DNA from: a virus | Lineage: Duplodnaviria > Heunggongvirae > Uroviricota > Caudoviricetes | Direction: 5' to 3' (one strand) | DNA length: 40,188 nt | Virus record (IMG/VR): IMGVR_UViG_2534681762_000013 | Shown here: positions 1 to 40,188 of the stretch, piece after piece | How the letters are laid out: the number at the start of each line of letters is the position of its first letter | Numbering within the stretch: position 1 is the stretch's first letter | Made by a program: the position numbers and the translations under genes | The notes under the pieces: model-generated | The model's database searches: none | Told to the model about the DNA's origin: nothing | The model's input: only the letters and a program-made list of their open reading frames with translations

Positions 1-483
1 ATGACGAAGAAAAAAGCACATAAACCTGGTTCAGCGACCATCGCGCTTAACAAGCGCGCCCGTCACGAATACTTTATCGAAGAAGAGTTCGAAGCGGGAC
101 TTGCCCTGCAAGGCTGGGAGGTTAAATCCCTGCGCGCAGGAAAAGCCAATATCAGCGACAGCTACGTCCTTCTGCGTGACGGAGAGGCATTTCTGTTTGG
201 CGCTAACATCACGCCAATGGCCGTGGCCTCCACGCATGTGGTGTGCGATCCTACCCGTACCCGCAAGTTACTTCTCAACCAACGCGAACTGGACTCATTG
301 TACGGTCGCGTCAATCGAGAAGGCTATACCGTAGTGGCGCTCTCCCTGTACTGGAAAAATGCCTGGTGCAAAGTGAAAATCGGCGTCGCCAAAGGTAAAA
401 AACAGCACGATAAACGTTCAGATATCAAAGAACGCGAATGGCAGGTGGATAAAGCACGTATCATGAAAAACGCCCACCGTTAA
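1..483 (+). CDS. smpB: SsrA-binding protein SmpB
   Basis: 160-aa ORF at the window start with the characteristic SmpB sequence ([28 protein letters not shown]...), directly upstream of the tmRNA gene as in enterobacteria. Confidence 0.96.
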
Positions 484-697
484 ACCTGCACTCCAATTAT
501 TGACCAGTTCCTCACCGCGCCTCCCTCTCCGGCGGCGCGAATGAACATCTTATTGGCTATCACATCCGACACAAATGTTGCCATCCCATTGCTTAATCGA
601 ATAAAAATCAGGCTACATGGGTGCTAAATCTTTAACGATAACGCCATTGAGGCTGGTCATGGCGCTCATAAATCTGGTATACTTACCTTTACACATT

Positions 698-1060
698 GGG
701 GCTGATTCTGGATTCGACGGGATTTGCGAAACCCAAGGTGCATGCCGAGGGGCGGTTGGCCTCGTAAAAAGCCGCAAAAAATAGTCGCAAACGACGAAAA
801 CTACGCTTTAGCAGCTTAATAACCTGCTTAGAGCCCTCTCTCCCTAGCCTCCGCTCTTAGGACGGGGATCAAGAGAGGTCAAACCCAAAAGAGATCGCGT
901 GGAAGCCCTGCCTGGGGTTGAAGCGTTAAAACTTAATCAGGCTAGTTTGTTAGTGGCGTGTCCGTCCGCAGCTGGCAAGCGAATGTAAAGACTGACTAAG
1001 CATGTAGTACCGAGGATGTAGGAATTTCGGACGCGGGTTCAACTCCCGCCAGCTCCACCA
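698..1060 (+). ncRNA. ssrA: tmRNA (transfer-messenger RNA)
   Basis: Starts GGGGCTGATTCTGGATTCGACGGG, contains the tag reading frame GCAAACGACGAAAACTACGCTTTAGCAGCTTAA (ANDENYALAA), and ends with the tRNA-like GGTTCAACTCCCGCCAGCTCCACCA; 363 nt. Confidence 0.95.
1016..1053. repeat. attL core: 38-bp direct repeat formed by the 3' end of ssrA
   Basis: ATGTAGGAATTTCGGACGCGGGTTCAACTCCCGCCAGC is repeated identically at 34447..34484; the two copies bracket the prophage. Confidence 0.75.
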
Positions 1061-1070
1061 AATAAAACAA

Positions 1071-1103
1071 GGGGTTACGTGAAAACGTAGCCCCTTTTTC
1101 TTT
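1071..1103 (+). terminator. ssrA intrinsic terminator-like hairpin
   Basis: GGGGTTACG / CGTAGCCCC stem followed by a T-run, immediately after the CCA end of tmRNA. Confidence 0.5.
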
Positions 1104-1177
1104 GGTAGTGGCGGCAAAATGGCGACAGAGTGTCGGACTGGCGGCAACAAAAAACCCGCCTTTAAAGCGGGTTCTGT

Positions 1178-1396
1178 TCAGAAACTCATGTGGCCTTGAC
1201 CACCTTTTCCAGGATGTGGCGGCGCAGAAGAAATTAGATTCGGTTTTATAATGTGCCGTACAAACGTTTCATGAGTAACGAACGTACAGCCACAATTTAT
1301 ATTTTGGCACTGGTTGTAACGTTCTTTTGTCGTAGCTGATACCTGAAAACTGCTTCTGGTATGTGCTGCATGACCGCACTCTGGACAGTTCATCAT
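1178..1396 (-). CDS. ogr: Ogr/B-type zinc-finger late transcription activator
   Basis: 72 aa from the internal Met (MMNCPECGHAAH...TTKERYNQCQNINCGCTF...), a C4 zinc-finger pattern like P2 Ogr; RBS before this Met; the ORF-track 88-aa version likely over-extends the N-terminus. Confidence 0.8.
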   Translation of the reverse strand: MMNCPECGHAAHTRSSFQVSATTKERYNQCQNINCGCTFVTHETFVRHIIKPNLISSAPPHPGKGGQGHMSF

Positions 1397-1464
1397 CGCT
1401 GTTATCCCACCACTCTTGCCGTAGTCGCAATAATGATACATCATTATTCAGTATTGAGAACCGA

Positions 1465-2565
1465 TTATTCAATTTCAAGATCACCAATCTTTACTTCAAG
1501 CTCCATGCTGGTCGTAAATCCATTATCCGGGCTGACAGAATGCGTCAGGGTGGTAATGGTCCACTCTGCATCATCGATCGGCTGCTTGAACCCTGTAACC
1601 TTCACCGGCATTTCCGTATAGAGATCAGCCCGCCCCTCAGCGAGCTGCAGGGAAAATGTAGCAACCCCACGCTGCAGACGTTCCCACTGCATTTTTGCTG
1701 CGCGCTCAGCATTGTTCCGGTTGGCGTAGGTACGATTAAGAACTAGCACGTTTTCATCCGTTCCCACCAGATAATCGCCCTGTTTTGCTTCCGGCTCTTT
1801 GGGTGTGGTGGTTTTCTTTCGACGACGCTTAACACTGGTTGTCTCTTTTTTCCTGGGTTCACGCGTATGCAACCAGCTGGCAATAACACCGGTATAGGCA
1901 CCACGATCAGCAAGGGTGAACCGATGACCGTCACCGGCTTTGCGAGTGATGGTGATAACCGGCAGCGGCTTGCCGCTCGCCGTTCTTCCCTGTCCCTGCC
2001 GGATAAACAGCAGATTCCCGTCCTTAACGGAAGCAATCGCCCCATACTGTCTCGCCAGTTTCATCAGAAAACTTGCATCGCTTTCATTGGTCTGGTCCAG
2101 ATGATCCAGCGCCTTATCCGTCAGGTCTTTACCCAGCGCCATTTTGAGGTTATGCCGGGCGGCTATTTCCTTTACCACCTCCCCCACCGTTGTCTGATGC
2201 CATGATTTTTCGCGCCGTGTATTGAGGGTTTCACGGAAATCTGCGCTACGCGCCCGGATGGTCAGCCGGTCAGGGGCACCGCTGTGTTCAATTTCATCCA
2301 CAGTAAAAGCCCCTTTAGGGAAAAGCGGCTGGCCTTTCCAGCCCAGCGCCAGCTGAATCACTGCCCCACGTCGCGGCAGGGCGATCAGCCCGTCGGCGTC
2401 GTCCAGCTCCAGATCAAGCTGGTCCGCTTCAAAGCCCCGGTTATCCGTCAGCGTCAGACTCATCAGGCGGGTATCCAGCACGGTCGTCACGTCCTTACCT
2501 TCAATGACGATACTGAAAGCCGGGCTTTTGCTGTTCAGATTCAGAAGATCAGAATTAACGTTCAC
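1465..2565 (-). CDS. D: P2 gpD-like tail protein (late gene D)
   Basis: 366-aa ORF placed between ogr and U as in P2; GTG start; overlaps the U stop. Confidence 0.8.
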   Translation of the reverse strand: MNVNSDLLNLNSKSPAFSIVIEGKDVTTVLDTRLMSLTLTDNRGFEADQLDLELDDADGLIALPRRGAVIQLALGWKGQPLFPKGAFTVDEIEHSGAPDRLTIRARSADFRETLNTRREKSWHQTTVGEVVKEIAARHNLKMALGKDLTDKALDHLDQTNESDASFLMKLARQYGAIASVKDGNLLFIRQGQGRTASGKPLPVITITRKAGDGHRFTLADRGAYTGVIASWLHTREPRKKETTSVKRRRKKTTTPKEPEAKQGDYLVGTDENVLVLNRTYANRNNAERAAKMQWERLQRGVATFSLQLAEGRADLYTEMPVKVTGFKQPIDDAEWTITTLTHSVSPDNGFTTSMELEVKIGDLEIE

Positions 2566-3047
2566 TGCAGCAATCCTCCTACCGTGTTCTTAATCCCCCC
2601 AATCGCAGAGGCAGCAGAGTCCTGCAGGTTGCTGAGCTGGTCACTCAGGCTCCCGAACATGTCAGACAGTGATTCATCAACCCGTTTGAGGGTGATCGTA
2701 AACTCAATGCGCCTGGGCATACCGCTGGCAAAAAACTCCGTCTTTGTCTGGCTCAGACTTTCAATAACAAACATGCCGTAAATGGTTCCGCTGCCTTCAA
2801 TCAAAGGCCAGGCTTTGCCCTGCTCTGCCATCAACTCCAGCGCCAGCAATGACAACCTGCCTCCGGTCACTTCCGGCAGCAGAACCCCGGACAGTGTCAG
2901 TGAATCATTATCCGGGCCAAGAAACTGCGTTGACGGGCGGCGATTCACCCGGCTGTTGGCGGCATGTCGCCAGCTGCGCTGATACTGCAGCTCCTGATAA
3001 GGGACAGTGCGCAGCATAAATACATATAAACCCAGCACCATCATCAT
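2562..3047 (-). CDS. U: P2 gpU-like tail protein
   Basis: 161-aa ORF starting MMMVLGLYVFMLRTVPYQELQYQRSW, matching remembered P2 gpU; start overlaps the T stop (ATGA). Confidence 0.85.
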   Translation of the reverse strand: MMMVLGLYVFMLRTVPYQELQYQRSWRHAANSRVNRRPSTQFLGPDNDSLTLSGVLLPEVTGGRLSLLALELMAEQGKAWPLIEGSGTIYGMFVIESLSQTKTEFFASGMPRRIEFTITLKRVDESLSDMFGSLSDQLSNLQDSAASAIGGIKNTVGGLLQ

Positions 3048-6000
3048 GATTCATACCCCCCCTGATCGCTGAAATTGCTGCGCGCTTTTGCCCTGGCCCT
3101 GCGTTCCCGCTCGTCAAGCTGACGTGCCACTTCACGGGCAATATCCTGCGCACTCTGTCCCGGCTGCGCGACGATATGAATGGGCGCATTTATCTCATAA
3201 CGAATAACTGACGGCGGGCTGTCAGCCTTCACTGGCTGCGTCTGGTATGCACTCGCAGGCAGACTGAACGGATGAAGCGGAACCGCTTCTGCAGGTGTCG
3301 CAGCAACCCCCATAACGCCTGCAACGACAGAGGCAAGCGCAGCAGTACGCCGCCTGCTGGTGACATTTGCCGGTCCGTTCACAATTTCAGGGCCATTTTC
3401 TCCAACAATGCCAAACTGCCCGCGTGGAATGATCCCGCCCGTGTCGTACATCCCTGCGTAAGCCGGGAACCCGCCTGGCGGCAGCACCACTTTGCCGTCA
3501 CTGTTCACCGTGGCGGATTGCTGTTGCGTGACCTGTGCAGGCAGTTTCGCCTTTGCCGCCTCCTTACTGACAATACCGAGCTTTTCCAGTAGCCATGACA
3601 CACCGGATTTAAGAGACTCCAGCGGGTGCATCACCATAGTCAGACCTTCCGCCAGCGCCTCACCAAACCGGCGCCCCATTGCAGCTGCGCTGTTCAGTTC
3701 TTCGGAAGTGGATTTAACCGGCGAAAGTAAATCGCTGAACCAGCCCCACAAGGCCTGCACCCTGTCACCAATCCACTGGAACATGGGCCTGAGCGGCTCA
3801 AAGGCGGCGCTGATTGGCGCTGCAGCGGCTTTGAACCCTTCCACCACGCCCCCCAGAAATGCACTGATGGGCTGCCAGTATTTCCACACAACCAGCGCCA
3901 CACCAGCCAGCGCAGCCACAACCAGCCCTATCGGACTGAGCAGCGCACCCAGCAGGCCGGAAATACCAAACAGCGCGCCGCGAAGTAATGCCAGCGGACC
4001 AGAAACAAGAAAACGCAATACGCCACCGGCAGCTGTCAGCCCACCACGCAACGCCGCCAGCGGGTTCATCACCATACCGATAACATTACGGATGCCTGAC
4101 ATACCGACACGGAACACGGCAAGCGGAGCACCTGCCACCGTTTTCAGTGCATTACCCGCTATTCCGGCTGAGCGACGCAGGGAATTAAGCGGGGCACTCA
4201 GTAACCCTACACTGCCACCGGATGACGCCATACCCCGACGCAACAGGGAAAGTGGCGCACCTGCCAGCCATGACAGGGCACCGCCAGTACGTGTTACCGC
4301 TGCAGCAACGGAAGGTAATGTTTTTACACCCAGCACAGACAGGCCAAACCGAATCACCGCAATCGGCCCCAGCACAGCAGCCACTGCCACGGCAAGTGTA
4401 CCCAGCCCGACAGTGACAGCCGCCGTAGCCGCCGCCACTTTCATCAGCGTGCCAGCCAGCACGGGATTCTGCTCCACCCAGCGACGCAGCGCCCCGGTCA
4501 CGCCCTTAACCATGCCCATAATATCCATCAGCGGCTGGCGCAACGTTTCCCCCAGACTGCTGAAAGCGTTCTGCGCGCCAGTCTTAACCAGCAACCACTG
4601 CGCAGACAATGAATCCTTGTTAATGTCGGATTCTTTCTGCATCGAGCCATTCGCACCACTGCCTGATGTGAGTTTCAGCTGACGCTGCAGCTCCGGCAGG
4701 TTGTTAGCCAGCTTTGCCGCATCATCGCCAAACTCTTTACCAAAAATCATTGTCATGGCTGACAGGCGTTTATCCTGCGGCAGATTGTTGACCTTCTCCA
4801 GAACCCGCTGAATGGTGCCCATGGCATCGGTGGTCATCTGCTTTTCAATCTCCGCAGGATTGAGTTTCAGCAGATTCATACCTTCAAAGAAGCGCTTACT
4901 TTGCATGGTGGCAATGGACAGTTCACGCACCATGGCATTAGAGGCGCTGGAGGCAATTTCCGGGGCAGCCCCAAGAGAAAGGAATGTTGAACCCAGCGCA
5001 GCAGCTTTTCGGAAGTCAAGGCGGTCAGCCACGCCCCCCATACGCTGCAGGACGTTGATAATGTCCCCGCCCTTTGACATGGCGTTATCGTCCAGGTAGT
5101 TCAGCGCATCGCCCAGTTGTTCAATATTGCGCGTCGGCACTTTATAGAGCTGCGCGATTTTCCCCAATCCTTCCGCCAGCTCATCGGCGGGCAGCTCAAA
5201 GGCCGTTGCAGCTTTTGCCGCCGTGGATGCAAAGGCCAGCAGGTCACGTTTCTGGTCCTCAAAGAGATCGTCCTGGCTGGTCACGCCCATACGCGCGCCC
5301 CCTTCAACCAGCGCGGCATAATCTATAGCGCCATTCTCCATCGGCAGCTGCTCACTGGCAGCCTTAATGGCATCCTGCATGTCATAAAACTGTTTTGTAC
5401 GGTTGCCGTTATCGTCCCGCAACCCGTTTACCTGCTTTGCCACGCCTTTCATGGCATCTTCCATGCTGGCGTAGCTTTTCACTGCAGCCAAAACCGGCGC
5501 ACCCATTGCCAGCCCGGCAGCTGTAGTGGTGGCTCCGGCTCCGGCTATGCGATCCCGAACCTCAAGACGGCGCGAATACTGATCACGAACCGCATTCATT
5601 CTCGCCTGCTGTTCACCCAGGTGTTTCAGAGATTTTTGCTGTCGCTCCAGTGCCAGTCGGGTTTCATCGGCGTTCTGCCGTAGCTCACGCTGTGCGCTGC
5701 TCAGTTTCTTTGTATCAAGCCCTGCCTCATTCAGCGCAAGGCGCTGACGCTGCACTGACTGACGCAGCCCGTTATATTTTCCCTGTAAATCGGTGACGCG
5801 ATTTTTAGCCTGCTCAAGCAGCCTGGCCTGAGCTGCCGTCGGGCGGTTGGTCGCAGTAAACTGCGTGGCGAGTTTTGCCGCTTCTTCGCGGGCGGCTTTA
5901 AGGCTGTTACCTGTGACTGCTAGCTGCGCGCTGGCCTTACGGAAGCCATCAATTCTGCCCGCCTGAGAATCTAACTCTTTCAGCCGGGCGCGGCTTTGCT

Positions 6001-6109
6001 GAATGGCGGCAGCCAGCTCTTTTGAGCTGGTCTGCGCGGATCGAAATGGGCGGGTGAGCTTGTCAACCGCATTCAGAATCACCTGCAGACGCAGGTTATT
6101 GTCACTCAT
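3044..6109 (-). CDS. T: tail tape measure protein (gpT-like)
   Basis: 1021-aa ORF with a coiled-coil N-terminal half and Gly/Ala-rich hydrophobic middle, positioned between E/E' and U. Confidence 0.85.
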   Translation of the reverse strand: MSDNNLRLQVILNAVDKLTRPFRSAQTSSKELAAAIQQSRARLKELDSQAGRIDGFRKASAQLAVTGNSLKAAREEAAKLATQFTATNRPTAAQARLLEQAKNRVTDLQGKYNGLRQSVQRQRLALNEAGLDTKKLSSAQRELRQNADETRLALERQQKSLKHLGEQQARMNAVRDQYSRRLEVRDRIAGAGATTTAAGLAMGAPVLAAVKSYASMEDAMKGVAKQVNGLRDDNGNRTKQFYDMQDAIKAASEQLPMENGAIDYAALVEGGARMGVTSQDDLFEDQKRDLLAFASTAAKAATAFELPADELAEGLGKIAQLYKVPTRNIEQLGDALNYLDDNAMSKGGDIINVLQRMGGVADRLDFRKAAALGSTFLSLGAAPEIASSASNAMVRELSIATMQSKRFFEGMNLLKLNPAEIEKQMTTDAMGTIQRVLEKVNNLPQDKRLSAMTMIFGKEFGDDAAKLANNLPELQRQLKLTSGSGANGSMQKESDINKDSLSAQWLLVKTGAQNAFSSLGETLRQPLMDIMGMVKGVTGALRRWVEQNPVLAGTLMKVAAATAAVTVGLGTLAVAVAAVLGPIAVIRFGLSVLGVKTLPSVAAAVTRTGGALSWLAGAPLSLLRRGMASSGGSVGLLSAPLNSLRRSAGIAGNALKTVAGAPLAVFRVGMSGIRNVIGMVMNPLAALRGGLTAAGGVLRFLVSGPLALLRGALFGISGLLGALLSPIGLVVAALAGVALVVWKYWQPISAFLGGVVEGFKAAAAPISAAFEPLRPMFQWIGDRVQALWGWFSDLLSPVKSTSEELNSAAAMGRRFGEALAEGLTMVMHPLESLKSGVSWLLEKLGIVSKEAAKAKLPAQVTQQQSATVNSDGKVVLPPGGFPAYAGMYDTGGIIPRGQFGIVGENGPEIVNGPANVTSRRRTAALASVVAGVMGVAATPAEAVPLHPFSLPASAYQTQPVKADSPPSVIRYEINAPIHIVAQPGQSAQDIAREVARQLDERERRARAKARSNFSDQGGYES

Positions 6110-6538
6110 CGCTGGCCCCGCTTCTCTGAATCGCTTTATGCCGCCACTCCAGCACCTCTGTCAGCGGCATAACGTCAGTGATGGACGGCGACCAGTGAAA
6201 GATGGTGGCGATATCCGCCACCAGGTCATCAATCGTCAGGCTGTCGGTAAACCGGCAAGCACCGACTTCTTCAACAAAAAAGTCACCACCTCGACCGACA
6301 GCGCGGTGAGATCGGCGGGGTCCAGTTCAGCCATTTCCTGTGCGGTCAGCGTTGGGGTGGAAATACGCGGGATCACTGTCATCATGGCCCCCACGTCCAT
6401 ATCCATAATGGCCTGCAGGCGGGTGCCGCGCAGCGCACCGGACTGCGGCTTACGCAGCACAATTTCGGTGATTTGGGTTTTACCGCGCATGATGGGCGTA
6501 TCCAGTTGTACGGTTTTTTCAGTCAGCTTGTCGCTCAT
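6102..6538 (-). CDS. E+E' extended tail chaperone made by programmed -1 frameshift
   Basis: Slippery T-TTT-TTG on the minus strand (plus 6275..6281); the -1 frame stays open to a stop at 6102..6104 that overlaps the T start codon, the same geometry as P2 E/E'. Confidence 0.55.
6236..6538 (-). CDS. E: tail assembly chaperone gpE-like
   Basis: 100-aa ORF directly upstream of T; contains a TTTTTTG slippery heptamer near its 3' end. Confidence 0.8.
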   Translation of the reverse strand: MSDKLTEKTVQLDTPIMRGKTQITEIVLRKPQSGALRGTRLQAIMDMDVGAMMTVIPRISTPTLTAQEMAELDPADLTALSVEVVTFLLKKSVLAGLPTA

Positions 6539-6592
6539 GTTCGTTTCCTGTTAATCAGATACTGGCGCGGATCACCGCGCCGTTAAGTTAAA

Positions 6593-7108
6593 TCAGAGGC
6601 CAAGGGCGTTACGGTGTGCTTCCATCAGGTCCGCGCCGTCAACGATTTCAATCATGTTGACCAGATCAACCTCATAGAGCACTTCGCCGTTAATGGTCAG
6701 CTTCGCGTAGCTGTTGGTGCTGCTGACTTTGGTGGTGCTGCTCTCGCCGGTTTTCCACTCGCCGGAATCCACTTCTTTATGACGCCCCCGCACAACCAGC
6801 TCAATGGCCTGAACTTCGCCGGTATCGTCACGCTGAATAGAGCCGGTGAAACGCAGCTGGATGCCATCAACGGTTGCCTTGCCCATCTGCTTGAATAACA
6901 ACAGTTCGGTGCCGCCGATTGAAAATTCCGTGTCGAGTGCGCCGTCATCCAGCCCCATATCCACATCTACCGCGCCCGGCATACCGCCGCCGCGATACTT
7001 CTCAAACTTGCGGGTGAATTTCGGCAGAGTCAGGGACTCAACGATCCCCTGCCAGTTGTTCCCGTCGTTGAACAGATTCAGGTGTTTTAACTTGCGTGGT
7101 AATGCCAT
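6593..7108 (-). CDS. FII: tail tube protein (gpFII-like)
   Basis: 171 aa from the internal Met (MALPRKLKHLNLFNDGNNWQG...), preceded by a G-rich RBS; the ORF-track start at 7141 would overlap FI. Confidence 0.85.
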   Translation of the reverse strand: MALPRKLKHLNLFNDGNNWQGIVESLTLPKFTRKFEKYRGGGMPGAVDVDMGLDDGALDTEFSIGGTELLLFKQMGKATVDGIQLRFTGSIQRDDTGEVQAIELVVRGRHKEVDSGEWKTGESSTTKVSSTNSYAKLTINGEVLYEVDLVNMIEIVDGADLMEAHRNALGL

Positions 7109-7118
7109 GTATCCCCCC

Positions 7119-8291
7119 TTATGCACTGACACGGCTGGCAAAATCGACCAGGTAGCGATCGGTGATGCGCTGGCGCAGCATCAGATTTTCAAGCGGCAGC
7201 ACAGGCGTGTAGTCGTAGTCGATGGTGAGCTTCCCGGCTTTCAGAGAGTCTTTATCGTTCACTGACTCATCCAGCCAGCAGTCCGCCCCGATGAGGTATC
7301 CCTGATTTACCAGGCTGCGTAATTTGGCGCGAATACCTTCGATAATGTCGCGGGCCAGTGACGGATTCAGTGGCTTATCCACCGCCCACATATGCCCCTC
7401 TGCAATTGTGTCAGCCAGCACCTGCGCCGTACGGGTGTAGTTCTCAAACGCAAACAATGGATCGTCACTGAGGCAGCGGGAACCCCAGAAGCGGAAGCCG
7501 TCTTTGCAGATCAGCGTGGTGACGTCATTCTGGTTCAGCAGTCCCGCGTCTGTTGCCGGGTCCTGCAGATCCCAGAACACATCAGCGGAAAGACCGGTGA
7601 CGCCATTCACACCCACGTTGGACAGGGTTTTGTGCCATCCGGTCTGTTCGTCGATTTTGGCGCGCAGACCGAGCGCACGTGCGGAGGCGTAAGCCGTCGC
7701 ATCGGCTTTAAGAACGGTGTCAAAGTTGATGAAATCAGGCCAGATCAGCATCCCTTCTCGCTGGCTGAAATTGTCCCGGTAAGCAATGGCTTCCTCCACC
7801 GTCTTGCAGCCATAGGCAGACAGGTAGGCAAACCCGCGCAGGCTCTGCGCAATACTCATCAGCTCAGTGGCTACCGCCTGCGTGTCATGCCCCGGCACAC
7901 CGAGAATGCGCGGCTTAACTTTCAGCTGCGACTGCGCAGAAAGCAGCGCTTTCATCCCCGTTTTTTTACCGTCGGACGTGACGCCACCGATAATATTGGA
8001 GGTGGTTTCCGCTTCGGTTTCGCCCTGCGCCACGCGCACAACAACCGTCACGGGTTTTGATTGGTCGGCAATCGCATCAAGCGAACGGGCCAGCGTGCCG
8101 GACTCGCCTGCTTTACCGCTGGCCTCCAGCACATCCGTCAGCAGAACCGGCTTATTGAGAGGAAACACGGACGCATCAGCATCATCGCCGGTGCAGACCA
8201 TGCCCACAATAGCGGTGCTCACCGTGGTGATAGATCGGGTGCCCTCGTTGACTTCAACAACGCGCACCCCGTGGTGGTAATCCTGAGCCAT
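7119..8291 (-). CDS. FI: contractile tail sheath protein (gpFI-like)
   Basis: 390 aa ([35 protein letters not shown]...), closely matching remembered P2 FI along its length. Confidence 0.9.
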
Positions 8292-8374
8292 AGCGGCGAA
8301 CCTCCTGATTGGAATAGGCTTCGCCCTATGTTGTATTGATTACGTCACGCAGACAGCTGCGCGGCGTTGTCCTG

Positions 8375-8932
8375 TTAATCACACAATGTCGCAGGATATT
8401 TGCGGTATAACGTCGAGATCCCCACATCAAACATTAAAGCAACCCGCTGCCGTGTTTCACCTGCAGCAAGTAACCTGCCAGCCTGTGCCCATTGCTCTGG
8501 CGTCAGTTTTGGTCTTCGCCCTCCAATCCTGCCTTTAGCTCTTGCGGCTTCCAGTCCCGCACGGGTTCGTTCCACTATCAACTCGCGTTCCATCTCCGCC
8601 AGTGCCCCCATAACGTGAAAGAAAAACCGCCCCATTGGTGTACTGGTGTCTATGCTGTCAGTCAGACTACGGAAATTAACTCCGCGCTGCCGGAGTTCTT
8701 CTATCAGGGTAACAAGGTGTCGCATGCTTCTTCCCAGCCTGTCGAGCTTCCATACAACCAGCGTGTCTCCCTCTGATAACGTCCTGAGCAACCTTTTTAG
8801 CCCTGGTCTGTCTGCTGTTTTTCCGCTCATTTTGTCTTCAAAAATTAGCTCACATCCTGAGCGTTCCAGTGCATCACGTTGCAAAGCAGTGTTCTGGTCA
8901 TTTGTTGACACCCTCACATAGCCTATTTGCAT
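8375..8932 (-). CDS. serine DNA invertase (Gin/Hin/Cin/Pin family)
   Basis: 185 aa from MQIGYVRVSTNDQ (catalytic Ser motif) with C-terminal HTH; adjacent to a segment flanked by hix/gix-like inverted sites. Confidence 0.88.
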   Translation of the reverse strand: MQIGYVRVSTNDQNTALQRDALERSGCELIFEDKMSGKTADRPGLKRLLRTLSEGDTLVVWKLDRLGRSMRHLVTLIEELRQRGVNFRSLTDSIDTSTPMGRFFFHVMGALAEMERELIVERTRAGLEAARAKGRIGGRRPKLTPEQWAQAGRLLAAGETRQRVALMFDVGISTLYRKYPATLCD

Positions 8933-9017
8933 GAAAAATAACCTCTTAAAAGATAAACAGCATGCCATGATTTTCAGATGCTGGAATCATTTGCTACGTA
9001 ACTGATTCAATACTGGC

Positions 9018-9043
9018 TTTGGCTAAATGTTGGTTTGGGAGAA
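9018..9043. other. invertase crossover site A (hix/gix-like 26-bp site)
   Basis: Its reverse complement TTCTCCCAAACCAACATTTAGCCAAA shares the 14-bp half-site TTCTCCCAAACCAA with site B at 11512..11537 in inverted orientation; resembles hixL (TTCTTGAAAACCAAGGTTTTTGATAA). Confidence 0.55.
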
Positions 9044-9403
9044 GCGGCAAAACGAAATGTGGGAACAGGGGAAAATCAGATACCGGACATGGCTTCATTT
9101 AGTGGGGTGAGGGATTATTACGGAAAACAACTTTTGCCAGGAGGGTTGATACTTCAGTGGCTGACGATTCCATCAAGTGCAGCAGCCAAAGCTGTAACAC
9201 TGAATAATGGTAATTATCAGCTGTCAGGCTATAAATGGCCCCAGTCATTTGGTGTCCTGTTTGCTGTGTTTGCTACAAAAGTTTCTGGCTCGACTAACGA
9301 AGCATATGCAATCTCAGTTAATCGTCACTCTACCGATGTAATTGTCATCTGGAATGCCCGTAAGGCTGATGATGTCCACATTTTAGGAATTGGGGAATTA
9401 TGA
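9035..9403 (+). CDS. alternative tail-fibre C-terminal (variable) segment, currently in the silent orientation
   Basis: The open frame begins inside crossover site A with no independent start context; it would fuse in frame to the constant part of H after inversion, as in Mu G / P1 C segments. Confidence 0.55.
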
Positions 9404-9819
9404 CAATGAAATGGTCCCCATCTGTTCAGGGATTTTTCTCTGAAAATAACAGCGATATTCCCGATGATGCTTTCGATATTGAAGATGCTCTTTATTATGA
9501 ACTTATGAATGGTCAGAGTACGGGGAAAATTATTATCAATAACCCGGATAACTACCCTGTACTTACTGAATATCCAGCGAAGACACAGGAACAGGAAATA
9601 GCTGAAGCGGAGGGAATGAAAAGTATACTTATTGAACAGGCCAACGAATACATGAACAGTAAGCAATGGCCTGGTAAAGCCGCTATTGGTCGTCTGAAAG
9701 GTGAGGAACTGGCGCAATATAATTTGTGGCTGGATTACCTGGACGCACTGGAACTGGTCGATACTTCCGGTGCGCCAGATATTGAATGGCCTACGCCTCC
9801 GGCAGTTCAGGCCAGATGA
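9400..9819 (+). CDS. tail fibre assembly protein (Tfa), paired with the alternative fibre segment
   Basis: 139 aa ending ...[15 protein letters not shown], the conserved Tfa C-terminal motif; start overlaps the upstream stop (ATGA). Confidence 0.75.
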
Positions 9820-10002
9820 CGTCCGGCGCGGTGCTGGTATCTGATTCCATCACCGCGTCGATATTACCAACATCATATTCAGTCATTTCCGGTTCCGGTG
9901 GTGCTATAAACTCTCCGTCAGAATAGAACCAACCGACGCCTGCATCTGGTGATGCTGTCAACTTACTGATTTAGTGTATGATGGTGTTTTTGAGGTGCTC
10001 CA

Positions 10003-10278
10003 GTGGCTTCTGTTTCTATCAGCTGTCCCTCCTGTTCAGCTACTGACGGGGTGGTGCGTAACGGCAAAAGCACCGCCGGACATCAGCGCTATCTCTGCTC
10101 TCACTGCCGTAAAACATGGCAACTGCAGTTCACTTACACCGCTTCTCAACCCGGTACGCACCAGAAAATCATTGATATGGCCATGAATGGCGTTGGATGC
10201 CGGGCAACTGCCCGCATTATGGGCGTTGGCCTCAACACGATTTTACGTCACTTAAAAAACTCAGGCCGCAGTCGGTAA
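10003..10278 (+). CDS. insA: IS1 InsA
   Basis: 91 aa [39 protein letters not shown]..., recognised IS1 InsA; GTG start. Confidence 0.93.
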
Positions 10279-10700
10279 CCTCGCGCATACAGCCGGGCAG
10301 TGACGTCATCGTCTGCGCGGAAATGGACGAACAGTGGGGCTATGTCGGGGCTAAATCGCGCCAGCGCTGGCTGTTTTACGCGTATGACAGTCTCCGGAAG
10401 ACGGTTGTTGCGCACGTATTCGGTGAACGCACTATGGCGACGCTGGGGCGTCTTATGAGCCTGCTGTCACCCTTTGACGTGGTGATATGGATGACGGATG
10501 GCTGGCCGCTGTATGAATCCCGCCTGAAGGGAAAGCTGCACGTAATCAGCAAGCGATATACGCAGCGAATTGAGCGGCATAACCTGAATCTGAGGCAGCA
10601 CCTGGCACGGCTGGGACGGAAGTCGCTGTCGTTCTCAAAATCGGTGGAGCTGCATGACAAAGTCATCGGGCATTATCTGAACATAAAACACTATCAATAA
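10197..10700 (+). CDS. insB: IS1 InsB frame (transposase made as InsAB' fusion by frameshift)
   Basis: 167-aa frame ...[37 protein letters not shown]...; the A6C frameshift motif TTAAAAAAC lies at 10252..10260. Confidence 0.9.
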
Positions 10701-10830
10701 GTTGGAGTCATTACCCCTGCATCTATATGATCAATATTTATAATTTCGCAGTTAGAGAATAAATCACCCTCTCCATCCCAGATAATAATATTTTTCACCA
10801 CGCCATGTTCAATCAGAGCAAAATTACTCA

Positions 10831-12573
10831 TCAGGCATACTCCTCAACAATAACTATTCCCGGGGCACCGTCACCTCCCGATTGAGCCTCACTTCCGGCA
10901 GGTGCGCAGGCTCCGCCTCCGCCAGCACCAAAGCCCTCAGCTTTACCACCACCACGTCCGCTGAATGATGAAGAACTTGCACCACCTATACCGCCTGAAC
11001 CTAGTGGTGTATCCCCCCCGGTACCACCTGCAACAGCTTTAACAGAGATAACCATTGCTCCTGGTGTTTTTGCACTACAGCGAAATGTTCTTAGTACAGT
11101 ACCGGACGATGTCGGACTGGCACCCCATGAAATACCCTGAATATATGATGTGTTTGCAGATGCTCCCCCCGCGCCACCGCCTGTACCACCCGGTGCAGTT
11201 ATCAGGGAACCGAAATAAGTTGTGCCACCTTCACTACCTGAATTTCTTCCGGCTCCCCCCCCTTTACCTGCAGCACCGATAATAACGTTGACTTCGAAAT
11301 CATTATCAACCTCGAAAAATGCTTCAATAAATGCACCGCTCAATCCAGCTCCGGCTGTTGCCTGCTGATTTTCTGTTGTTTCAGGAACCCCACCGCCGCC
11401 GCCACCGCCACCAGAGGCAATGACCCTTATCTTTTTTGTCCCTGGTGTTGGGATATATTTTCCAGAGCTTTTAAAAATATTCGTGTTTAACAAACGACCA
11501 GAGAATCTGGCTTCTCCCAAACCAAGGTATTGTAGAAGGGCTGAAACACTTTTCCCGCTGAGGTTAGTCAAAGTGGCATCGAGGGGCTGTTTCCCCGCCA
11601 GCGCGTTCATCACTGTTGTCGCAAAGTTAGGATCATTCCCCAGCGCAGCTGCCAGTTCATTCAGTGTGTCCAGCGCCTCCGGCGATGAACCAACCAGCCC
11701 GGCAATAGCTGCCTTCACAAATGCTGTAGTGGCAATCTGCGTATTGTTCACAGTCTGCGCCGCAGTCGGAGCCGTTGGCGTTCCGGTCAGGGCTGGGCTT
11801 GCCAGTGGTGCTTTCAGTGCCAGCGCATTGTTAATGGTGGTACTGAAATTCGGGTCATTATTGATAGCTGCCGCAATTTCTTTCAGCGTATCCAGCGTTG
11901 CCGGTGCGCCACCTATCAGGGCAAGAATAGCGGCCTGTACAAAGGCTGTACTGGCAATCAGGGTGCTGTTGTTTCCTGCCGGTGGCGTTGGCGTTTTAGG
12001 CATGCCTGTCAGAGTCGGACTGTCTTTTGGTGCATATTGCGAATGAGGATCAACCGCAGCAAGATGCTTTGCCATCAGGTCATCCACATACACCTTAAGT
12101 TCCAGCACCTTATCATCCACATATTTGCGGGTTGCCAGAACCACAGCGGGGTCAATTTTCAGGGTGATGTTATCCGTGCTGCTGGTAATCAGTACCATTC
12201 GCACGGTCTGCGTGCGTCCGCTGCCCTCCGCCAGCTTCGGCTTGTAGCTCTCCGGGCAGTTTCCCACAGCAATTAGCGCACCTGTTTCATCAAACAGGCC
12301 GACTTCACGAATCCACCACCCGCCCTCATTTTCCGGGATCACCTGCTCAGCAATAATCTGGCTGCTGTTCTGTGGGTCGATATACAGCATATTCAGCGCT
12401 GCGCGGCGTTCCTCAGCCACTAACGCGGTCTGTTGCGCGTTGGGTGTGGGCAGCATACCACCACCGCTGCCCACCGCCATATGGGTAATTTTTAGTGGGA
12501 CACCGAGCGCGGCGGCGCTTACCAGTTTCGCCGCGCCGATATCCGTCAGCAGGGTGTAAAATTTTGCGCTCAT
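10831..12573 (-). CDS. H: tail fibre protein (gpH-like) with constant N-terminal part and a Gly-rich variable C-terminal part
   Basis: 580 aa; N-terminus MSAKFYTLLTDIGAAKL...MAVGSGGG matches remembered P2 gpH; crossover site B lies inside the gene at ...LQYLGLGEA. Confidence 0.85.
   Translation of the reverse strand: MSAKFYTLLTDIGAAKLVSAAALGVPLKITHMAVGSGGGMLPTPNAQQTALVAEERRAALNMLYIDPQNSSQIIAEQVIPENEGGWWIREVGLFDETGALIAVGNCPESYKPKLAEGSGRTQTVRMVLITSSTDNITLKIDPAVVLATRKYVDDKVLELKVYVDDLMAKHLAAVDPHSQYAPKDSPTLTGMPKTPTPPAGNNSTLIASTAFVQAAILALIGGAPATLDTLKEIAAAINNDPNFSTTINNALALKAPLASPALTGTPTAPTAAQTVNNTQIATTAFVKAAIAGLVGSSPEALDTLNELAAALGNDPNFATTVMNALAGKQPLDATLTNLSGKSVSALLQYLGLGEARFSGRLLNTNIFKSSGKYIPTPGTKKIRVIASGGGGGGGGVPETTENQQATAGAGLSGAFIEAFFEVDNDFEVNVIIGAAGKGGGAGRNSGSEGGTTYFGSLITAPGGTGGGAGGASANTSYIQGISWGASPTSSGTVLRTFRCSAKTPGAMVISVKAVAGGTGGDTPLGSGGIGGASSSSFSGRGGGKAEGFGAGGGGACAPAGSEAQSGGDGAPGIVIVEEYA
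11512..11537. other. invertase crossover site B (hix/gix-like) inside H
   Basis: TTCTCCCAAACCAAGGTATTGTAGAA; inverted partner of site A. Confidence 0.55.
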
Positions 12574-13175
12574 GGGTTCACTCTCATCGTGTCAATAACA
12601 TGGACCGCCCCGCCCTCATAAGCGGTGCCGCCGGAAATAATGGTTTCGTTGATATACGGGTAGATCGTGATTTCTTCGCCGGTGTAGGTGGCTGCGCCCA
12701 CAAAATACGGGCCACCTGTCTGCAGGTTGATGGACATACCAACCAGGTGACGGCTGCACGGTTTGGCGTCACCGATCAGGCGCTCCAGCTCCAGATAGGT
12801 TTCTTCTGTTATGCCCTGGTCCTGCACGCCAATATCCAGACGGAACGTCCCTGGTATTTCGCCAGTCTGCCACCACTCAATGATGCGGATCAGAAAGCCG
12901 AACGGCTCCACCACGCGCCGCACGGCGCTGGTTGTCCCCTTGTGCTGATGGATATAAAAAGCGTCCTGCACAACGCGGCGCTTGACGCTTTCTGTCCAGC
13001 TCTCATCCCAGCGGTCAACAGAAAACGCCCAGGCCAGATAAGGCAGGAATCTGACCGGGCAGATTGACGGATTCCACAAATCACGCAGCGATACCTGCAG
13101 ATCGGAAATCCCGCTGCAGGTCTGCGCCAGTCGGCGCTCAAGCGGCGACGAACCCGGCGGCAACAGGCTATTCAT
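12570..13175 (-). CDS. I: baseplate protein gpI-like
   Basis: 201 aa from the Met with a GGGGG RBS (MNSLLPPGSSPLERRLAQ...); sits between J and H. Confidence 0.8.
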   Translation of the reverse strand: MNSLLPPGSSPLERRLAQTCSGISDLQVSLRDLWNPSICPVRFLPYLAWAFSVDRWDESWTESVKRRVVQDAFYIHQHKGTTSAVRRVVEPFGFLIRIIEWWQTGEIPGTFRLDIGVQDQGITEETYLELERLIGDAKPCSRHLVGMSINLQTGGPYFVGAATYTGEEITIYPYINETIISGGTAYEGGAVHVIDTMRVNP

Positions 13176-14076
13176 CCGTGCCCCCGTTGATGATGCTCCA
13201 TTCAGTACAGGATGCCGCCTGCGTCTTATCCAGCACCACATCACCCTGCGGGGACGCCAGCTCCACACGCTGGACGCCCTCCACATGCAACGCGGCATAA
13301 ATGGCGCTGCGGCGGATATCGCGTCCCAGCCGCGTCTGACTGGCGATGTATTTCTGCAGACTGGCTTTTGCTTCTGCCATCACCGGCTCAGCCTCCGGCC
13401 CCGGATAAAGGAAGATCGTTGCGTCCACGCTGTACGGAATAATTTCTGCGCTGCGCACCGTCAGGCGGTCTGCCACCGGGCGAACTTTTTCACTGTTAAG
13501 CGCCTGCTCAACCACCGCCAGCAGGTCAGCCCCTGCCGTACCGTCCCCCTCACGGCTCAGCACGGTAAGCACCACCTCTGCCGGTGCCGGACTGGTTGCG
13601 CTGGCATCAGCCACCCGCCCGTCGGCACTTCTGGCGTGGAACTCATAGGCTCCCGTCGGCCCTGCAACGGACAGCCCCTCAAATGCTGCAGGAATGCGCT
13701 GGCGTAATGCTTCATCACTTTCCATCACTGCGGCGACCGGCGGCACCGAGTCATTATCTGCAGGGACTACCGTCAGGCGCTTCACGTTGCAGTTACCTGC
13801 CAGTTGTTCAAGGTCATTTCCCATGGAATAGGCCACCATGACCGCCTGCGCAGCCTCATTAATTCGCTGACGCAGCAGGATTTCGCGGTAAGTATTTTCC
13901 TGCAGCAGTTTGGTGACAGGTTCTGACTCCAGCGCTAACGTGCGCATAACAGCCTCCTGTTCATCAGCCGGATGGAGGGCCACAAAGGCGGCCTTGCGTT
14001 CTGCCAGCAATGCCTCAAAGTCCGGCACATCCACAATCTGCGGCGGCGGTAGCCGGGAAAGGTCAATGACTGCCAT
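13168..14076 (-). CDS. J: baseplate protein gpJ-like
   Basis: 302 aa from MAVIDLSRLPPPQIVD with an AGGAG RBS; the ORF-track N-terminal extension overlaps W. Confidence 0.85.
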   Translation of the reverse strand: MAVIDLSRLPPPQIVDVPDFEALLAERKAAFVALHPADEQEAVMRTLALESEPVTKLLQENTYREILLRQRINEAAQAVMVAYSMGNDLEQLAGNCNVKRLTVVPADNDSVPPVAAVMESDEALRQRIPAAFEGLSVAGPTGAYEFHARSADGRVADASATSPAPAEVVLTVLSREGDGTAGADLLAVVEQALNSEKVRPVADRLTVRSAEIIPYSVDATIFLYPGPEAEPVMAEAKASLQKYIASQTRLGRDIRRSAIYAALHVEGVQRVELASPQGDVVLDKTQAASCTEWSIINGGTDE

Positions 14077-14422
14077 TGTCTGCTCCTGTTGATACGGAAA
14101 GGGAAACCGGTGCGCCGTTATTGCCGTGTCCGGTAAGTTCAACCACCATAGAGCCATCAAAATTGCCGTTGATGGTGATGGAGTCCAGCGTAAGGCGCGG
14201 CTCCCAACGGTTCAGCGCCACATAGACCGCAGACATAATCTGCAGGCGCAGCGCCGGGGTCTGCGGCTGGTCTATCAGGGCAGACAGCAGGGAACCATAT
14301 TCCCGACGCGCAAGACGACTGCCCTGCGGCGTCAGCAGAATATCCCGCACCGACTGGCGCAGATGGTCTGTATCTGCAATGGTCTGCCCGTCATTCCTGC
14401 TCATACCGATATACAACGTCAT
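14063..14422 (-). CDS. W: baseplate wedge protein gpW-like
   Basis: 119-aa ORF between V and J, P2 order. Confidence 0.8.
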   Translation of the reverse strand: MTLYIGMSRNDGQTIADTDHLRQSVRDILLTPQGSRLARREYGSLLSALIDQPQTPALRLQIMSAVYVALNRWEPRLTLDSITINGNFDGSMVVELTGHGNNGAPVSLSVSTGADNGSH

Positions 14423-15015
14423 ACCGGTCCCCCCGTGTTGTCGCCGCCTTTCAGAACGCCAGTATGCTCATGGTCATCAACTACGATCCCGTTAGAACTC
14501 ATTGCGCCGCCGCCCTGGGTGACGCCGCCATTGATCACCACCTCGCTGTTAATGCGCGTGGTGTCAGCCTCCACCACAAACTCACCGGTTTTGTAGGTGA
14601 TACTGTCTGATGCCTCGATCACCATGGATTTGATGCCCCTGACATGCCACCGTCCGGTGGCGGGTTCATACTCAAACCATCCCCCGTCCGGGTACTCCGT
14701 CACGCAGCCGTCCACGGAATCCGACGGTGGCGGAAACTGATTGGAGTAGATAGCGGGCAGCACAAAAGCGGTTTCCAGATTGCCGCCCATGCTCAGCAAC
14801 ACCACCTGCTCATCCGGCGACGGACACCACCATGTACGGGCACCACCGGCGCGCAGCGTCAGCCAGTTAATCCAGTTAGTTTCAAGCTCGCCCACTTTCA
14901 CCCGACACAGCCACTTTTTCCGGTCCACTTCGGTCACAGTGCCGGTACGGATCAGATTGGTGATAAGGCGCATGATTTCGGTAAGTTGTGTGTTCATACT
15001 GCCTATATTGAACAT
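14419..15015 (-). CDS. V: baseplate spike/assembly protein gpV-like
   Basis: 198-aa ORF, first gene of the V-W-J-I-H block. Confidence 0.82.
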   Translation of the reverse strand: MFNIGSMNTQLTEIMRLITNLIRTGTVTEVDRKKWLCRVKVGELETNWINWLTLRAGGARTWWCPSPDEQVVLLSMGGNLETAFVLPAIYSNQFPPPSDSVDGCVTEYPDGGWFEYEPATGRWHVRGIKSMVIEASDSITYKTGEFVVEADTTRINSEVVINGGVTQGGGAMSSNGIVVDDHEHTGVLKGGDNTGGPV

Positions 15016-15105
15016 TTGAAATGATTCGTACGAACCAGCATAATTGTGTTATAGCTGGTACAAACAGTTGATAAGTTCGACTCAACCAAAACAAGGAGTA
15101 AGTTG

Positions 15106-16359
15106 ATGTATAAAATACAAAGCATCGCTATCAATGGTTTTTGGCAAAGATTAAATGCTCTTTGCTCTTTTAATGATGATGTAAACATCATCATTGGAAG
15201 GAATGGAACCGGCAAAACAACTTTTATGAATATTTTGCATTCAATTTTATCAATTGACCTTGATGGCATTAACAACAATGATTTCAATAGTGCCGAAATA
15301 AAACTAAAGGACAAAAAGAAAACTAAGACAATAAAAATTAAGAAAATCGAGAGTGATACATCACCGTTCTCTAAAATAGAGTATCAACTTTCATCAAAAA
15401 AACATACCATCCGACTATTCAACGCCGATGACAGAAGAATCTCCCTCAGTTATAGACGCAGAGCACAAGAAGAGACTGAGGAGTTAAGAGCAGAATTAGC
15501 AAAACTGGTTTCACTCTCATCTTTATCCGTCTATAGACTAAGGAATAGTGACGACTTTGAGGTTAGAGACAAATACGGCTCTCGCTTTATCAACCCTGTC
15601 GATTATAAACTATCAGAATTAATGCAGGAATTAACAAAATATCAACTTGAATTATCTCAACGAGCGAGAGATATTGCATTAGAACTTCAAAAAGAAGTTT
15701 TAGCATCTATTCTATATAGTAAAGATGATATTGATGATAAGGCGTACAACATTCAATTTAACAAGGAGGAAGAAAAACAAAACCTTTTAAGTGCGTACAC
15801 ACAACTAAACGCTATTGATATGAATGTCCGTCGGAAAATAAATTTCCATGTTGACACTATTGATCACACCATTGCAGAATTAAAACAAAATAAAAAAGAT
15901 GGTTTTGACATCCGCTCAATTGAAGCGCTAAGAAAGACACAAAAAATAATTAGAATGTCTTTAAAATCTAAAGAAAAAACATCTTTAGTTTTCGCTCCCA
16001 TTGAACAATTTTTAAGTATTTTAAAAGAATTTATTACTGATAAGGAATTTGACTTTCAAGGCGGAATACTTTCCATAAAGAATACTTACGGACCAATAAT
16101 TCAGGAAAATTTATCTTCAGGTGAGAAGCAATTACTTATTTTATTCATAGAAACCCTATTACAAAGAGAAAAACAATATATTTTCCTAACAGATGAGCCT
16201 GAACTCTCCCTACATATTCAATGGCAAAGAAACATTATCCCAGCAATCAAAAAACTCAATCCCAATGCACAAGTAATAGCTGCCACACATTCTCCAGAAG
16301 TAGCTTCAAAATACAGGAGTGCAATTTTTAACATGGAGAAACTTGTCAATGTCCAATAA
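15106..16359 (+). CDS. ABC/OLD-family ATPase (AriA-like), first gene of a two-gene cargo operon
   Basis: 417 aa from the ATG with an AAGGAG RBS 7 nt upstream; Walker A GRNGTGKTT, ABC signature-like LSSGEKQ, Walker B IFLTDEPE, His-switch ATHS; strongly AT-rich codon usage unlike flanking phage genes. Confidence 0.8.
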   Translation: MYKIQSIAINGFWQRLNALCSFNDDVNIIIGRNGTGKTTFMNILHSILSIDLDGINNNDFNSAEIKLKDKKKTKTIKIKKIESDTSPFSKIEYQLSSKKHTIRLFNADDRRISLSYRRRAQEETEELRAELAKLVSLSSLSVYRLRNSDDFEVRDKYGSRFINPVDYKLSELMQELTKYQLELSQRARDIALELQKEVLASILYSKDDIDDKAYNIQFNKEEEKQNLLSAYTQLNAIDMNVRRKINFHVDTIDHTIAELKQNKKDGFDIRSIEALRKTQKIIRMSLKSKEKTSLVFAPIEQFLSILKEFITDKEFDFQGGILSIKNTYGPIIQENLSSGEKQLLILFIETLLQREKQYIFLTDEPELSLHIQWQRNIIPAIKKLNPNAQVIAATHSPEVASKYRSAIFNMEKLVNVQ

Positions 16360-17206
16360 TGAGATTCGAACAGATAACTTTAATTGGTCTGACGAGGCGG
16401 AAAATGTTATCAGCATGTTTTATGATGCTGATATCATGGTATATGTTGAAGGTGAGGATGATATTGGATTTTGGGAAATAGTTTTCAAAAAAAATGGTCG
16501 ACTAAGTGTTGAAGTGCAAGAAGTTGGAGGGTGTGAAGCATTAGAACCTTATATTGAGCGAATCACATCAGGACAAATAAACGCAATTGTTGCCCGCGAT
16601 GCAGATCTGAATCATTTTTCATCCAACTTAGTAAATCATACAAACATCATCTATACAAAAGGTTACTCAATTGAAAATACTATAGTCGATGAGAAAGTCC
16701 TATCCCGTGTGTTAAAACACATGGGAAGATACAGTGCCAAAGAAATCCAAGGAATAAATATAAACTCCTGGCTATTAGAGTTTTATAACAATATTGAAGA
16801 CCTAATTGCCTTAGATATTTACAATCATTTAAATCAGCGTGGCTATTCCGTAGTAGGTGATTCATGCGATAGATTTATGCAATCAAAAAACTCTTACAAA
16901 ACATGTCAAGATAAGATAAATGCTTATATTCAAACCCTTCCTGATGATTTCAGAAATGTAGGGTTAGCAGAAAAAAACAACATTCAATTTCCTGCCAACA
17001 CTTGCATAACGCATTGGATAAAGGGGCACTTTCTATTCTCAGCATCATTAAGATTCATAACCAATTACTTAGCTAAAAATGAGAGAAAAACTGCAATATC
17101 AAAAGATAGTTTTTATTCAAATATGCTAACGGCTTTTGAATTATTCTTTACTGAAGAACATGCGGATTATGATTACTACAATCAAAAAATATCACTAATT
17201 TCATAG
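16349..17206 (+). CDS. DUF4435/TOPRIM-like protein (AriB-like), second gene of the cargo operon
   Basis: 285 aa from MSNNEIR; start overlaps the gene-1 stop by 11 nt with a GGAG RBS; acidic motifs VYVEGEDD and ARDAD consistent with a TOPRIM-type metal site; AT-rich. Confidence 0.72.
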   Translation: MSNNEIRTDNFNWSDEAENVISMFYDADIMVYVEGEDDIGFWEIVFKKNGRLSVEVQEVGGCEALEPYIERITSGQINAIVARDADLNHFSSNLVNHTNIIYTKGYSIENTIVDEKVLSRVLKHMGRYSAKEIQGININSWLLEFYNNIEDLIALDIYNHLNQRGYSVVGDSCDRFMQSKNSYKTCQDKINAYIQTLPDDFRNVGLAEKNNIQFPANTCITHWIKGHFLFSASLRFITNYLAKNERKTAISKDSFYSNMLTAFELFFTEEHADYDYYNQKISLIS

Positions 17207-17210
17207 AGTT

Positions 17211-17250
17211 ATGGCTGGCAATTAGCCAGCCATTTGGCTTTACTATTTTT
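17211..17250 (+). terminator. hairpin plus T-tract between the convergent cargo operon and gene S
   Basis: ATGGCTGGC-AATTA-GCCAGCCAT stem-loop followed by TTTGGCTTTACTATTTTTT. Confidence 0.4.
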
Positions 17251-17262
17251 TACCACGATACA

Positions 17263-17709
17263 TTATGTATTAAATAAAGACATAATTAATATATTTTTAA
17301 TGCAATCATTATTCTCATTGAATCCAAGTAACCTTCGTTCTCTATAAATTACTAATGGTCCATTGCGGCTAACACGATCACGTAAGCCGTAATGGTGTAC
17401 CCGAGCGATACGCTGCACTTGTCCCACAAACTGCACGCTCGCAGAGTTCGCGCTCACTGCAGCTTTCAGGTATTTGGTGGTGCGAAGTTTTGCAAACATC
17501 TGGCGTTTGATGCGCTCCTTTTTGCTGCGGGCTGTTACCCGGCGCGGCTCGTAGCCGGTTCCGTCGGGGTTGCGCTGCAGGCGGATGTTGTTCTGCTGAT
17601 TTCGACGCAGCTGCTGCGCCAGTTCACACATCATGTGCTGACGCGCAGCCGGCTCCAGATTCGCCAGCAGCGCTGTCAGCCACTCATCCACTTTATGCAG
17701 ATTTTCCAC
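17263..17709 (-). CDS. S: tail completion protein gpS-like
   Basis: 148-aa ORF in P2 position after R. Confidence 0.75.
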   Translation of the reverse strand: MENLHKVDEWLTALLANLEPAARQHMMCELAQQLRRNQQNNIRLQRNPDGTGYEPRRVTARSKKERIKRQMFAKLRTTKYLKAAVSANSASVQFVGQVQRIARVHHYGLRDRVSRNGPLVIYRERRLLGFNENNDCIKNILIMSLFNT

Positions 17710-18154
17710 GTTTCACCGTCCACATTTCTTCTGGCTCGTCGGGTTCTGGCTCCGCCTCAACCGTTGAGATACCGCCGTCAGTGCTGACCAGTACACGCTC
17801 CGTCAGTTGCAGATTCAGGCTGATATCGCACACATCATTGCGCAGAATATCCACTTCAAAGGTGAACAGTTTTTCGCGCAGCTCCGGGTTGTTGATGGCG
17901 TCCGCCTGATTTTCGCTGAGCCACAGCAACACGGGAGCCATCAGCAGATTCTGGTCGCCGCTGAAATCCTCGATCACAACGTTCAGGGTGTAGCGGTATT
18001 CCCATGACATAGAGCTGGCACCGGTTGCCACCAGTGAGCCGTTATCAACGAAAAGGTGCAGCTTATCCGGGTTGTTGCGGACATACGCCACCGCTTTATT
18101 CAGGGCGCTGCGCAGGGACTGCGGTTTGTTCACTGTTTCGCTCCTGACACGCAA
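17693..18154 (-). CDS. R: tail completion protein gpR-like
   Basis: 153-aa ORF in P2 position after the lysis genes. Confidence 0.75.
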   Translation of the reverse strand: MRVRSETVNKPQSLRSALNKAVAYVRNNPDKLHLFVDNGSLVATGASSMSWEYRYTLNVVIEDFSGDQNLLMAPVLLWLSENQADAINNPELREKLFTFEVDILRNDVCDISLNLQLTERVLVSTDGGISTVEAEPEPDEPEEMWTVKRGKSA

Positions 18155-18386
18155 CTATCGTGTCGACTTTGTCAGCACAGACCGCCCAGGCGGCCTCTGT
18201 TTCATCCAGCGCCGCATTCAGATCACCGTTACTGCGCGGCGCTGACCTTTCCAGGCGGCACTGCGTCACTCTGGGACAGCCATTCACGGTAAGCTGCACC
18301 TCCGGCAAGGGCCGGACGTTCACGCAGCCTGATAATGTCAGCAGGCAAAGGAGTGTCAGCCCAGCGGCGCAAATCCTCGTTTTCAC
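18096..18386 (-). CDS. lysC: outer-membrane spanin lipoprotein (LysC/Rz1-like)
   Basis: 96 aa with lipoprotein signal LTLSGC, embedded out of frame at the 3' end of lysB. Confidence 0.6.
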   Translation of the reverse strand: MKTRICAAGLTLLCLLTLSGCVNVRPLPEVQLTVNGCPRVTQCRLERSAPRSNGDLNAALDETEAAWAVCADKVDTIVACQERNSEQTAVPAQRPE

Positions 18387-18657
18387 GTATCAGTTCCTCG
18401 ATCCGGCGCTGGCGGCCTCGCAACAGTGCGGTGGTCTGTTCCGCTGCCGCATAAAGCCGAGTCTGCTCCCGGCTGTTGGTTTCGGTCAGAATGGACAGGC
18501 CGACCAACTGACTGTTTTTCTTCGTCAGTTCCTGCGTTTTGTTTTTCAGCGCCGTGCCCTGCGTCTCAATGATGTGACTGGCATTGTTAAGCCGCCACGA
18601 CTGCCAGCCCAGCGCAATAAGAACCAGCGCCAGCCCTAAAATCAGTACGCGATTCAT
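18229..18657 (-). CDS. lysB: inner-membrane spanin (LysB/Rz-like)
   Basis: 142 aa with N-terminal transmembrane segment and coiled-coil remainder. Confidence 0.7.
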   Translation of the reverse strand: MNRVLILGLALVLIALGWQSWRLNNASHIIETQGTALKNKTQELTKKNSQLVGLSILTETNSREQTRLYAAAEQTTALLRGRQRRIEELIRENEDLRRWADTPLPADIIRLRERPALAGGAAYREWLSQSDAVPPGKVSAAQ

Positions 18658-19028
18658 TCCCGCAATGCCTTTAATTCATCCTTGATTGCCAGGCCAATGG
18701 CAACGGTAGATACATAAACCAGCCCCGTCAGTTTCCACCCGGCAAGCAACATCACAAAGGCAACAGCCAGACGCAGATACCAGGTGAGATTGATTGCGTC
18801 CATCATCCTTAATACCCTCCCCAGCAGGAATCTGACCTTTAGCCGGTCATTACCTGTCAGAGTGCAGGAATAAAGCCCGGCAAAGCAGACCAGAGAAAAC
18901 GCGGCAAACTCAAACCACATGATCAGCGCCAGGGGGAAAAGCGCATGGGAGGCAGGGAAAATCACATCAACCATTACAAGAAACGCCAGAACCGAAAGCG
19001 GCAACCAGTAACTTTTTAACCATTTCAT
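18654..19028 (-). CDS. lysA: LysA-like membrane protein (lysis timing)
   Basis: 124-aa multi-span hydrophobic ORF between K and lysB. Confidence 0.65.
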   Translation of the reverse strand: MKWLKSYWLPLSVLAFLVMVDVIFPASHALFPLALIMWFEFAAFSLVCFAGLYSCTLTGNDRLKVRFLLGRVLRMMDAINLTWYLRLAVAFVMLLAGWKLTGLVYVSTVAIGLAIKDELKALRE

Positions 19029-19029
19029 T

Positions 19030-19542
19030 TCAGGACGCTCCCTTTAAGCACCAGGCCATTTCCCGCGCGCGGCGGTTCTCCAGACCTTTATTTTTCACAC
19101 CGTTAACATAAATCCAGCGCGGTAGCTGGTTGCATGCCTGCCACCACTGCTGGCGATTGATATATGACACCATGGTTGACCTGCAGATCGCGCCGGTCCC
19201 CACATTGAAACCAATACTCACCAGCGCATCGTAGACATGTTGCGGAGGCTTAACCGTCAGGCAGGCGTCCAGCCTTTTTTCAGTCAGTAGTACATTGTTT
19301 ATTAACCCCTGCGCCGCCTGCCGTTCCGTGATAGCTTTCCCCGGCACCACACCGGACGTATTGCCGATCCCGTCAGTCCAGGCGCCCGCGCTGCACTGAT
19401 AAGGCTGCAGGCGGCATCCCTCGTAATCGGCGATCAGTTTCAGCCCCTCAACGGAAGTTTTGAGCGACTGAAAACCGGGCAGCGTGGCGGCGATAGCCAG
19501 CACAGCCCCGACAAGACAGCGCTTAACGATTGAAGGATTCAT
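19030..19542 (-). CDS. K: endolysin (gpK-like lysozyme)
   Basis: 170 aa from the Met preceded by a GGGGGG RBS (MNPSIVKRC...), with catalytic-region motifs EGLKLIADYEGCRL...YQCSAGAWTDGIGNT. Confidence 0.8.
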   Translation of the reverse strand: MNPSIVKRCLVGAVLAIAATLPGFQSLKTSVEGLKLIADYEGCRLQPYQCSAGAWTDGIGNTSGVVPGKAITERQAAQGLINNVLLTEKRLDACLTVKPPQHVYDALVSIGFNVGTGAICRSTMVSYINRQQWWQACNQLPRWIYVNGVKNKGLENRRAREMAWCLKGAS

Positions 19543-19738
19543 ATTCCCCCCGTGAAATTTTGCCATCGCGCAGCAACCTGAAAGACTGGTGTTTGTAGTA
19601 CCAGTTGATAGCCAGCATCAGCACACCAATCAGTACGCCTCCAACCGTTGATGCATCCTTGAGTGACAGATCGCCCAGCCATGCCAGCAGCACGGCGATG
19701 CAGTAAGTAATAAAGGCGCTGATTCGTTCAAGCGTCAT
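19523..19738 (-). CDS. Y: holin (gpY-like)
   Basis: 71 aa with two hydrophobic segments and a charged C-terminus, directly upstream of the endolysin. Confidence 0.7.
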   Translation of the reverse strand: MTLERISAFITYCIAVLLAWLGDLSLKDASTVGGVLIGVLMLAINWYYKHQSFRLLRDGKISRGEYESFNR

Positions 19739-19741
19739 AAT

Positions 19742-19945
19742 TCAGTCCCATAGCTGGACGGTCTGCCCCGTGGTTGACGCCGTAATGTCCGGCAGTTCCA
19801 CCTGCAGCCCGTGCGGTAAAAATGGGCCGTACTCTGCCAGCCCCGGATTTGCCTTCAGAACCTGCTCAGTGCCCCCCTGCGTGCGCCCGTAATGACGCCA
19901 GCAAAGCGCGTCCACCGTGTCATACTGATGCGCACGCACTTTCAT
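19742..19945 (-). CDS. X: tail protein X-like
   Basis: 67-aa ORF between L and Y, P2 order and size. Confidence 0.7.
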   Translation of the reverse strand: MKVRAHQYDTVDALCWRHYGRTQGGTEQVLKANPGLAEYGPFLPHGLQVELPDITASTTGQTVQLWD

Positions 19946-20409
19946 CAGATAAGCTCCACCGTACAGTGCGGCGCATCCTGCACCCGGCTGATGGCCCAGC
20001 GGGCATCACGCCACAGATCGCCGCTGGCCTCCGCCAGCTCCTCCCCCCGTTTCACACCTGATGCCGTGGCGTCATAGTCCTGATAACGCTCATTGAGCAC
20101 AGCGCGCGTCCAGCAAAAAACGGCGTTATGGTAGTGCCGGATACGCTCGCTTTTACCGTCCAGCATGTCCGCCGGAACCTCAGCCAGTGCCCGGTAGCCC
20201 AGCAACTGCTGGCGGTTGCGGAAGTCGTACAGCTCAGCGTTAACCTCAGAAATAGCCGTCAGCACAACCTGCTTTAAACGCGACTGCGTCACCGTGCCGT
20301 CAGTTCGCATCACACTGCGAAATTCCGACAGGTCCACATCAGGCCAGAACGGCGTATTTTTGATGACCTCCGCCTGCTCCGGTGCCTGTTCGGGCGCAAC
20401 AAACTTCAT
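19945..20409 (-). CDS. L: head completion/stabilisation protein gpL-like
   Basis: 154 aa from the internal Met preceded by an AGGAGA RBS. Confidence 0.75.
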   Translation of the reverse strand: MKFVAPEQAPEQAEVIKNTPFWPDVDLSEFRSVMRTDGTVTQSRLKQVVLTAISEVNAELYDFRNRQQLLGYRALAEVPADMLDGKSERIRHYHNAVFCWTRAVLNERYQDYDATASGVKRGEELAEASGDLWRDARWAISRVQDAPHCTVELI

Positions 20410-20502
20410 GCGGCTTTCTCCTGAATAAGTGGGCGGTGGACGGAATTTTGATGTGGCAGTGCCTTTCGCCATCCCGTGCCGCCCGTGCGCGGGGCACGTT
20501 CG

Positions 20503-21153
20503 TTAGCGGCTGTCATTGCGCAGTCTGCGCTCCAGCTGCTGCTTTTCTTTTTTCACACCGCAGCGGGGATCAAGCTGCAGCGCATGGGTAAGGTGATTCA
20601 GGGCAGACGCCGGGTTGCTTTCGCTCAGTACAGCGCCGATGGCTTTATGCAGGCGCGCCCGCGACTGGTCCGGCATATCAAGATCGGTGGTCAGGTCCAG
20701 CGTCTGCAGAAGCAGATCAGCATCAAAACCGGCAGCGGTAAGCAGAGCGCTTTGCGCCGCGTCTGCCATTTCTTCTGCCAGCACGGTCTGCACGTTACGG
20801 TTGCCCAGCGGCATCACCCAGCCATGGAGCAGTGCATGGCGTCCGATTTCCAGCGCACCGGCATAATCACCGGCGTCGATACGCCACAGCATCACGTACA
20901 TCAGCACGTCATCCTGCTGCGCACCTCCGGCAGCCAGCACGCCCTCCGCCCAGGCGGAATATTTCGGCAGCAGTTCCACCTTGATTTCCGCCTTTTTCAC
21001 CGTGGACTGAACGCCCTTGAGGCGGCGGCGGTCTTCTGCCAGCTGCAGCAGCATCAGGTCATAACCCGACGCATGGCGAACACTGCCGCCCTCACGGGCG
21101 GCCTGTTCGGCCTGAATGCGCAGGCGGTGTTGCCGTGCGGGACTCAGGCTCAT
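20503..21153 (-). CDS. M: terminase endonuclease (small) subunit gpM-like
   Basis: 216-aa ORF after the capsid gene N, P2 order. Confidence 0.8.
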   Translation of the reverse strand: MSLSPARQHRLRIQAEQAAREGGSVRHASGYDLMLLQLAEDRRRLKGVQSTVKKAEIKVELLPKYSAWAEGVLAAGGAQQDDVLMYVMLWRIDAGDYAGALEIGRHALLHGWVMPLGNRNVQTVLAEEMADAAQSALLTAAGFDADLLLQTLDLTTDLDMPDQSRARLHKAIGAVLSESNPASALNHLTHALQLDPRCGVKKEKQQLERRLRNDSR

Positions 21154-21156
21154 GCG

Positions 21157-22224
21157 TTACTCTCCGTTTCCTGTTTCTACTGCAGGCGGGGTGAAATCAC
21201 CGATTTCGATGTTTTCAACCAGCGCCGCGCAGCGGTAGTCCTCGACCACATACGCCTCGTTGACGGATTCAAAGTTTTCAATCCGGTCACGTTTCGGGTT
21301 GTCGATAACTGAACGGCGGCGGGTGTCTTCCTGCCAGTAGATGGACAGGTTATCCAGACGGGTGATCAGCAGGGCATTTGCCGGGAAGAAAGGCGCGCGC
21401 ACAGCCTGCAGGCCGCCCATGCGTTTCTGGCTGATGATCAGATCGGCGGCGATTTTCTCGCTGTTGTCCTGCTCTTTGTTGACCAGCGGGAAATACTTGT
21501 CAGACAGCAGTTCACGTCCGCAGACAACAACCAGCTCGTCATCATCCTGATACTCCACATCGATCAGCTCGTTGACGGTATCCATCACCACCGCGTCAAG
21601 ATTTACATACTTACCACCCGGACCTACTTTTACCGGTTCTGCAGTAGTGGTGCCGTCTTCTGCGGTTTTGCTGCCCATGACGTGATCCGGCGCGTCTTCG
21701 CGGATTTTCTGCAGCCAGCCTTTATTGACGTCCTGCAGCAGCGGGTTTTCAGCACGGTTGGAGGTTTTGGCGCGCTTCACGCCGTTAAAGCCGATCATGA
21801 TGCGGTCCAGCGCCTGACGCTTGACGATGGCGTTGCGAATACGCACCTGGAAGTCCTGGAATTTCGCCCACATGTCCAGTTTTGCGTAGGTCAGCACCGT
21901 ATCAAAGTTGGTCTGCTCGCATTTGTATTCCACATCTTCCATCAGCGTCGGATCGGTAGGCTCGCGCTCTTTGGTGGTGGTATCGGTGGTTCCGGCAATG
22001 GTGCTTCCCACGCCCAGCCCCAGCAACTGACCGGACTGCTCAGTGACCGGCGTGATGTTAATCAGCGTCAGGAAAGCGGCGGACTGCTGGATCTGGTCTT
22101 CCAGCGTCTGCTGCACGGACGGCTCCACGGTAAACTTGCTGGACAGTTCTTCAACCTCCACACCGTTCAGGCGCGCCAGTTGCTGCAGGTAAGCGTTAAA
22201 GGCAAAGCGGGTTTTCTTTTTCAT
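21157..22224 (-). CDS. N: major capsid protein gpN-like
   Basis: 355 aa (MKKKTRFAFNAYLQQLARLNGV...), matching remembered P2 gpN in size and sequence. Confidence 0.9.
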   Translation of the reverse strand: MKKKTRFAFNAYLQQLARLNGVEVEELSSKFTVEPSVQQTLEDQIQQSAAFLTLINITPVTEQSGQLLGLGVGSTIAGTTDTTTKEREPTDPTLMEDVEYKCEQTNFDTVLTYAKLDMWAKFQDFQVRIRNAIVKRQALDRIMIGFNGVKRAKTSNRAENPLLQDVNKGWLQKIREDAPDHVMGSKTAEDGTTTAEPVKVGPGGKYVNLDAVVMDTVNELIDVEYQDDDELVVVCGRELLSDKYFPLVNKEQDNSEKIAADLIISQKRMGGLQAVRAPFFPANALLITRLDNLSIYWQEDTRRRSVIDNPKRDRIENFESVNEAYVVEDYRCAALVENIEIGDFTPPAVETGNGE

Positions 22225-22240
22225 CGGGTTTTATGCTCCA

Positions 22241-23074
22241 TCAGCAATTGGTCAGGGTGCCTGCCAGTGCGTCACCGCCCGGCGCGCGCTGGCGGTAATC
22301 CTTGCGGCTGTCTTCACGGCTCAGCTGCTGCTGTAACTCGGCAAAGGCGGCCTGTTGTTCCTGCAGGGAGGACTCCAGCTCAGAAAGGCGCTTGTCCTGT
22401 TCTGACAGGGATTTATCAGTGCGTTCGCTCAGGTTCTGCTGCTCGGTGGCGACCAGTTCCACGGCTTTATGCACATCAGAGAATCGCGCATCGTCGGTCT
22501 GCTCTTTTTTGGTGAACAGCGCGGTGACGCGGGCAAAGAGGGATGGCTTTTCGTCCTGGGCTTCTTCCAGTTCGATCTGCGTTTCTTCGGCAGCGGTAAA
22601 CAGGTTTTCAGGGTTCTGCTTACGGTTTGCCAGCGGGTTATGGGCGGCGCTGGCGCTGAATACCAGCATTTCGGTGCCGAGACTCGCCGGATCGTCTGTT
22701 GCCGCCAGCCCCACAAGATAGGCTTTGCCGGTGTCGGCAAACTTCGGGCTGACCTCCATGGAGGTAAACAGCTTCTGGCCTTTTTTCACTAGGGCCACCA
22801 GGGAGTCCGTCGGTTCAACATCGGCGTAAAGTGCCATCTTGCCCGCCAGCGGACCGTCCTGGATTTCTTCTGCAACCAGCGCAGTCACTTTGCCGTAACG
22901 GTTGAATGCACTGTCCGGGGAATAAGACTTGATGTGTTCCATGTTGATCAGCGCGGTATAGACCGTCGGATTGTAGCTGGCAGCCATCTGTACCAGCCAT
23001 TCACACTGGATTTCGCGTCCGTCGGTAGTGGCGCCTTCCACCCCGATACGGAAACGTTTTGCTTTCACTGTCAT
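22241..23074 (-). CDS. O: capsid scaffolding protein gpO-like
   Basis: 277 aa with an acidic coiled-coil C-terminus, upstream of N. Confidence 0.85.
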   Translation of the reverse strand: MTVKAKRFRIGVEGATTDGREIQCEWLVQMAASYNPTVYTALINMEHIKSYSPDSAFNRYGKVTALVAEEIQDGPLAGKMALYADVEPTDSLVALVKKGQKLFTSMEVSPKFADTGKAYLVGLAATDDPASLGTEMLVFSASAAHNPLANRKQNPENLFTAAEETQIELEEAQDEKPSLFARVTALFTKKEQTDDARFSDVHKAVELVATEQQNLSERTDKSLSEQDKRLSELESSLQEQQAAFAELQQQLSREDSRKDYRQRAPGGDALAGTLTNC

Positions 23075-23152
23075 GAGCCGTGCTCCGTTAGAAATAACTT
23101 ACTGGAGCCTTATGTTTGCGGTGATGGGGGGAGTGAGACAACGCGCTGTATT

Positions 23153-23170
23153 TGTACGGTAAACCACACA
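23153..23170. promoter_or_regulatory. TGT-N12-ACA dyad, candidate Ogr-dependent late promoter element in the O/P divergent region
   Basis: TGTACGGTAAACCACACA lies about 80-95 bp upstream of the O start codon, compatible with a -55-centred activator site; a single dyad can also occur by chance. Confidence 0.3.
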
Positions 23171-23216
23171 AACTGCAGCCGGGGAAAGCCGCCATCCAAG
23201 GCCGTATGTTTGGGCC

Positions 23217-24983
23217 ATGAACACGACACTGACCCCCGCAGACCTCGATCCCCGTCGGCAGGCCATGCTGCTGTACTTTCAGGGATACCGCGTAGCCCGC
23301 ATTGCTGAAATGCTGGGCGAAAAAGTTGCAACCGTTCACAGCTGGAAGAAGCGCGACAAGTGGGGCGACTATGGGCCGCTGGATCAGATGCAGCTCACCA
23401 CCGCCGCACGTTACTGCCAGCTCATCATGAAGGAGCAGAAAGAAGGGAAAGACTTCAAGGAAATTGACCTGCTGGCGCGCCAGTCAGAGCGTCACGCCCG
23501 GATCGGAAAATTTAACGACGGCGGGAACGAAGCAGATTTAAACCCGAAAGTAGACAACCGTAACAAAGGTCCGCGCAGGCAGCCGGAAAAGAACGTTTTC
23601 TCCGACGAACAGATCGAAAAGCTGGAAGAAGTCTTCCATGCCTCAATGTTCGACTATCAGCGTCACTGGTTTGAAGCCGGAAAAACAAACCGCATCCGTA
23701 ATCTGCTCAAGTCGCGCCAGATTGGCGCCACGTTTTATTTTGCCCGTGAAGCATTGATTGACGCCCTGCTGACCGGGCGCAACCAGATTTTCCTTTCTGC
23801 CAGTAAGGCGCAGGCGCACGTTTTTAAGCAGTACATCATCGACTTTGCCAAAGAGGTGGATGTTGAGCTGAAAGGCGATCCCATGGTGCTGCCCAATGGC
23901 GCAGCTTTGTACTTCCTCGGCACCAATGCCCGTACTGCGCAGAGCTACCACGGCAACCTGTATCTTGATGAGTATTTCTGGATACCGAAATTCCAGGAGC
24001 TGCGCAAGGTGGCCTCCGGGATGGCCATTCACAAAAAATGGCGACAAACCTACTTTTCCACGCCGTCCAGCCTGACTCACAGTGCCTATCCGTTCTGGTC
24101 CGGTGCGCTGTTTAATCGGGGCCGCGCCAAAGCGGACAAGGTGGATATTGACCTGACCCACAGCAACCTTGCGCGCGGCCTGCTCTGCCCTGACGGACAG
24201 TACCGCCAGATCGTCACCGTGGAGGATGCGGTGCGCGGAGGCTGTAACCTGTTCGACCTGGACCAACTGCGCATGGAGTACAGCCCGGACGAATACCAGA
24301 ACCTGCTGATGTGCGAATTTATTGACGATCTGGCGTCAGTATTCCCGCTCAGCGAGCTGCAGGCGTGCATGGTGGACAGCTGGGAAGTCTGGACCGATTT
24401 TCAGGCGCTGGCGCTGCGCCCGTTTGGCTGGCGGGAAGTCTGGATCGGTTACGACCCAGCGAAAGGTACGCAGAACGGTGACAGCGCAGGCTGCGTGGTT
24501 ATGGCACCACCCACTGTACCTGGCGGAAAGTTCCGCATTCTGGAGCGTCATCAGTGGCGCGGGATGGACTTCCGCGCCCAGGCTGATGCCATCAAAAAGC
24601 TGACGCAGCAGTACAACGTGACTTATATCGGCATCGACTCGACCGGCGTCGGTCACGGTGTTTATGAGAACGTAAAAGCGTTCTTTCCTGCCGTGCGGGA
24701 GTTTGTCTACAACCCCAACGTCAAAAACGCCCTGGTGCTCAAAGCGTACGACATTATCAGCCACCGTCGTCTGGAGTTTGACGCCGGGCACACTGACATT
24801 GCGCAGTCCTTTATGGCAATCCGCCGTGCCACTACCGCCAGCGGCAACCGCCCTACCTACGAAGCGAGCCGCAGCGAAGAAGCCAGCCACGCAGATTTGG
24901 CCTGGGCAACGATGCACGCACTGTTTAACGAACCGCTGCAGGGCGAATCCGCCAATACCAGCAATATTGTGGAGATTTTTTAA
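23217..24983 (+). CDS. P: terminase ATPase (large) subunit gpP-like
   Basis: 588-aa ORF divergent from O; size and position as P2 gpP. Confidence 0.88.
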   Translation: MNTTLTPADLDPRRQAMLLYFQGYRVARIAEMLGEKVATVHSWKKRDKWGDYGPLDQMQLTTAARYCQLIMKEQKEGKDFKEIDLLARQSERHARIGKFNDGGNEADLNPKVDNRNKGPRRQPEKNVFSDEQIEKLEEVFHASMFDYQRHWFEAGKTNRIRNLLKSRQIGATFYFAREALIDALLTGRNQIFLSASKAQAHVFKQYIIDFAKEVDVELKGDPMVLPNGAALYFLGTNARTAQSYHGNLYLDEYFWIPKFQELRKVASGMAIHKKWRQTYFSTPSSLTHSAYPFWSGALFNRGRAKADKVDIDLTHSNLARGLLCPDGQYRQIVTVEDAVRGGCNLFDLDQLRMEYSPDEYQNLLMCEFIDDLASVFPLSELQACMVDSWEVWTDFQALALRPFGWREVWIGYDPAKGTQNGDSAGCVVMAPPTVPGGKFRILERHQWRGMDFRAQADAIKKLTQQYNVTYIGIDSTGVGHGVYENVKAFFPAVREFVYNPNVKNALVLKAYDIISHRRLEFDAGHTDIAQSFMAIRRATTASGNRPTYEASRSEEASHADLAWATMHALFNEPLQGESANTSNIVEIF

Positions 24984-26029
24984 TGAGTGAACACGACGCC
25001 CTGACCAGTACCGCGCCAGTACAGGAAGCCGCGCAGCAGAAGAACACAACTCAAGCCGAAGCATTCAGCTTTGGCGATCCTATCCCGGTACTGGACCGCC
25101 GCGAACTGCTGGACTATGTGGAATGCGTGCAGATGGACAAATGGTATGAGCCGCCCGTGAGCTTTGACGGCCTGGCTCGCACCTACCGCGCCGCCGTGCA
25201 TCACAGCTCACCGATTGCCGTTAAGCGCAACATCCTGACCAGCACGTTTATCCCGCATCCGCTGCTGAGCCAGCAGGCATTCAGCCGCTTCGTGCAGGAC
25301 TACCTGGTGTTTGGTAATGCCTATCTGGAGAAACGGACGAACCGGCTGGGCGGCATTCTGTCACTGGAGCCATCGCTGGCGAAATACACCCGCCGCGGGA
25401 CCGACCTCGACACTTACTGGTTTGTGCAATACGGCATGACCACGCAGCCCTACGAGTTCACCAAAGGCAGCATCTTCCACCTGATGGAGCCGGACTTAAA
25501 CCAGGAGATTTATGGACTACCAGAATACCTGTCCGCTATCCCTTCCGCCCTTCTGAATGAGCCCGCCACGCTGTTCCGCCGCAAGTACTACATCAACGGC
25601 AGCCACGCGGGCTTTATCATGTACATGACCGACGCCGCGCAGAACCAGGAGGACGTGAACAACATCCGCCAGGCCATGAAAAGCGCCAAAGGGCCAGGCA
25701 ACTTCCGCAACCTGTTTATGTATTCGCCCAACGGGAAGAAGGACGGCATTCAGATAATCCCACTATCAGAGGTAGCGGCAAAGGATGAGTTTCTGAACAT
25801 CAAGAACGTGAGCCGCGATGACATGATGGCAGCGCACCGTGTGCCGCCACAGATGATGGGGATCATGCCAAGCAATGTTGGGGGTTTTGGGGATGTGGAA
25901 AAGGCCAGCCTTGTTTTTGTAAGAAACGAACTAATCCCCCTCCAAAAAAGGCTGCAAGAACTCAATGATTGGTTACAAGAAGATGTAATACGCTTTGAAC
26001 CCTACAAGTTAAATTTAGGTGATGAATAG
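24983..26029 (+). CDS. Q: portal protein gpQ-like
   Basis: 348-aa ORF whose start overlaps the P stop (TAATG). Confidence 0.88.
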   Translation: MSEHDALTSTAPVQEAAQQKNTTQAEAFSFGDPIPVLDRRELLDYVECVQMDKWYEPPVSFDGLARTYRAAVHHSSPIAVKRNILTSTFIPHPLLSQQAFSRFVQDYLVFGNAYLEKRTNRLGGILSLEPSLAKYTRRGTDLDTYWFVQYGMTTQPYEFTKGSIFHLMEPDLNQEIYGLPEYLSAIPSALLNEPATLFRRKYYINGSHAGFIMYMTDAAQNQEDVNNIRQAMKSAKGPGNFRNLFMYSPNGKKDGIQIIPLSEVAAKDEFLNIKNVSRDDMMAAHRVPPQMMGIMPSNVGGFGDVEKASLVFVRNELIPLQKRLQELNDWLQEDVIRFEPYKLNLGDE

Positions 26030-26062
26030 TAATCACCTACTCATCAACAACAATATTCAAAC

Positions 26063-26095
26063 AGGCCGCTAATCATGCGGCCTTAATTTATTTAC
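26063..26095. terminator. bidirectional hairpin terminator between Q and the convergent small-gene operon
   Basis: AGGCCGC-TAATCAT-GCGGCCT stem-loop with AT/T-rich flanks. Confidence 0.45.
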
Positions 26096-26361
26096 CAATT
26101 TCGACCAGGAGCCTTTAACCATGTAGAACAAGAATAATTTAATGAGGCCCAAGATTTTTGTAAACGAGCAACAAAGATCACATCGTTACTATCAACATTT
26201 GCTTTAAGTCCATCACGCAATTGCGCTGCAGAAAGCGTGGTATCGATTAACCAAAAGGATTCTAAATGTTTGCAGTAGTCAAACTTTTTGAGATAGGTAA
26301 AAACATCATCATAGTTCTTGCCTGGAGCTTTCAAGTCATACGTTACACAATAGACCGCCAT
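26092..26361 (-). CDS. hypothetical 89-aa protein (weak VapD/Cas2-like N-terminal pattern)
   Basis: AT-rich ORF with a GGAG RBS, 3 nt downstream of the zinc-ribbon gene; the N-terminus MAVYCVTYDLK... loosely recalls the first strand of VapD/Cas2-fold proteins. Confidence 0.5.
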   Translation of the reverse strand: MAVYCVTYDLKAPGKNYDDVFTYLKKFDYCKHLESFWLIDTTLSAAQLRDGLKANVDSNDVIFVARLQKSWASLNYSCSTWLKAPGRNW

Positions 26362-26364
26362 CTT

Positions 26365-26547
26365 TTATGCTCCGCACTTTTTATCATTTGGAGAACATCT
26401 TAATCGACGACATCTGCGACAATATGATTGTGGAATCAAACGTTCCCCTTCCATCATTCTAAAACCAAATACCTCTTCAATTTTGTTCAGATCACCACTT
26501 GCAGCGACCCCACAACAAGGACAATAAGCTTTAACTTGATACGGCAT
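26365..26547 (-). CDS. hypothetical 60-aa C4 zinc-ribbon protein
   Basis: CPCC...CRRC cysteine pairs; start taken at the Met with a GGAG RBS; AT-rich; forms an operon with the 89-aa gene. Confidence 0.45.
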   Translation of the reverse strand: MPYQVKAYCPCCGVAASGDLNKIEEVFGFRMMEGERLIPQSYCRRCRRLRCSPNDKKCGA

Positions 26548-26647
26548 GTTTATCTCCATTTCACATGTTTTGAGTAGAGTAATCTATCCGTCCAAGCAAA
26601 AATGAGACATAGCTCTTGAAAGCTGTCCCAAACCAACCAGCGCGCGC

Positions 26648-26666
26648 TCGTATCCCCGCCACGCCT
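26648..26666. other. candidate cos (cohesive end) site
   Basis: The reverse complement of TCCCCGCCACGCC at 26652..26664 is GGCGTGGCGGGGA, matching the start of the 186/P2 cohesive-end sequence as remembered; position after Q fits P2 organisation. Confidence 0.35.
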
Positions 26667-26868
26667 GCCCGCTTTGTGTAGTGGTTTTCATGCACCTGCA
26701 TGACATAAGCAAAAGCCCGCCAGTTCTGGCGGGCCTGAGCAAAAACGATCCTCAAACGATCATGCGATTTCATGCGGCATAGACATGCACAACAGCGCTA
26801 ACGCCTCGCGTGGCTCGTTGTTCAACCTTGCGGACGGTAAAAACCAGTTTTATCGTCCGCAACGTTCG

Positions 26869-27102
26869 CTAATGTAACCAGCTGTCGTCCTCCCAGACCT
26901 GCTGCATTATTTCCATCACTCGCTTTTTATCTTCATCCAGTTTTAACCCGCTCAGCTCTACGCCGTTGGCGCTGCCCTTACGGATACGAATTGCTGTTTT
27001 GGGATACAGAGGGCGCAAATTACGGTAAAGCTCGGATTCAAGGGCGTCCAGTGTAGCCTGGCTAATCTTCTGCTCTTTATCGATCATTATTTCAATGCGC
27101 AT
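26869..27102 (-). CDS. DinI-family protein
   Basis: 77 aa MRIEIMIDKEQKISQATLDALESELYRNL...EIMQQVWEDDSW, the DinI fold pattern; downstream gene of the LexA-box operon. Confidence 0.8.
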   Translation of the reverse strand: MRIEIMIDKEQKISQATLDALESELYRNLRPLYPKTAIRIRKGSANGVELSGLKLDEDKKRVMEIMQQVWEDDSWLH

Positions 27103-27113
27103 ACAGATTCCCC

Positions 27114-27302
27114 TTAACTGGTTACATCCATTGACCGGCAGTATTCATGGCTGCGGATTTTCGCCATCAGCTCGTCGGTCAGTTCGGACACCCACTGGAT
27201 AGCCAGCCGCTTTTCTTCGTCGCTACACTCACTAGCCGCTACAAGCTTGATAAAAAAATCAATGCGCTGGAGCTTCAACGACTCCAAAAGATAATCCTGC
27301 AT
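27114..27302 (-). CDS. small SOS-operon protein, candidate Tum-like antirepressor
   Basis: 62 aa from the Met with a GGAGGG RBS; located between the LexA box and the DinI-like gene, mirroring the SOS-induced tum locus of phage 186; the ORF-track 98-aa version would span the promoter. Confidence 0.45.
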   Translation of the reverse strand: MQDYLLESLKLQRIDFFIKLVAASECSDEEKRLAIQWVSELTDELMAKIRSHEYCRSMDVTS

Positions 27303-27351
27303 TTTCCCTCCTATCACCACCTCGGATACACAACAACTGTATATATATCCA

Positions 27352-27367
27352 CTGTTTATAATTACAG
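27352..27367. promoter_or_regulatory. LexA (SOS) box overlapping the promoter of the Tum-like/DinI-like operon
   Basis: CTGTTTATAATTACAG fits CTGT-N8-ACAG with an AT-rich spacer; an adjacent imperfect copy lies at 27337..27354; about 50 nt upstream of the start codon at 27302. Confidence 0.6.
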
Positions 27368-27463
27368 TATAGTAGGAATTTGCGAATGTAAACCGTTTTT
27401 TATCTGTCAATTAGATCGCTCTGATGCGGATCAATAAGAGCAAGAATTGTTAAAGCTGCGGCA

Positions 27464-27760
27464 TCAGTACCACTGACGCCATTTGTCATCTTCCTGCAGA
27501 CGGTGGTTGCGGTAAAAAATACGCAGCCCGGCACCTGACGGAATACTGCCGCCGCGCAGAAGCAGGTCAATCTCTGACTCGCTACCATCGAACCCTCTGG
27601 AACTCAGTTCTGCCTCAAGCTGCAGGCGCTGCTGATCCGAAATAGTCTGTTTATATGCTTTTTTCCGCTTCGGTTTTACCAGCCTTAACCTGGCTGTCAG
27701 CTCCCGCCGTTCCTTCTGGCCCATGTTGTGGAGATATTCCTGCAGCTCCCTCTCATCCAT
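27464..27760 (-). CDS. hypothetical protein downstream of A
   Basis: 98-aa ORF whose 5' end overlaps the A stop; basic central region; no recognisable motif. Confidence 0.35.
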
Positions 27761-29871
27761 AGTTTTAATATCGGGTAAATCCCCCCTGATTTGTTCAGAT
27801 TTTCAACAGGGGGACAGTTATTGCCACGAGTCCAAGGGGCGCAAGCGCCCTGGTCGGCTGCCGCCTCCTGAACATCAACGGCCTTACGAACCTTTTTCCA
27901 CTTCACCGCGTGCGTGCAAATCTTGCCCTCTGCAATCGGGGACCAGATGCCATAGATACGGATACCGTGATCGCCGTAGGCGCTCGGTTCGTCGTTAAGC
28001 TCATAAGCCGTGCGGACAAGGTGATGTTTGCGGGGAACCAGCACGCCGCCCTGCTTCATGATGTAGGTGGCAAAGCAGCCCGCATCAGCCGCCGCCAGTA
28101 CCGCATCCAGACGCGGATTATCCAGTACCGGCGCACCCGCTTTGCGTTCGCCCTGCACTCTCGCCACCTGACCAGCCAGCAAGCGCAGCTCGCGGTATGC
28201 CTGACGCCCTGGAATACCAAAGAAACGAAATTGCTGGACACGGTGCAGTGACGCCCAGGCGCTGACATGCTCGGCACTGTCACGCAGCGATCTGCCGGTT
28301 TCTTTGCTGATTTCTTTAGCCAGCCCACGCCCGTCGATGTTCTTGCTGATGTATTTGGCGATGTAGCTGGTCGGCGTGCCCTTGCGCGGGTTGATTAGCT
28401 CGGATTTGAAGCGCGGCCCGGTGTTGGTGCCCAGCTCCTCGCGGTCTTCACGGATGGCAAACTTGCGCAGCATCGCAGTGATGAAACGGCGGTCTTTTTT
28501 GCGCATGAAGCACAACAGATGCCAGTGCACTGTGCCGTCATGGTGCGGCTCCGCAACGCGGACGCCATACCAGCGCAGCCCGGCCTTGTGCATTGCCTTG
28601 CGGAAAGCGGCGAACGTATCAACCAGATAGTCACTGCTCTGCCGGACTGTGGCACTGGTCCACTTCGGATTAGGTCTGCCGTTGTTGAGGGTTGCGTGGA
28701 AGCGTGACGGGCAGGTGATGGTATAGAACACTGCGCAGTCTCCGCGCATTTCCGCTATCAGCTCCAGTCCCTTAACACAGGCCATCATTTCATTACGGCG
28801 GTGTGCCGGGTTGCTGTTACTGGCGTTCACCACGTCTTCCATGTCCAGCGTGTCACCGTCTTCGTTGACCAGCTCATGTGAGCGGAAGAACTCCAGCGAT
28901 TTGCGGCGCTGCTCGCGCTTGTGGATCACGGCTTCATAGCTGACATACGGGGACGCTTTTTTGTTGACCAAGCAGACAGCACGCAGCTGTTCCTCCCGCC
29001 ACTCGCAGCGCATCTGCCACAATTTGCGATACCACCAGTCCGCGCACAGCATCCGCGCCAGCGACGGTGGGATCAGTTCATAGGGCACCGGCTTGCGTCG
29101 ACGCTTTTTGCGGCGTAACTGCTCAAACGCAGGCGGGATGATCTCAAGGCGCATCGCCTCTGCTGCAACCCTTTCCCATGCCTGGCGGATTTCTTCTGGT
29201 TTAACATCGTCGCTGACAAACAGATCACCGCAGGCCGCATCAAGACACATGCTCATATGAGCCGCAACCAGCGTGGAAAGACGCTTGACCTGATCCTGAT
29301 TCATTTCAGGCAGTACCAGCAGCCCCTCCAGCCCGTCATGACTTGCCATGAACCGGAAAGAGGCAGACACCTGACTGTCACGCACGCGCTCCAGCCGCTC
29401 AAGACAGGGCCTAATTGTTTCGCGCAGGTAGCGGGAATAGGCTTTTGCTCTGCCCAGGCTATGGAAATATTTAATCCGCTCCAGCAGAGGCTTGCTGATA
29501 TGGGACGGCATGGCGTTAACGTCAGCCAGAATGACCAGATCGGGATTAAAACGCTGCTGCTCGCGCGCCATTTTGGCACGACTAATCAGCCGGTCCTGCT
29601 CCATTTCGCGCTGGACAGGATCACGGGATTCATTGAAGAAATAGCGTTCCCAGACCTCATCGCTCAGCGTCTCACGGCGCAGCTGCTCCTGCTCGTTATC
29701 CGCAGCGTAAAGAGCAATCAGGTTTGAAAGCGCAGACCCCGGCGCAACTTCCGCCGGGTCCAGATATGGGTTAACCGCTTTTTTGGGGTTATTCCATGAA
29801 AAGGCCACGGCGGCCTCATTCGAGCCGCCGGTGGTTGGTGCATTATGTAATGTGAATTTACTCACTGCCAC
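27697..29871 (-). CDS. A: replication initiation endonuclease gpA-like (rolling-circle)
   Basis: 724 aa with the conserved [13 protein letters not shown] tyrosine motif and HWHLLCF histidine cluster. Confidence 0.9.
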
Positions 29872-30722
29872 GCCCGCACCTCAGTTTCCACCGAGATATC
29901 TGGACCGGACGCCAAATCGACACCAAACCAGCCAGCTGATTTTGTGGCGATGATTTCTGCTGCAGATTTACTCTCGCCGGCAGCCACACCCATGCTGCGC
30001 TTTGCGGTGATGCGATGGCGGGTAAAATTACGATAAAGCGAACGGGTCAGGGACGTGTCGCTGTTGGACACGATAACCGGATGACCTTCTGATGACCGGC
30101 GCTCAAGAATAGACGCCAGATGATACTGATCGTCTTCTGTAAAACCGGCAGTGTGATAACCGCTAAATGTGCCATCGTATGGCGGATCACAATAAACAAC
30201 ATCACCAGCCTGCAGCAGCGCCAGTGTTTCGTCATAGCTGGCACAGATAAACGTTGCGCGTTGAGCCTTTTCTGCAAAAGCGCGTATTTCACTTTCAGGA
30301 AAATACGGATTTTTATAATTACCGTAAGGGACATTAAAATGACCGCTCAAATTATAGCGGCACAACCCACGATAACCATGGCGATTAAGATAAAGGAAAA
30401 ATACAGCTTTCCAGAAATCGGTGGTTTCAGCCGAATGATTAAAATCCTGACGGATGTTGTAATAAGACTCAGCGCTATTTGTGCCTGAAAAGAATCCTTT
30501 TGAATTTGAAATAAATTTCTCGCAGTCAAATGCAATATGCTTAAAAAGATTTATCAGGTCTGGGTTAATATCCGCGACAAGATAATGAGGATAGTCTGTC
30601 GCCATCATTACAGCGCATGAACCCGCGAAAGGTTCAACCAGTCGCGTGCCAGCAGGAAGATGCTTAATCAGTTCCGGCATGATGGAGGTTTTATTTCCCG
30701 CCCATTTCAGAATAGTGCTCAT
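29862..30722 (-). CDS. Dam-like DNA N6-adenine methyltransferase
   Basis: 286 aa from [11 protein letters not shown]; motif I region [11 protein letters not shown] and motif IV DPPY ([11 protein letters not shown]); start overlaps the upstream stop (ATGA). Confidence 0.85.
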
Positions 30723-30946
30723 ACAGCACCCCCGTTGTAGTGTTTGCCTTTCAGCTCTGCGATTTCCTGACAAGTGACGCAGCACTGCACGCCCGGAATG
30801 GCGCGGCGGCGAGCTGGCGGGATCGGCGCATCGCAATCAATGCAGAGAACACGGGAAACGCCCGGCGTTTTATTGCGGGCGGTGTGGATATGGCGCGGGC
30901 GTTCTTCTTCAACGCGCTGCTGTACAAGGTCCATTGAATCAGCCAT
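30719..30946 (-). CDS. TraR/DksA-family C4 zinc-finger protein
   Basis: 75 aa with CIDCDAPIPPARRRAIPGVQCCVTCQ. Confidence 0.65.
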   Translation of the reverse strand: MADSMDLVQQRVEEERPRHIHTARNKTPGVSRVLCIDCDAPIPPARRRAIPGVQCCVTCQEIAELKGKHYNGGAV

Positions 30947-31179
30947 CAGTGGATCTCCTGCGCTTCGTTCTGAATCTTCACAGCTTCCTGACGCAGCAGC
31001 TCAGCCGCTTCCGTGTGGTTAAGCTGACGTGACACGATACGAGCAGCTAAAGAATCCAGACGCGCAGCCATCACATCTGCGCGTCCCCGGCGTTCTTCTT
31101 TGCGTGCCTCAGTCAGCAACAGGTTGAGACCAGCATCATCTGGTCCGGTTTTAGTGGTACGGGTTTCAATATTTCGCAT
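30946..31179 (-). CDS. hypothetical early-region protein
   Basis: 77-aa ORF tightly packed within the early operon. Confidence 0.45.
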   Translation of the reverse strand: MRNIETRTTKTGPDDAGLNLLLTEARKEERRGRADVMAARLDSLAARIVSRQLNHTEAAELLRQEAVKIQNEAQEIH

Positions 31180-31246
31180 AGTTGTTTCTCCTGAATTTGG
31201 GCAATAAGAAGCCCGGCGGGTTTACGCCATTAATTTCTGTTGTGGA

Positions 31247-31588
31247 TTAATTCGGCATGGTTAGCCGTTTGGGAAATAAGCTCACCACTGCACGAAAATG
31301 ATTCATTGCTTTCACCAGTTCCCGCTTTTCGTCAGTAGTCAGATCACTAATATTGACGCCGTGACGTTCTGCCGGAATTTTTGCCATATAAAAAATGGCT
31401 GCCAGTGCCCGCTCATTCTGTTTATTATTTACGTCGCGTGGATCGCGCATATCTTTAATAAACCTTTCAAGCTCCGGCTCAATATTCAGGCCAAACACTT
31501 TAGCTCTCAATTCCGCAATATGATTCAATGCGTCCAGCCTTTTACCGGGGCTTAATGGAACAGTCGCTGCAGCGCCTTCAATAGCCAT
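31247..31588 (-). CDS. hypothetical early-region protein
   Basis: 113-aa ORF in the early operon; no motif recognised. Confidence 0.45.
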   Translation of the reverse strand: MAIEGAAATVPLSPGKRLDALNHIAELRAKVFGLNIEPELERFIKDMRDPRDVNNKQNERALAAIFYMAKIPAERHGVNISDLTTDEKRELVKAMNHFRAVVSLFPKRLTMPN

Positions 31589-31758
31589 GATTTCCCCTGT
31601 TTGGTTGTGGACAGGTCAGCCAGCAGTTCATCCTGAGAGCGGCACGGGTGCCAGCGTTTGCCATCCTTCCCCATGATCCAGCCGTGACCGTAGTGCATTG
31701 CCGGGCTTTGCTTTATGAGAAGTGACGCAAAAGAGGGTTCTTTAGTCAGCATAACCAC
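31552..31758 (-). CDS. hypothetical early-region protein
   Basis: 68-aa ORF immediately downstream of the CII-like gene. Confidence 0.4.
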   Translation of the reverse strand: MVMLTKEPSFASLLIKQSPAMHYGHGWIMGKDGKRWHPCRSQDELLADLSTTKQGKSWLLKALQRLFH

Positions 31759-31759
31759 C

Positions 31760-32269
31760 TCAGATCAGACCAAACGAAGCGCCGAGGCCCGTCACGGTAT
31801 CCACCGCGCTTGCCATCGCCGGGTTAGCCTGTAAACGCGCCTGCATCGAAACGGCAGCCAGTGCCATCAGACGAGTAACAGAGTTAATGCTGCTGATAAC
31901 ATCGCGGCGGCCTGCGGTGGTTTTCACATCACCCGATACGGCACCGGCAGCAACACGTCCGATTTCAGCAGTAGCGCTCATGACGTAATGCGGCAGCTTC
32001 TCTTTTGCCACTTCATTCAATGGCACGCACGGCAGGCAATGGATTTGAGCCAGAAAACCGTCAACCAGCGTTGAGTCTTCTGTGATATCAGTCAGCAGCC
32101 AGATCTCCGGCGGGGTAAGTTGATGCGGTTGCTCCGGGTTCAGCTTGTTGCGCAGCGTCTGGACATTCATTCCTGCGCGTTCTGCCAGCTTCGCCATGTT
32201 GTGACGCAGCGAGAAAGCCCGGCAGGCTTCATCAAAATGCGGATGTTTGGAAATCTTATAATCAAACAT
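31760..32269 (-). CDS. cII: 186 CII-like transcriptional activator
   Basis: 169 aa MFDYKISKHPHFDEACRAFSLRHNMAKLAERAGMNVQTLRNKLNPEQPHQLTPPEIWLLTD..., closely matching remembered 186 CII in sequence and length. Confidence 0.75.
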   Translation of the reverse strand: MFDYKISKHPHFDEACRAFSLRHNMAKLAERAGMNVQTLRNKLNPEQPHQLTPPEIWLLTDITEDSTLVDGFLAQIHCLPCVPLNEVAKEKLPHYVMSATAEIGRVAAGAVSGDVKTTAGRRDVISSINSVTRLMALAAVSMQARLQANPAMASAVDTVTGLGASFGLI

Positions 32270-32301
32270 GTTTCATACCTCAAAAGTTCACATAATTGAA
32301 C

Positions 32302-32550
32302 TTAACAACCAACTACAACGTTGTAATTGAATGCAGACTTGTCCATGTTTTTGCTTGCTTGGTCTTTTTTGTACTTGAGGTAAAGGATGAATACGCGGCC
32401 TTTGTTTTTTTCTTTCTTTTCAATGTAGTTAGCCAATTTACCGTTATGAATCATCTGATAAACAGAACCACGGGAATACCCTTCCCACTTAGCAAACTCG
32501 GCTGGCGTCGCTATCACTTTTGGTACACGAATTGAAATATCAGTGCTCAT
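32302..32550 (-). CDS. apl: Apl/Cox-type excisionase and lytic-promoter regulator
   Basis: 82-aa HTH-like ORF, first gene of the lytic operon, divergent from cI as in 186. Confidence 0.6.
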   Translation of the reverse strand: MSTDISIRVPKVIATPAEFAKWEGYSRGSVYQMIHNGKLANYIEKKEKNKGRVFILYLKYKKDQASKNMDKSAFNYNVVVGC

Positions 32551-32595
32551 AGTGCAGTATCTCTCGGTTAAGGTTTGGTTTACGTCGTTTTATCT

Positions 32596-32676
32596 TGTTT
32601 TATACGATTCAAGAGTTGATACGAAAAGATACTACGATCCAATATTTGATACGTCAATAGGATTAAAAAATGATAC
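32596..32676. promoter_or_regulatory. lysis-lysogeny switch region with repeated GATAC-containing operator-like motifs
   Basis: TTGATACG at 32616..32623 and 32646..32653 (30 bp apart), plus GATAC variants at 32628 and 32672, in the 119-bp interval between divergent apl and cI. Confidence 0.35.
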
Positions 32677-33302
32677 AGGTAAAGACAGGCGAGAACACCG
32701 GGGGTAGAGAGGCCATCCATAGGCTAATGGCAGCCTACGATTTCAAATCAAGACAGCAATTGTGCGACCATCTTGGCGCATCTAAAAGCACCATGGCAAA
32801 CAGATACTTAAGAGATAGTTTCCCTGCAGAATGGGTAATTCAGTGCGCTCTTGAGACAGGCGTTTCTTTACTCTGGCTTACCACAGGGCAAGGCGAGCCG
32901 GGTTCAAATATTGACATGCAAAAAGATATCAATTTCGTGAACTCCGGCAAAGTTAAACACCTTTCTGACCTTGTTTCTCCCGAAATTGACAAAGTGACAC
33001 TTTCTAGCGGCTCTTTGGTGGATACAGGTAAAGCAATCATTGACAGCAGCTTGCTTCCTTCCAATTCCAGTAACTTACTCTTAGTAAATACCGGTGGTGA
33101 TTCATACCTAGTGGATCGCAGCCAAACACCACCAGTAAATGGGGTGTGGTTGGTCGATATTGATGGAATAAAAAGTATTGTGAAGTTAACCCGTATCCCC
33201 GGAAACAGATTGGTAGTTCATCAAGATGAATCATCTTTTGAGTGCAGCCTGGATGATATCGAGGTTGTAGGCCACGTCTTAAAAGTTATTAAGAGCCTTT
33301 GA
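32670..33302 (+). CDS. cI: 186 CI-like immunity repressor
   Basis: 210 aa; N-terminal HTH region ...MANRYLRDSFPAEWVIQCALETGVSLLWLTTGQG resembles 186 CI; immediately upstream of int. Confidence 0.78.
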   Translation: MIQVKTGENTGGREAIHRLMAAYDFKSRQQLCDHLGASKSTMANRYLRDSFPAEWVIQCALETGVSLLWLTTGQGEPGSNIDMQKDINFVNSGKVKHLSDLVSPEIDKVTLSSGSLVDTGKAIIDSSLLPSNSSNLLLVNTGGDSYLVDRSQTPPVNGVWLVDIDGIKSIVKLTRIPGNRLVVHQDESSFECSLDDIEVVGHVLKVIKSL

Positions 33303-33303
33303 T

Positions 33304-34329
33304 ATGACCATCAGAAAACAGCCAAACGGGAAATGGTTGTGTGAGTGCTACCCTAGCGGGCGCGATGGCAAGCGCGTGCGCAAGCAATTTGCGACGAAAG
33401 GCGAGGCCATAGCATTCGAAAACTTCACAATGGATGAAGTGAACAAAAAGCCATGGCTAGGCGAAAAGGATGATCGGCGCCAATTGTCAGAAGTAATTAA
33501 GCAGTGGCATTCACTTTACGGACAGACTCTTGCTGACCCCAAGCGCCTGATGGCAAAACTTAACATTATTTGTAATGGCCTGGGTGATCCCATTGCCTCG
33601 GAGCTGACTGCCGGTGACTTTACAAAATACCGTGAAGCACGCCTAAAAGGTGAAGTCAAAAATGAAGATGGCTTGCCTATGTCGCCAGTTAAGCCCCGCA
33701 CGGTAAACCTTGAACAACGCAACCTATCATCAGTTTTTGGCACGCTGAAAAAGCTGGGCCACTGGTCAGCCCCCAACCCACTCGCCGGGCTTCCAACATT
33801 TAAAATCGCAGAGGGGGAGCTGGCGTTCCTGGCGCCGGAAGAAATTAAACGCCTGCTGGATGCCTGCGCTGATTCAGAAAACCCCAGCCTGCTCATGATT
33901 GCAAAAATCTGCTTAGCTACCGGCGCCCGCTGGAGTGAAGCCGAAAACCTGCAGGGCCATCAGTTATCTAAATACCGAATCACCTACACCAAAACAAAGG
34001 GCAAGAAAAACCGAACGGTTCCTATATCTCAGGCGCTGTATGACGAGTTACCAAAGAACCGAGGGAAGTTATTCACGCCATGCAGAAAAGCCTTTGAGCG
34101 TGCAGTCAAGCGGGCAAGCATTGACTTGCCAGAGGGCCAATGCACCCACGTTCTGCGCCATACTTTCGCCAGTCATTTTATGATGAACGGCGGAAATATA
34201 CTGGTACTGCGCGATATTCTGGGCCACGCCGATATTAAAATGACAATGATTTACGCCCACTTCGCACCCGACCACCTGGAAGATGCAGTGACAAAAAACC
34301 CGCTTCACAATCTCAACTGGAACCGTTAA
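33304..34329 (+). CDS. int: tyrosine integrase (P2/186 Int family)
   Basis: 341 aa with the C-terminal catalytic region HVLRHTFASHFMMNGGNILVLRDILGHADIKMTMIYAHF (R...HxxR...Y); adjacent to attR. Confidence 0.9.
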   Translation: MTIRKQPNGKWLCECYPSGRDGKRVRKQFATKGEAIAFENFTMDEVNKKPWLGEKDDRRQLSEVIKQWHSLYGQTLADPKRLMAKLNIICNGLGDPIASELTAGDFTKYREARLKGEVKNEDGLPMSPVKPRTVNLEQRNLSSVFGTLKKLGHWSAPNPLAGLPTFKIAEGELAFLAPEEIKRLLDACADSENPSLLMIAKICLATGARWSEAENLQGHQLSKYRITYTKTKGKKNRTVPISQALYDELPKNRGKLFTPCRKAFERAVKRASIDLPEGQCTHVLRHTFASHFMMNGGNILVLRDILGHADIKMTMIYAHFAPDHLEDAVTKNPLHNLNWNR

Positions 34330-34446
34330 TTTATGGCGGCACTTTGGCGGCACAGACTTAAAATCACATAAAACCCGACAAATACAAAAAACAATAACGT
34401 GATGATTTTAAAAGTAAATGTATGTTTTTATTAGGCTAACAATGGT

Positions 34447-34484
34447 ATGTAGGAATTTCGGACGCGGGTTCAACTCCCGCCAGC
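34447..34484. repeat. attR core: second copy of the 38-bp ssrA 3'-end repeat
   Basis: Identical to 1016..1053. Confidence 0.75.
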
Positions 34485-34613
34485 CAATCATGATTGGACG
34501 GTATAAGGACAACACCAATAAAAACAGGAAGTTAGCAGTCTCAGCAGGACACCGACCAGACGGTGAAGAGACATAAAAGGATACGCAAAGGAGCCGCGGC
34601 TCCTGGTGACATG

Positions 34614-34638
34614 AAAGCCCACAGATGTGGGCTTTTTC
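34614..34638 (+). terminator. intrinsic terminator-like hairpin
   Basis: AAGCCCA-CAGATG-TGGGCTT followed by TTTT. Confidence 0.4.
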
Positions 34639-34646
34639 GTTGATGG

Positions 34647-37600
34647 TCAGAACGACCAGTTCACACCAGCTACCCCGTTCCACGGGGATTCCACACCGGC
34701 ACCATGGCTATACCCCACCCCAAGATGCCCGCTTAACGTACTGCTGAATGAGGCTTTAATACCTGCCTGGTATATTCCACGTCTGCCCGACAAATCATTG
34801 ACGAAATTACCGTCACTATTCACTTTCACCCGGTTATCATCGACAAATTCTTTGCGCACAGCCGCCTTCAGCCACGGCTCAACTTCCATACCGTTCCCCA
34901 GACGCATGTTGTAACTCAGCGTTGCACCCAGTTCACGATATAAACTGCGGGTATCGACTGATTTCGATTCCATGCCATTGGATAAATGATATTCAGGGTT
35001 ATCAGCGGTGAACCCCCGTTAACGATGCATACGGCGTCAGGTTCCAGTTACCATCGGTAAATCGCATCCCGGTTTCAATGTGACCGCCCAGCCCGTTGCT
35101 GCGATAACTGCCGTTGGCGGCTCCACCGCTGCCAACCGTGGAGTCGCGAGCTTCGGTACCTGCTAATACCAATAAATTACCGCCATTTTCCAGCAACATA
35201 TTGGTCGCTAAATTGCCGGAAATGGAAAAAGTGCCGTACTGGTGAGTACCGCTGATTTCAATACCGTTAGCCGTGCTCGTCTGGAGAGCGGCACCGCTGT
35301 TCTGGACGATATCTGTCGCTTTGCCATTATCGTTAACTGTCAGCGTACCGCCTTCATTGATCTTTGTTTTTATTGCCTCTCCGTTAGCTGAAACTGTTTG
35401 TATTCCGCCGTCGTTAATCGTTGTCTCATTCGCCACCCCCTCGACGATTTGTTCGCCGCCGGTGAGCGTCGTGCCTGTCGCAGTGGCTTTTGTTTTGACG
35501 ATCTCCCGTCCGCCCGTATTGACCTGTGTTTTGTCAGAAGAGGTGTCTGACTCCACGGTTAACACGCCGCCATTTGCCAGCAGGATATTGTTCGCCGCAC
35601 CCTGCTCGATGCTGAACGCGACGCCATCCGCGCGTGTTCCTGTGACCCGCGTCGCCCTGGTGGTTGCAACCAAAGCGCCCTGGCTACTCTGCTGTATCCC
35701 CGTTGCGCTGCCTTTCTCCCGCACATCGAGTGTGCCGCCGTCATTAAGCACCGAGTTTTCAGCCAGACCGCCCTCATTAACTACCTGTGAACACCCATTA
35801 ATAATGGAACCTTCCGCTATCCCGTTTGCCATAATTTGTTGTAGGCCAGAGACGATATCGGTATTGATCGCCTTACCATAATTCTGAACAGTTTGTGTGC
35901 CGCCATTGATGTGCGTTTTGTCAGTTGACCCACCATCAACAATTTGTTCACCACTTTCAATATTTGCCTCAGTGGCTAAACCATATACCGTTTGCTTGCC
36001 ACCTTTGATATTTGCTTTATCAGAAGTGGCACTGGCATATATTGTTTGGGTGCCAGCACTATTAAGTACAGTGCCAACATCTTTTCCATAAACATCCATT
36101 TTGCCGTTGGCATTAATAATCGTATCAACTGCCCGGGAACCAGTGACGACTGTTAATGAGCCAGCGTTTTCCAGCACTACATTTTTAGCTTCTGAATTCC
36201 TGATGTAGAAAGCATCACCATAACTGTTGGTTCCTTCGATAAGGGTTCCGGAAGTTGTGGAAGCAATTAATGCGCCGCCGGATTGTTGCTCAACATGCTT
36301 AGCCTCACCACCGTCCTGAACCTCCAGAACGCCACCATTATTAAGTCTGGTGGTATCTGTTTTAGCCTCCTTCTGGACAATCAGCTTACCGCCAGCATCA
36401 ACGGTAGTATTTTTCGCCGAGGTTTTAGCCACTACCGTCAGTTCGCCGGTATTTTCCAGCACAACATAATTAGCCTCCCCTCCGGTAATAGTGAAGTGAG
36501 AGAGCTTGTTGTATCCTTCAATATCAGTCCCTGCGCCCGTGTTGGCAACTAAAGCACTGCCCGTCTCCTGGTTAACCCCATGTGCAATACCGCCGGTATA
36601 GACAATCAGCGAGCCTCCGGCGCTAATATTGCTGCCAATTGCCGTACCATCTTTCTCAACAACTTGCTGGCTCCCGGAGGATATAATTGTTGTGTCAGCT
36701 TTCCCACCGCTTTTGATATTTTGCGTTCCGCTGTTGATATTGGTGCCTGTGGCTATGCCATAATTATTAAGATTCTGTGTGCCACCATTAATTATGGTAT
36801 TTGTCGCGTTTCCTGCAACATCCATAACCCCGCCATTATCTATTCGGGTCGCATCAGCTTTAGCATTCGTTAAAACTGACATTGTTCCTTTATCTTTAAT
36901 AATCGTCTTGTTTGCGGAATGAGATACTTCTAAATGGCCTCCATTTTCCAGCAACACATTGTCTTCCACTTTATTGTGGATGGAGAATGCACCTTCACTA
37001 TTCGTACCGCTCACCGTCGTACCGTTAGTGTTTGTTTTTAAAATTGCACCATCGTGCTGGGTAACATTTGTTGCCGTACCACCACTAACATCAAGCACGC
37101 CACCGGAATAAACTTCAATAACATCCGAGGTGCTGGTGTTATCAACAATTTGCGTGCCACCAGAATAGATCTGCGTAATTTTTGCCGTTGACTTACTATT
37201 CAGAGACTGAGTTCCGCCTTCAATCGTCGTGTCCAGCGCACGGCTCTCATATACTCTTTGCTCACCGCCATTTTTAATGGTTGTTGTTTCTACTGTGCTC
37301 TGTTCAACATACTGTCGACCACCATTTATGGTTGTGTTCGTTGCCAGACTTCCTTGTACTACGTCCTGAGAGCCAGACTTATTTATCGTTGTACCATCAG
37401 CATGCCCTTGAACTTTTACTATCTGGCTACCACCATCAATGAGTATTCCATTCGCACTCCCTCCCTCTACGCGTGAAGCACCGCCCTTAATTGTCGTTCC
37501 ATTGCTGATACCCCCTTTATAAACGTCCTGATTGCCACTCTCGATTGTCGTACCTGTGGAAATACCCCCGTCATGAATTGACTGTCTGCCACCGTTAATG

Positions 37601-37911
37601 GTTGTATTATTAGCCTGCCCCACAAAATTGTTATGACTTCCTATATCTTGATATCCACCAGATTCAATAAGACTTCCATTAGATACCCCGCCATGAACAT
37701 TCTGCTGGCCATGGTTGATAATATGAGTGTTATTTGTTGTACCTCGTTCATCCACTTTTTGGTTGCCATCTACAGTCTCATCGTTTACCACACCAATAAC
37801 ATCAGGAGTGAAGGCCGCCATACCGGGCGGGGCATATATCAAGGCAGATATCAATAAGGAAAGTACTGAGCGGCGACAATAATGGGGACTGGTCCTGTTC
37901 ATAAATTTCAT
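34647..37911 (-). pseudogene. autotransporter adhesin-like gene, disrupted
   Basis: Signal peptide (MKFMNRTSPHYCRRSVLSLLISALIYA) and a roughly 970-aa passenger of degenerate Gly/Thr/Asn-rich repeats in one frame (to 35002); the last ~108 aa of a beta-barrel ending ...GVNWSF lie in another frame (34647..34973); total barrel region too short for a complete translocator. Confidence 0.65.
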
Positions 37912-38240
37912 CCTCTGAAAAGTGAATACTGAGTAGCGTTTAAGCGACCTTAGCTCTGCTGCAACATCAGCCCACAGGCACCAGACCAGGGGATTCATCC
38001 TGAAGAGACAGCGCAAGTGTATTGTGTTCACCGCTCATCAAAGACATCATGATGAAATGATGATATTCCACATAAGAAAGAAGCATTTTTTAAACGCAGT
38101 GCGCTGAAGTATGGTTGGATAAAAAAGTCAATCTATTCAGGGAATACGGGGGTATTCTTTTCTTTCGACAATCAGGTCGTCGGCAAAATAAAATGATTTA
38201 CATAATCGTTTCTGATGAATATCTTCTGCTCACATAAAAA

Positions 38241-38476
38241 TCACACAATAACTTTGAGATCGCAGATTCTTTTACTTTTACAGCATTCGTCCCCCCATTG
38301 TTGGGCAAATATAGATTGGGCCAGAGCACGAAAGTTAATACCACGTTTGCACAGCTCCTCCAACAGCACGACAAGATGCCACATACTGCGCCCCAGTCGG
38401 TTCGGTTTACAGACTACCCGTGCGTCCACCGCCGATAATGTCCTGAGCAGTTTTTTCAGTCCGGACCTCCTGCCAC
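38241..38476 (-). pseudogene. serine invertase (Pin-like) gene fragment
   Basis: Translation ...GLKKLLRTLSAVDARVVCKPNRLGRSMWHLVVLLEELCKRGINFRALAQSI aligns to the central part of the intact invertase at 8375..8932; lacks the N-terminal catalytic serine and C-terminal HTH. Confidence 0.6.
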
Positions 38477-38644
38477 GGTTTTACGTTGAAGAGGTAACCC
38501 TGAGCACGCAGTTCATCAGTCAGGCGTGGTGTACCGTAACCCTATTATTGATGGGTAAGATCAAAAAAACTTTCAGGCAGCTAAGGAAAGTTGAACCAGA
38601 CATTAGAATAAATATTTCAACCAATTACAGCACCAATTCAGACA

Positions 38645-38720
38645 CCGCCAGCTCAACAAATAAATCAAGGGGTTACGTGAAAGCGTAGCCCCTTTTTCTT
38701 TGGTAGTGGCAGCAAAATGG
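38645..38720. repeat. third, degenerate copy of the ssrA 3' end and terminator flank
   Basis: CCGCCAGCTCAACAAATAAATCAAGGGGTTACGTGAAAGCGTAGCCCCTTTTTCTTTGGTAGTGGCAGCAAAATGG is a near copy of 1046..1124. Confidence 0.6.
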
Positions 38721-38814
38721 TTGTAGTGTAAAAAATAATCCCGTTTAATCAATCAATAATACATATTGTTTCAATCTACGTTATTATCTCTTTGTAAAAA
38801 TAGCCATTTATTAA

Positions 38815-40188
38815 TCATTGAAAACTGCTTTTAGAACTTGATACAACGGGACTAGTCACAACAGGACTATTCTCAACGGGATCATCCTCAGAGGAACTAT
38901 CATCAAAGTCATCATCCATAAATAAAATATCATCGAATGGTGCCACGCCCGTGATGAGTTTTATTTTATTATTACGATCAGTCAAGACTCCACTTAAACC
39001 GTTTTCGCTCACAGGTTTTAATGATTTTTCATTACTCTTGTTGTAAGCAGGCGCATTAAAAATACACGGAGTATCAAGATCAAACAATGACGTTCCCCAG
39101 TTCACATATTGAATATCATAGTTACTGAAGTTCTGTCCAGAAAAGAAGCATCCCTTAAAATCCAATCCACCTAAATTATATAAACCATCCTCTTCTTTTT
39201 GGAGAGTAATGTTAATTTTGGCTATCTCCCGGACATCATCGCCATTTTTATATTTGAATACCGTTTCAAGATTTTCCCCACACAGTTTGACTTCTGGAAA
39301 TAATTTGAAATCAAAGCCTATATTATTATGTATCAACGTAGATGAACAAAAGATGGAGAAAGCTTGCAGTGCTGAATTATAGCTTTCGATTTTATCCTGA
39401 GGCTGCGCTCTTGGTAAAAACTCATAGCAACATTCATAAAAATTAAGTAGAAACTCTGAAGACCTTCCATTTTTATCAAATAATATCCCCTTGAACTCAT
39501 TCACAAACGCATCTTTTTTTTCTTGAATATCTATGGGGTGTTCCTTTGACTCTGACAAAGATGAAATCTCATCTATTTTGTTTTCATATGAATTACGTGA
39601 TTCCATACAGACATTTGGCGGCGTTTCTAAAATAACACTACGCGTACTACTTGGCTTAAGTAAACCAACATGAAAATCACTTTTTCTTATATTATCGAAA
39701 AGGTTCTGTTCATTTCTTTTAGCGCATTCAAAAAACTGATCGGCATTATTTTTATTCGATAATTTTTTAGTTTCAGAAAACACATTTTCATTGTTTTCCA
39801 GCTTTAGTTTAATGAGAAGATTTTCCCAGACCTGCTTGCTTAAACATATTACGTCAGGCTCACCAGAACTAACTAACTCGTGATTATTATTAAAGTGTAC
39901 GTTGAATACCTTTAAGTTATTTTCACCAACTTCATATTTAATACGTTTTAATTGTTCTCCAGCTCCCATAATGACAAAGGCGTTGCCTTCTTGATATATA
40001 CATTCAGACATCATTTTTTGTAAAGTTTCAAGAGCACCGCGATACGTCTCTGATGCAGCTTCCTTACAAATTAATTTTAAAATACTATGAGCTAGTAGCT
40101 CCATGTGTTTAGAAGATTTATTTTCATTATAACTTCCACTACCCAAAACTGCGCTAGCGTTAAATCCGTTGCTTTTACTAACTAACAT
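38815..40188 (-). CDS. AT-rich hypothetical protein, 5' end at or beyond the window edge
   Basis: 457-aa ORF with low-GC codon usage, an acidic Ser/Asp-rich C-terminus and a short pentapeptide-repeat-like stretch; its first Met is the last codon of the window, so the true start may lie outside. Confidence 0.5.
   Translation of the reverse strand: MLVSKSNGFNASAVLGSGSYNENKSSKHMELLAHSILKLICKEAASETYRGALETLQKMMSECIYQEGNAFVIMGAGEQLKRIKYEVGENNLKVFNVHFNNNHELVSSGEPDVICLSKQVWENLLIKLKLENNENVFSETKKLSNKNNADQFFECAKRNEQNLFDNIRKSDFHVGLLKPSSTRSVILETPPNVCMESRNSYENKIDEISSLSESKEHPIDIQEKKDAFVNEFKGILFDKNGRSSEFLLNFYECCYEFLPRAQPQDKIESYNSALQAFSIFCSSTLIHNNIGFDFKLFPEVKLCGENLETVFKYKNGDDVREIAKINITLQKEEDGLYNLGGLDFKGCFFSGQNFSNYDIQYVNWGTSLFDLDTPCIFNAPAYNKSNEKSLKPVSENGLSGVLTDRNNKIKLITGVAPFDDILFMDDDFDDSSSEDDPVENSPVVTSPVVSSSKSSFQ

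Follow-up and report, generated by a model that had tools for sequence, protein, structure and literature searches.

The 3' end of ssrA, the tmRNA gene, is a textbook integration hotspot, and Fels-2 and SopEPhi are known P2-family phages specific for this gene. The stretch of DNA analysed in the present study (40,188 nucleotides, hereafter the window) is the smpB-ssrA integration hotspot of Escherichia coli, and the question raised by this locus is whether the DNA beside the landing site is native chromosome or the remains of elements that arrived earlier. A preliminary description had proposed serial integration at ssrA, with one older island displaced by a P2/186-like phage and the original chromosome resuming at a third, degenerate copy of the ssrA end. 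The sequence comparisons herein make it likely, in our judgement, that a complete Fels-2/186-like phage sits in ssrA upstream of the decayed scars of at least three older elements that used the same site (Table 1). Serial integration is supported by the relic arms of several element families; the proposal is correct in outline and ordinary, as such events have already been documented. The key prior description is reportedly that of Williams in 2003, and Pelludat et al. are said to have documented integration at ssrA for Fels-2/SopEPhi, also in 2003. The documented ssrA hotspot in enterobacteria involves several integrase families, a strain-variable occupant and ssrA leftovers marking past events, and the window is no different in kind.

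Table 1. Features of the window, with the basis of each assignment.
Feature	Position	Strand	Basis
smpB (SsrA-binding protein gene)	1..483	+	100% identity to E. coli smpB; same annotation in matching genomes
ssrA (tmRNA), intact	698..1060	+	ARAGORN; Rfam RF00023, 295.8 bits
attL copy of the 38-bp exact repeat	1016..1053	+	Exact-repeat search
Fels-2/SopEPhi-like P2-family prophage, 33,393 bp	1054..34446	.	Homology, annotation, Pfam
Phage-derived P' arm	1061..1150	+	Contiguous with the int side in free phage MLG42; motif scan; fold
ogr	1178..1444	-	Pfam Ogr_Delta
PARIS (AriA/AriB) cargo	15103..17206		
gpA replication gene	27697..29871	-	Pfam Phage_GPA
186-type cI	32670..33302	+	Pfam Phage_CI_repr and Phage_CI_C
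Tyrosine integrase, 341 aa	33304..34329	+	Pfam Int_N and Phage_integrase; called integrase in XH992 and MLG42
Phage P arm	34330..34446	+	MLG42 comparison, motif scan
attR copy of the 38-bp exact repeat	34447..34484	+	Exact-repeat search
Probable relic attL (P') arm of an LLS-like lambdoid ssrA phage	34485..34650	+	LLS attP homology; family alignment; fold
Degraded ypjA/ehaD AIDA-type autotransporter, two ORF pieces	34647..38031	-	Pfam AIDA and Autotransporter; PGAP pseudogene calls in near-identical genomes
pinH, Hin/Pin-type serine invertase fragment	38311..38469	-	tblastn; annotated partial recombinase / pinH pseudogene
Putative relic P arm resembling the right end of CP4-57-type (P4-integrase) ssrA islands	38583..38644	+	Smith-Waterman; blastn
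Degenerate last 14 nt of ssrA	38645..38658	+	CCGCCAGCTCAACA vs CCGCCAGCTCCACCA
Probable relic P2-type P' arm: terminator hairpin (about 38667..38694) and GGTAGTGGCAGCAAAATGG	38659..38720	+	93.5% identity to 1046..1122; fold
ypjCB (DUF5507 and DUF5508), 33% GC, distal to all scars	38815..40188	-	Pfam, GC content, annotation

First, the resident element is a complete phage. ARAGORN and Rfam agree on the extent and strand of the tmRNA gene, whose tag peptide is ANDENYALAA, and its final 45 nt (1016..1060) are part of the block of att identity with the phage. The window contains just two exact copies of the 38-mer ATGTAGGAATTTCGGACGCGGGTTCAACTCCCGCCAGC, attL and attR, and zero chance matches are expected even with three mismatches permitted. 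As described earlier, the two copies bracket a prophage of 33.4 kb, which megablast found to be 91% identical to Fels-2, SopEPhi and the Yersinia phage vB_YpM_MLG42 (MLG42) over 74-91% of its length. With these phages (those of Salmonella belonging to Felsduovirus), which are about 91% identical to it in nucleotide sequence over most of the genome, it shares gene order, integrase, an attP containing the ssrA 3' end plus a terminator, and the integration site; it differs from them in its E. coli host, its PARIS cargo and its damaged attR. A 99.9% identical prophage, likewise at ssrA, is present in strain XH992, where PGAP annotates the full gene set with no disrupted genes noted. The P2-type late genes (D, tail sheath and tube, tape measure, baseplate, capsid, portal, terminase, lysis and ogr) were recognized by homology, the XH992 annotation and Pfam, and a tyrosine integrase beside attP, a 186-type cI / apl-cII switch and gpA replication were identified from Pfam and the annotations. 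The phage is rare, at least 80% of it being held by only 15 of 5426 E. coli genomes. In free MLG42, the P arm, 45 nt of ssrA, the terminator and the P' arm are contiguous, and the attP rebuilt from the window aligns to MLG42 without gaps across 359 nt; together with the exact 38-mer and the phage homology, this supports the reading of the repeats as the attL and attR of a P2/186-like prophage. The motif scan found TGGCGGCA motifs at 1109 and 1139 in the P' arm, which also provides the ssrA terminator (hairpin at about 1069..1096), and at 34334 and 34345 in the P arm. The phage tyrosine integrase would have recombined its own attP with the 3' end of ssrA. Because this attP brings the terminal 45 nt of ssrA with the phage terminator and arm sites behind them, integration would have restored an intact tmRNA gene at attL with a 3' end and terminator supplied by the phage, and the original ssrA 3' end would have moved out to attR.

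Second, the attR of this prophage is damaged. The 38-bp att cores of the preliminary description are indeed exact repeats, but the natural repeat of this prophage, seen with the intact attR of XH992, is 46 bp, and the defect had been overlooked. Compared with the XH992 attR and the empty site of strain 2014C-3061, the window lacks TCCAC directly after 34484 (the CGCCAGC-----CA allele), and the repeat is 38 bp rather than 46 because attR has lost these 5 nt. The lesion is of the kind that defines the tmRNA prophage-excision switch (CP4-57 / CP4So type). After excision in silico, the canonical 698..1060 gene was no longer called by ARAGORN; as attR lacks TCCAC, precise excision would yield an ssrA ending in ...CCAGCCAATCATG, devoid of the acceptor 3' strand and CCA. 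The CP4-57 switch is reportedly the work of Kirby 1994 and Wang 2009. Like the window prophage, CP4-57 of K-12 sits in the ssrA 3' end and supplies the functional gene end, its attR (pseudogene psaA) is damaged in the acceptor/CCA region, with a defective tmRNA as the outcome of excision, and its locus has the same downstream ypjA-pinH flank and third copy. However, CP4-57 is a cryptic island with a P4 integrase, an approximately 14-nt repeat and a 1-nt attR defect, whereas the element in the window is a complete phage of the P2 family whose repeat measures 38 bp (46 bp in its native form) and whose attR lacks 5 nt; moreover, function loss has been shown experimentally for CP4-57 only, the window being known from sequence. 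Curing of the window prophage would probably inactivate tmRNA, and curing would become costly, or excision impossible, as demonstrated by experiment for CP4-57. In the study of this prophage-excision switch by Onodera 2022 (PMC10107115), excision of CP4-57 with its 1-nt attR defect abolishes trans-translation, Fels-2 and SopEPhi are entered as elements whose excision keeps ssrA intact, and RS218 and EDL933 are given the CGCCAGC-----CA allele (Table 1 therein). This allele also lies beside four occupants different from the present phage, which makes five occupants on two or more flank backgrounds; Salmonella LT2 reportedly has it too. Such a distribution would suit a gap inherited from an older att variant ending CCAGC, in which case ssrA was already defective before integration and the phage rescued it. 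However, empty-site strains with a 99.8%-identical flank show intact TCCACCA, and XH992, carrying the same prophage, has an undamaged attR; we therefore regard an inherited gap as unlikely.

Third, the DNA beyond attR is not a single older island. The interval 34485..38644 is the usual ssrA flank of E. coli and is joined to intact ssrA in 2650 of 5426 complete genomes; at the empty site of 2014C-3061, for example, intact ssrA is directly followed by ATCATGATTGG..., a precise junction free of any proximal element. The interval, described earlier as a displaced island, is thus a species-typical flank that has been displaced in a trivial sense only. The broken autotransporter and invertase fragment reported between the second and third copies are both real. 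The former, ypjA, comprises a 1009-aa AIDA-repeat ORF (35002..38031) and a 108-aa beta-domain tail (34647..34973), in which the Pfam scan detected AIDA and autotransporter domains only, and it has an internal deletion of about 1.3 kb relative to K-12 (BLAST). The latter, pinH, retains 53 codons (residues ~54-106 only) with 66% identity to the prophage's own invertase in tblastn. No integrase survives in 34485..38720 to confirm the family behind each scar, but the arms speak against a single island, the left end of the interval being an LLS-like lambdoid attL arm and the right end resembling a CP4-57 attR arm. At the left end, 34453..34637 matches the attP of phage LLS with 85% identity over ~190 nt (E = 4e-54), and 34485..34650 folds into two hairpins and a terminator (about 34589..34637). 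The same sequence directly follows ssrA in unoccupied E. coli genomes. Arms of the LLS type are kept in 7 genera and precede lambdoid tail genes at loci of Providencia, Xenorhabdus and Yersinia, and an LLS-like integrase (85% identical) is present at the same attR in strain HN68. This cross-genus association with phage genes suggests that the homology runs from phage to chromosome. Escherichia phage LLS and its relatives Ayreon and phiNP are lambdoid phages with an attP annotated as a tmRNA pseudogene, and they share the P' arm with the window. In contrast to LLS, the window keeps just the ~165-bp arm of the lambdoid element and none of its genes, as gpJ, tail fibre, gpI and LLS Int found no tblastn match in the window.

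The third copy (38645..38720) is identical to 1046..1122 at 72 of 77 positions (93.5%), and the folding energies of the two terminator hairpins are close (-19.8 kcal/mol in the third copy vs -20.1 kcal/mol at attL). Thus, the repeat and hairpin noticed earlier are real, but the part derived from ssrA is limited to the first ~14 nt (CCGCCAGCTCAACA; K-12 has CTGCCAGCCCACCA at this position), and the other ~62 nt match the phage DNA that follows ssrA at attL. Upstream of CCGCCAGC, the third copy has no ssrA similarity. The segment on its left (38583..38644), which has no similarity to ssrA or to P2-type or other arms, resembles the CP4-57 arm, with a Smith-Waterman score of 47 against 16.6 +/- 2.6 for shuffled sequences (0 of 300 shuffles reached 47) and 76.6% identity over 77 nt in blastn; this similarity to a single comparator is significant, though of modest degree (~70-77%). 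Genomes that carry a nearly identical flank have no annotated IntA homologue from attR to ypjCB, so that the CP4-57-type source is a relic at best and not an island. On the right, the GGTAGTGGCAGCAAAATGG motif is conserved in MLG42, Raoultella and Sodalis arms, and the motif scan found a TGGCGGCA-like putative integrase arm motif. The terminator type of the third copy is AATAAATCAAGGGGTTACG. The locus presents a tandem array, with intact ssrA (repeat copy at 1016) followed by directly oriented 3' fragments at 34447 and 38645; the element-specific arms that adjoin them were attributed to the P2, LLS-like and CP4-57-like families.

Another reading of the third copy is that it represents the ancestral ssrA 3' end with its native terminator, behind a single ypjA-pinH island and mimicked by the P2-type attP. 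It does combine an ssrA-terminal fragment with a strong terminator, and, as the preliminary description expected, it persists in genomes in which ssrA is empty; in addition, a terminator of this type lies after ssrA in Xenorhabdus indica and Sodalis, where the neighbourhood holds no phage genes. However, the phage-arm similarity extends about 25 nt beyond the terminator, into the GGTAGTGGC(A/G)GCAAAATGG arm-site region kept in free MLG42 and in Raoultella and Sodalis arms, and the DNA past the copy has a GC content of 33%. Moreover, the third copy is absent from about 43% of E. coli genomes, the lambdoid arm of APEC O1 reaches glaH within ~330 bp, and the interval resembles one element family at its left end and another at its right. 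An ancestral flank is thus improbable, and the third copy is more probably a further relic layer than the point at which the original chromosome resumes. As P2-type prophages occupy ssrA in E. coli often enough to act as donors, ectopic duplication or gene conversion of a resident P2-type attL might also be considered, as might chance; both are highly improbable. The 72/77 identity excludes chance, and the third copy occurs in some 3000 genomes, among them K-12, whose ssrA holds CP4-57 and not a P2-type prophage. It is also directly oriented and borders precisely on an ssrA-terminal fragment and a CP4-57-like arm, which is what a recombination junction predicts.

Herein, we propose that the DNA beside the landing site would be a stack of older scars and not native chromosome. 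Outward from ssrA, the LLS-like lambdoid attL arm (34485..~34650) would be followed by the ypjA and pinH debris, then by the CP4-57-like attR arm with its 14-nt ssrA remnant (38583..38658), and finally by the P2-type attL arm and terminator at 38659..38720. Each new integration into the rebuilt 3' end of ssrA would push the previous attL arm outward, and later internal deletions would have taken the integrases and most of the cargo; how many such events there were, and in what order, is suggested by the arrangement of the arms. Arms that form the 3' flank directly after ssrA with no element attached are also found elsewhere. In Xenorhabdus indica and Sodalis they are of P2 type and lead into non-phage genes, and Salmonella houtenae has one of P4 type that lacks an integrase. 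A bolder extension, which we offer tentatively and consider less probable than the layered scars themselves, is that a native 3' flank of ssrA may be entirely lacking in E. coli. The sequence and terminator directly behind tmRNA would then be a domesticated LLS-like attL arm even at unoccupied sites, the region from ssrA to glaH might preserve, layer upon layer, the traces of at least four integrase families, and attR lesions (1-nt and 5-nt deletions) might be recurrent and kept because losing the occupant costs tmRNA. If true, this would constitute a passive addiction mechanism favouring the last-integrated element.

For annotation, the results provide the exact att boundaries of this prophage and record its damaged attR. 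The 'chromosomal' ssrA flank of E. coli itself appears to be built of phage and island attachment arms, which calls for caution when island boundaries are called automatically from repeated tRNA or tmRNA fragments. A displaced ssrA fragment is already annotated in K-12, as psaA.

Several lines of evidence place a complete Fels-2-like prophage in the 3' end of ssrA by site-specific recombination, and, as judged from similarity, the downstream flank holds stretches with homology to att arms from three further element families. Since many E. coli chromosomes match the first 1060 nt of the window at 100% identity, the host DNA is, on this comparison, that of E. coli. The 38-mer ATGTAGGAATTTCGGACGCGGGTTCAACTCCCGCCAGC, for which chance predicts no match, occurs exactly twice, and the 33,393 bp between these repeats show ~91% identity to Fels-2, SopEPhi and Yersinia phage MLG42. 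The preliminary description had reported the exact 38-bp pair, a third ssrA-end copy, and a degraded autotransporter with an invertase fragment between the second and third copies; all of these were found again, the last two being a broken AIDA-type autotransporter gene, ypjA, and a 53-codon fragment, pinH. Its interpretation was partly supported: the 33.4-kb prophage stands, and the account of a single older ssrA island followed by the original flank fares less well below. The att boundaries are exact, with attP, attL and attR resolved at single-base precision, because the in-silico join of 34201..34484 to 1054..1300 aligns with the attP of free phage MLG42 over 359 nt without a gap. In MLG42, one unbroken stretch runs from int through the P arm, which has two TGGCGGCA motifs, to 45 nt that match the ssrA 3' end exactly, then to the terminator hairpin and to the P' arm, in which the TGGCGGCA motif occurs twice more, and from P arm to P' arm this order is collinear with the reconstructed attP of the window. 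The ssrA 3' end and terminator in present use (1054 onward) are phage DNA.

Features of the window with position, strand, and supporting evidence or context
Feature	Position	Strand	Evidence or context
smpB	1..483		upstream of ssrA
ssrA (tmRNA), intact	698..1060	+	ARAGORN and Rfam; tag ANDENYALAA
att core, attL (copy 1)	1016..1053		exact 38-mer
Invertase, Hin/Pin-type	8375..8968	-	adjoins oppositely oriented tail-fibre-assembly genes
PARIS genes AriA and AriB	15103..17206	+	PADLOC matches: AriA 2e-36, AriB 9e-23
att core, attR (copy 2)	34447..34484		exact 38-mer
Third, related stretch (copy 3)	38645..38720		identical to 1046..1122 at 72/77 positions; strong terminator hairpin retained
ypjCB	38815..40188	-	single intact 457-aa ORF; DUF5507 and DUF5508; 33% GC

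Among E. coli genomes the prophage is uncommon (15 of 5426 contain at least 80% of it), yet it is an ordinary member of a genus-level group that is already known. A 99.9%-identical prophage, likewise at ssrA, is carried by E. coli XH992, where the PGAP annotation gives a full P2-family gene set together with a 186-type cI/cII/Fil region, gpA, Dam and integrase; Pfam confirms integrase, cI, ogr and gpA in the window prophage. The region 8375..10700 is probably an invertible host-range segment. In it, a 15-nt inverted repeat (8967..8981 and 10158..10172) bounds 1176 nt. PARIS is an anti-phage system, and its two genes, named by PGAP as an AAA ATPase and a DUF4435 protein, interrupt the late operon on the opposite strand, with baseplate V on one side and the virion-morphogenesis gene on the other, at a known P2 cargo hotspot. 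A second cargo position, between int and attR, is empty in the window; in E. coli CV839-06, whose ssrA site is occupied by a related P2-like prophage, it holds an 'anti-phage dCTP deaminase' gene (L001, 4078..5811).

The attR of the window is damaged. The copy of this phage in XH992 lies between 46-bp repeats, its attR reading ...CCAGCTCCACCA joined to ATCATG, and the window attR reads ...CCAGC joined to CAATCATG, so that the 5 nt TCCAC are absent. The same deleted allele was observed beside four other, different occupants, namely a second P2-like phage (L001), an element whose integrase is LLS-like (HN68), a P4-like element (14EC029) and, with a different flank allele, the O157 island. It is present on several backgrounds, and an 80-nt query matched 740 genomes, which is not a clean count owing to megablast seeding; the allele has been tabulated for RS218 and EDL933 (PMC10107115, Table 1). 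After in-silico excision, the cured attB is predicted to read ...CCCGCCAGCCAATCATG, and ARAGORN no longer calls a canonical ssrA gene. Precise excision would leave an ssrA that lacks both the acceptor 3' strand and CCA, and would be expected to carry a functional cost. For CP4-57, a lesion of 1 nt at attR abolished trans-translation after excision by experiment (PMC10107115), whereas for the 5-nt loss in the window the effect is predicted from sequence.

The unoccupied site was observed in strain 2014C-3061, in which an intact ssrA (...CCAGCTCCACCA) directly abuts ATCATGATTGGACGG..., corresponding to the window from 34487 onward with 99.8% identity; copy 3 is retained in this strain, and the third repeat is therefore not missing from the empty site. 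Of 5426 complete E. coli genomes, 2650 covered at least 80% of a 130-nt junction query, and E. albertii has the same junction. These comparisons indicate that the sequence from 34485 onward is the normal E. coli ssrA flank and the attB context of the phage. The first ~165 nt of this flank show 85% identity (E = 4e-54) to the P' arm in the attP of lambdoid phage LLS, a site whose annotation is that of a tmRNA pseudogene. In Xenorhabdus, Proteus, Providencia, Arsenophonus, Yersinia and Enterobacter, too, ssrA is followed by this arm, blocks of which are conserved, and lambdoid tail genes lie behind it in 3 of the 6 loci having >4 kb of downstream sequence. On these grounds, the left end of the flank is most simply read as the attL arm that a lambdoid prophage left behind. 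The phage might also have picked up its arm from the E. coli chromosome, and this is unlikely, as other genera have lambdoid tail genes behind the arm. O157:H7 was rejected as the bearer of a full lambdoid occupant, since its occupant is a non-lambdoid island, and no lambdoid right end was obtained.

Copy 3 appears to be composite. To the right of a 14-nt ssrA fragment, it matches a P2-type P' arm through the AATAAATCAAGGGGTTACG terminator into GGTAGTGGCAGCAAAATGG; in the phage, this is where the TGGCGGCA motifs flanking the att core are located. The 110 nt to the left of CCGCCAGC resemble only the right end of CP4-57 (Smith-Waterman score 47; shuffles 16.6 +/- 2.6, with 0 of 300 reaching 47) and show no similarity to ssrA or to arms of the P2, LLS or other types; the reading of copy 3 as a longer degenerate copy of ssrA was therefore rejected. 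Thus, copy 3 looks like a junction of a CP4-57-like P arm, the ssrA end and a P2-type P' arm, the expected outcome of a P4-type island integrating into an ssrA already holding a P2-type prophage. In K-12, psaA is annotated at the CP4-57 attR, and the annotation has no entry on the copy-3 scar between pinH and ypjB. The pinH fragment, despite 66% identity to the invertase of the prophage, was rejected as part of it because of its position outside the att sites.

Herein, we propose that this array may have been built by four or more integrations in succession, the most distal being P2-type, followed inward by CP4-57-type, LLS-type and the present phage, and that the interiors of the older elements would have been lost by deletions. 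The tmRNA gene is a documented integration hotspot (Williams 2003; Pelludat 2003 for SopEPhi and Fels-2; as cited in PMC10107115), and CP4-57 has been described at this gene (Kirby 1994; Wang 2009; Onodera 2022, PMC10107115). The findings in the window all fit this hotspot behaviour, which is already known.

The preliminary description had the original chromosome resuming at copy 3. This is probably not the case, because ypjCB beyond it is 33% GC, the copy-3 region is present in only about 3000-3100 of 5426 genomes, and in APEC O1 the LLS-like arm with an LLS-type terminator meets the upstream region of glaH after ~330 bp (L090, 3000..3704), with ypjA, pinH, copy 3, ypjCB, ileY and ygaQ all absent between. 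The main rival explanation, in which the terminator is ancestral and was copied by the phages, seems to us improbable. Arms lacking an element follow ssrA directly in Xenorhabdus indica (L024) and Sodalis sp. (L047), where P2/HP1-type attL arms with terminators are succeeded by non-phage genes, metabolic or PKS, and relic phage arms apparently serve there as the working ssrA terminator. A P4-type arm follows ssrA in Salmonella houtenae, with the integrase absent. In Cedecea colo, a 3.1-kb mini-island after ssrA (L057, 10925..14080) is bounded by two P4-type arms, the second preceded by a perfect CCGCCAGCTCCACCA repeat; this small tandem or relic array is analogous to that of E. coli.

ypjA of the window lacks ~1.3 kb found in K-12 and XH992 (window 35120..35132 versus 25631..26939 of locus L002). 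This loss falls between AIDA repeats and is separate from the break splitting off the beta-domain tail; the 4.6-kb ypjA of XH992, which carries the same prophage, is intact. ypjCB is split into ypjB and ypjC in K-12 and is a pseudogene in XH992 and O157. Few close outgroups were available from the SmpB-anchored genome scan, since many loci had no ssrA within 10 kb, including the Enterobacteriaceae loci L007-L010, L012, L016, L035, L039, L045 and L048, in which none lay within 10 kb downstream of smpB. The adjacency of smpB and ssrA is not universal, because in Salmonella houtenae (L091) an HlyD-family type I secretion gene, an STM2692 homologue, lies immediately upstream of ssrA; this is the bapABCD cluster.

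Follow-up and report, generated by a model that had tools for sequence, protein, structure and literature searches.

The tail-fibre locus of a P2/Fels-2-like prophage integrated at ssrA very probably works as an inversion switch of the Din family (Gin/Cin/Pin/Hin-type) that exchanges the tip of the fibre. The window, by which we mean the whole 40,188-nucleotide stretch of DNA analysed, contains all the parts of such a switch, namely an invertase, two inverted 26-bp sites, a constant part of fibre gene H outside these sites and two promoterless C-termini inside them (Table 1); each sequence-testable feature of the invertible tail-fibre segment that the first-pass annotation had placed in a P2-like tail cluster was thus recovered. 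The segment extends over 2.5 kb (9030-11525), and the invertase gene lies 98 bp away. Switches of this type are already well known in phages, and as a switch the locus is ordinary. What is new here is an IS1 element that interrupts the 87-aa assembly gene belonging to the glycine-rich cassette currently expressed, together with the mosaic character of the locus, whose homology breakpoints lie within the 16-bp crossover cores.

Genomic Context of the Locus

The prophage that carries the locus is apparently complete in its remaining parts, including capsid, terminase, tail, replication, CI and integrase genes. Homologues of the tail module V W J I H ... FI FII E T U D are recognisable when the order is compared with that of P2, with PHROG matches for the sheath, tube and tape measure proteins and for I, J, W and V, and the FI-FII DNA is 84-90% identical to that of Fels-2 and RE2010. 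The gene order in P2 is J I H G fun(Z) FI; here the cassettes take the position of G and the invertase that of fun(Z), in agreement with the earlier proposal that the segment replaces the G/Z-fun region. The layout is not an unusual one, being standard in Fels-2 and in phage 500465-1, in both of which the corresponding gene carries the annotation DNA invertase. No specific NCBIfam model was found for any protein of the locus.

Table 1. Features of the tail-fibre inversion locus (window coordinates).
Feature	Position	Strand	Details
Din-family serine DNA invertase	8375..8932	-	185 aa, intact; ATG at 8932 after AAGAGG
Putative Fis-dependent recombinational enhancer	8843..8914	-	nt 19-90 of invertase gene
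Invertase-proximal 26-bp crossover site	9018..9043	-	TTCTCCCAAACC AA CATTTAGCCAAA (reverse complement)
Silent alternative C-terminus of H, gp53-like tip	9035..9403	+	~120 aa; no start codon context
Silent-cassette tail-fibre assembly (Tfa) gene	9400..9819	+	139 aa, intact; ATGA overlap with cassette stop
3' part of 87-aa Tfa-type gene, expressed cassette	9791..9947	-	cut off by IS1
IS1	9948..10715	+	complete, 768 bp; InsA and DDE_Tnp_IS1 domains, E=6e-78
5' part of IS1-split 87-aa Tfa-type gene	10725..10831	-	~36 codons; ATG overlaps H stop (ATGA)
Currently expressed variable C-terminus of H, glycine-rich tip	10831..11525	-	Pfam Gly_rich_2 E=4e-8, residues 374-577
Crossover site inside H, constant/variable junction	11512..11537	+	TTCTCCCAAACC AA GGTATTGTAGAA; encodes ...LGLGEA
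Constant N-terminal part of tail-fibre gene H	11526..12573	-	~349 aa; Phage_tail_fib E=3e-62

The Invertase and Its Crossover Sites

The intact serine invertase named in the first-pass annotation carries the Pfam domains Resolvase (PF00239, E=8e-53) and HTH_7 (PF02796, E=5e-12) and matches the Gin structure 3uj3 over residues 1-182 (E=7e-88). Its full-length identity is 73.5% to Mu Gin, 77.3% to P1 Cin and 81.5% to e14 PinE, within a range of 73-85% when the invertases of other P2-like prophages are included, whereas resolvases are far weaker matches at about E=1e-31 (gamma-delta resolvase, E=3e-31). The YVRVSTNDQ motif with the active-site Ser9 aligns to Gin, Cin and PinE, and Arg42 is also present. 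In Hin, Fis and the enhancer are contacted by K47, K/R48 and K/R51 of helix B and by Q151, R154 and L155 of the DNA-binding domain (PMC3798978), and the corresponding residues are kept here as K46, R47, R50, Q150, R153 and L154 in the Gin numbering, which is the Hin numbering minus 1.

Both crossover sites display the 12-2-12 anatomy and the same AA core. A perfect 16-nt inverted repeat lies at 9030-9045 and 11510-11525, and by chance about 0.002 such pairs would be expected in 4.3 kb. The window holds just two copies of the 14-mer TTCTCCCAAACCAA, inverted relative to each other. Two inverted, hix-like 26-bp sites with a common half-site, one of them inside H at the junction of its constant and variable parts, are thus present as had been described, and they compare well with the gix, cix and hix sites: they match the Din consensus at 14 and 13 of the 15 specified positions, against 9-14 of 15 for established hix, gix, cix and pix sites. 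The symmetry of the half-sites is likewise in the range of the established sites (4-9 of 12 positions), with 9/12 in the H site and 6/12 in the invertase-proximal one, whose outer half is weakly symmetric. The inner half-site and core, TTCTCCCAAACC-AA, are identical to those of the e14 pix sites. The half-site finds one further near-match at 26623-26636 (CTGTCCCAAACCAA), the outer half of which is GC-rich and unrelated; it was rejected as chance, as 0.43 such matches are expected. No second invertible segment was found within the 40-kb window.

These data bear on two other readings of the locus. It is hardly credible that the repeats recombine through RecA or illegitimately, with an unrelated recombinase, e.g., some other resolvase, lying beside them. 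Inverted repeats have a generic ability to recombine and nothing more specific speaks for this route, whereas the common repeat, with only 16 nt, falls below the length that RecA needs for efficient recombination, both copies show the anatomy as well as the sequence of pix/cix sites, the recombinase shares 73-82% identity with proven invertases while resolvases reach only about E=1e-31, and the ends of an inversion in ATCC 8739 (see below) fall on the sites. It is also very improbable that the invertase mainly acts in trans on other segments, such as an e14-type P segment, and that the local segment is a passenger. The Din invertases Gin, Cin, Pin and Hin cross-complement one another, the Fin invertase of Fels-2 acts on hix, and the identity of the inner half-site and core with pix would suit such a role; however, the local sites are placed in cis as is canonical, at a distance of 98 bp from the gene, the 40-kb window contains no second segment, and action in trans would supplement the switch at this locus instead of replacing it.

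Inversion may also depend on Fis and on a recombinational enhancer in cis, an element that in the Din family has two Fis sites and usually occupies the 5' end of the invertase gene. The putative enhancer corresponds by homology to the region that the P1 record (NC_005856) marks as the Cin enhancer, to which it is 82% identical vs 67% over the remaining invertase gene, and its identity to gin, cin and pin is 74-83% vs 67-74% for the remainder. This conservation is ambiguous and may reflect coding constraint, since the catalytic motif is encoded by these very bases. It holds two G-N13-C motifs (nt 22-36 and 71-85 of the invertase gene) 49 bp apart, although a simple scan for Fis motifs returns many G-N13-C matches and cannot alone define an enhancer. 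This spacing departs from that for Hin, which is 48 bp.

Two Tip Cassettes, One Broken by IS1

In both cassettes the assembly gene is coupled to the tip by an ATGA overlap. The plus-strand cassette conforms to its first description as a frame without a start context of its own that is followed by its own assembly gene: the tip gives a C-terminal match to PHROG 2557 (E=8e-33) and a weak one to Pfam Gp53-like_C, and the Tfa protein matches Caudo_TAP (E=3e-23) and PHROG 188 (E=5e-51). When the segment is flipped in silico, the constant part of H is fused in frame to this second C-terminus, giving an H protein of 473 aa instead of the 580 aa found, with the junction ...LGLGEA in both, and the annotations of ATCC 8739 and Ec1117 include H proteins with this length of 473 aa. 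The predicted flipped junctions read CTTCTACAATACCTTGGTTTGGGAGAAGCGGCAAAACGAAATG on the H side (minus strand) and GGCTTTGGCTAAATGTTGGTTTGGGAGAAGCCAGATTCTCTGGTCG on the invertase side (plus strand). A tblastn search of the phage collection with the glycine-rich tip gave no match, a weak negative that is not evidence of absence since the low-complexity filter is its likely cause.

The two Tfa-type genes converge and overlap by their 3' ends (9791-9819), as had been noted from the outset. What had been overlooked is that, of the two, only the 139-aa gene is intact, the minus-strand one being interrupted by IS1 about 36 codons from its start, and the glycine-rich tip has no intact Tfa of its own here. 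The element, with insA at 10003-10278 and insB' at 10197-10700, is flanked by a 9-bp target duplication CCTGCATCT (9939-9947 and 10716-10724) and makes up 31% of the segment. Removal of IS1 and one copy of the duplication in silico restores the 87-aa reading frame, whose unbroken 264-nt form is annotated in 89-3156 and Ec1117 and whose product is 32% identical to the tail fibre assembly protein of phage Goslar (E=6e-13). Judging from the intact gene of Ec1117, both tips evidently had an intact assembly gene before IS1 arrived.

Orientation in Homologous Prophages

A single assembled window displays only one orientation, and the evidence for both comes from homologues. Two assemblies of ATCC 8739 (NZ_CP033020 and NC_010468) have flanks that are 99.97% identical and differ only by a 1.87-kb inversion, the end points of which are exactly the homologous crossover sites. 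The cassette pair of the window (99% identical) occurs in opposite orientations in 89-3156 and Ec1117, between flanks that are 99.4-99.9% identical. The segments of L3Cip3 and LS45 are also oppositely oriented, and in these two the flanks, the invertase and both sites, the invertase-proximal one included, are identical to those of the window. Among complete E. coli genomes, the H junction was found in its flipped form in 22 and in its current form in 16. Inversion has been shown by sequencing and PCR in e14 and in the P2-like prophages of EPEC E2348/69, where both orientations of the loci coexist in cultures (PMC4272514). From these relatives, the copy in the window may be expected to invert as well. 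In the related locus of 89-3156, H is frameshifted.

Against this background it appears unlikely that the switch, though structurally complete, is fixed here through a silent invertase, decay of the prophage or a poor proximal site. Such a loss would fit the inactivation by IS1 of one gene inside the segment, the 6/12 match of the proximal outer half-site, the frameshift in 89-3156 and the lack of a convincing promoter upstream of the invertase: a promoter and terminator scan of 8200-12700 gave nothing better than shuffled sequences, and no invertase promoter was called. Weak expression is, however, normal for Din invertases; no damage is seen in the invertase frame, in either site or in the enhancer-homologous stretch, the prophage is otherwise apparently complete, L3Cip3 and LS45 combine the identical invertase and site pair with opposite orientations of the segment, and e14, a defective prophage, still flips (PMC4272514).

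Proposed Mechanism and Consequences

In the working switch that we favour, invertase dimers would bind the two inverted 26-bp sites and, with the presumed assistance of host Fis bound to the putative enhancer, would cut the AA cores, rotate the strands and religate them, by which the 2.5-kb segment 9030-11525 would be inverted. The late operon V-W-J-I-H would read into the segment, so that the cassette facing the constant part of H would supply both the receptor-binding C-terminus and the assembly protein. The present orientation would then yield the 580-aa H with the glycine-rich tip, together with the 87-aa assembly gene broken by IS1, and the other orientation the 473-aa H with the gp53-like tip and the intact 139-aa Tfa. 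Host range may differ between the two orientations, and fibres are predicted to be poorly assembled in the present state. The ssrA prophage can thus probably present two fibre tips, of which the one currently expressed would be crippled by IS1. This bears on the prediction of phage host range and inducibility and on assembly or variant-calling artefacts at the locus; beyond correct annotation, its importance is small.

Comparison with Known Systems

The P segment with PinE in the e14 element of E. coli K-12 has the same TTCTCCCAAACC-AA sequence, an invertase that is 81.5% identical, and the same arrangement of a site, about 100 bp, an invertase reading away and two convergent cassettes of tip and Tfa. 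It differs in the outer half-sites, which are CATTTAGCCAAA and GGTATTGTAGAA here vs CGTTTATGAAAA and GGTTTTCGAGAG in pix, and in the contents of the cassettes, save for about 200 bp of the Tfa 3' end at 85%; moreover, e14 is a lambdoid remnant without IS1 and not a P2-like phage. Fels-2 (Felsduovirus) and Escherichia phage 500465-1 (Wadgaonvirus) are similar in gene order, with J, I, H, Tfa, convergent Tfa, H' fragment, DNA invertase, FI and FII, and in their tail genes (84-90% DNA identity), and Fels-2 is likewise P2-like and integrates at ssrA. Their cassettes are other ones, the copy in the window has IS1, and the invertase of the 500465-1/ATCC 8739 type is diverged (about 76% DNA identity).

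The Mu G segment with Gin and the P1 C segment with Cin also combine a serine invertase, 26-bp sites, a constant Sc and alternative Sv/Sv' and U/U' genes, but they are bigger (3 and 4.2 kb) and have unrelated tips. The 5' end of the invertase gene faces the segment in Mu, as it does here, whereas in P1 it is the 3' end of cin that lies towards cixL, and the core of gix is GA instead of AA. In the P2-like loci of EPEC E2348/69, an invertase and inverted repeats swap the C-termini of the tail fibre, although one of these loci is a three-site shufflon and the window has two sites (Goldberg et al., 2014, PMC4272514).

Mosaic Structure and Possible Origin of the Locus

The exact combination of flanks, segment and IS1 was not found in 5,426 complete E. 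coli genomes or in the GTDB representatives, in which an exact-match scan for the IS1/tfa junction found none either. A megablast search of 8300-12600 against the complete E. coli genomes, the output of which was swollen to 78,396 places by IS1, returned no record covering at least 80% of the query.

Outside the sites, the window is 99.9-100% identical to L3Cip3 and LS45 (99.95-100% in the constant part of H), and inside them its segment is 99.4% identical to Ec1117. The homology partner changes within the 16-bp crossover cores at both ends, and such breakpoints illustrate the movement of fibre-tip cassettes between phage backbones. Cassette movement of this kind was reportedly proposed for the Din family by Sandmeier and colleagues in the 1990s. 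One tentative history, which we consider possible but more doubtful than not, is that the two-cassette segment was transplanted between unrelated P2-like backbones via the crossover sites, and that IS1 then converted the two-state host-range switch into one that alternates a good fibre with a defective one. Were the exchange to have been carried out by the invertase between prophages resident in one cell, the sites would be portable cassette-exchange points besides inversion sites.

Prophage context

The window is a P2-family prophage beside ssrA that looks complete, with PHROG matches to sheath, tube, tape measure, I, J, W and V, and with ypjA (99.8% identical to E. coli) as its far flank. 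The ssrA attachment locus is shared with Fels-2/SopEPhi-type phages and with the K-12 CP4-57 region. The first-pass annotation had proposed that an invertible tail-fibre segment replaces the P2 G/Z-fun region, and gene order bears this out: where P2 has J I H G fun(Z) FI, the cassettes (alternative C-termini of the tail-fibre gene H) stand in place of G and the invertase in place of fun(Z). This placement is no oddity, since Fels-2 has exactly the order of the window (ogr D U T E FII FI invertase H'-fragment G-like G-like H I J), as does Escherichia phage 500465-1 (genus Wadgaonvirus). The tail-fibre switch itself is a textbook example of the Din family, in the position that is standard for the Fels-2 type, and the only additions to the known picture are an IS1 insertion and a site-precise mosaicism.

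Features of the prophage and its inversion switch (window coordinates)
Feature	Position	Strand	Detail
ssrA (tmRNA gene)	698-1060	+	tag ANDENYALAA
Invertase	8375-8932	-	185 aa
Enhancer-homologous stretch	8843-8914		within invertase gene
Crossover site beside invertase	9018-9043		reverse complement, inner half first: TTCTCCCAAACC AA CATTTAGCCAAA
Inverted repeat (16-nt core)	9030-9045; 11510-11525		perfect
Invertible segment	9030-11525		
Silent H frame	9035-9403		no start context
IS1	9948-10715		768 bp, complete
Split assembly gene	starts 10831	-	87 aa when restored
Crossover site inside H	11512-11537		inner half first: TTCTCCCAAACC AA GGTATTGTAGAA
PARIS-type insert (predicted)	15103-17206	+	about 33% GC
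Region at old/tin position	26030-27700	-	about 44% GC
Near-copy of inner half-site	26623-26648	+	CTGTCCCAAACC AA
DinI-like protein	26869-27102		E=9e-24
186-type CI repressor and integrase	32670-34329		integrase at far end (33304-34400), adjoining ypjA

Crossover sites and invertase

The two inverted, hix-like 26-bp sites of the first reading are confirmed by a perfect 16-nt inverted repeat, of which about 0.002 pairs would be expected by chance in a 4.3-kb stretch, and by the 14-mer TTCTCCCAAACCAA, of which the 40-kb window has exactly two copies, oppositely oriented. The sites have their inner half and AA core in common with pixL and pixR of e14 (as tabulated in PMC3241671). The consensus in the plain-text table of that source prints as 11+2+11 characters and is read here as TTCNNNNAAACN-NA-NGTTTNNNNGAA, a reading chosen because it agrees with the 12-bp half-sites given in the table; by this consensus, the window sites score 14/15 and 13/15, with established hix, gix, cix and pix sites scoring 9-14/15. 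A third near-copy of the inner half-site, with an unrelated, GC-rich outer half, is probably due to chance; if it acted as a quasi-site, 15-17 kb of prophage would invert.

The adjacent gene encodes the serine invertase claimed for it, with a Resolvase catalytic domain (E=8e-53) and a resolvase HTH (E=5e-12). It matches the Mu Gin crystal-structure sequence 3uj3 over residues 1-182 (E=7e-88), resolvases scoring far lower (about 1e-31). Its identity is 73.5% with Gin, 77.3% with Cin, 81.5% with PinE and 84-85% with the prophage invertases of ATCC 8739 and Ec1117. Ser9 and Arg42 are retained, as are K46, R47, R50, Q150, R153 and L154, the counterparts of Hin K47, K/R48, K/R51, Q151, R154 and L155, which are conserved uniquely in Fis/enhancer-dependent invertases (McLean et al., PMC3798978). 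An origin of the arrangement by RecA or by chance is excluded, being contradicted by both the site anatomy and the identity of the recombinase. Any action of the invertase in trans on other pix-type segments would come on top of its local role and would not replace it.

In P1, the enhancer annotation covers nt 19-90 of cin. Identity to gin, cin and pin is 74-83% over the homologous stretch here, a putative enhancer with two G-N13-C motifs 49 bp apart, vs 67-74% over the remainder of the gene; this conservation proves nothing regarding an enhancer, because the same bases encode the catalytic motif.

Inversion in silico and in relatives

When the segment is flipped in silico, H stays in frame, passing from a 580-aa form whose C-terminus is glycine-rich (Pfam Gly_rich_2) to a 473-aa form with a gp53-like one; the silent frame had rightly been described as lacking a start context and preceding an assembly gene. 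Both forms share the junction ...LQYLGLGEA, encoded by the crossover site itself, and each cassette is followed by its own assembly gene with an ATGA overlap.

Both orientations are found among relatives. Two ATCC 8739 assemblies (NZ_CP033020 and NC_010468) have flanks 99.97% identical and differ by a 1.87-kb inversion that ends on the homologous sites. In one, the H annotation covers 1542 nt and precedes tfaE; in the other, it covers 1422 nt and precedes the gene for the 139-aa Tfa. The window's own cassette pair (99% identical) lies in opposite orientations in 89-3156 and Ec1117 (flanks 99.4-99.9% identical), and L3Cip3 and LS45, which match the window at 99.9-100% in flanks, invertase and the sequences of both sites, likewise have oppositely oriented segments. 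Among complete E. coli genomes, 22 contain the predicted flipped H junction over its whole length and 16 the current one. In e14 and two P2-like prophages of EPEC E2348/69, sequencing and PCR have shown that both orientations coexist (Goldberg et al., PMC4272514). From the single assembled window we infer that its own copy inverts too; a frozen relic, complete and no longer flipping, is demanded by nothing in the sequence and seems improbable. The tail-fibre switch first proposed is thus supported by invertase, sites, in-frame flip and relatives alike.

Segment exchange is a known theme for the Din family. Outside the sites, the window matches L3Cip3/LS45 at 99.9-100%; inside, it matches Ec1117 at 99.4%, and the flanks of Ec1117 are only 76-82% identical to those of the window. 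At both ends, homology passes from one lineage to the other inside the 16-bp core, a pattern suggesting that the whole segment was exchanged at the crossover sites. The nearest locus that shares both orientation and cassette pair, 89-3156 (L003, NZ_CP027366; 4202-5266), shows a frameshift in H and is annotated with a truncated Tfa; these switch regions seem to decay separately from one strain to the next.

An IS1 insertion in the assembly gene

A complete IS1, overlooked in the first-pass annotation, is present inside the segment, with InsA and IS1-transposase domains and a flanking 9-bp target duplication, CCTGCATCT. It splits a gene that begins with an ATG overlapping the stop codon of H (ATGA). 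An 87-aa ORF is restored when IS1 is taken out in silico together with one copy of the duplication; the gene is annotated intact (264 nt) in 89-3156 and Ec1117, and its product aligns over 97% of its length, at 32% identity (E=6e-13), with the protein annotated in phage Goslar as tail fibre assembly protein. Both converging Tfa genes of the first reading are therefore real, but one is broken. In the present orientation, a glycine-rich fibre would be made without its cognate assembly protein, and the flipped state would provide an intact tip-plus-Tfa pair, so that flipping may by now lead from a defective fibre to a functional one and back. There is no visible bar to inversion, since sites, invertase and enhancer-homologous stretch are undamaged and the segment, at 2.5 kb with IS1, is still shorter than those of Mu G and P1 C.

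Accessory genes

The region at the old/tin position of P2, bounded by the portal gene and replication gene A, holds an 89-aa and a 64-aa Cys-rich ORF, for which a Pfam search gave no match, two 98-aa ORFs of unknown function and a DinI-like protein. A two-gene insert between the tail-completion genes and V encodes an AAA_15 ATPase (418 aa) and a DUF4435 protein (295 aa). Since these match PADLOC AriA (E=2e-36) and AriB (E=9e-23), it is a predicted PARIS-type anti-phage defence system in the accessory hotspot known from P2; the corresponding place in the ATCC 8739 prophage is taken by a different ATPase, of the Sll1717 family.

Follow-up and report, generated by a model that had tools for sequence, protein, structure and literature searches.

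IS1 insertion in the putative short chaperone gene of an expressed glycine-rich tail-fibre tip in a Fels-2-like prophage

The DNA analysed here is a stretch of 40,188 nucleotides (hereafter the window) that starts at smpB and the tmRNA gene (698-1060) and carries a P2-family prophage of ~33 kb with the P2-type gene order, at the far end of which lie a cI repressor gene and the integrase gene (33304-34329). Judged from its sequence, the locus is a Fels-2-like (Felsduovirus/P2 family) prophage integrated at ssrA. The late region shows ~91% nucleotide identity over three quarters of its length to Yersinia phage MLG42, SopEPhi and Fels-2, and the structural, lysis and regulatory genes are all full length when compared with those of the viable phage MLG42, with the sole exception of replication gene A. 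In that gene (27464-29871, minus strand), a 1-nt deletion near 27762-27775, TCAGGGGG[T]GATTT, splits the 802-aa protein into ORFs of 724 aa and 98 aa and cuts off the last ~100 residues. The deletion is seen neither in MLG42 nor in any of the eight best E. coli relatives (0 of 8), and it is either a real second lesion or an error of the draft assembly.

Several other features of the window deserve mention in their own right. A PARIS-like defence pair made up of AriA (an AAA_15/AAA_21 ATPase; 15103-16359) and AriB (DUF4435; 16319-17206) is encoded on the plus strand, opposite to the baseplate gene V and the tail-completion gene S that border it, and the corresponding place is empty in Fels-2 and MLG42. 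In the cargo region, which varies among P2-like phages, a cluster of small ORFs (26092-27102, minus strand) separates portal gene Q from replication gene A; it includes a DinI homologue (26872-27102) and ORFs of 64-89 aa without an assigned function. Outside the prophage and past the integrase (35002-40188, minus strand), a 1009-aa AIDA-repeat autotransporter-like ORF and a DUF5507/DUF5508 protein are encoded, and the presence of these two beyond the integrase suggests that the prophage abuts another island.

As in Fels-2, the gene order of the fibre locus is FI, invertase, invertible segment and H, with the invertase lying between the sheath gene and the segment. The enzyme is an intact serine DNA invertase of the Gin/Pin/Cin type (185 aa; 8375-8932, minus strand) with Resolvase and HTH_7 domains, and it matches the Gin structures 3uj3 and 4m6f over residues 1-182 (E 7e-88). 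Perfect inverted repeats of 16 bp (9030-9045 and 11510-11525) delimit the segment and form the shared inner half of two 26-bp crossover sites. The fibre-side site is TTCTCCCAAACC AA GGTATTGTAGAA (11512-11537, plus strand), and the invertase-side site, read on the minus strand, is TTCTCCCAAACC AA CATTTAGCCAAA (9018-9043). This layout agrees with that of the Gin/Cin/Pin/Hin segments (Mu G, P1 C, e14 P and Fels-2), in which a serine invertase adjoins the segment, the 26-bp sites are inverted and have a central AA, and a constant N-terminal part of the fibre is joined to either of two tips, each with its own assembly gene. Unlike those segments, the one in the window is enlarged by an IS1 element (~2.50 kb with IS1 and ~1.72 kb without it), has a Gly_rich_2 tip with an unusually short partner, and carries an uncommon outer half-site on the invertase side, where CATTTAGCCAAA differs from the CGTTTATGAAAA of most relatives at 4 of 12 positions.

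From the invertase start to the crossover site, the leader (window 8933-9043) exceeds that of most relatives by ~30 bp, the comparison covering the loci L001, L002, L011 and L015 and Fels-2. Eight sister prophages in E. coli share the backbone of the window, and their invertase and leader region is 99.0-99.6% identical to the window's. Both orientations of the segment occur among these eight, and in two of them, XH992 and L3Cip3, the segments face opposite ways. The idea that the unusual outer half-site has frozen the switch was therefore rejected. Comparison of the e14-like loci L001 and L025 likewise shows a precise inversion of the same segment. Taken on its sequence, the switch machinery of the window looks functional.

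The expressed tail-fibre gene H (580 aa; 10831-12573, minus strand) is made up of a constant part (~11526-12573) and a glycine-rich variable tip (~10831-11525), and in the present orientation it reads in frame across the crossover into this Gly_rich_2 tip. Pfam places Phage_tail_fib at the N-terminus of the protein (210 bits) and Gly_rich_2 at residues 374-577 (34 bits), and the constant part is 96% identical to the H protein of phage MLG42 over residues 1-353. The silent alternative fibre tip, Sv' (122 aa; 9035-9403, plus strand), matches the C-terminus of phrog_2557 and gives a weak match to Gp53-like_C. It is accompanied by a silent tail-fibre assembly gene, tfa' (139 aa; 9400-9819, plus strand), that is intact and is recognized both by Pfam (Caudo_TAP, 83 bits) and by PHROGs (phrog_188, 4.8e-51). 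When the segment is inverted in silico, Sv' is fused in frame to yield an intact 473-aa fibre, and the intact 139-aa Caudo_TAP protein follows it. Both orientations give an in-frame fibre together with an assembly gene, and of the two partner genes only that of the present orientation is broken.

The interruption is a complete IS1 of the IS1A family (768 bp; 9948-10715, plus strand). The element lies between the 16-bp inverted repeats and crossover sites, and so within the invertible segment, where a preliminary description of this DNA had placed it using coordinates that all prove exact. Its terminal inverted repeats (~9948-9970 and 10693-10715) are imperfect and match each other at 17 of the first 23 positions. 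It encodes insA (91 aa; 10003-10278, plus strand), with the Pfam domains Zn_ribbon_InsA (76 bits) and HTH_Tnp_IS1 (107 bits), and the insB' frame (10197-10700, plus strand), with DDE_Tnp_IS1 (260 bits). An A6C slip site is present at 10254-10260, and a -1 frameshift made there in silico gives an open 232-aa InsAB' transposase. In its 768-bp length, imperfect terminal repeats, insA/insB' organization, A6C -1 site and 9-bp target duplication, the element is like IS1A of E. coli, and it is identical to annotated IS1A copies at 767 of 768 positions (99.9%). It is unlike them at a single position, a private T for C at IS1 position 11 (window 9958) in the left inverted repeat. The Pfam domains and this identity bear out the earlier reading of a complete element with insA, the insB frame, the A6C motif and terminal inverted repeats, and the copy is predicted to be transposition-competent and of the IS1A type. 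The preliminary description had also remarked that the insertion brings IS1 homology into a recombining segment. The homology is there; the window has no second IS1 copy with which the one at 9948-10715 could recombine.

Immediately outside the element are the two copies of a perfect 9-bp target-site duplication, CCTGCATCT, the left one at 9939-9947 and the right one at 10716-10724, as had been reported. Both strands of the 40-kb window hold just these two flanking copies of the 9-mer, and a match of two 9-mers at fixed positions has a chance of ~4^-9. The target adjoins AT-rich DNA with a GC content of 20%, and targets of this kind are known to be preferred by IS1.

The source assembly is a draft (AQEJ01000018.1). 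IS1 is a classic cause of misassembly; among 5,426 complete E. coli genomes, 4,951 contain elements of the IS1A type, with a median of ~11 places per genome, and a repeat-induced misjoin could in principle have created the apparent insertion. We regard such an assembly artefact as extremely improbable. The duplication is perfect and is flanked exactly by the two halves of one gene, contig AQEJ01000018.1 runs continuously through both IS1 junctions, and this IS1 copy is distinguished by its private base at position 11. The same junction found in the NCBI assembly GCA_000355115.2 is also found in a separate Logan assembly of SRR447116, which stops 29 bp into IS1.

When IS1 and one copy of the repeat are deleted in silico, an 87-aa ORF is recovered on the minus strand, running from 10831 to 9791. 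This is the continuous frame beginning at the H stop codon that had been proposed earlier: its ATG start codon overlaps the stop codon TGA of the 580-aa fibre gene by one base (TGATG), and a GAGGAG motif is located 8 nt upstream of it. In the window the gene exists as two fragments. The 5' fragment (10694-10831, minus strand) is now an ORF of 45 aa, in which 40 native residues are followed by MTPTY and a stop codon from the right end of IS1. The 3' fragment (9791-9947, minus strand) contains residues ~40-87 with the conserved GW.Y..F..PP motif and the Tfa C-terminal motif, and has an overlap of 29 nt with the 3' end of tfa', which is convergent to it. The ORF is broken at codon 39/40, within a conserved beta-domain. 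Predicted strands 1-3 are kept in the 45-aa stub, the last two predicted strands and the entire C-terminal tail are lost from it, and the nearly invariant residues G41, F49 and P52 fall past the break. Because IS1 cuts the conserved beta-domain in this way and removes two of its strands and these three residues, it is very likely that the insertion has abolished the function of the 87-aa protein.

The empty site can be seen in relatives. The whole IS1-free segment is present in nine complete E. coli genomes with 97-99.6% identity. Four IS1-free E. coli loci were examined more closely (L001, L002, L025 and L026), two of them e14-like, a third P2-like and the fourth next to other baseplate genes, and the 87-aa ORF is intact in all four, with 86 or 87 of its 87 residues identical. 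Alignment with relatives lacking the element had been suggested as a check on the preliminary description, and here the reconstructed frame does match intact homologues, up to the 100% identical ORF of L025; the counterpart in L011 is 93% identical. In the two loci checked for the target site, L001 and L002, the 9-mer CCTGCATCT is single-copy and its flanks are identical. RefSeq labels for the ORF in the four loci are inconsistent, ranging from 'hypothetical protein' (WP_021533315.1) to a 72-nt partial 'phage tail protein' pseudogene, and the glycine-rich tip is frequently unannotated in RefSeq relatives.

The insertion itself has a narrow distribution. A megablast search of 5,426 complete E. 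coli genomes did not find the IS1 junction, and the exact 34-nt junction had no match in species-representative genomes. Since the junction is missing from all complete E. coli genomes searched, the insertion allele appears to be private to one strain lineage. This distribution bears on whether the insertion could have been selected, either by crippling virion infectivity in one phase or by altering a host-beneficial role of the prophage fibre or chaperone proteins. A precedent exists, although it is only a precedent, in the host-protective inversion products of cryptic-prophage fibre segments: one study reports that PinQ-driven inversions of such segments can protect the host by blocking T2 adsorption (PMC12529663). 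IS1 or IS1 remnants are also found near members of the 87-aa gene family elsewhere, namely in Kp4865-2 and HH107. However, those IS1 cases are at other positions and look like decay, and the preference of IS1 for AT-rich-adjacent targets is sufficient to account for the recurrence of IS1 near such genes. Given also an allele confined to a single strain lineage, with the junction in none of the complete E. coli or species-representative genomes, selection for the insertion seems very improbable to us.

The identity of the interrupted gene needs more care than that of the element. It had been called Tfa-like, and the label is appropriate in part: the protein is paired with Gly_rich_2 tips and is homologous at both ends to full-length Caudo_TAP proteins, but it is not a canonical Tfa, being below the Pfam threshold and without the helical domain. 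Against Caudo_TAP (PF02413) it scores 17.3 bits, under the cut-off of 22.1, with only residues 68-86 matching positions 113-131 of the profile, and the 88-aa protein P0003 gives no Caudo_TAP match. In PHROGs, the N-terminal part goes to phrog_14370, a family of unknown function, and the C-terminal tail yields weak chaperone matches. BLASTP aligns the 87-aa protein at both ends with P0006 (E 9e-19), a 132-aa E. coli protein that scores 67 bits against Caudo_TAP. P0006 and gp089 of Goslar (the 138-aa Tfa of this jumbo phage; 73 bits) share the N-domain and the C-terminal end with the 87-aa protein, and each of them follows a Gly_rich_2 fibre. In common they have the motif M..YA.IENG.V.N...WD...GW.Y...EFIAPPEPE at the N-terminus and the motif DTSTAPD.IWP at the C-terminus. 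What the 87-aa form does not have is the helical hairpin of ~45 residues present in the middle of P0006, Goslar gp089 and tfa', and its structure model contains no helix of four or more residues. Because the helical domain is missing, the 87-aa protein is not a full Caudo_TAP member. The predicted fold of its putative N-terminal beta-domain matches only tail-fibre chaperones in the PDB, Pam3 gp25 and Mu U.

Compared with the Caudo_TAP proteins lambda Tfa, Mu U/TfaMu and P2 G, the 87-aa gene is alike in lying directly behind the fibre gene and in conserving DTSTAPD.IWP. Pam3 gp25, to which its fold is predicted to be similar, also serves a glycine-rich fibre tip. The 87-aa protein is unlike all of them in that the helical C-domain of ~45 aa is absent and in that many of its relatives consist of the N-domain alone. 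One report states that the helical C-domain of the tail-fibre chaperone trimerises, with the role in trimerisation drawn from cited work on Mu, and that the fibre is largely insoluble in the absence of its chaperone (PMC9608196).

The N-domain family is large. An exhaustive representative search, performed where a word-indexed protein search gave six relatives, identified 126 clusters at 50% identity (P0007-P0130), of which 60 have a length of at most 80 aa, 18 of 81-120 aa and 46 of 121-160 aa. The stand-alone N-domain proteins of at most 80 aa have no Pfam annotation, and in PHROGs they belong to phrog_14370, again without an assigned function. Those of 59-63 aa in L015-L018 and L021-L023 begin at the stop codon of a Gly_rich_2 fibre, and the same is true of all stand-alone members whose context could be read, on P2-like, Mu-like and other backbones. 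The pairing of the N-domain with a Gly_rich_2 fibre recurs in Goslar, L006, L011 and L013, as well as in L015-L018 and L021-L023. Since the gene pairing is conserved, the homology reaches Caudo_TAP proteins at both ends and the predicted fold appears to match chaperones only, the split gene is best assigned as the cognate partner of the expressed glycine-rich tip, and its product would be predicted to work like the N-domain of Tfa.

The shortness of the protein can also be taken to mean that the gene was dead before IS1 arrived. It could be what was left of a Tfa gene after an in-frame deletion had taken out the central helical domain, in which case IS1 changed nothing and the tip is either self-sufficient or was already non-functional. 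The ~45 residues of the conserved helical hairpin that are missing relative to P0006, Goslar gp089 and tfa' would fit this, as would the score below the Pfam Caudo_TAP threshold; in strains G1/2 and JNEC-KY208, PGAP annotates a partial pseudogene at the 3' end of the 87-aa gene, and in strain 89-3156 the adjoining glycine-rich tip is itself frameshifted. Against this reading, the ORF is intact and conserved at 99-100% in four IS1-free loci that are independent of one another, and at 93% in L011. Even shorter stand-alone N-domain proteins (at most 80 aa) account for 60 of the 126 clusters and are found at Gly_rich_2 fibre stop codons in several unrelated phage backbones. Their abundance and placement therefore point to a maintained gene class rather than a sporadic wreck, and we consider it unlikely that the 87-aa gene was already dead.

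Taken together, we consider it highly probable that an IS1 with its 9-bp duplication has split the cognate short-form chaperone gene of the expressed glycine-rich tip in this Fels-2-like prophage, and that this is a case of ordinary IS-mediated decay. The element would have transposed into codon 39/40 of the 87-aa gene and made its usual 9-bp target duplication. The gene lies directly downstream of the glycine-rich tip now joined to the constant part of H, to which it would be translationally coupled, and its product would combine a small beta-domain, of a kind that binds the fibre tip in solved homologues, with the conserved C-terminal tail of Tfa. Virions made in the present orientation would then have misfolded fibres or none, and inversion by the intact invertase would again provide an intact pair of fibre and Tfa. 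A switch between two host ranges may in this way have become a switch between one good and one bad state. That the prophage is fibre-defective until inversion is a reasonable inference, as the preliminary description had suggested. The fibre defect is perhaps not the sole block to phage production because of the deletion in gene A, if that deletion is real; the prophage may then fail to be induced regardless of its fibre. The insertion is best read as neutral or mildly deleterious decay of the prophage mediated by an IS element.

Our literature search did not turn up a description of IS1 within an invertible fibre segment like this one. A comparable locus is that of Klebsiella phage Kp4865-2 (OK490418, an unverified record; L013 1780-4420), a P2-family phage that is alike in having a glycine-rich H with a 60-aa N-domain protein at its stop codon, and in carrying IS1-family sequence in the same locus, next to the invertase. 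It is unlike the window in that the IS1 sequence is a truncated remnant (positions 307-768, 87% identical) located downstream of the small gene, and in that no second tip or Tfa ORF is among the ORFs listed between the small gene and the invertase. A single recognisable crossover site is left in Kp4865-2, beside the invertase. The arrangement suggests that half of the invertible segment was lost in association with IS1, and it may represent a later stage of the same decay route.

The insertion of IS1 into a prophage gene is a well-known and ordinary event, a kind of damage that is already known, and the present case has little import beyond this strain, although it offers a clean textbook example of how one arm of the host-range switch of a phage is disabled by an IS element. 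Only one thread is mildly new, a family of very short proteins that accompany glycine-rich fibre tips as their partners. Our search of the literature found no paper on such short partner proteins, and annotation pipelines overlook or mislabel the small partner gene. We put forward, tentatively and with more doubt than conviction, that proteins of ~60-90 aa consisting of the N-domain only, or of the N-domain with a short tail, form an undescribed class of minimal chaperones for Gly_rich_2 tips that do without the helical trimerisation domain, the part regarded as the conserved core of Tfa proteins; the IS1 allele would then be a natural knock-out, through which a host-range switch between two receptors becomes one that turns virion infectivity on and off in a phase-variable manner. 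The gene behind a Gly_rich_2 tip consistently encodes a small N-domain protein, of which there are long (Caudo_TAP) and very short versions. This pairing could guide the engineering of Gly_rich_2 tips in phages and tailocins, and it raises the question of what a minimal Tfa needs.

Follow-up and report, generated by a model that had tools for sequence, protein, structure and literature searches.

A probable PARIS-type anti-phage module at the V-S junction of a P2-family Escherichia coli prophage

A P2-family prophage of Escherichia coli carries a two-gene module, encoding an ATPase sensor and a TOPRIM nuclease, between its tail genes. The profile and structural comparisons described below point to a two-gene anti-phage system of the PARIS type (class 4 OLD-like), carried as a moron by a Fels-2/186-like member of the P2 family, a reading to which we give a probability of about 0.8. 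The window, that is, the whole stretch of viral DNA analysed, is 40,188 nucleotides long, and the features of the module within it are listed in Table 1. The published MacSyFinder rule for PARIS (Rousset et al. 2022; PMC9122126) asks for an AAA_15 match of at least 32 bits or an AAA_21 match of at least 27 bits adjacent to a DUF4435 match of at least 27 bits. Gene 1 scores 76.5 bits for AAA_15 and 72.1 bits for AAA_21, both in excess of the curated cut-offs, and the adjacent gene 2 scores 92.4 bits for DUF4435. The AriA/AriB architecture proposed in an earlier note, which was made from the sequence alone, thus satisfies the published definition, and PADLOC and structure agree with it. Standard defence-annotation rules already recognise the module as PARIS; DefenseFinder or PADLOC would call it so as a matter of routine, and the RefSeq names are only "AAA family ATPase" and "DUF4435 domain-containing protein". 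The earlier note had left undecided whether the copy counts as one of the known PARIS variants or as a relative that has diverged: it falls within the PARIS definition, yet its lineage is far from both tested systems (B185 and O42).

Table 1. Features of the module and its flanking genes (positions in the window)
Feature	Position	Strand	Basis
Whole exchanged AT-rich module	14998..17356	.	Composition; homology to empty-site phages lost here
gpV, baseplate assembly protein V, flanking core gene	14419..14997	-	ORF; RefSeq annotation of identical prophage
Predicted sigma-70 promoter (TTGAAA, 17 nt, CATAAT)	15016..15044	+	10/12 matches
TGT-N12-ACA element TGTACCAGCTATAACACA, Ogr/Delta-type late activator site of the pV promoter	15045..15062	-	Sequence comparison
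ariA-like gene, 417-aa ABC/OLD-type ATPase	15106..16359	+	ORF, profiles, alignments, structure model
ariB-like gene, 285-aa DUF4435/TOPRIM nuclease	16349..17206	+	ORF, profiles, alignments, structure model
Intrinsic terminator, between convergent ariB and S	17211..17255	+	9-bp G+C-rich hairpin (17211-17233), then T-rich tract
gpS, tail completion / virion morphogenesis protein, flanking core gene	17263..17709	-	ORF; RefSeq annotation; protein alignment
gpS 3' end, variable, AT-rich	17263..17356	-	Protein alignment and DNA breakpoint

The ORFs and the base composition bear out an AT-rich segment antisense to the GC-richer tail genes V and S, with a GC content of about 0.33 (0.30-0.37) inside the segment and about 0.57 (0.55-0.62) in its flanks. 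The extent of 15016-17262 given earlier is too small. Because homology to empty-site phages ends at the V ATG (14997/14998; BLAST against Fels-2, MLG42 and SEN8) and restarts only at about 17357, within S (Fels-2 and MLG42), the exchanged module spans approximately 14998-17356, a larger stretch that takes in the element of the pV promoter at one end and codons for the gpS C-terminus at the other. Comparison with the L010 allele gives the same right-hand breakpoint of 17357. The module comprises, in order, a promoter region, the ariA-like gene, the ariB-like gene, a terminator and the variable 3' end of S. S proteins are identical to about residue 131 and divergent thereafter, such that the last 17-20 or so codons vary among cargo variants. 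The segment is indeed flanked by S and V, but its site is more than a space between tail genes: it is the boundary of two late operons, where the O operon (…R-S) ends and the V operon begins. No non-coding RNA was matched by Rfam in the module, the sole Rfam match being a tmRNA at 698-1060. Insertion by a site-specific mechanism was rejected: no direct or inverted repeats bound the module, apart from AT-rich matches of the kind expected by chance, and it has no dif/Xer-like site, the best match to which has 10/28 mismatches. A cargo swap by recombination between the conserved V and S sequences on either side would be likelier.

The promoter is a weak prediction: the scan as a whole showed no enrichment over shuffles, and the call is based only on the conservation of the hexamers in one other allele. 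In L007, the 72% allele, both hexamers recur at the spacing of 17 nt although the spacer itself has diverged in sequence; the 43% allele is without corresponding predicted hexamers. The TGT-N12-ACA element is as far from the V ATG as its counterpart in the empty site of Fels-2, every cargo variant examined has an equivalent of it, and the corresponding activator site is annotated in the P2 record. The predicted operon -10 abuts this activator site, placing the operon back-to-back with the Ogr-dependent pV promoter. From this abutment a shut-off of the operon by late-gene expression could follow, and the prophage may thus silence its own abortive-infection system once the late genes fire.

Alignments show gene 1 to be a full-length AriA homologue with an intact ABC ATPase site. 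Its start is taken as the ATG (417 aa); a TTG one codon upstream would give 418 aa. It is preceded by a ribosome binding site, AAGGAG, at 15093-15098. The ATPase landmarks are the Walker A lysine K37, the signature LSSGEKQ at 336-342, the Walker B pair D363-E364 and the H-loop histidine H395. All four motifs reported earlier were found, and GRNGTGKTT, LSSGEKQ, FLTDEPE and ATHSPE are invariant or nearly so in the family alignment. K37 and E364 are invariant in 50 homologues and align with K39 (Walker A) and E393 (Walker B) of AriA; PARIS defence depends on this ATPase site being intact. The profile check sided with the OLD/ABC-type reading, with AriA as the best PADLOC match (1.8e-36). For the reference AriA, a fragment search gave truncated entries only, and a strain with a broken ariA and an intact ariB was used instead. 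Aligned by hhalign to the reference AriA, the ATPase profile matched over 363 columns (4-415 to 6-440; probability 99.4%, E 5.7e-22), and AriA was also its best PDB-sequence match (E 1.3e-26). The structure model, with long helices (164-201, 239-260 and 269-309) between both ATPase lobes, is nearest to AriA as well: the top 15 Foldseek matches are all AriA chains (TM 0.58-0.66), and PtuA, Rad50 and SMC reach a TM of at most 0.48. In the hhalign alignment an arginine cluster (R110, R111 and R117-R119) occupies the position of the AriA central pore (R116 and R119 in B185); in the pore loop, R160 corresponds to R168 of B185 and P164 to its radial-pore R172.

Gene 2, by its predicted structure, shows the AriB fold with a complete two-metal TOPRIM acidic set. 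As described in the earlier note, it encodes 285 aa and overlaps the stop of gene 1 by exactly 11 nt, its ATG preceding the ariA-like TAA (16357-16359); a GGAG lies upstream at 16335-16338. Profile searches upheld its assignment, with DUF4435 at 92 bits and AriB as the best PADLOC match (8.6e-23). The acidic motifs noted as VYVEGEDD and ARDAD were likewise found: VYVEG-DD, A-D-D and SIEN are invariant or nearly so in the nuclease family alignment, and E34, D38, D84, D86 and E109 are invariant in 48 homologues. These residues align with E26, D30, D88, E90 and E122 of AriB, whose roles have been described (PMC11464382). The gene 2 protein and the solved AriB are no more than about 11-12% identical. 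A search of PDB sequences with the gene 2 protein found no match at E up to 1, and one with its 48-member family profile found none at E up to 10, so the link to AriB needed a fold comparison and a targeted hhalign. The hhalign match is weak (E 0.019, probability 2.5%). Structure prediction gave the expected TOPRIM domain followed by a C-terminal helical domain, as in AriB, which ranks far ahead of OLD. A C-terminal RGH…LFSA motif at 225-231 is common to AriB, and R236 of B185 AriB, within the equivalent motif, contacts the tRNA D-loop in a published AF3 model. By comparison, the residues with which B185 AriB contacts AriA (R28, R31) and the anticodon loop (K60, K64) correspond here to E36, I39, A64 and a gap, in a region of low-confidence alignment. 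Co-evolution of the AriA-AriB interface is expected.

The allele is rare, occurring in 9 of 5,426 complete E. coli genomes, and its lineage is present in 31 of them. Megablast of the operon against a phage collection gave no match; a protein-mode search of that collection identified one isolated phage with the 43% allele. The lineage comprises about 300 clusters at 50% identity, is of the mainstream DUF4435 type, and is separated from B185 PARIS-2 and O42 PARIS-1 by as much as separates these from one another. We found no publication on a functional test of it. The gene pair with its overlapping stop and start is kept in all homologous loci, and the nuclease changes at about twice the rate of the ATPase. 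dS is saturated, for which reason no numerical dN/dS is given for the ATPase, and dN is low. Together these data show that the two genes are translationally coupled, under purifying selection and always found together.

One alternative is that the module is an inactive relic hitch-hiking with the prophage. Its rarity and a promoter that is only predicted would fit a relic, but strains of unrelated origin carry intact ORFs at 99.8-100% identity, no catalytic residue varies and dN is far under the saturated dS, and we consider a relic very improbable. It is just as improbable that the pair falls in a different ABC-ATPase family of defence systems, for instance Septu or retron PtuA/PtuB, Gabija, or a P2 Old split in two. 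Many PADLOC PtuA models match gene 1 at 1e-12 to 1e-22, as does the NCBIfam PtuA model at 3e-17; these matches, however, are far below the family cut-offs (62.6 bits against 500 for NCBIfam PtuA), the partner is a DUF4435/TOPRIM protein and not an HNH PtuB or a GajB helicase, and structure ranks AriA well above PtuA and AriB well above OLD. Membership in Septu, retron-PtuA, Gabija or Old was rejected on the partner gene, the score cut-offs and the structural ranking. An addiction (toxin-antitoxin) module, with AriB as toxin and AriA as antitoxin, would stabilise the prophage without sensing phages. The Pfam text calls AAA_21 a putative AbiEii toxin of a type IV TA system, some PDB depositors label AriA an antitoxin, and the cassette is retained in two decayed prophages, a retention that also fits the PARIS-type reading. 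Against this, deletion of either gene of the reference system is non-toxic and abolishes defence (PMC9122126), AriB alone gives no defence and requires AriA for its activation (PMC11464382), and several recognisable defence genes use the same slot, which leaves addiction an improbable explanation, if a little less so than the preceding two.

If the PARIS-type reading is right, the module would work by analogy with B185. In a lysogen the operon would be transcribed from its own promoter, although native expression is not to be assumed, because O42 PARIS-1 is inactive from its native promoter and active only when induced (PMC9122126). AriA would form an ATP-dependent, presumably hexameric scaffold holding AriB inactive, and a protein of the infecting phage, probably a negatively charged DNA mimic or anti-restriction protein, would bind the arginine-rich pore region DDRR…YRRR (residues 108-119). 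AriB, once freed, would dimerise and cut host RNA, most likely tRNA, whereupon translation would halt and the infection be aborted. The trigger and the exact RNA target probably differ from those of B185, a view suggested by the alignments, since the AriB residues for the tRNA anticodon loop and for AriA are not conserved. Whether the module is for that reason a functionally distinct variant, with the PARIS architecture but neither Ocr sensing nor tRNA-Lys cleavage, is a closer question, and we put its chances somewhat short of even. The low identity of AriB to the solved protein, the lack of conservation at R28, R31, K60 and K64, the distance of the lineage from PARIS-1 and PARIS-2 (whose defence profiles already differ; PMC9122126), the reported variation of AriA pore residues between clades and the twofold faster evolution of the nuclease all argue for it. 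On the other hand, the catalytic core and the RGH…LFSA motif, including the equivalent of B185 R236, are common to AriB, and an arginine cluster at the central-pore position of B185 fits the sensing of an acidic DNA mimic.

The joint reading, in which a functionally distinct PARIS variant, its pV-linked shut-off and a bona fide defence hotspot at the V-S junction all hold, is tentative, and we regard it as unlikely in its entirety. If true, the present lineage senses another phage protein and cuts another RNA than B185 PARIS, and the V-S (orf30) junction is a defence hotspot that has had little description in P2-family phages and whose cargo moves as a unit with a variant pV promoter and the gpS C-terminus. 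What is known of the PARIS mechanism comes from one system, B185, and the AriB of that system stands apart within the DUF4435 family. As a mainstream DUF4435 lineage that has kept the catalytic core but not the B185 contacts, the present one would reveal how widely Ocr sensing and tRNA-Lys cleavage apply.

The V-S junction is a recurrent cargo slot in P2-family prophages. It holds three alleles of the present lineage and, in other prophages, GmrSD, FRG/PDC-S15 and fused ATPase-TOPRIM genes; P2 orf30, DUF6216, a 179-aa protein and a 386-aa protein, all of unknown function, make the slot useful for mining unknown genes. The statement in the earlier note that P2 carries orf30 here was confirmed, the gene being nonessential and antisense in the P2 record. 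P2 orf30 and the other V-S morons occupy the slot of the present module and are likewise antisense, with the O-operon terminator on one side and the pV activator site on the other; orf30 itself, however, is unrelated in sequence and has no PADLOC or Pfam match. The nearest relatives, L007 (72% AriB) and L010 / phage vB_EcoM-813R9 (43% AriB), share the site, the antisense orientation, the gene overlap and the right-hand breakpoint inside S, but their synonymous sites have diverged to saturation.

Among characterised systems, B185 PARIS-2, from a P4-like satellite of E. coli B185 (structures 8ux9 and 8v45-8v49), is triggered by Ocr and cleaves tRNA-Lys. It has in common with the present module an overlapping ATPase-then-nuclease operon on a mobile viral element. 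The two AriA proteins are homologous throughout, 27% of the aligned columns being identical, and they agree in the Walker A Lys, the Walker B Glu, the signature motif and the H-loop; in the alignment an arginine cluster of the present protein falls at the central-pore position. It differs in the size of its proteins (AriA 464 aa, 47 more than the 417 here; AriB 308 against 285), in R28, R31, K60 and K64 of AriB and R172 of AriA, which are not conserved here, and in its position between psu and int of a P4 satellite, in contrast to the V-S junction of a P2-family helper-type prophage. Moreover, B185 AriB fails E <=1 for DUF4435 in the Pfam release used, whereas gene 2 scores 92 bits. O42 PARIS-1, described as distantly homologous to B185 and as having a defence range that overlaps with that of B185 without matching it (Rousset et al. 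2022), likewise pairs an AAA_15/21 ATPase with a DUF4435 partner. Its AriB match to the present module is marginal (blastp E 0.013 over 35 aa), and it belongs to another lineage, nearer the PARIS of the P2 A-Q hotspot (E 5e-22 between those two). P2 Old (class 1 OLD) and Gabija GajA (class 2) also combine an ABC ATPase with a TOPRIM nuclease in phage-borne defence. Gabija has in addition the GajB helicase, and no helicase neighbours the module in the RefSeq annotation of the identical prophage; in both Old and GajA the ATPase and TOPRIM are fused in one polypeptide, whereas here they are encoded by two ORFs.

Sequence comparison and structural modelling support the presence, in the orf30 slot of this P2-family prophage, of a putative two-gene defence operon of the PARIS type that is intact and under selection. 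The two plus-strand ORFs described in the earlier note were recovered at the same positions by ORF calling on the window, together with their 11-nt overlap, the ATG of gene 2 (ariB-like) lying 11 nt ahead of the TAA of gene 1 (ariA-like). Gene 1 has an AAGGAG ribosome binding site seven bases upstream. The AT-richness of the insert is likewise clear, with a GC content of 0.30-0.37 in the segment against 0.55-0.62 on both sides, and the P2 record does have orf30, nonessential and antisense, at the S-V junction, in line with the earlier note. The operon DNA is found at 99.8-100% identity in 9 of 5,426 complete E. coli genomes, chromosomal every time, where the RefSeq names of its genes go no further than 'AAA family ATPase' and 'DUF4435 domain-containing protein'.

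PARIS is defined and detected by AAA_15 or AAA_21 together with an adjacent DUF4435, at 32/27/27 bits (PMC9122126). Gene 1 matches AAA_15 at 76.5 bits and AAA_21 at 72.1 bits, and the adjacent gene 2 matches DUF4435 at 92.4 bits, so the pair falls within this definition. The best PADLOC matches are AriA for gene 1 (1.8e-36) and AriB for gene 2 (8.6e-23). With the Foldseek searches also returning AriA and AriB as best matches, the PARIS reading of the earlier note is supported. Neither protein passes any NCBIfam model, and in PHROGs both belong to families of unknown function.

The gene 1 protein is an AriA. A profile of 50 sequences of this ATPase finds AriA as its best PDB sequence (E 1.3e-26). 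An AriA reference of the type of B185, the structurally solved PARIS-2 system, was rebuilt from a P4-like satellite (in locus L020) that also carries the solved AriB; in that locus a stop codon and a frameshift disrupt ariA, and ariB is intact (L020:5516-6439). In hhalign the ATPase profile aligns with this reference over 363 columns (99.4% probability, E 5.7e-22), with K37 corresponding to K39 and E364 to E393. The AlphaFold model of gene 1 (pLDDT 80.5) has AriA chains as its best 15 Foldseek matches, at TM 0.58-0.66, compared with 0.48 at most for the other ATPases PtuA, Rad50 and SMC.

The gene 2 protein is an AriB, although a very divergent one. The solved AriB is not detected in a PDB sequence search with either the protein or its family profile. 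The structural model (pLDDT 91.5) has AriB as its first Foldseek match, with probability 1.00, TM 0.55 and 12% identity. Residues E34, D38, D84, D86 and E109 are invariant among 48 homologues and align by hhalign to AriB E26, D30, D88, E90 and E122, which are the TOPRIM metal ligands (PMC11464382). An RGH…LFSA motif is common to both proteins.

The empty V-S junction in Fels-2 and Yersinia phage MLG42 is 68 bp long. Against these two phages, the left breakpoint is exactly at the ATG of V (14997/14998) and the right one at about 17357, within S; the gap in homology between them defines an exchanged module of 14998-17356. S proteins are identical to about residue 131, beyond which the sequence varies with the cargo, so exchange of the module replaces the C-terminal end of an essential tail protein. 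In S, the final ~17-20 codons (17263-17356) are AT-rich and come in a separate version in the window, in Fels-2/MLG42 and in SEN8; S of strain 702/18 follows the window sequence but stops four codons sooner. Searches of the module for flanking repeats, a dif-like site and Rfam families were all negative.

By P2 annotation, the junction is the border of two late operons, the order being the O-operon terminator, orf30, the Ogr activator site of pV, and V. Every cargo variant examined has its own version of the Ogr-type element, at the same distance from V. The predicted operon promoter overlaps the core of pV on the opposite strand; its hexamers are retained in a 72% AriB allele, whose spacer has diverged, and are absent from a 43% allele. 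The adjacency of the Ogr-type element and the predicted ariA -10 suggests that the late genes and the defence operon may be switched on in a mutually exclusive way; speculatively, the activator, once bound late in the lytic cycle, would repress the operon.

Features of the window and cargo genes of the V-S slot in other loci (L-numbers denote compared loci)
Feature	Location	Strand	Remarks
Tail-fibre-like ORF	10831-12573	-	580 aa; C-terminal third unusually Gly-rich, long GGxGG runs
V, P2-family	14419-14997	-	neighbour of operon
Predicted sigma-70 operon promoter	15016-15044		TTGAAA, 17 nt, CATAAT; predicted -10 next to TGT-N12-ACA
TGT-N12-ACA, Ogr-type element of pV late promoter	15045-15062	-	spacing to V as in Fels-2
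Gene 1 (ariA-like)	15106-16359	+	417 aa counted from ATG
Gene 2 (ariB-like)	16349-17206	+	285 aa
Terminator	17211-17255		G+C-rich hairpin and T-tract, between convergent ariB and S
S, P2-family tail-completion gene	17263-17709	-	neighbour of operon
Cargo: 179-aa protein	L013:3829-4368		no family match
Cargo: 386-aa protein	L014:3270-4430		no family match
Cargo: 598-aa fused ATPase-TOPRIM, single gene	L016:2608-4404		E. coli EC931; best PADLOC match AriAB; also GajA
Cargo: DUF6216 protein	L017:3659-4465		BL21 lineage
Cargo: P2 orf30	L019:1440-2225
Cargo: GmrSD_N + Schlafen protein			NsnA/PD-T4-2_A-like
Cargo: FRG protein			Salmonella phage SEN8; PADLOC candidate PDC-S15

The V-S slot is a recurrent cargo site. 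A composite query, made by joining the 5' end of V to the conserved portion of S, matched 1,204 of the 5,426 complete E. coli genomes; V and S are joined in 566 of these (an empty site or short cargo), and most of the others have a V-S distance above about 0.8 kb. Cargo is antisense to the tail genes in all sampled cases. The C-terminal region of the 598-aa fused protein is DUF3226/TOPRIM-like. The 386-aa, 179-aa, DUF6216 and orf30 proteins have no defence-family or informative Pfam match and count as candidates for unknown functions in a slot whose other occupants are defence genes. Three E. coli alleles of the window lineage occupy the slot, with AriB identities of 100%, 72% and 43% (9, 3 and 19 complete genomes, respectively), and the last is packaged by an isolated phage, vB_EcoM-813R9. 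The ATPase-DUF4435 cassette is intact beside S even in two decayed P2-like prophages (E. coli assemblies GCA_019743635.1 and GCA_019757195.1) with large internal deletions that removed tail or head genes. Elsewhere, a 75% allele lies in a MobA/TraD/shufflon element of Salmonella and a 46% allele on a Yersinia plasmid. Among published P2 defence hotspots, Rousset et al. analysed only A-Q, Vassallo et al. add the Z/fun locus, and an iLund4u preprint gives a further one between a tail protein and cI. A 2026 preprint places defence loci 'within the late genes' and 'downstream of GpL'; the latter may be the V-S slot.

In strain 702/18, the operon lies in a complete Fels-2/186-like prophage (CI, CII, Fil, Dam, ogr) integrated beside ssrA; the window likewise starts with smpB and the tmRNA gene (698-1060). 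Since smpB (L020:8431-8913) also adjoins the P4-like satellite with reference-type PARIS, both elements use the same chromosomal neighbourhood. The two prophages are 99.7-99.8% identical except in the tail-fibre region (window about 9044-11510), where 9667-9862 has a short inverted-orientation match to strain 702/18. The annotation of that strain shows, at the matching position, a gene of the recombinase family and tail-fibre assembly genes that converge. A host-range segment able to invert would fit these observations. Between portal Q and replication gene A (about 26030-27460) lies the old/tin position, the classical defence hotspot of P2; going by the annotation of the near-identical 702/18 prophage, it contains only DinI and two other small genes, one of them annotated as hypothetical, with no recognisable defence system.

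By sequence, the window lineage is distinct from both experimentally tested PARIS systems, B185 and O42 (PARIS-1). Supplementary tables published by Rousset et al. supplied the AriB sequences of PARIS-1 and of one PARIS from the P2 A-Q hotspot. The similarity of window AriB is marginal both to PARIS-1 AriB (blastp E 0.013) and to B185 AriB (E 0.58); the latter two are equally distant from each other (E 1.4). As all three distances are similar, the operon represents a third lineage, for which no published test was found in the literature searched. Burman et al. report that AriA and AriB co-evolve in 11 clades and that the pore residues are poorly conserved, so a divergent clade is to be expected and is nothing new in kind. 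At 50% identity the lineage amounts to about 308 clusters with E 1e-30 or better (1,707 at E 1e-3 or better), and it occurs in Enterobacterales, Aeromonas, Vibrio, Shewanella, Pseudoalteromonas, cyanobacteria and other groups; nearly all of the best-scoring 150 members are about 270-290 aa long, a few being shorter or up to about 307 aa. In the Pfam release used, no DUF4435 match with E of 1 or less is obtained for B185 AriB, the only Pfam match of the B185-type protein being DUF3226 at 0.03; the HHpred value of the original paper was 99.8%. Window AriB is a strong DUF4435 member, which makes its type the mainstream one and the solved AriB the outlier.

The ATPase is better conserved than the nuclease in all alleles (85.6 vs 71.6%, 79.9 vs 75.1% and 62.9 vs 42.7%). 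Values of dN range over 0.09-0.30 in the ATPase and 0.17-0.50 in the nuclease, with dS saturated, and both genes are under purifying selection. Compared with B185, the central-pore residues R116 and R119 of AriA correspond to a nearly invariant arginine cluster (consensus DDRRxxxxYRRR, residues 108-119); radial-pore R168 aligns to R160, and R172 to P164. In the gene 1 model, a low-confidence loop (145-154) just ahead of R160 recalls the disordered, positively charged pore loops published for AriA. In AriB, R28 and R31, which form salt bridges to AriA, align with E36 and I39, and K60 and K64, the lysines holding the tRNA anticodon loop (PMC12409363), with A64 and a gap, all in a low-confidence part of the hhalign alignment. 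These differences may bear on mechanism, and the trigger and RNA target of the operon may differ from those of the tested systems.

Follow-up and report, generated by a model that had tools for sequence, protein, structure and literature searches.

What are the two small genes that separate the portal gene from the cos site of this prophage, and what might they do for it? The stretch of DNA that we analyzed, referred to here as the window (40,188 nucleotides; IMG/VR record IMGVR_UViG_2534681762_000013), begins with smpB and the tmRNA gene. These are followed by a 186/P2-like prophage with tail and capsid genes, integrated beside ssrA, and then by host genes. The gene pair is real, rare, and mobile cargo: one gene encodes a new type of Cas2/VapD superfamily member, and the other encodes a small Cys-rich protein that had so far gone without annotation.

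Positions of the gene pair and of the surrounding features in the window
Feature	Position	Strand	Remarks
smpB	1-483		Window start
tmRNA gene	698-1060		After smpB
DNA invertase	8375-8968		
Terminase	23217-24983	+	
Portal	24983-26029	+	
Low-GC mosaic module (portal 3' end, terminator, both genes)	25900-26640		GC profile and alignment with L107
GC-rich hairpin AGGCCGC-loop-GCGGCCT	26063-26083	.	Terminator scan; between the convergent portal gene and the pair
89-aa stand-alone Cas2/VapD-fold protein	26092-26361	-	PHROG 1090; ATG at 26361-26359
Coupling junction	26362-26373	-	GGAG and TAA, followed by 3 nt that lead to the Cas2-like gene ATG
60-aa basic Cys-rich zinc-ribbon-like protein	26365-26547	-	PHROG 19700; open reading frame and RBS
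cos cohesive-end 19-mer GGCGTGGCGGGGATACGAG	26647-26665	-	About 100 nt upstream of the zinc-ribbon-like gene start
DinI gene	26869-27102	-	
Replication gene A	27464-29871	-	
CI-type repressor	32670-33302		
Integrase	33304-34329		
Dam methylase			In the same prophage

Both open reading frames (ORFs) are protein-coding, are under strong purifying selection, and form a coupled operon, as judged from low dN/dS ratios and a conserved spacer. The 60-aa ORF ends with a TAA at positions 26367 to 26365, and the spacer AAG (26364 to 26362) leads to the ATG of the 89-aa gene. One GGAG (26373 to 26370) lies within the 3' end of the zinc-ribbon-like gene, 8 nt ahead of the 89-aa ATG, and another (26557 to 26554) lies 6 nt ahead of the 60-aa ATG at 26547. 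The GC content was 0.355 to 0.395 in 200-nt segments starting at positions 25900 to 26400, compared with 0.48 to 0.63 in the flanks, and this low-GC patch begins within the 3' end of the portal gene. All of the traits on which the original prediction rested (two coupled low-GC small genes, a 3-nt spacing, and a GGAG for each) are present in the sequence. Homologous modules with approximately 79% DNA identity over both genes (0.46 kb in total) were found in other E. coli strains, Citrobacter, Kluyvera, and Klebsiella phages. In pairwise Nei-Gojobori comparisons of these loci with the window, dS was 0.9 to 2.0, and dN/dS was 0.04 to 0.17 for the 89-aa gene and 0.005 to 0.09 for the 60-aa gene. 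The spacer was 2 or 3 nt long in all eight of the other P2-like loci compared. A read-through fusion of the two ORFs, which share a frame in the window, was ruled out because the 2-nt spacer shifts the frame in the Klebsiella-type loci. In a mechanical ORF list, the upstream ORF is 64 aa long and starts from an ATG at 26559. That ATG is an unlikely start, judging from the sequence, because it overlaps the GGAG and because PHROG 19700 aligns to residues 5 to 64; the 60-aa version is the likely product.

The pair lies between the portal stop codon and cos and, as originally described, between the portal terminator and cos. The stem of the hairpin at 26063 to 26083 was invariant in a six-locus alignment, and the hairpin is likely a bidirectional terminator. 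The only Rfam match in the region from 25800 to 27200 fell over this terminator and was a chance match to a Trp leader (E value of 0.35); a repeat search returned nothing relevant. The 19-mer GGCGTGGCGGGGATACGAG, which we take to be a 186/P2-type cos overhang of the 186-like kind, lies inside an invariant block of the same alignment and is exact in the window and in seven other loci (L001, L002, L003, L107, L108, L008, and L058). A promoter scan revealed no convincing sigma-70 promoter between cos and the start of the zinc-ribbon-like gene, and inspection by eye revealed no P2 late-promoter TGT-N12-ACA element upstream of the pair. This negative result weakens the case for expression of the pair in the lysogen.

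The occupancy of the site shows that the pair is rare, mobile, and replaceable cargo rather than part of the phage core. A search of 5,426 complete E. coli genomes recovered it from only 17, as an identical copy in 9 of them and at approximately 79% identity in the other 8, and the adjoining cos-DinI segment, from position 26640 onward, is common to 1,255 E. coli genomes. In a sister prophage of E. coli HCM-28C-2 (L107), the site is empty, and only approximately 154 bp separate the end of the portal gene from the conserved cos block. Comparison with this prophage placed the right junction of the module exactly at 26640/26641: identity to the window restarts at 26641, 6 nt from the cos 19-mer. 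In another prophage, the portal-cos slot is filled by genes for an AAA ATPase and an S8 peptidase. The comparison of related prophages that had been proposed as a check yielded three states of the site (the pair, other cargo, or nothing). It gave no sign of core conservation, and no homology of either protein to structural or core regulatory proteins was found.

The location had originally been likened to that of old and tin in P2, from which it differs in one detail. On the P2 map, old and tin lie on the gpA side of cos, and the pair lies on the opposite, portal side. The broader claim of an accessory and defense site agrees with the alternative and empty slots and with the identification of the gpA-gpQ interval as a P2 accessory/defense hotspot (Rousset 2022, PMC9122126), the cargo of which is modular (PMC13586616). 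The 89-aa protein (WP_024221516) appears as "hypothetical" in the table of hotspot arrangements in that study and was neither tested nor named as a system (PMC9122126). The zinc-ribbon-like gene is without annotation in RefSeq.

The 89-aa protein has the Cas2/VapD fold and is remotely homologous to Cas2 and VapD, a likeness that the original prediction had put forward on the basis of its first residues. The Pfam Cas2 profile (PF09827) matched it with an E value of 0.002 and 18.7 bits, below the 23.8-bit cutoff; PADLOC gave weak Cas2 and Cas2b matches (E values of 1e-3 and 0.015), and PHROG 1090, of unnamed function, matched at 5e-30. Of 34 close relatives, 19 matched Pfam Cas2 at an E value of at most 0.1, and one more distant relative among those scanned (P0150) passed the cutoff with 25.1 bits. 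Several relatives carry precomputed PF09827 marks, and several are labeled Cas2 in databases. An AlphaFold2 model built with the family alignment had a pLDDT of 92.9. PDB sequence searches with single sequences and profiles gave no significant match, and a Foldseek search against viral predicted structures gave no match at an E value of at most 0.001. The two best PDB matches of the family profile, both nonsignificant, were Cas2 proteins, and in them VTYDL aligned on the catalytic-Asp motif. In the Pfam and PDB alignments, D9 corresponds to the Asp in the YD(I/V) motif of Cas2; it does not vary among the 34 close relatives, and its conservation across 71 distant ones is at least 90%. The residues Y8, L10, Y17, W37, D60, V64, and W81 were also at least 90% conserved across the 71 divergent members, and the invariant residues of the close relatives were V6, T7, Y8, D9, L10, G14, Y17, K31, W37, R49, D57, N59, D60, W71, W81, and L82.

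The family is large. A profile search of 1.84 billion representatives retrieved 3,779 clusters at an E value of at most 0.001 and 1,041 at an E value of at most 1e-10. Among the 150 members listed, almost all are single-domain proteins of 85 to 115 aa. One of them (P0049) carries two domains fused in tandem, an indirect hint that the Cas2-like protein works as a dimer; a tandem relative matches ChrB_N (E value of 3e-7). N-terminal extensions in some relatives, considered as extra domains, look like miscalled starts. The labels "SinR" and "CRISPR-associated endoribonuclease" in phage records are annotation carryover, and no support was found for the "sinR-like" note on gp05 of phiFL1A. CRISPR-like repeat arrays were absent from the window and from 111 other sequences. 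In the flanks of 55 bacterial loci (148 genes), no neighbor family was seen more than three times, and no cas family, Cas1 included, was among the 25 commonest families listed. It falls short of the curated score and is not associated with cas1 or a CRISPR array in the loci covered; the 89-aa protein should not be annotated as "CRISPR-associated Cas2," a label used in several phage records. Taken together, Pfam, NCBIfam, PADLOC, and the PHROGs yielded no named family for the pair beyond the subthreshold Cas2 match, in line with the earlier failure to assign one.

The 60-aa protein had been described as a C4 zinc ribbon. Its likely length and its Cys-rich character stand, and "C4" has to be corrected to seven cysteines (C9, C11, C12, C43, C46, C51, and C58), most of which fall in two motifs, CPCC (residues 9 to 12) and CRRCRRLRC (43 to 51). 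It matched PHROG 19700, which is unnamed, with an E value of 9e-44 and had no match in Pfam, NCBIfam, or PADLOC. Its homologues formed 11 clusters in a set of 5.8 billion proteins, all of them at least 72% identical, and share a CPCC near the N terminus, DLNKIE, FGFR, RLIPQSYCRxCRxLxCSP, and a basic tail; the net charge is +5. The AlphaFold2 model was of moderate confidence (pLDDT of 75.5), and a fold search with it gave no significant structural neighbor, so that the zinc ribbon is a plausible but putative assignment.

The three most divergent clusters of the zinc-ribbon-like gene occur without any Cas2-like gene (L112 to L118). In L112 to L114, it lies in an island with a P4-type integrase by smpB and is divergent from a GAPS4-like PD-(D/E)xK gene. 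A close homologue of that GAPS4-like gene, together with two more genes, lies across cos from the zinc-ribbon-like gene in a Klebsiella phage. In L115 and L116, the gene lies between an integrase and an AIPR gene, from which it is divergent; in L117, it precedes a DUF8370/8371 gene and is 370 nt away from a cos-like site. On the basis of the three solo contexts and its charge, the 60-aa protein is predicted to bind nucleic acid, and a role as regulator or adaptor is more likely for it than one as cognate antitoxin.

The genomic contexts of the 89-aa relatives depended on their similarity to the window protein. Of the fetched loci, the 13 with at least 71% identity, each an enterobacterial P2-like element, all have the zinc-ribbon-like gene in front of the Cas2-like gene; none of the 78 with at most 69% identity does. 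Most relatives in the latter group had no coupled upstream ORF, and such upstream genes as occurred were rare and unrelated; in two alphaproteobacterial loci (L023 and L029), a different small HTH-looking ORF preceded the Cas2-like gene. Among the solo relatives, one forms a cassette of an integron array in Pseudomonas abyssi, one lies in a mobile region of Vibrio harveyi with DndB and ArdC, and others lie in small mycobacterial integrative elements. Further solo relatives were found beside Thoeris ThsA/ThsB, Abi_2, and Tae4 genes on marine contigs, adjoining a SEFIR/TIR gene and a CBASS operon, and 10 nt downstream of KwaB in a Pseudomonas Kiwa locus. The apparent enrichment of defense genes around solo relatives was judged from such examples and from family counts. 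Relatives also occurred on small plasmids of the ColE1 type, in one case immediately upstream of a PIN-like gene, and in one phage, where a lone antiparallel gene separates the packaging module from the replication module. On viral contigs, the commonest neighbors were CI-type repressors, Cro-type regulators, ImmA proteases, and anti-repressors. Two phages, Enterococcus phiFL1A and Staphylococcus SN8, have it co-oriented with the integrase and repressor genes and opposite to the early lytic genes, an orientation typical of exclusion genes expressed from prophages. A TIR gene lies nearby in SN8. This distribution is that of a self-sufficient accessory conflict gene rather than of a core phage function or an obligately neutralized toxin.

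Within the P2-like loci, the alleles of the two genes have been shuffled, and their identities correlated at r = 0.40. In one locus (L058), a Cas2-like gene of the window type (90% identity) is paired with a zinc-ribbon-like gene of the Klebsiella type (95%), and another (L059) shows the converse combination. The data favor an accessory operon put together from two genes that move independently.

As the best explanation of these observations, we tentatively propose, at somewhat less than an even chance of being right, that the pair is a conflict module expressed in the lysogen and composed of an orphan Cas2-like nuclease effector and a small nucleic acid-binding regulator or adaptor. The pair would be an accessory (moron) operon that was gained by horizontal transfer and inserted in the cos-proximal hotspot. 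Its 89-aa product is a small ferredoxin-fold orphan of the Cas2/VapD superfamily, probably a dimer, that keeps, at the end of β1, the Asp used for catalysis by Cas2 and VapD nucleases. The fold, the invariant Asp, and the precedents of BPSL1038 (discussed below) and Cas2 point to an effector that may cleave or bind nucleic acids. This effector would be expressed from the prophage, act against other phages or mobile elements through defense or exclusion, and normally work without a dedicated partner; the separately mobile zinc-ribbon-like protein may regulate or adapt neighboring cargo. Lysogen expression and a defense or exclusion role are argued from placement, namely, from immunity regions with a lysogenic orientation, defense islands, the integron cassette, and the P2 hotspot. 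Several points temper this proposal. No PADLOC defense model was matched beyond the weak Cas2 hits, which counts against a conflict module. The nuclease activity of Cas2 is itself debated, the Asp at the end of β1 could be structural, and the position beside phage repressors also fits a regulatory role. In the literature that we searched, we found no report of reduced phage plating caused by the pair or by the 89-aa gene.

The toxin-antitoxin function originally suggested would correspond to a VapX-VapD-type system, in which the 89-aa protein is an RNase toxin and the zinc-ribbon-like protein is its antitoxin and autorepressor, serving prophage stabilization or abortive infection. Such a system would have the layout seen here (a pair of small genes that are coupled in translation, the upstream one being smaller and encoding a basic protein), the coupling has been kept across dS values above 1, and the Cas2 fold is common to VapD toxins and GhoS; the HTH-looking upstream ORF in L023 and L029 would fit partner swapping. 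However, the relatives with at most 69% identity all lack the zinc-ribbon-like gene, most of them lack any coupled upstream ORF, and a constitutively toxic protein could not have persisted in them without a neutralizing partner. The zinc-ribbon-like gene, for its part, occurs without a Cas2-like gene in three lineages, and the alleles recombine freely, as the mixed pairs in L058 and L059 and the value of r (0.40) indicate. Because the two genes stand together only in enterobacterial P2-like phages and the partner is also found alone, an obligate toxin-antitoxin pair is unlikely, and this part of the original prediction was not borne out. The same solo occurrences and allele shuffling, together with the modularity of hotspot cargo, would be expected if two unrelated cargo genes merely shared a transcript and acted independently, their operon being a by-product of cargo stacking in the hotspot. 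That reading has to contend with the 2- to 3-nt spacing and embedded RBS found in every P2-like locus examined, despite saturated synonymous divergence, and with the presence of the zinc-ribbon-like gene in 13 of 13 loci where the Cas2-like gene is at least 71% identical; we consider it quite unlikely.

Two further explanations concern the Cas2-like protein as an agent of the phage. It might be a counterdefense decoy or sponge that protects the phage or prophage, for instance, by blocking spacer acquisition through poisoning of Cas1-Cas2 or by antagonizing another host system. A size typical of anti-defense proteins, the Cas2 fold, the carriage of the gene by many temperate phages, and its occurrence on mobile elements near other conflict genes would all suit this role. 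Chromosomal defense islands and an integron cassette without phage genes nearby would not, nor would an orientation with the lysogeny genes instead of placement within early lytic operons, and the catalytic-type Asp is invariant; on balance, we regard counterdefense as very unlikely. A regulator of the lysis-lysogeny decision or of gene expression, in which a small ferredoxin-fold regulatory or ligand-binding domain (ACT-, ChrB_N-, or PaaX_C-like) modulates prophage induction, seems highly improbable. It would account for the prevalence of repressors, anti-repressors, and ImmA among the neighbors on viral contigs and for the ChrB_N match of a tandem relative (E value of 3e-7), but the pair lies by cos, far from the CI/immunity region (32670 to 33302), and relatives were also found as an integron cassette, on small plasmids, and within chromosomal defense islands that lack a phage switch.

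The reading as a lysogen-expressed conflict module can be extended in a direction that we regard as doubtful. In this extension, the 89-aa protein would belong to a large, unrecognized family of free-living Cas2-fold effectors that are anti-phage on their own, rank among the smallest single-gene defenses, and perhaps represent the ancestral type of Cas2. The 60-aa protein would be a portable regulator or sensor for varied defense cargos (Cas2-like, GAPS4-like, and AIPR). To our knowledge, all CRISPR adaptation involves Cas2, which has long been hypothesized to derive from VapD-like toxins. Here, an abundant branch of the same fold (approximately 3,800 clusters at 50% identity) is found in conflict-gene settings, with no CRISPR link found. 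If a defense or exclusion phenotype is real, a minimal effector of about 90 aa would join the defense repertoire and offer a tractable view of Cas2-like proteins outside CRISPR; if there is none, the locus would add one more hypothetical hotspot gene. The proposal is easy to test because the pair is only 0.46 kb long, resides in E. coli, and comes with a natural empty-site prophage as a control.

Comparison with known systems sets the pair apart from each of them. Like CRISPR Cas2 (PF09827), the 89-aa protein has an invariant Asp at the end of β1 that aligns with the catalytic Asp, and it is similar in length. Unlike Cas2, it scores below the Pfam threshold (18.7 versus 23.8 bits) and has no cas1, other cas genes, or array in the window or in the flanks of the fetched loci (25 commonest families listed). 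Its family has motifs of its own (W37, N59-D60, and W81-L82) and a short C-terminal helix, and its genes stand alone as accessory genes in prophages and islands, in an integron, and on plasmids. In the literature on solo or phage Cas2-like proteins, we found BPSL1038 and general reviews only. BPSL1038 of Burkholderia pseudomallei (PDB 7VXR) is a stand-alone Cas2/VapD-like nuclease that is reported to form a dimer and to have DNase/RNase activity (PMC10491678). It shares with the 89-aa protein the stand-alone Cas2 fold, the Asp at the end of β1, and a C-terminal helix, but the two are only 8% identical in a structural alignment and have no sequence-level match. Its D(X20)SST motif is absent as such from the 89-aa family, which has D9 and a near-invariant S35. 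Because the physiological role of BPSL1038 is itself unknown, it serves as a biochemical precedent only.

VapXD resembles the pair as a two-gene operon with a Cas2-fold gene downstream of a small partner, and solitary vapD genes are also known (PMC10491678). However, the Pfam and NCBIfam searches gave no sequence match of the pair to the VapD, VapX, or GhoS families, its Cys-rich, zinc-ribbon-like partner is unrelated to VapX, and the partnership is confined to one lineage, with both genes also found alone. The systems described from the P2 hotspot (Rousset 2022) differ from the pair in that it matches no PADLOC model and, at 0.46 kb, is far below their typical size. Like them, the pair occupies the same hotspot, is low in GC, has its own terminator, and is rare and replaceable.

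Among the comparison loci (designated L), the Cas2-like homologue of Pseudomonas sp. SH1-B occurs solo, that is, without the zinc-ribbon gene upstream. It starts 10 nt past kwaB on the same strand (order, kwaA-kwaB-cas2-like), as if it were an add-on to the Kiwa operon. In the two alphaproteobacterial loci, the small ORFs lying directly upstream of the Cas2-like gene are related to each other and share the stretch …QHRIAASF(D/G)VN(P/Q)GRVNEVLKG…; judged by eye, their product looks like a putative helix-turn-helix protein and is a possible partner candidate distinct from the zinc ribbon. Distant Cas2-like relatives (36 to 43% identity) are also included on very small plasmids with few genes. 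On Rahnella pHW114B, there is overlap between the Cas2-like gene and the beginning of a gene with a PIN-like domain, and PIN_10 was seen twice among the chromosomal neighbors of Cas2-like relatives.

One metagenomic relative of the 89-aa protein (P0049, 184 aa) carries the Cas2-like domain twice in tandem within a single polypeptide, a natural duplication suggesting that the functional unit is a dimer. P0049 also matches Pfam ChrB_N (E value, 3e-7), and it connects the family to other Cas2-like regulatory domains.

Coordinates of features in the window and in the comparison loci
Feature	Location	Strand	Remarks
Region of kwaB and solo Cas2-like homologue	L010 2466-4270		Pseudomonas sp. SH1-B; homologue at 69% identity
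Small ORFs upstream of Cas2-like gene	L023 3753-3941; L029 1889-2167		Alphaproteobacterial loci
Region with distant Cas2-like relative	L120 3806-5929		Rahnella plasmid pHW114B
Distant Cas2-like relative	L119		Klebsiella and Enterobacter ColE1-type plasmids (4.86 kb)
GAPS4-like locus	L002 3819-6569		Klebsiella phage ST512-KPC3phi13.6
GAPS4-like locus	L112 2045-4798		Island with P4-type integrase at smpB
AAA ATPase and S8 family peptidase	L108 1-2318		E. coli ChlosBP-23-1 prophage
smpB	Window 1-483		
tmRNA (ssrA)	Window 698-1060		
Cin/Gin-type DNA invertase	Window 8375-8968		
Tail-fiber gene	Window 10831-12573		
Portal gene 3' end	Window 25900-26029		~130 nt
Apparent module left junction	Inside portal gene		
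70-aa ORF	Window 26561-26773	-	PHROG 28685; "hypothetical" in some phage records
Module right junction	Exactly 26640/26641		
Gene A (replication endonuclease)	Window 27464-29871	-	
C homopolymer in gene A	Window 27775-27781		
DUF5507/DUF5508 gene	Within window region 33304-38031		Beyond integrase
AIDA-type autotransporter adhesin	Window 35002-38031		Beyond integrase

The 3' end of the portal gene matches the cargo in AT content and is divergent from the sister prophages; apparently, the recombination that brought in the module also exchanged this end of the gene. At the other end of the module, the 70-aa ORF extends right across cos and the terminator that follows dinI, and it is probably a spurious annotation passed along among P2-like genomes. 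Gene A is present in the window as two ORFs (724 and 98 aa), whereas it is unbroken (802 aa) in the E. coli L3Cip3 prophage, which is otherwise 99.9% identical. The split comes from a single missing or extra base in a run of C residues (C6 in the window versus C7 in L3Cip3), and either C6 is a sequencing error or the prophage is defective. The prophage is integrated beside ssrA, and its invertase and tail-fiber genes are separated by ~1.9 kb.

The zinc-ribbon protein matches positions 133 to 174 of PHROG 34160 (E value, 1e-7), a 197-aa phage protein family with no assigned function; the small Cys-rich module thus also occurs as the C-terminal domain of a larger protein. In both the P2-like Klebsiella phage and the smpB island, the same 333-aa GAPS4-like PD-(D/E)xK gene adjoins the zinc-ribbon gene in divergent orientation, and two similarly sized genes come after it. 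In the phage, cos separates the GAPS4-like gene from the zinc-ribbon gene; the island lacks the Cas2-like gene. In the ChlosBP-23-1 prophage, the same portal-side cos slot is occupied by the AAA ATPase and S8 family peptidase genes, an arrangement that Rousset 2022 (PMC9122126) also lists in its hotspot table.

Follow-up and report, generated by a model that had tools for sequence, protein, structure and literature searches.

The short minus-strand operon described here is very probably the SOS operon of a P2-family prophage of the Fels-2/SopEPhi type, the equivalent of the p95-tum unit of phage 186, split into two genes as are tumA and tumB of PSP3. The circuit is already known: it is a split tum SOS operon, with genetic evidence available from an ortholog that is 90% identical. 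The sole addition over that known circuit is a conserved, colicin-like double LexA operator. Features are collected in Table 1, with coordinates given for the window, by which we mean the whole 40,188-nt stretch of DNA that was analysed.

Table 1. Features of the tumA-like/dinI operon and the CI repressor gene, in window coordinates.
Feature	Coordinates	Strand	Basis or remark
-35-like hexamer TTTACA	27392..27387	-	Read from sequence; SOS promoter, equivalent of 186 p95
Spacer TTTACA to TATACT, 15 nt	27386..27372	-	
-10-like hexamer TATACT	27371..27366	-	Overlaps SOS box 1
Alternative -10 TACTGT, 17-nt spacer	27369..27364	-	Hexamer annotated as -10 of 186 p95
SOS box 1, 20-mer TACTGTAATTATAAACAGTG	27350..27369	-	LexA matrix 22.7 bits, best in the window
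SOS box 1, core CTGTAATTATAAACAG, CTGT-N8-ACAG	27367..27352	-	Exact pattern match
SOS box 2, 20-mer CAGTGGATATATATACAGTT	27335..27354	-	LexA matrix 19.7 bits, second best in the window
SOS box 2, core TGGATATATATACAG, GTGG-N8-ACAG	27352..27337	-	One base (27352) common with box 1
Ribosome-binding site GGAGGG	27311..27306	-	Precedes the 62-aa reading frame
tumA-like gene, 62 aa	27302..27114 (ATG 27302, stop 27114)	-	phrog_698, E=2.8e-36
Intergenic gap, tumA-like stop to dinI-like start, 11 nt	27113..27103	-	
dinI-like gene (tumB equivalent), 77 aa	27102..26869	-	Pfam DinI, E=8.8e-24
Hairpin without U tract, just past dinI	about 26861..26829	-	RNA fold
Intrinsic terminator, operon end	26736..26713, with T-rich tail to 26703	-	Terminator scan and RNA fold
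186-type CI repressor gene, 210 aa	32670..33302	+	Pfam Phage_CI_repr and Phage_CI_C

The window DNA is that of E. coli, with 99.9% identity to several complete genomes, and a protein search found its exact CI protein in E. coli. The prophage is a P2-family element located at ssrA (tmRNA at 698..1060), and its gene set includes int, a 186-type CI, a Cox/Apl-like gene and CII (CP76), the latter two adjoining CI. The first-pass annotation had stated that a CI/CII/Apl module was shared with 186, and the two Pfam domains of CI together with its neighbours agree with this. CI has 34% identity with its 186 counterpart and 58% with that of Fels-2. A Pfam domain search did not find a peptidase S24 domain in this protein, and CI self-cleavage was therefore ruled out as the induction route. 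By its domain content, CI is predicted to be the cognate, non-cleavable repressor of 186 type, and it is the presumed target of the antirepressor. As CI does not carry a self-cleavage domain, an antirepressor would be needed for SOS induction. The sopE gene was not found within the window.

The tumA-like/dinI operon is positioned between replication gene A and cos. Gene A is split where a C run at approximately 27781-27786, C6 in the window, has lost 1 nt. Fels-2 gpA aligns in frame -1 over residues 1-694 and in frame -3 over residues 704-809. E. coli S1, otherwise 99.9% identical, has C7 at this run and an intact 802-aa gene A. With the frameshift in place, derepression may not lead to phage production here.

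This lesion, and the intact gene of the nearly identical E. coli S1, are the grounds for reading the circuit as a relic, in which the frameshift makes the prophage defective and the operon is expressed without productive induction. We consider this unlikely, though not negligibly so. The frameshift may be a homopolymer sequencing error, and the SopEPhi record likewise annotates a 'truncated' A; the SopEPhi phage is viable. The parts of the tum-dinI module are all intact, and are identical or nearly so to the corresponding parts of functional phages. A relic would, moreover, bear on the outcome of derepression and not on the identity of the module, which we continue to read as a prophage SOS operon.

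For comparison, 114 related loci were retrieved through the small gene (34 in species-representative genomes, 80 on viral contigs). The promoter and operator were compared over 103 distinct upstream sequences, a set that takes in the window, 186, PSP3, Fels-2, SopEPhi and E. coli HS. The SOS promoter was not called by a consensus promoter scan, and was assigned from its conservation and the annotation of 186. In nearly all 103 promoters (T)TTTACA lies at a fixed distance from the -10, and the -10 region, TATACTGT, is almost invariant across the related loci. The scan missed it because the spacer before TATACT is 15 nt and the alternative -10 hexamer, TACTGT, matches the consensus at only three of six positions.

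The operon genes are on the minus strand; read on the plus strand, positions 27352..27367 are CTGTTTATAATTACAG. Three matches to the pattern CTGT-N8-ACAG occur in the window where 0.51 were expected, and 3 of 100 shuffled sequences also reached three. The bare count is thus only weakly significant and is unconvincing by itself. A LexA position weight matrix, made from 19 E. coli operators and with training scores of 13.2-27.3 bits, placed SOS boxes 1 and 2 first and second among 40,169 positions (22.7 and 19.7 bits), the next best position scoring 14.4 bits. The other two pattern matches, at 12282 and 26994, had approximately 8 bits on this matrix and were dismissed as chance occurrences, as was the 14.4-bit site at 4316, inside the tape-measure gene. 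The score of box 1 falls within the training range, and the box overlaps the -10 and is conserved in position across the 103 promoters, which come from many enterobacterial genera. In sequence it has the properties of a gammaproteobacterial LexA box, and the promoter, between gene A and cos, is predicted to be repressed by LexA.

The first-pass annotation had described a near-consensus CTGT-N8-ACAG box over the -10 region, about 50 nt upstream of the 62-aa gene. Both points were confirmed, as the core of box 1 is an exact match that overlaps TATACT and ends 50 nt upstream of the ATG at 27302. Its coordinates, box sequence and 62-aa gene length were right too, and its account of the operator was correct for box 1 but missed the second, overlapping box. 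The interval given there, 27114..27367, spans the small gene and box 1, and leaves out the -35 hexamer, the DinI gene and the terminator.

The paired boxes read CTGTAATTATAAACAG and then TGGATATATATACAG, in a 15-bp register with a one-base overlap, and one half-site of box 2 is GTGG instead of CTGT. A double box at exactly this 15-bp offset was present in 86 of the 103 distinct promoters, while the flanks diverged. A single box was found in 16, namely 186, PSP3 and 14 others that include the more distant relatives from Pantoea, Tatumella and Erwinia. Single boxes tended to be stronger, at 24-28.6 bits versus 22-24 bits for box 1 of the double operators; a weaker box 1 is expected if the second box compensates for it.

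A similar arrangement is found at the ColE1 cea promoter, where CTGTATATAAAACCAG and TGGTTATATGTACAG stand directly upstream of the colicin E1 start codon (checked in NC_001371). In both operators two 16-bp boxes have one base in common and the second starts with GTGG rather than CTGT, and colicin operons, like the tumA-like operon, control a product whose expression kills the cell. Two LexA dimers bind colicin operators and prevent untimely expression (PMC2994835). Unlike the colicins, the genes controlled here are those of a prophage antirepressor operon and not of a colicin/lysis operon. Some colicin promoters have extra regulators. On the basis of the one-base overlap, we class the operator as a putative double SOS box of the colicin type, and we infer that LexA binds both boxes in the lysogen. 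By analogy with the colicins, where tight repression and late induction are known (PMC2994835), two boxes would be expected to repress cooperatively and more tightly than one, and to delay firing.

The conservation of box 2 might have another cause. If only box 1 works as a LexA site, box 2 could be an AT-rich initial transcribed sequence that is kept for promoter escape or for mRNA 5' structure, and the operator would then be like the single box of 186. The upstream half-site of box 2 does not have the canonical CTG, one box suffices in 186, PSP3 and the 14 other relatives, and a 5' UTR hairpin can include box 2, although this fold is not significant (z = -1.2). An Rfam scan and the 5' UTR fold did not reveal an RNA element. 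Box 2 nevertheless scores inside the range of genuine operators and second best in 40 kb, and its offset is kept exactly where the flanks have diverged. The second box of ColE1 has the identical GTGG-N8-ACAG form with one common base, at a site where two LexA dimers bind (PMC2994835), and the stronger boxes of the single-box relatives are as expected if two boxes offset a weaker first one. We therefore judge it improbable that box 2 does not function as a LexA site, and favour a double operator. That Fels-2/SopEPhi-type prophages exchanged a single near-consensus LexA box, as in 186 and PSP3, for two colicin-style boxes overlapping by one base is a more tentative proposal, and we put it forward as a possibility somewhat short of an even chance. 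The double operator is undescribed in the literature that could be searched; Bunny et al. 2002, on Fels-2, was outside that reach and may report it.

The product of the first gene is 100% identical to SopEPhi orf10 (annotated 'unknown'), 87% identical to Fels-2 STM2728 and 90% identical to the tum product of E. coli HS. A 98-aa reading from TTG 27410 was rejected, as the added stretch would cross both promoter and operators, a strong ribosome-binding site precedes the ATG at 27302, and exactly 62 aa are encoded in 110 of the 114 related loci. An opposite-strand 96-aa reading frame at 27147..27437 was rejected alongside it.

No alignment was obtained when the 62-aa protein was compared with 186 Tum by pairwise BLASTP, and the link to Tum was therefore made through PHROG profiles. 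Besides phrog_698, the protein matched phrog_8554 (4.4e-8) and phrog_1993 (1.4e-3), with no match to phrog_189. Residues 1-69 of 186 Tum matched phrog_698 at 6.4e-6 and in register (residues 7-44 on profile positions 7-44), and also phrog_8554 (3.2e-12), phrog_1993 (1.9e-23) and the fused Tum/DinI family phrog_189 (1.1e-38). PSP3 TumA matched phrog_1993 (2.7e-32) and phrog_8554 (0.15), and neither phrog_698 nor phrog_189. The 62-aa protein is 17-18% identical to 186 Tum and PSP3 TumA, and an alignment of four sequences gave the common pattern ...R[IV][DE]...[KR]L.A...C....[KR].[LI]A[IL]...[VI][SA][ED][LI]. These matches point to homology, at the profile level only, of the 62-aa protein to the antirepressor part of 186 Tum, its N-terminal half.

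AlphaFold2 predicted a two-helix hairpin for the 62-aa protein, with helices at residues 2-23 and 28-61 and a mean pLDDT of 91.2. A Foldseek search of the PDB with this model returned generic helical-hairpin and designed-protein matches alone, none at E<=0.001, and was uninformative on function. Pfam, PADLOC and PDB sequence searches of the protein found nothing meaningful; PPP1R21_C, at E=0.029, was below the cut-off.

The 77-aa product of the second gene matched PF06183 over residues 15-76 (84.1 bits, cut-off 24.2, E=8.8e-24) and phrog_189, 'RecA filament binding protein DinI', at 5.3e-30, which makes it by sequence a predicted member of the DinI family. Its identity to 186 Tum is 41% over Tum residues 71-145. 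In DinI proteins an acidic helix at the C-terminus makes contact with RecA; the C-terminus here, ...QQVWEDDSWLH, aligns with ...QEVWEDESWR of Tum. A DinI-family gene 11 nt after the 62-aa gene, as the first-pass annotation had reported, is thus present at 27102..26869. The Tum-like circuit proposed there is likewise supported, through the identity of the DinI half and the profile link of the N-terminal half, and the suggestion that the antirepressor and DinI parts might be separate genes matches the arrangement of PSP3 tumA/tumB and of Fels-2.

The intrinsic terminator that ends the operon, approximately 130 nt after dinI, has a 10-bp stem with 7 G-C pairs. The hairpin just past dinI is possibly a partial terminator or a stabiliser of the transcript, a role suggested by analogy with 186, whose annotation places a partial terminator, t95a, after tum.

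The records of related phages describe the same functions. That of 186 lists p95 and a LexA site that overlaps the -10; for tum it gives 'expression repressed by LexA; inhibits CI DNA binding', and for shorter, DinI-like tum products that they 'modulate SOS induction'. The PSP3 record describes the 60-aa tumA product as 'similar to 5' end 186 tum; UV induction of prophage' and the next gene, tumB, as 'similar to dinI and 3' end of 186 tum'. In Fels-2, STM2728 (62 aa) precedes a DinI-family gene (STM2726.1) 'similar to TumB'. The tum gene of 186 is split by a stop codon in Fels-2 and PSP3, with the antirepressor activity in the upstream gene (Lemire 2011, PMC3121763). That 186 Tum binds CI and blocks its operator binding was shown biochemically (Shearwin et al. 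1998, cited in PMC3121763). Fels-2 makes a lexA null lethal in Salmonella LT2 (as cited in PMC8072944). A mutagen induces its STM2727, part of the predicted operon STM2726-2728, 5- to 15-fold, which places this gene among the most strongly responding members of the LexA regulon (PMC2225428). The first-pass annotation did not say that the arrangement had already been described.

Genetic evidence comes from the P2-like prophage DuoHS of E. coli HS, in which an in-frame Δtum deletion or lexA(Ind-) each abolishes induction by mitomycin C (PMC12055606, PMC11195241). When mapped on NC_009800, the published Δtum primers flank ECHS_RS04495. This gene encodes 62 aa and lies immediately upstream of a DinI-like gene; its product is the 90%-identical ortholog, and it too has a double SOS box.

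The operon is like that of 186 in its position downstream of gene A near cos, in a LexA box over the -10, and in its association with a non-cleavable CI of the Phage_CI_repr/Phage_CI_C type. It differs from 186 in several respects. Tum of 186 is one 146-aa polypeptide with internal starts, whereas here there are two genes 11 nt apart; the single near-consensus box of 186 scores 27.4 bits, whereas here two overlapping boxes score 22.7 and 19.7 bits; and in 186 the order is p95-tum-orf97, whereas no orf97 homolog follows dinI here and a terminator ends the operon. Split antirepressor and DinI genes are common to PSP3, Fels-2, SopEPhi (orf10/orf11) and E. coli HS, and Fels-2 and E. coli HS also have the double SOS box. 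PSP3 is set apart by its TumA, which belongs with phrog_1993 rather than phrog_698 and is 17% identical to the window protein, and by its single, stronger box. Fels-2 has an extra gene, STM2726, after dinI that is not present here. A functional parallel is the dinI-gfoA/gftA arrangement of the Gifsy prophages of Salmonella, where a LexA-repressed DinI homolog and a small antirepressor against a non-cleavable repressor also occur together (PMC3121763). The Gifsy operons differ in that dinI comes first, the phages are lambdoid, the repressors and antirepressors are unrelated, and there is a single LexA box (PMC3121763).

Relatives of the 62-aa protein formed 480 clusters at E<=0.001, from Salmonella, Escherichia, Klebsiella, Enterobacter, Citrobacter, Cronobacter, Leclercia, Raoultella, Kosakonia and Tatumella, and nearly every one bears the name 'hypothetical protein'. 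Of the 114 related loci, 99 have a DinI-like gene at a distance of 8-13 nt downstream. In the other 15, the small gene stands under an SOS box without dinI and is followed by hairpins. The small gene served to retrieve all 114 loci, and in none of them is it fused to dinI. About 1,100-1,300 of 5,426 complete E. coli genomes, or roughly a fifth, contain the module, and there the PGAP label of the small gene is 'hypothetical protein'.

It is highly improbable that the operon merely modulates host RecA and SOS through DinI, with another role for the 62-aa protein and induction by another route: the protein does lack a Pfam family, a solved or structural homolog and pairwise similarity to 186 Tum, and databases mostly call it 'hypothetical protein', but in E. 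coli HS induction is lost on deletion of the 90%-identical ortholog, PSP3 tumA is annotated for UV induction of the prophage, a CI without a self-cleavage domain requires an antirepressor for SOS induction, and the small gene is kept under its SOS box in the 15 relatives that have lost dinI and is fused to it in none of the 114 loci retrieved through the small gene.

With the operon taken as an antirepressor unit, the circuit would work as follows. In the lysogen, LexA dimers on the two boxes would cover the -10 and the transcript start and keep the promoter silent. After DNA damage, RecA-stimulated cleavage of LexA would free the promoter, and a short bicistronic mRNA would run as far as the terminator near 26713. 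The 62-aa protein, a predicted helical hairpin, would then bind the non-cleavable CI and stop it from binding its operators, so that the early lytic promoter fires (Apl, CII and replication) and the prophage is induced. The direct contact between Tum and CI is inferred for this allele. The DinI-like protein probably tunes the activity of the RecA filament and hence the strength or duration of the SOS signal, and would not be required for antirepression. For orthologs, the literature shows that induction requires tum and cleavable LexA, and that transcription of the Fels-2 locus rises upon damage; for the present operon, the analysis establishes its sequence anatomy, homologies and conservation.

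The circuit is textbook 186 biology that has been tested genetically in close relatives, and its confirmation here adds little. The antirepressor is labelled 'hypothetical protein' in thousands of genomes, and propagating the tumA annotation would help. The module sets when common prophages of E. coli, Salmonella and Klebsiella commit to lysis after DNA damage, for example by fluoroquinolones, and some members of this prophage family carry virulence cargo such as sopE. The double operator is a simple, testable candidate determinant of the threshold and timing of induction, and one that separates Fels-2-type from 186-type phages. If both boxes bind LexA cooperatively, the damage threshold would be higher or commitment to lysis would come later; if true, related prophages would differ in a tunable 'induction timer'.

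The strength of the LexA boxes was compared across tum-type loci L003-L120, phage 186 (L001) and PSP3 (L118). Promoters with a single box scored approximately 24-28.6 bits against the LexA matrix, versus approximately 22-24 bits for box 1 of the double operators; the single-box group comprised 186, PSP3 and relatives from Pantoea, Tatumella and Erwinia. These values suggest that the strength of a lone site is traded off against cooperation between two weaker ones. The third-ranked LexA-matrix site in the window, at 14.4 bits (TGCTGGGTGTAAAAACATTA, 4316..4335), is most likely a chance match.

We then considered the gene content of the operon. At 15 of 114 related loci (L008, L016, L019, L021, L023, L026, L028-L034, L036 and L091), no dinI-like gene was found within 600 nt downstream of a tumA-like gene preceded by an SOS box, and, of the ten of these loci that were examined, most had hairpins directly 3' of the small gene. 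Retention of the tumA-like gene and its SOS box without dinI suggests that the DinI half of the operon is dispensable. In most phage records, as in SopEPhi, Fels-2 and the RefSeq/PGAP E. coli genomes, the tumA-like gene itself is called 'hypothetical protein' or 'unknown'. It is mislabeled 'levan regulatory (domain) protein' in a few records, and a tum name was attached to it only in PSP3 and a few Yersinia phages.

Neighboring features are collected in the table below.

Features near the SOS operon and elsewhere in the window
Feature	Coordinates	Strand	Match, basis or remark
ORF, 1021 aa, tape-measure-sized	3044..6109	-	encloses the 14.4-bit site
ORF, 89 aa	26092..26361	-	phrog_1090
ORF, 64 aa, paired Cys motifs	26365..26559	-	phrog_19700
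Gene A, split	27697..29871 and 27464..27760; break region 27775..27795	-	homopolymer comparison
ORF, 108 aa, resembling a C-terminal beta-domain piece	34647..34973	-	sequence
Autotransporter-like ORF, 1009 aa, repeat-rich	35002..38031	-	sequence
ORF, 457 aa, beginning at window edge	38815..40188		sequence

Two small cargo genes (26092..26559, minus strand) occupy the interval bounded by the terminator of the SOS operon and the portal gene/cos region, the site at which P2-family phages hold variable genes. The 64-aa ORF carries no PGAP annotation in E. coli S1, and the hits of the 89-aa ORF to Cas2-like families were weak (Pfam PF09827, E=0.002; PADLOC Cas2b, E=9.6e-4), both below the curated or convincing level.

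Replication gene A contains a C6 homopolymer in the window versus C7 in E. coli S1, a 1-nt deletion that splits the gene; in S1, which is 99.9% identical to the window, A is intact and encodes 802 aa. Fels-2 gpA aligned to the window in two frames: frame -1 matched residues 1-694, and frame -3 matched residues 704-809. The split has two explanations: a mutation that inactivates A, or an error in sequencing. A is also termed 'truncated' in the SopEPhi record. To the right of the prophage end (34647..38031, minus strand), an autotransporter-like gene appears to be interrupted, as what looks like its C-terminal beta-domain piece sits in a separate ORF.

Between the window prophage and Fels-2 (L119), the antirepressor was 87% identical, whereas CI was only 58% identical. 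When CI of the window (32670..33302) was compared to that of Fels-2 (31891..32523), the helix-turn-helix region (approximately residues 30-75) was nearly identical, and the differences lay in the linker and in some stretches of the C-terminal domain. This pattern may bear on the CI surface recognized by Tum and on cross-induction between prophages.
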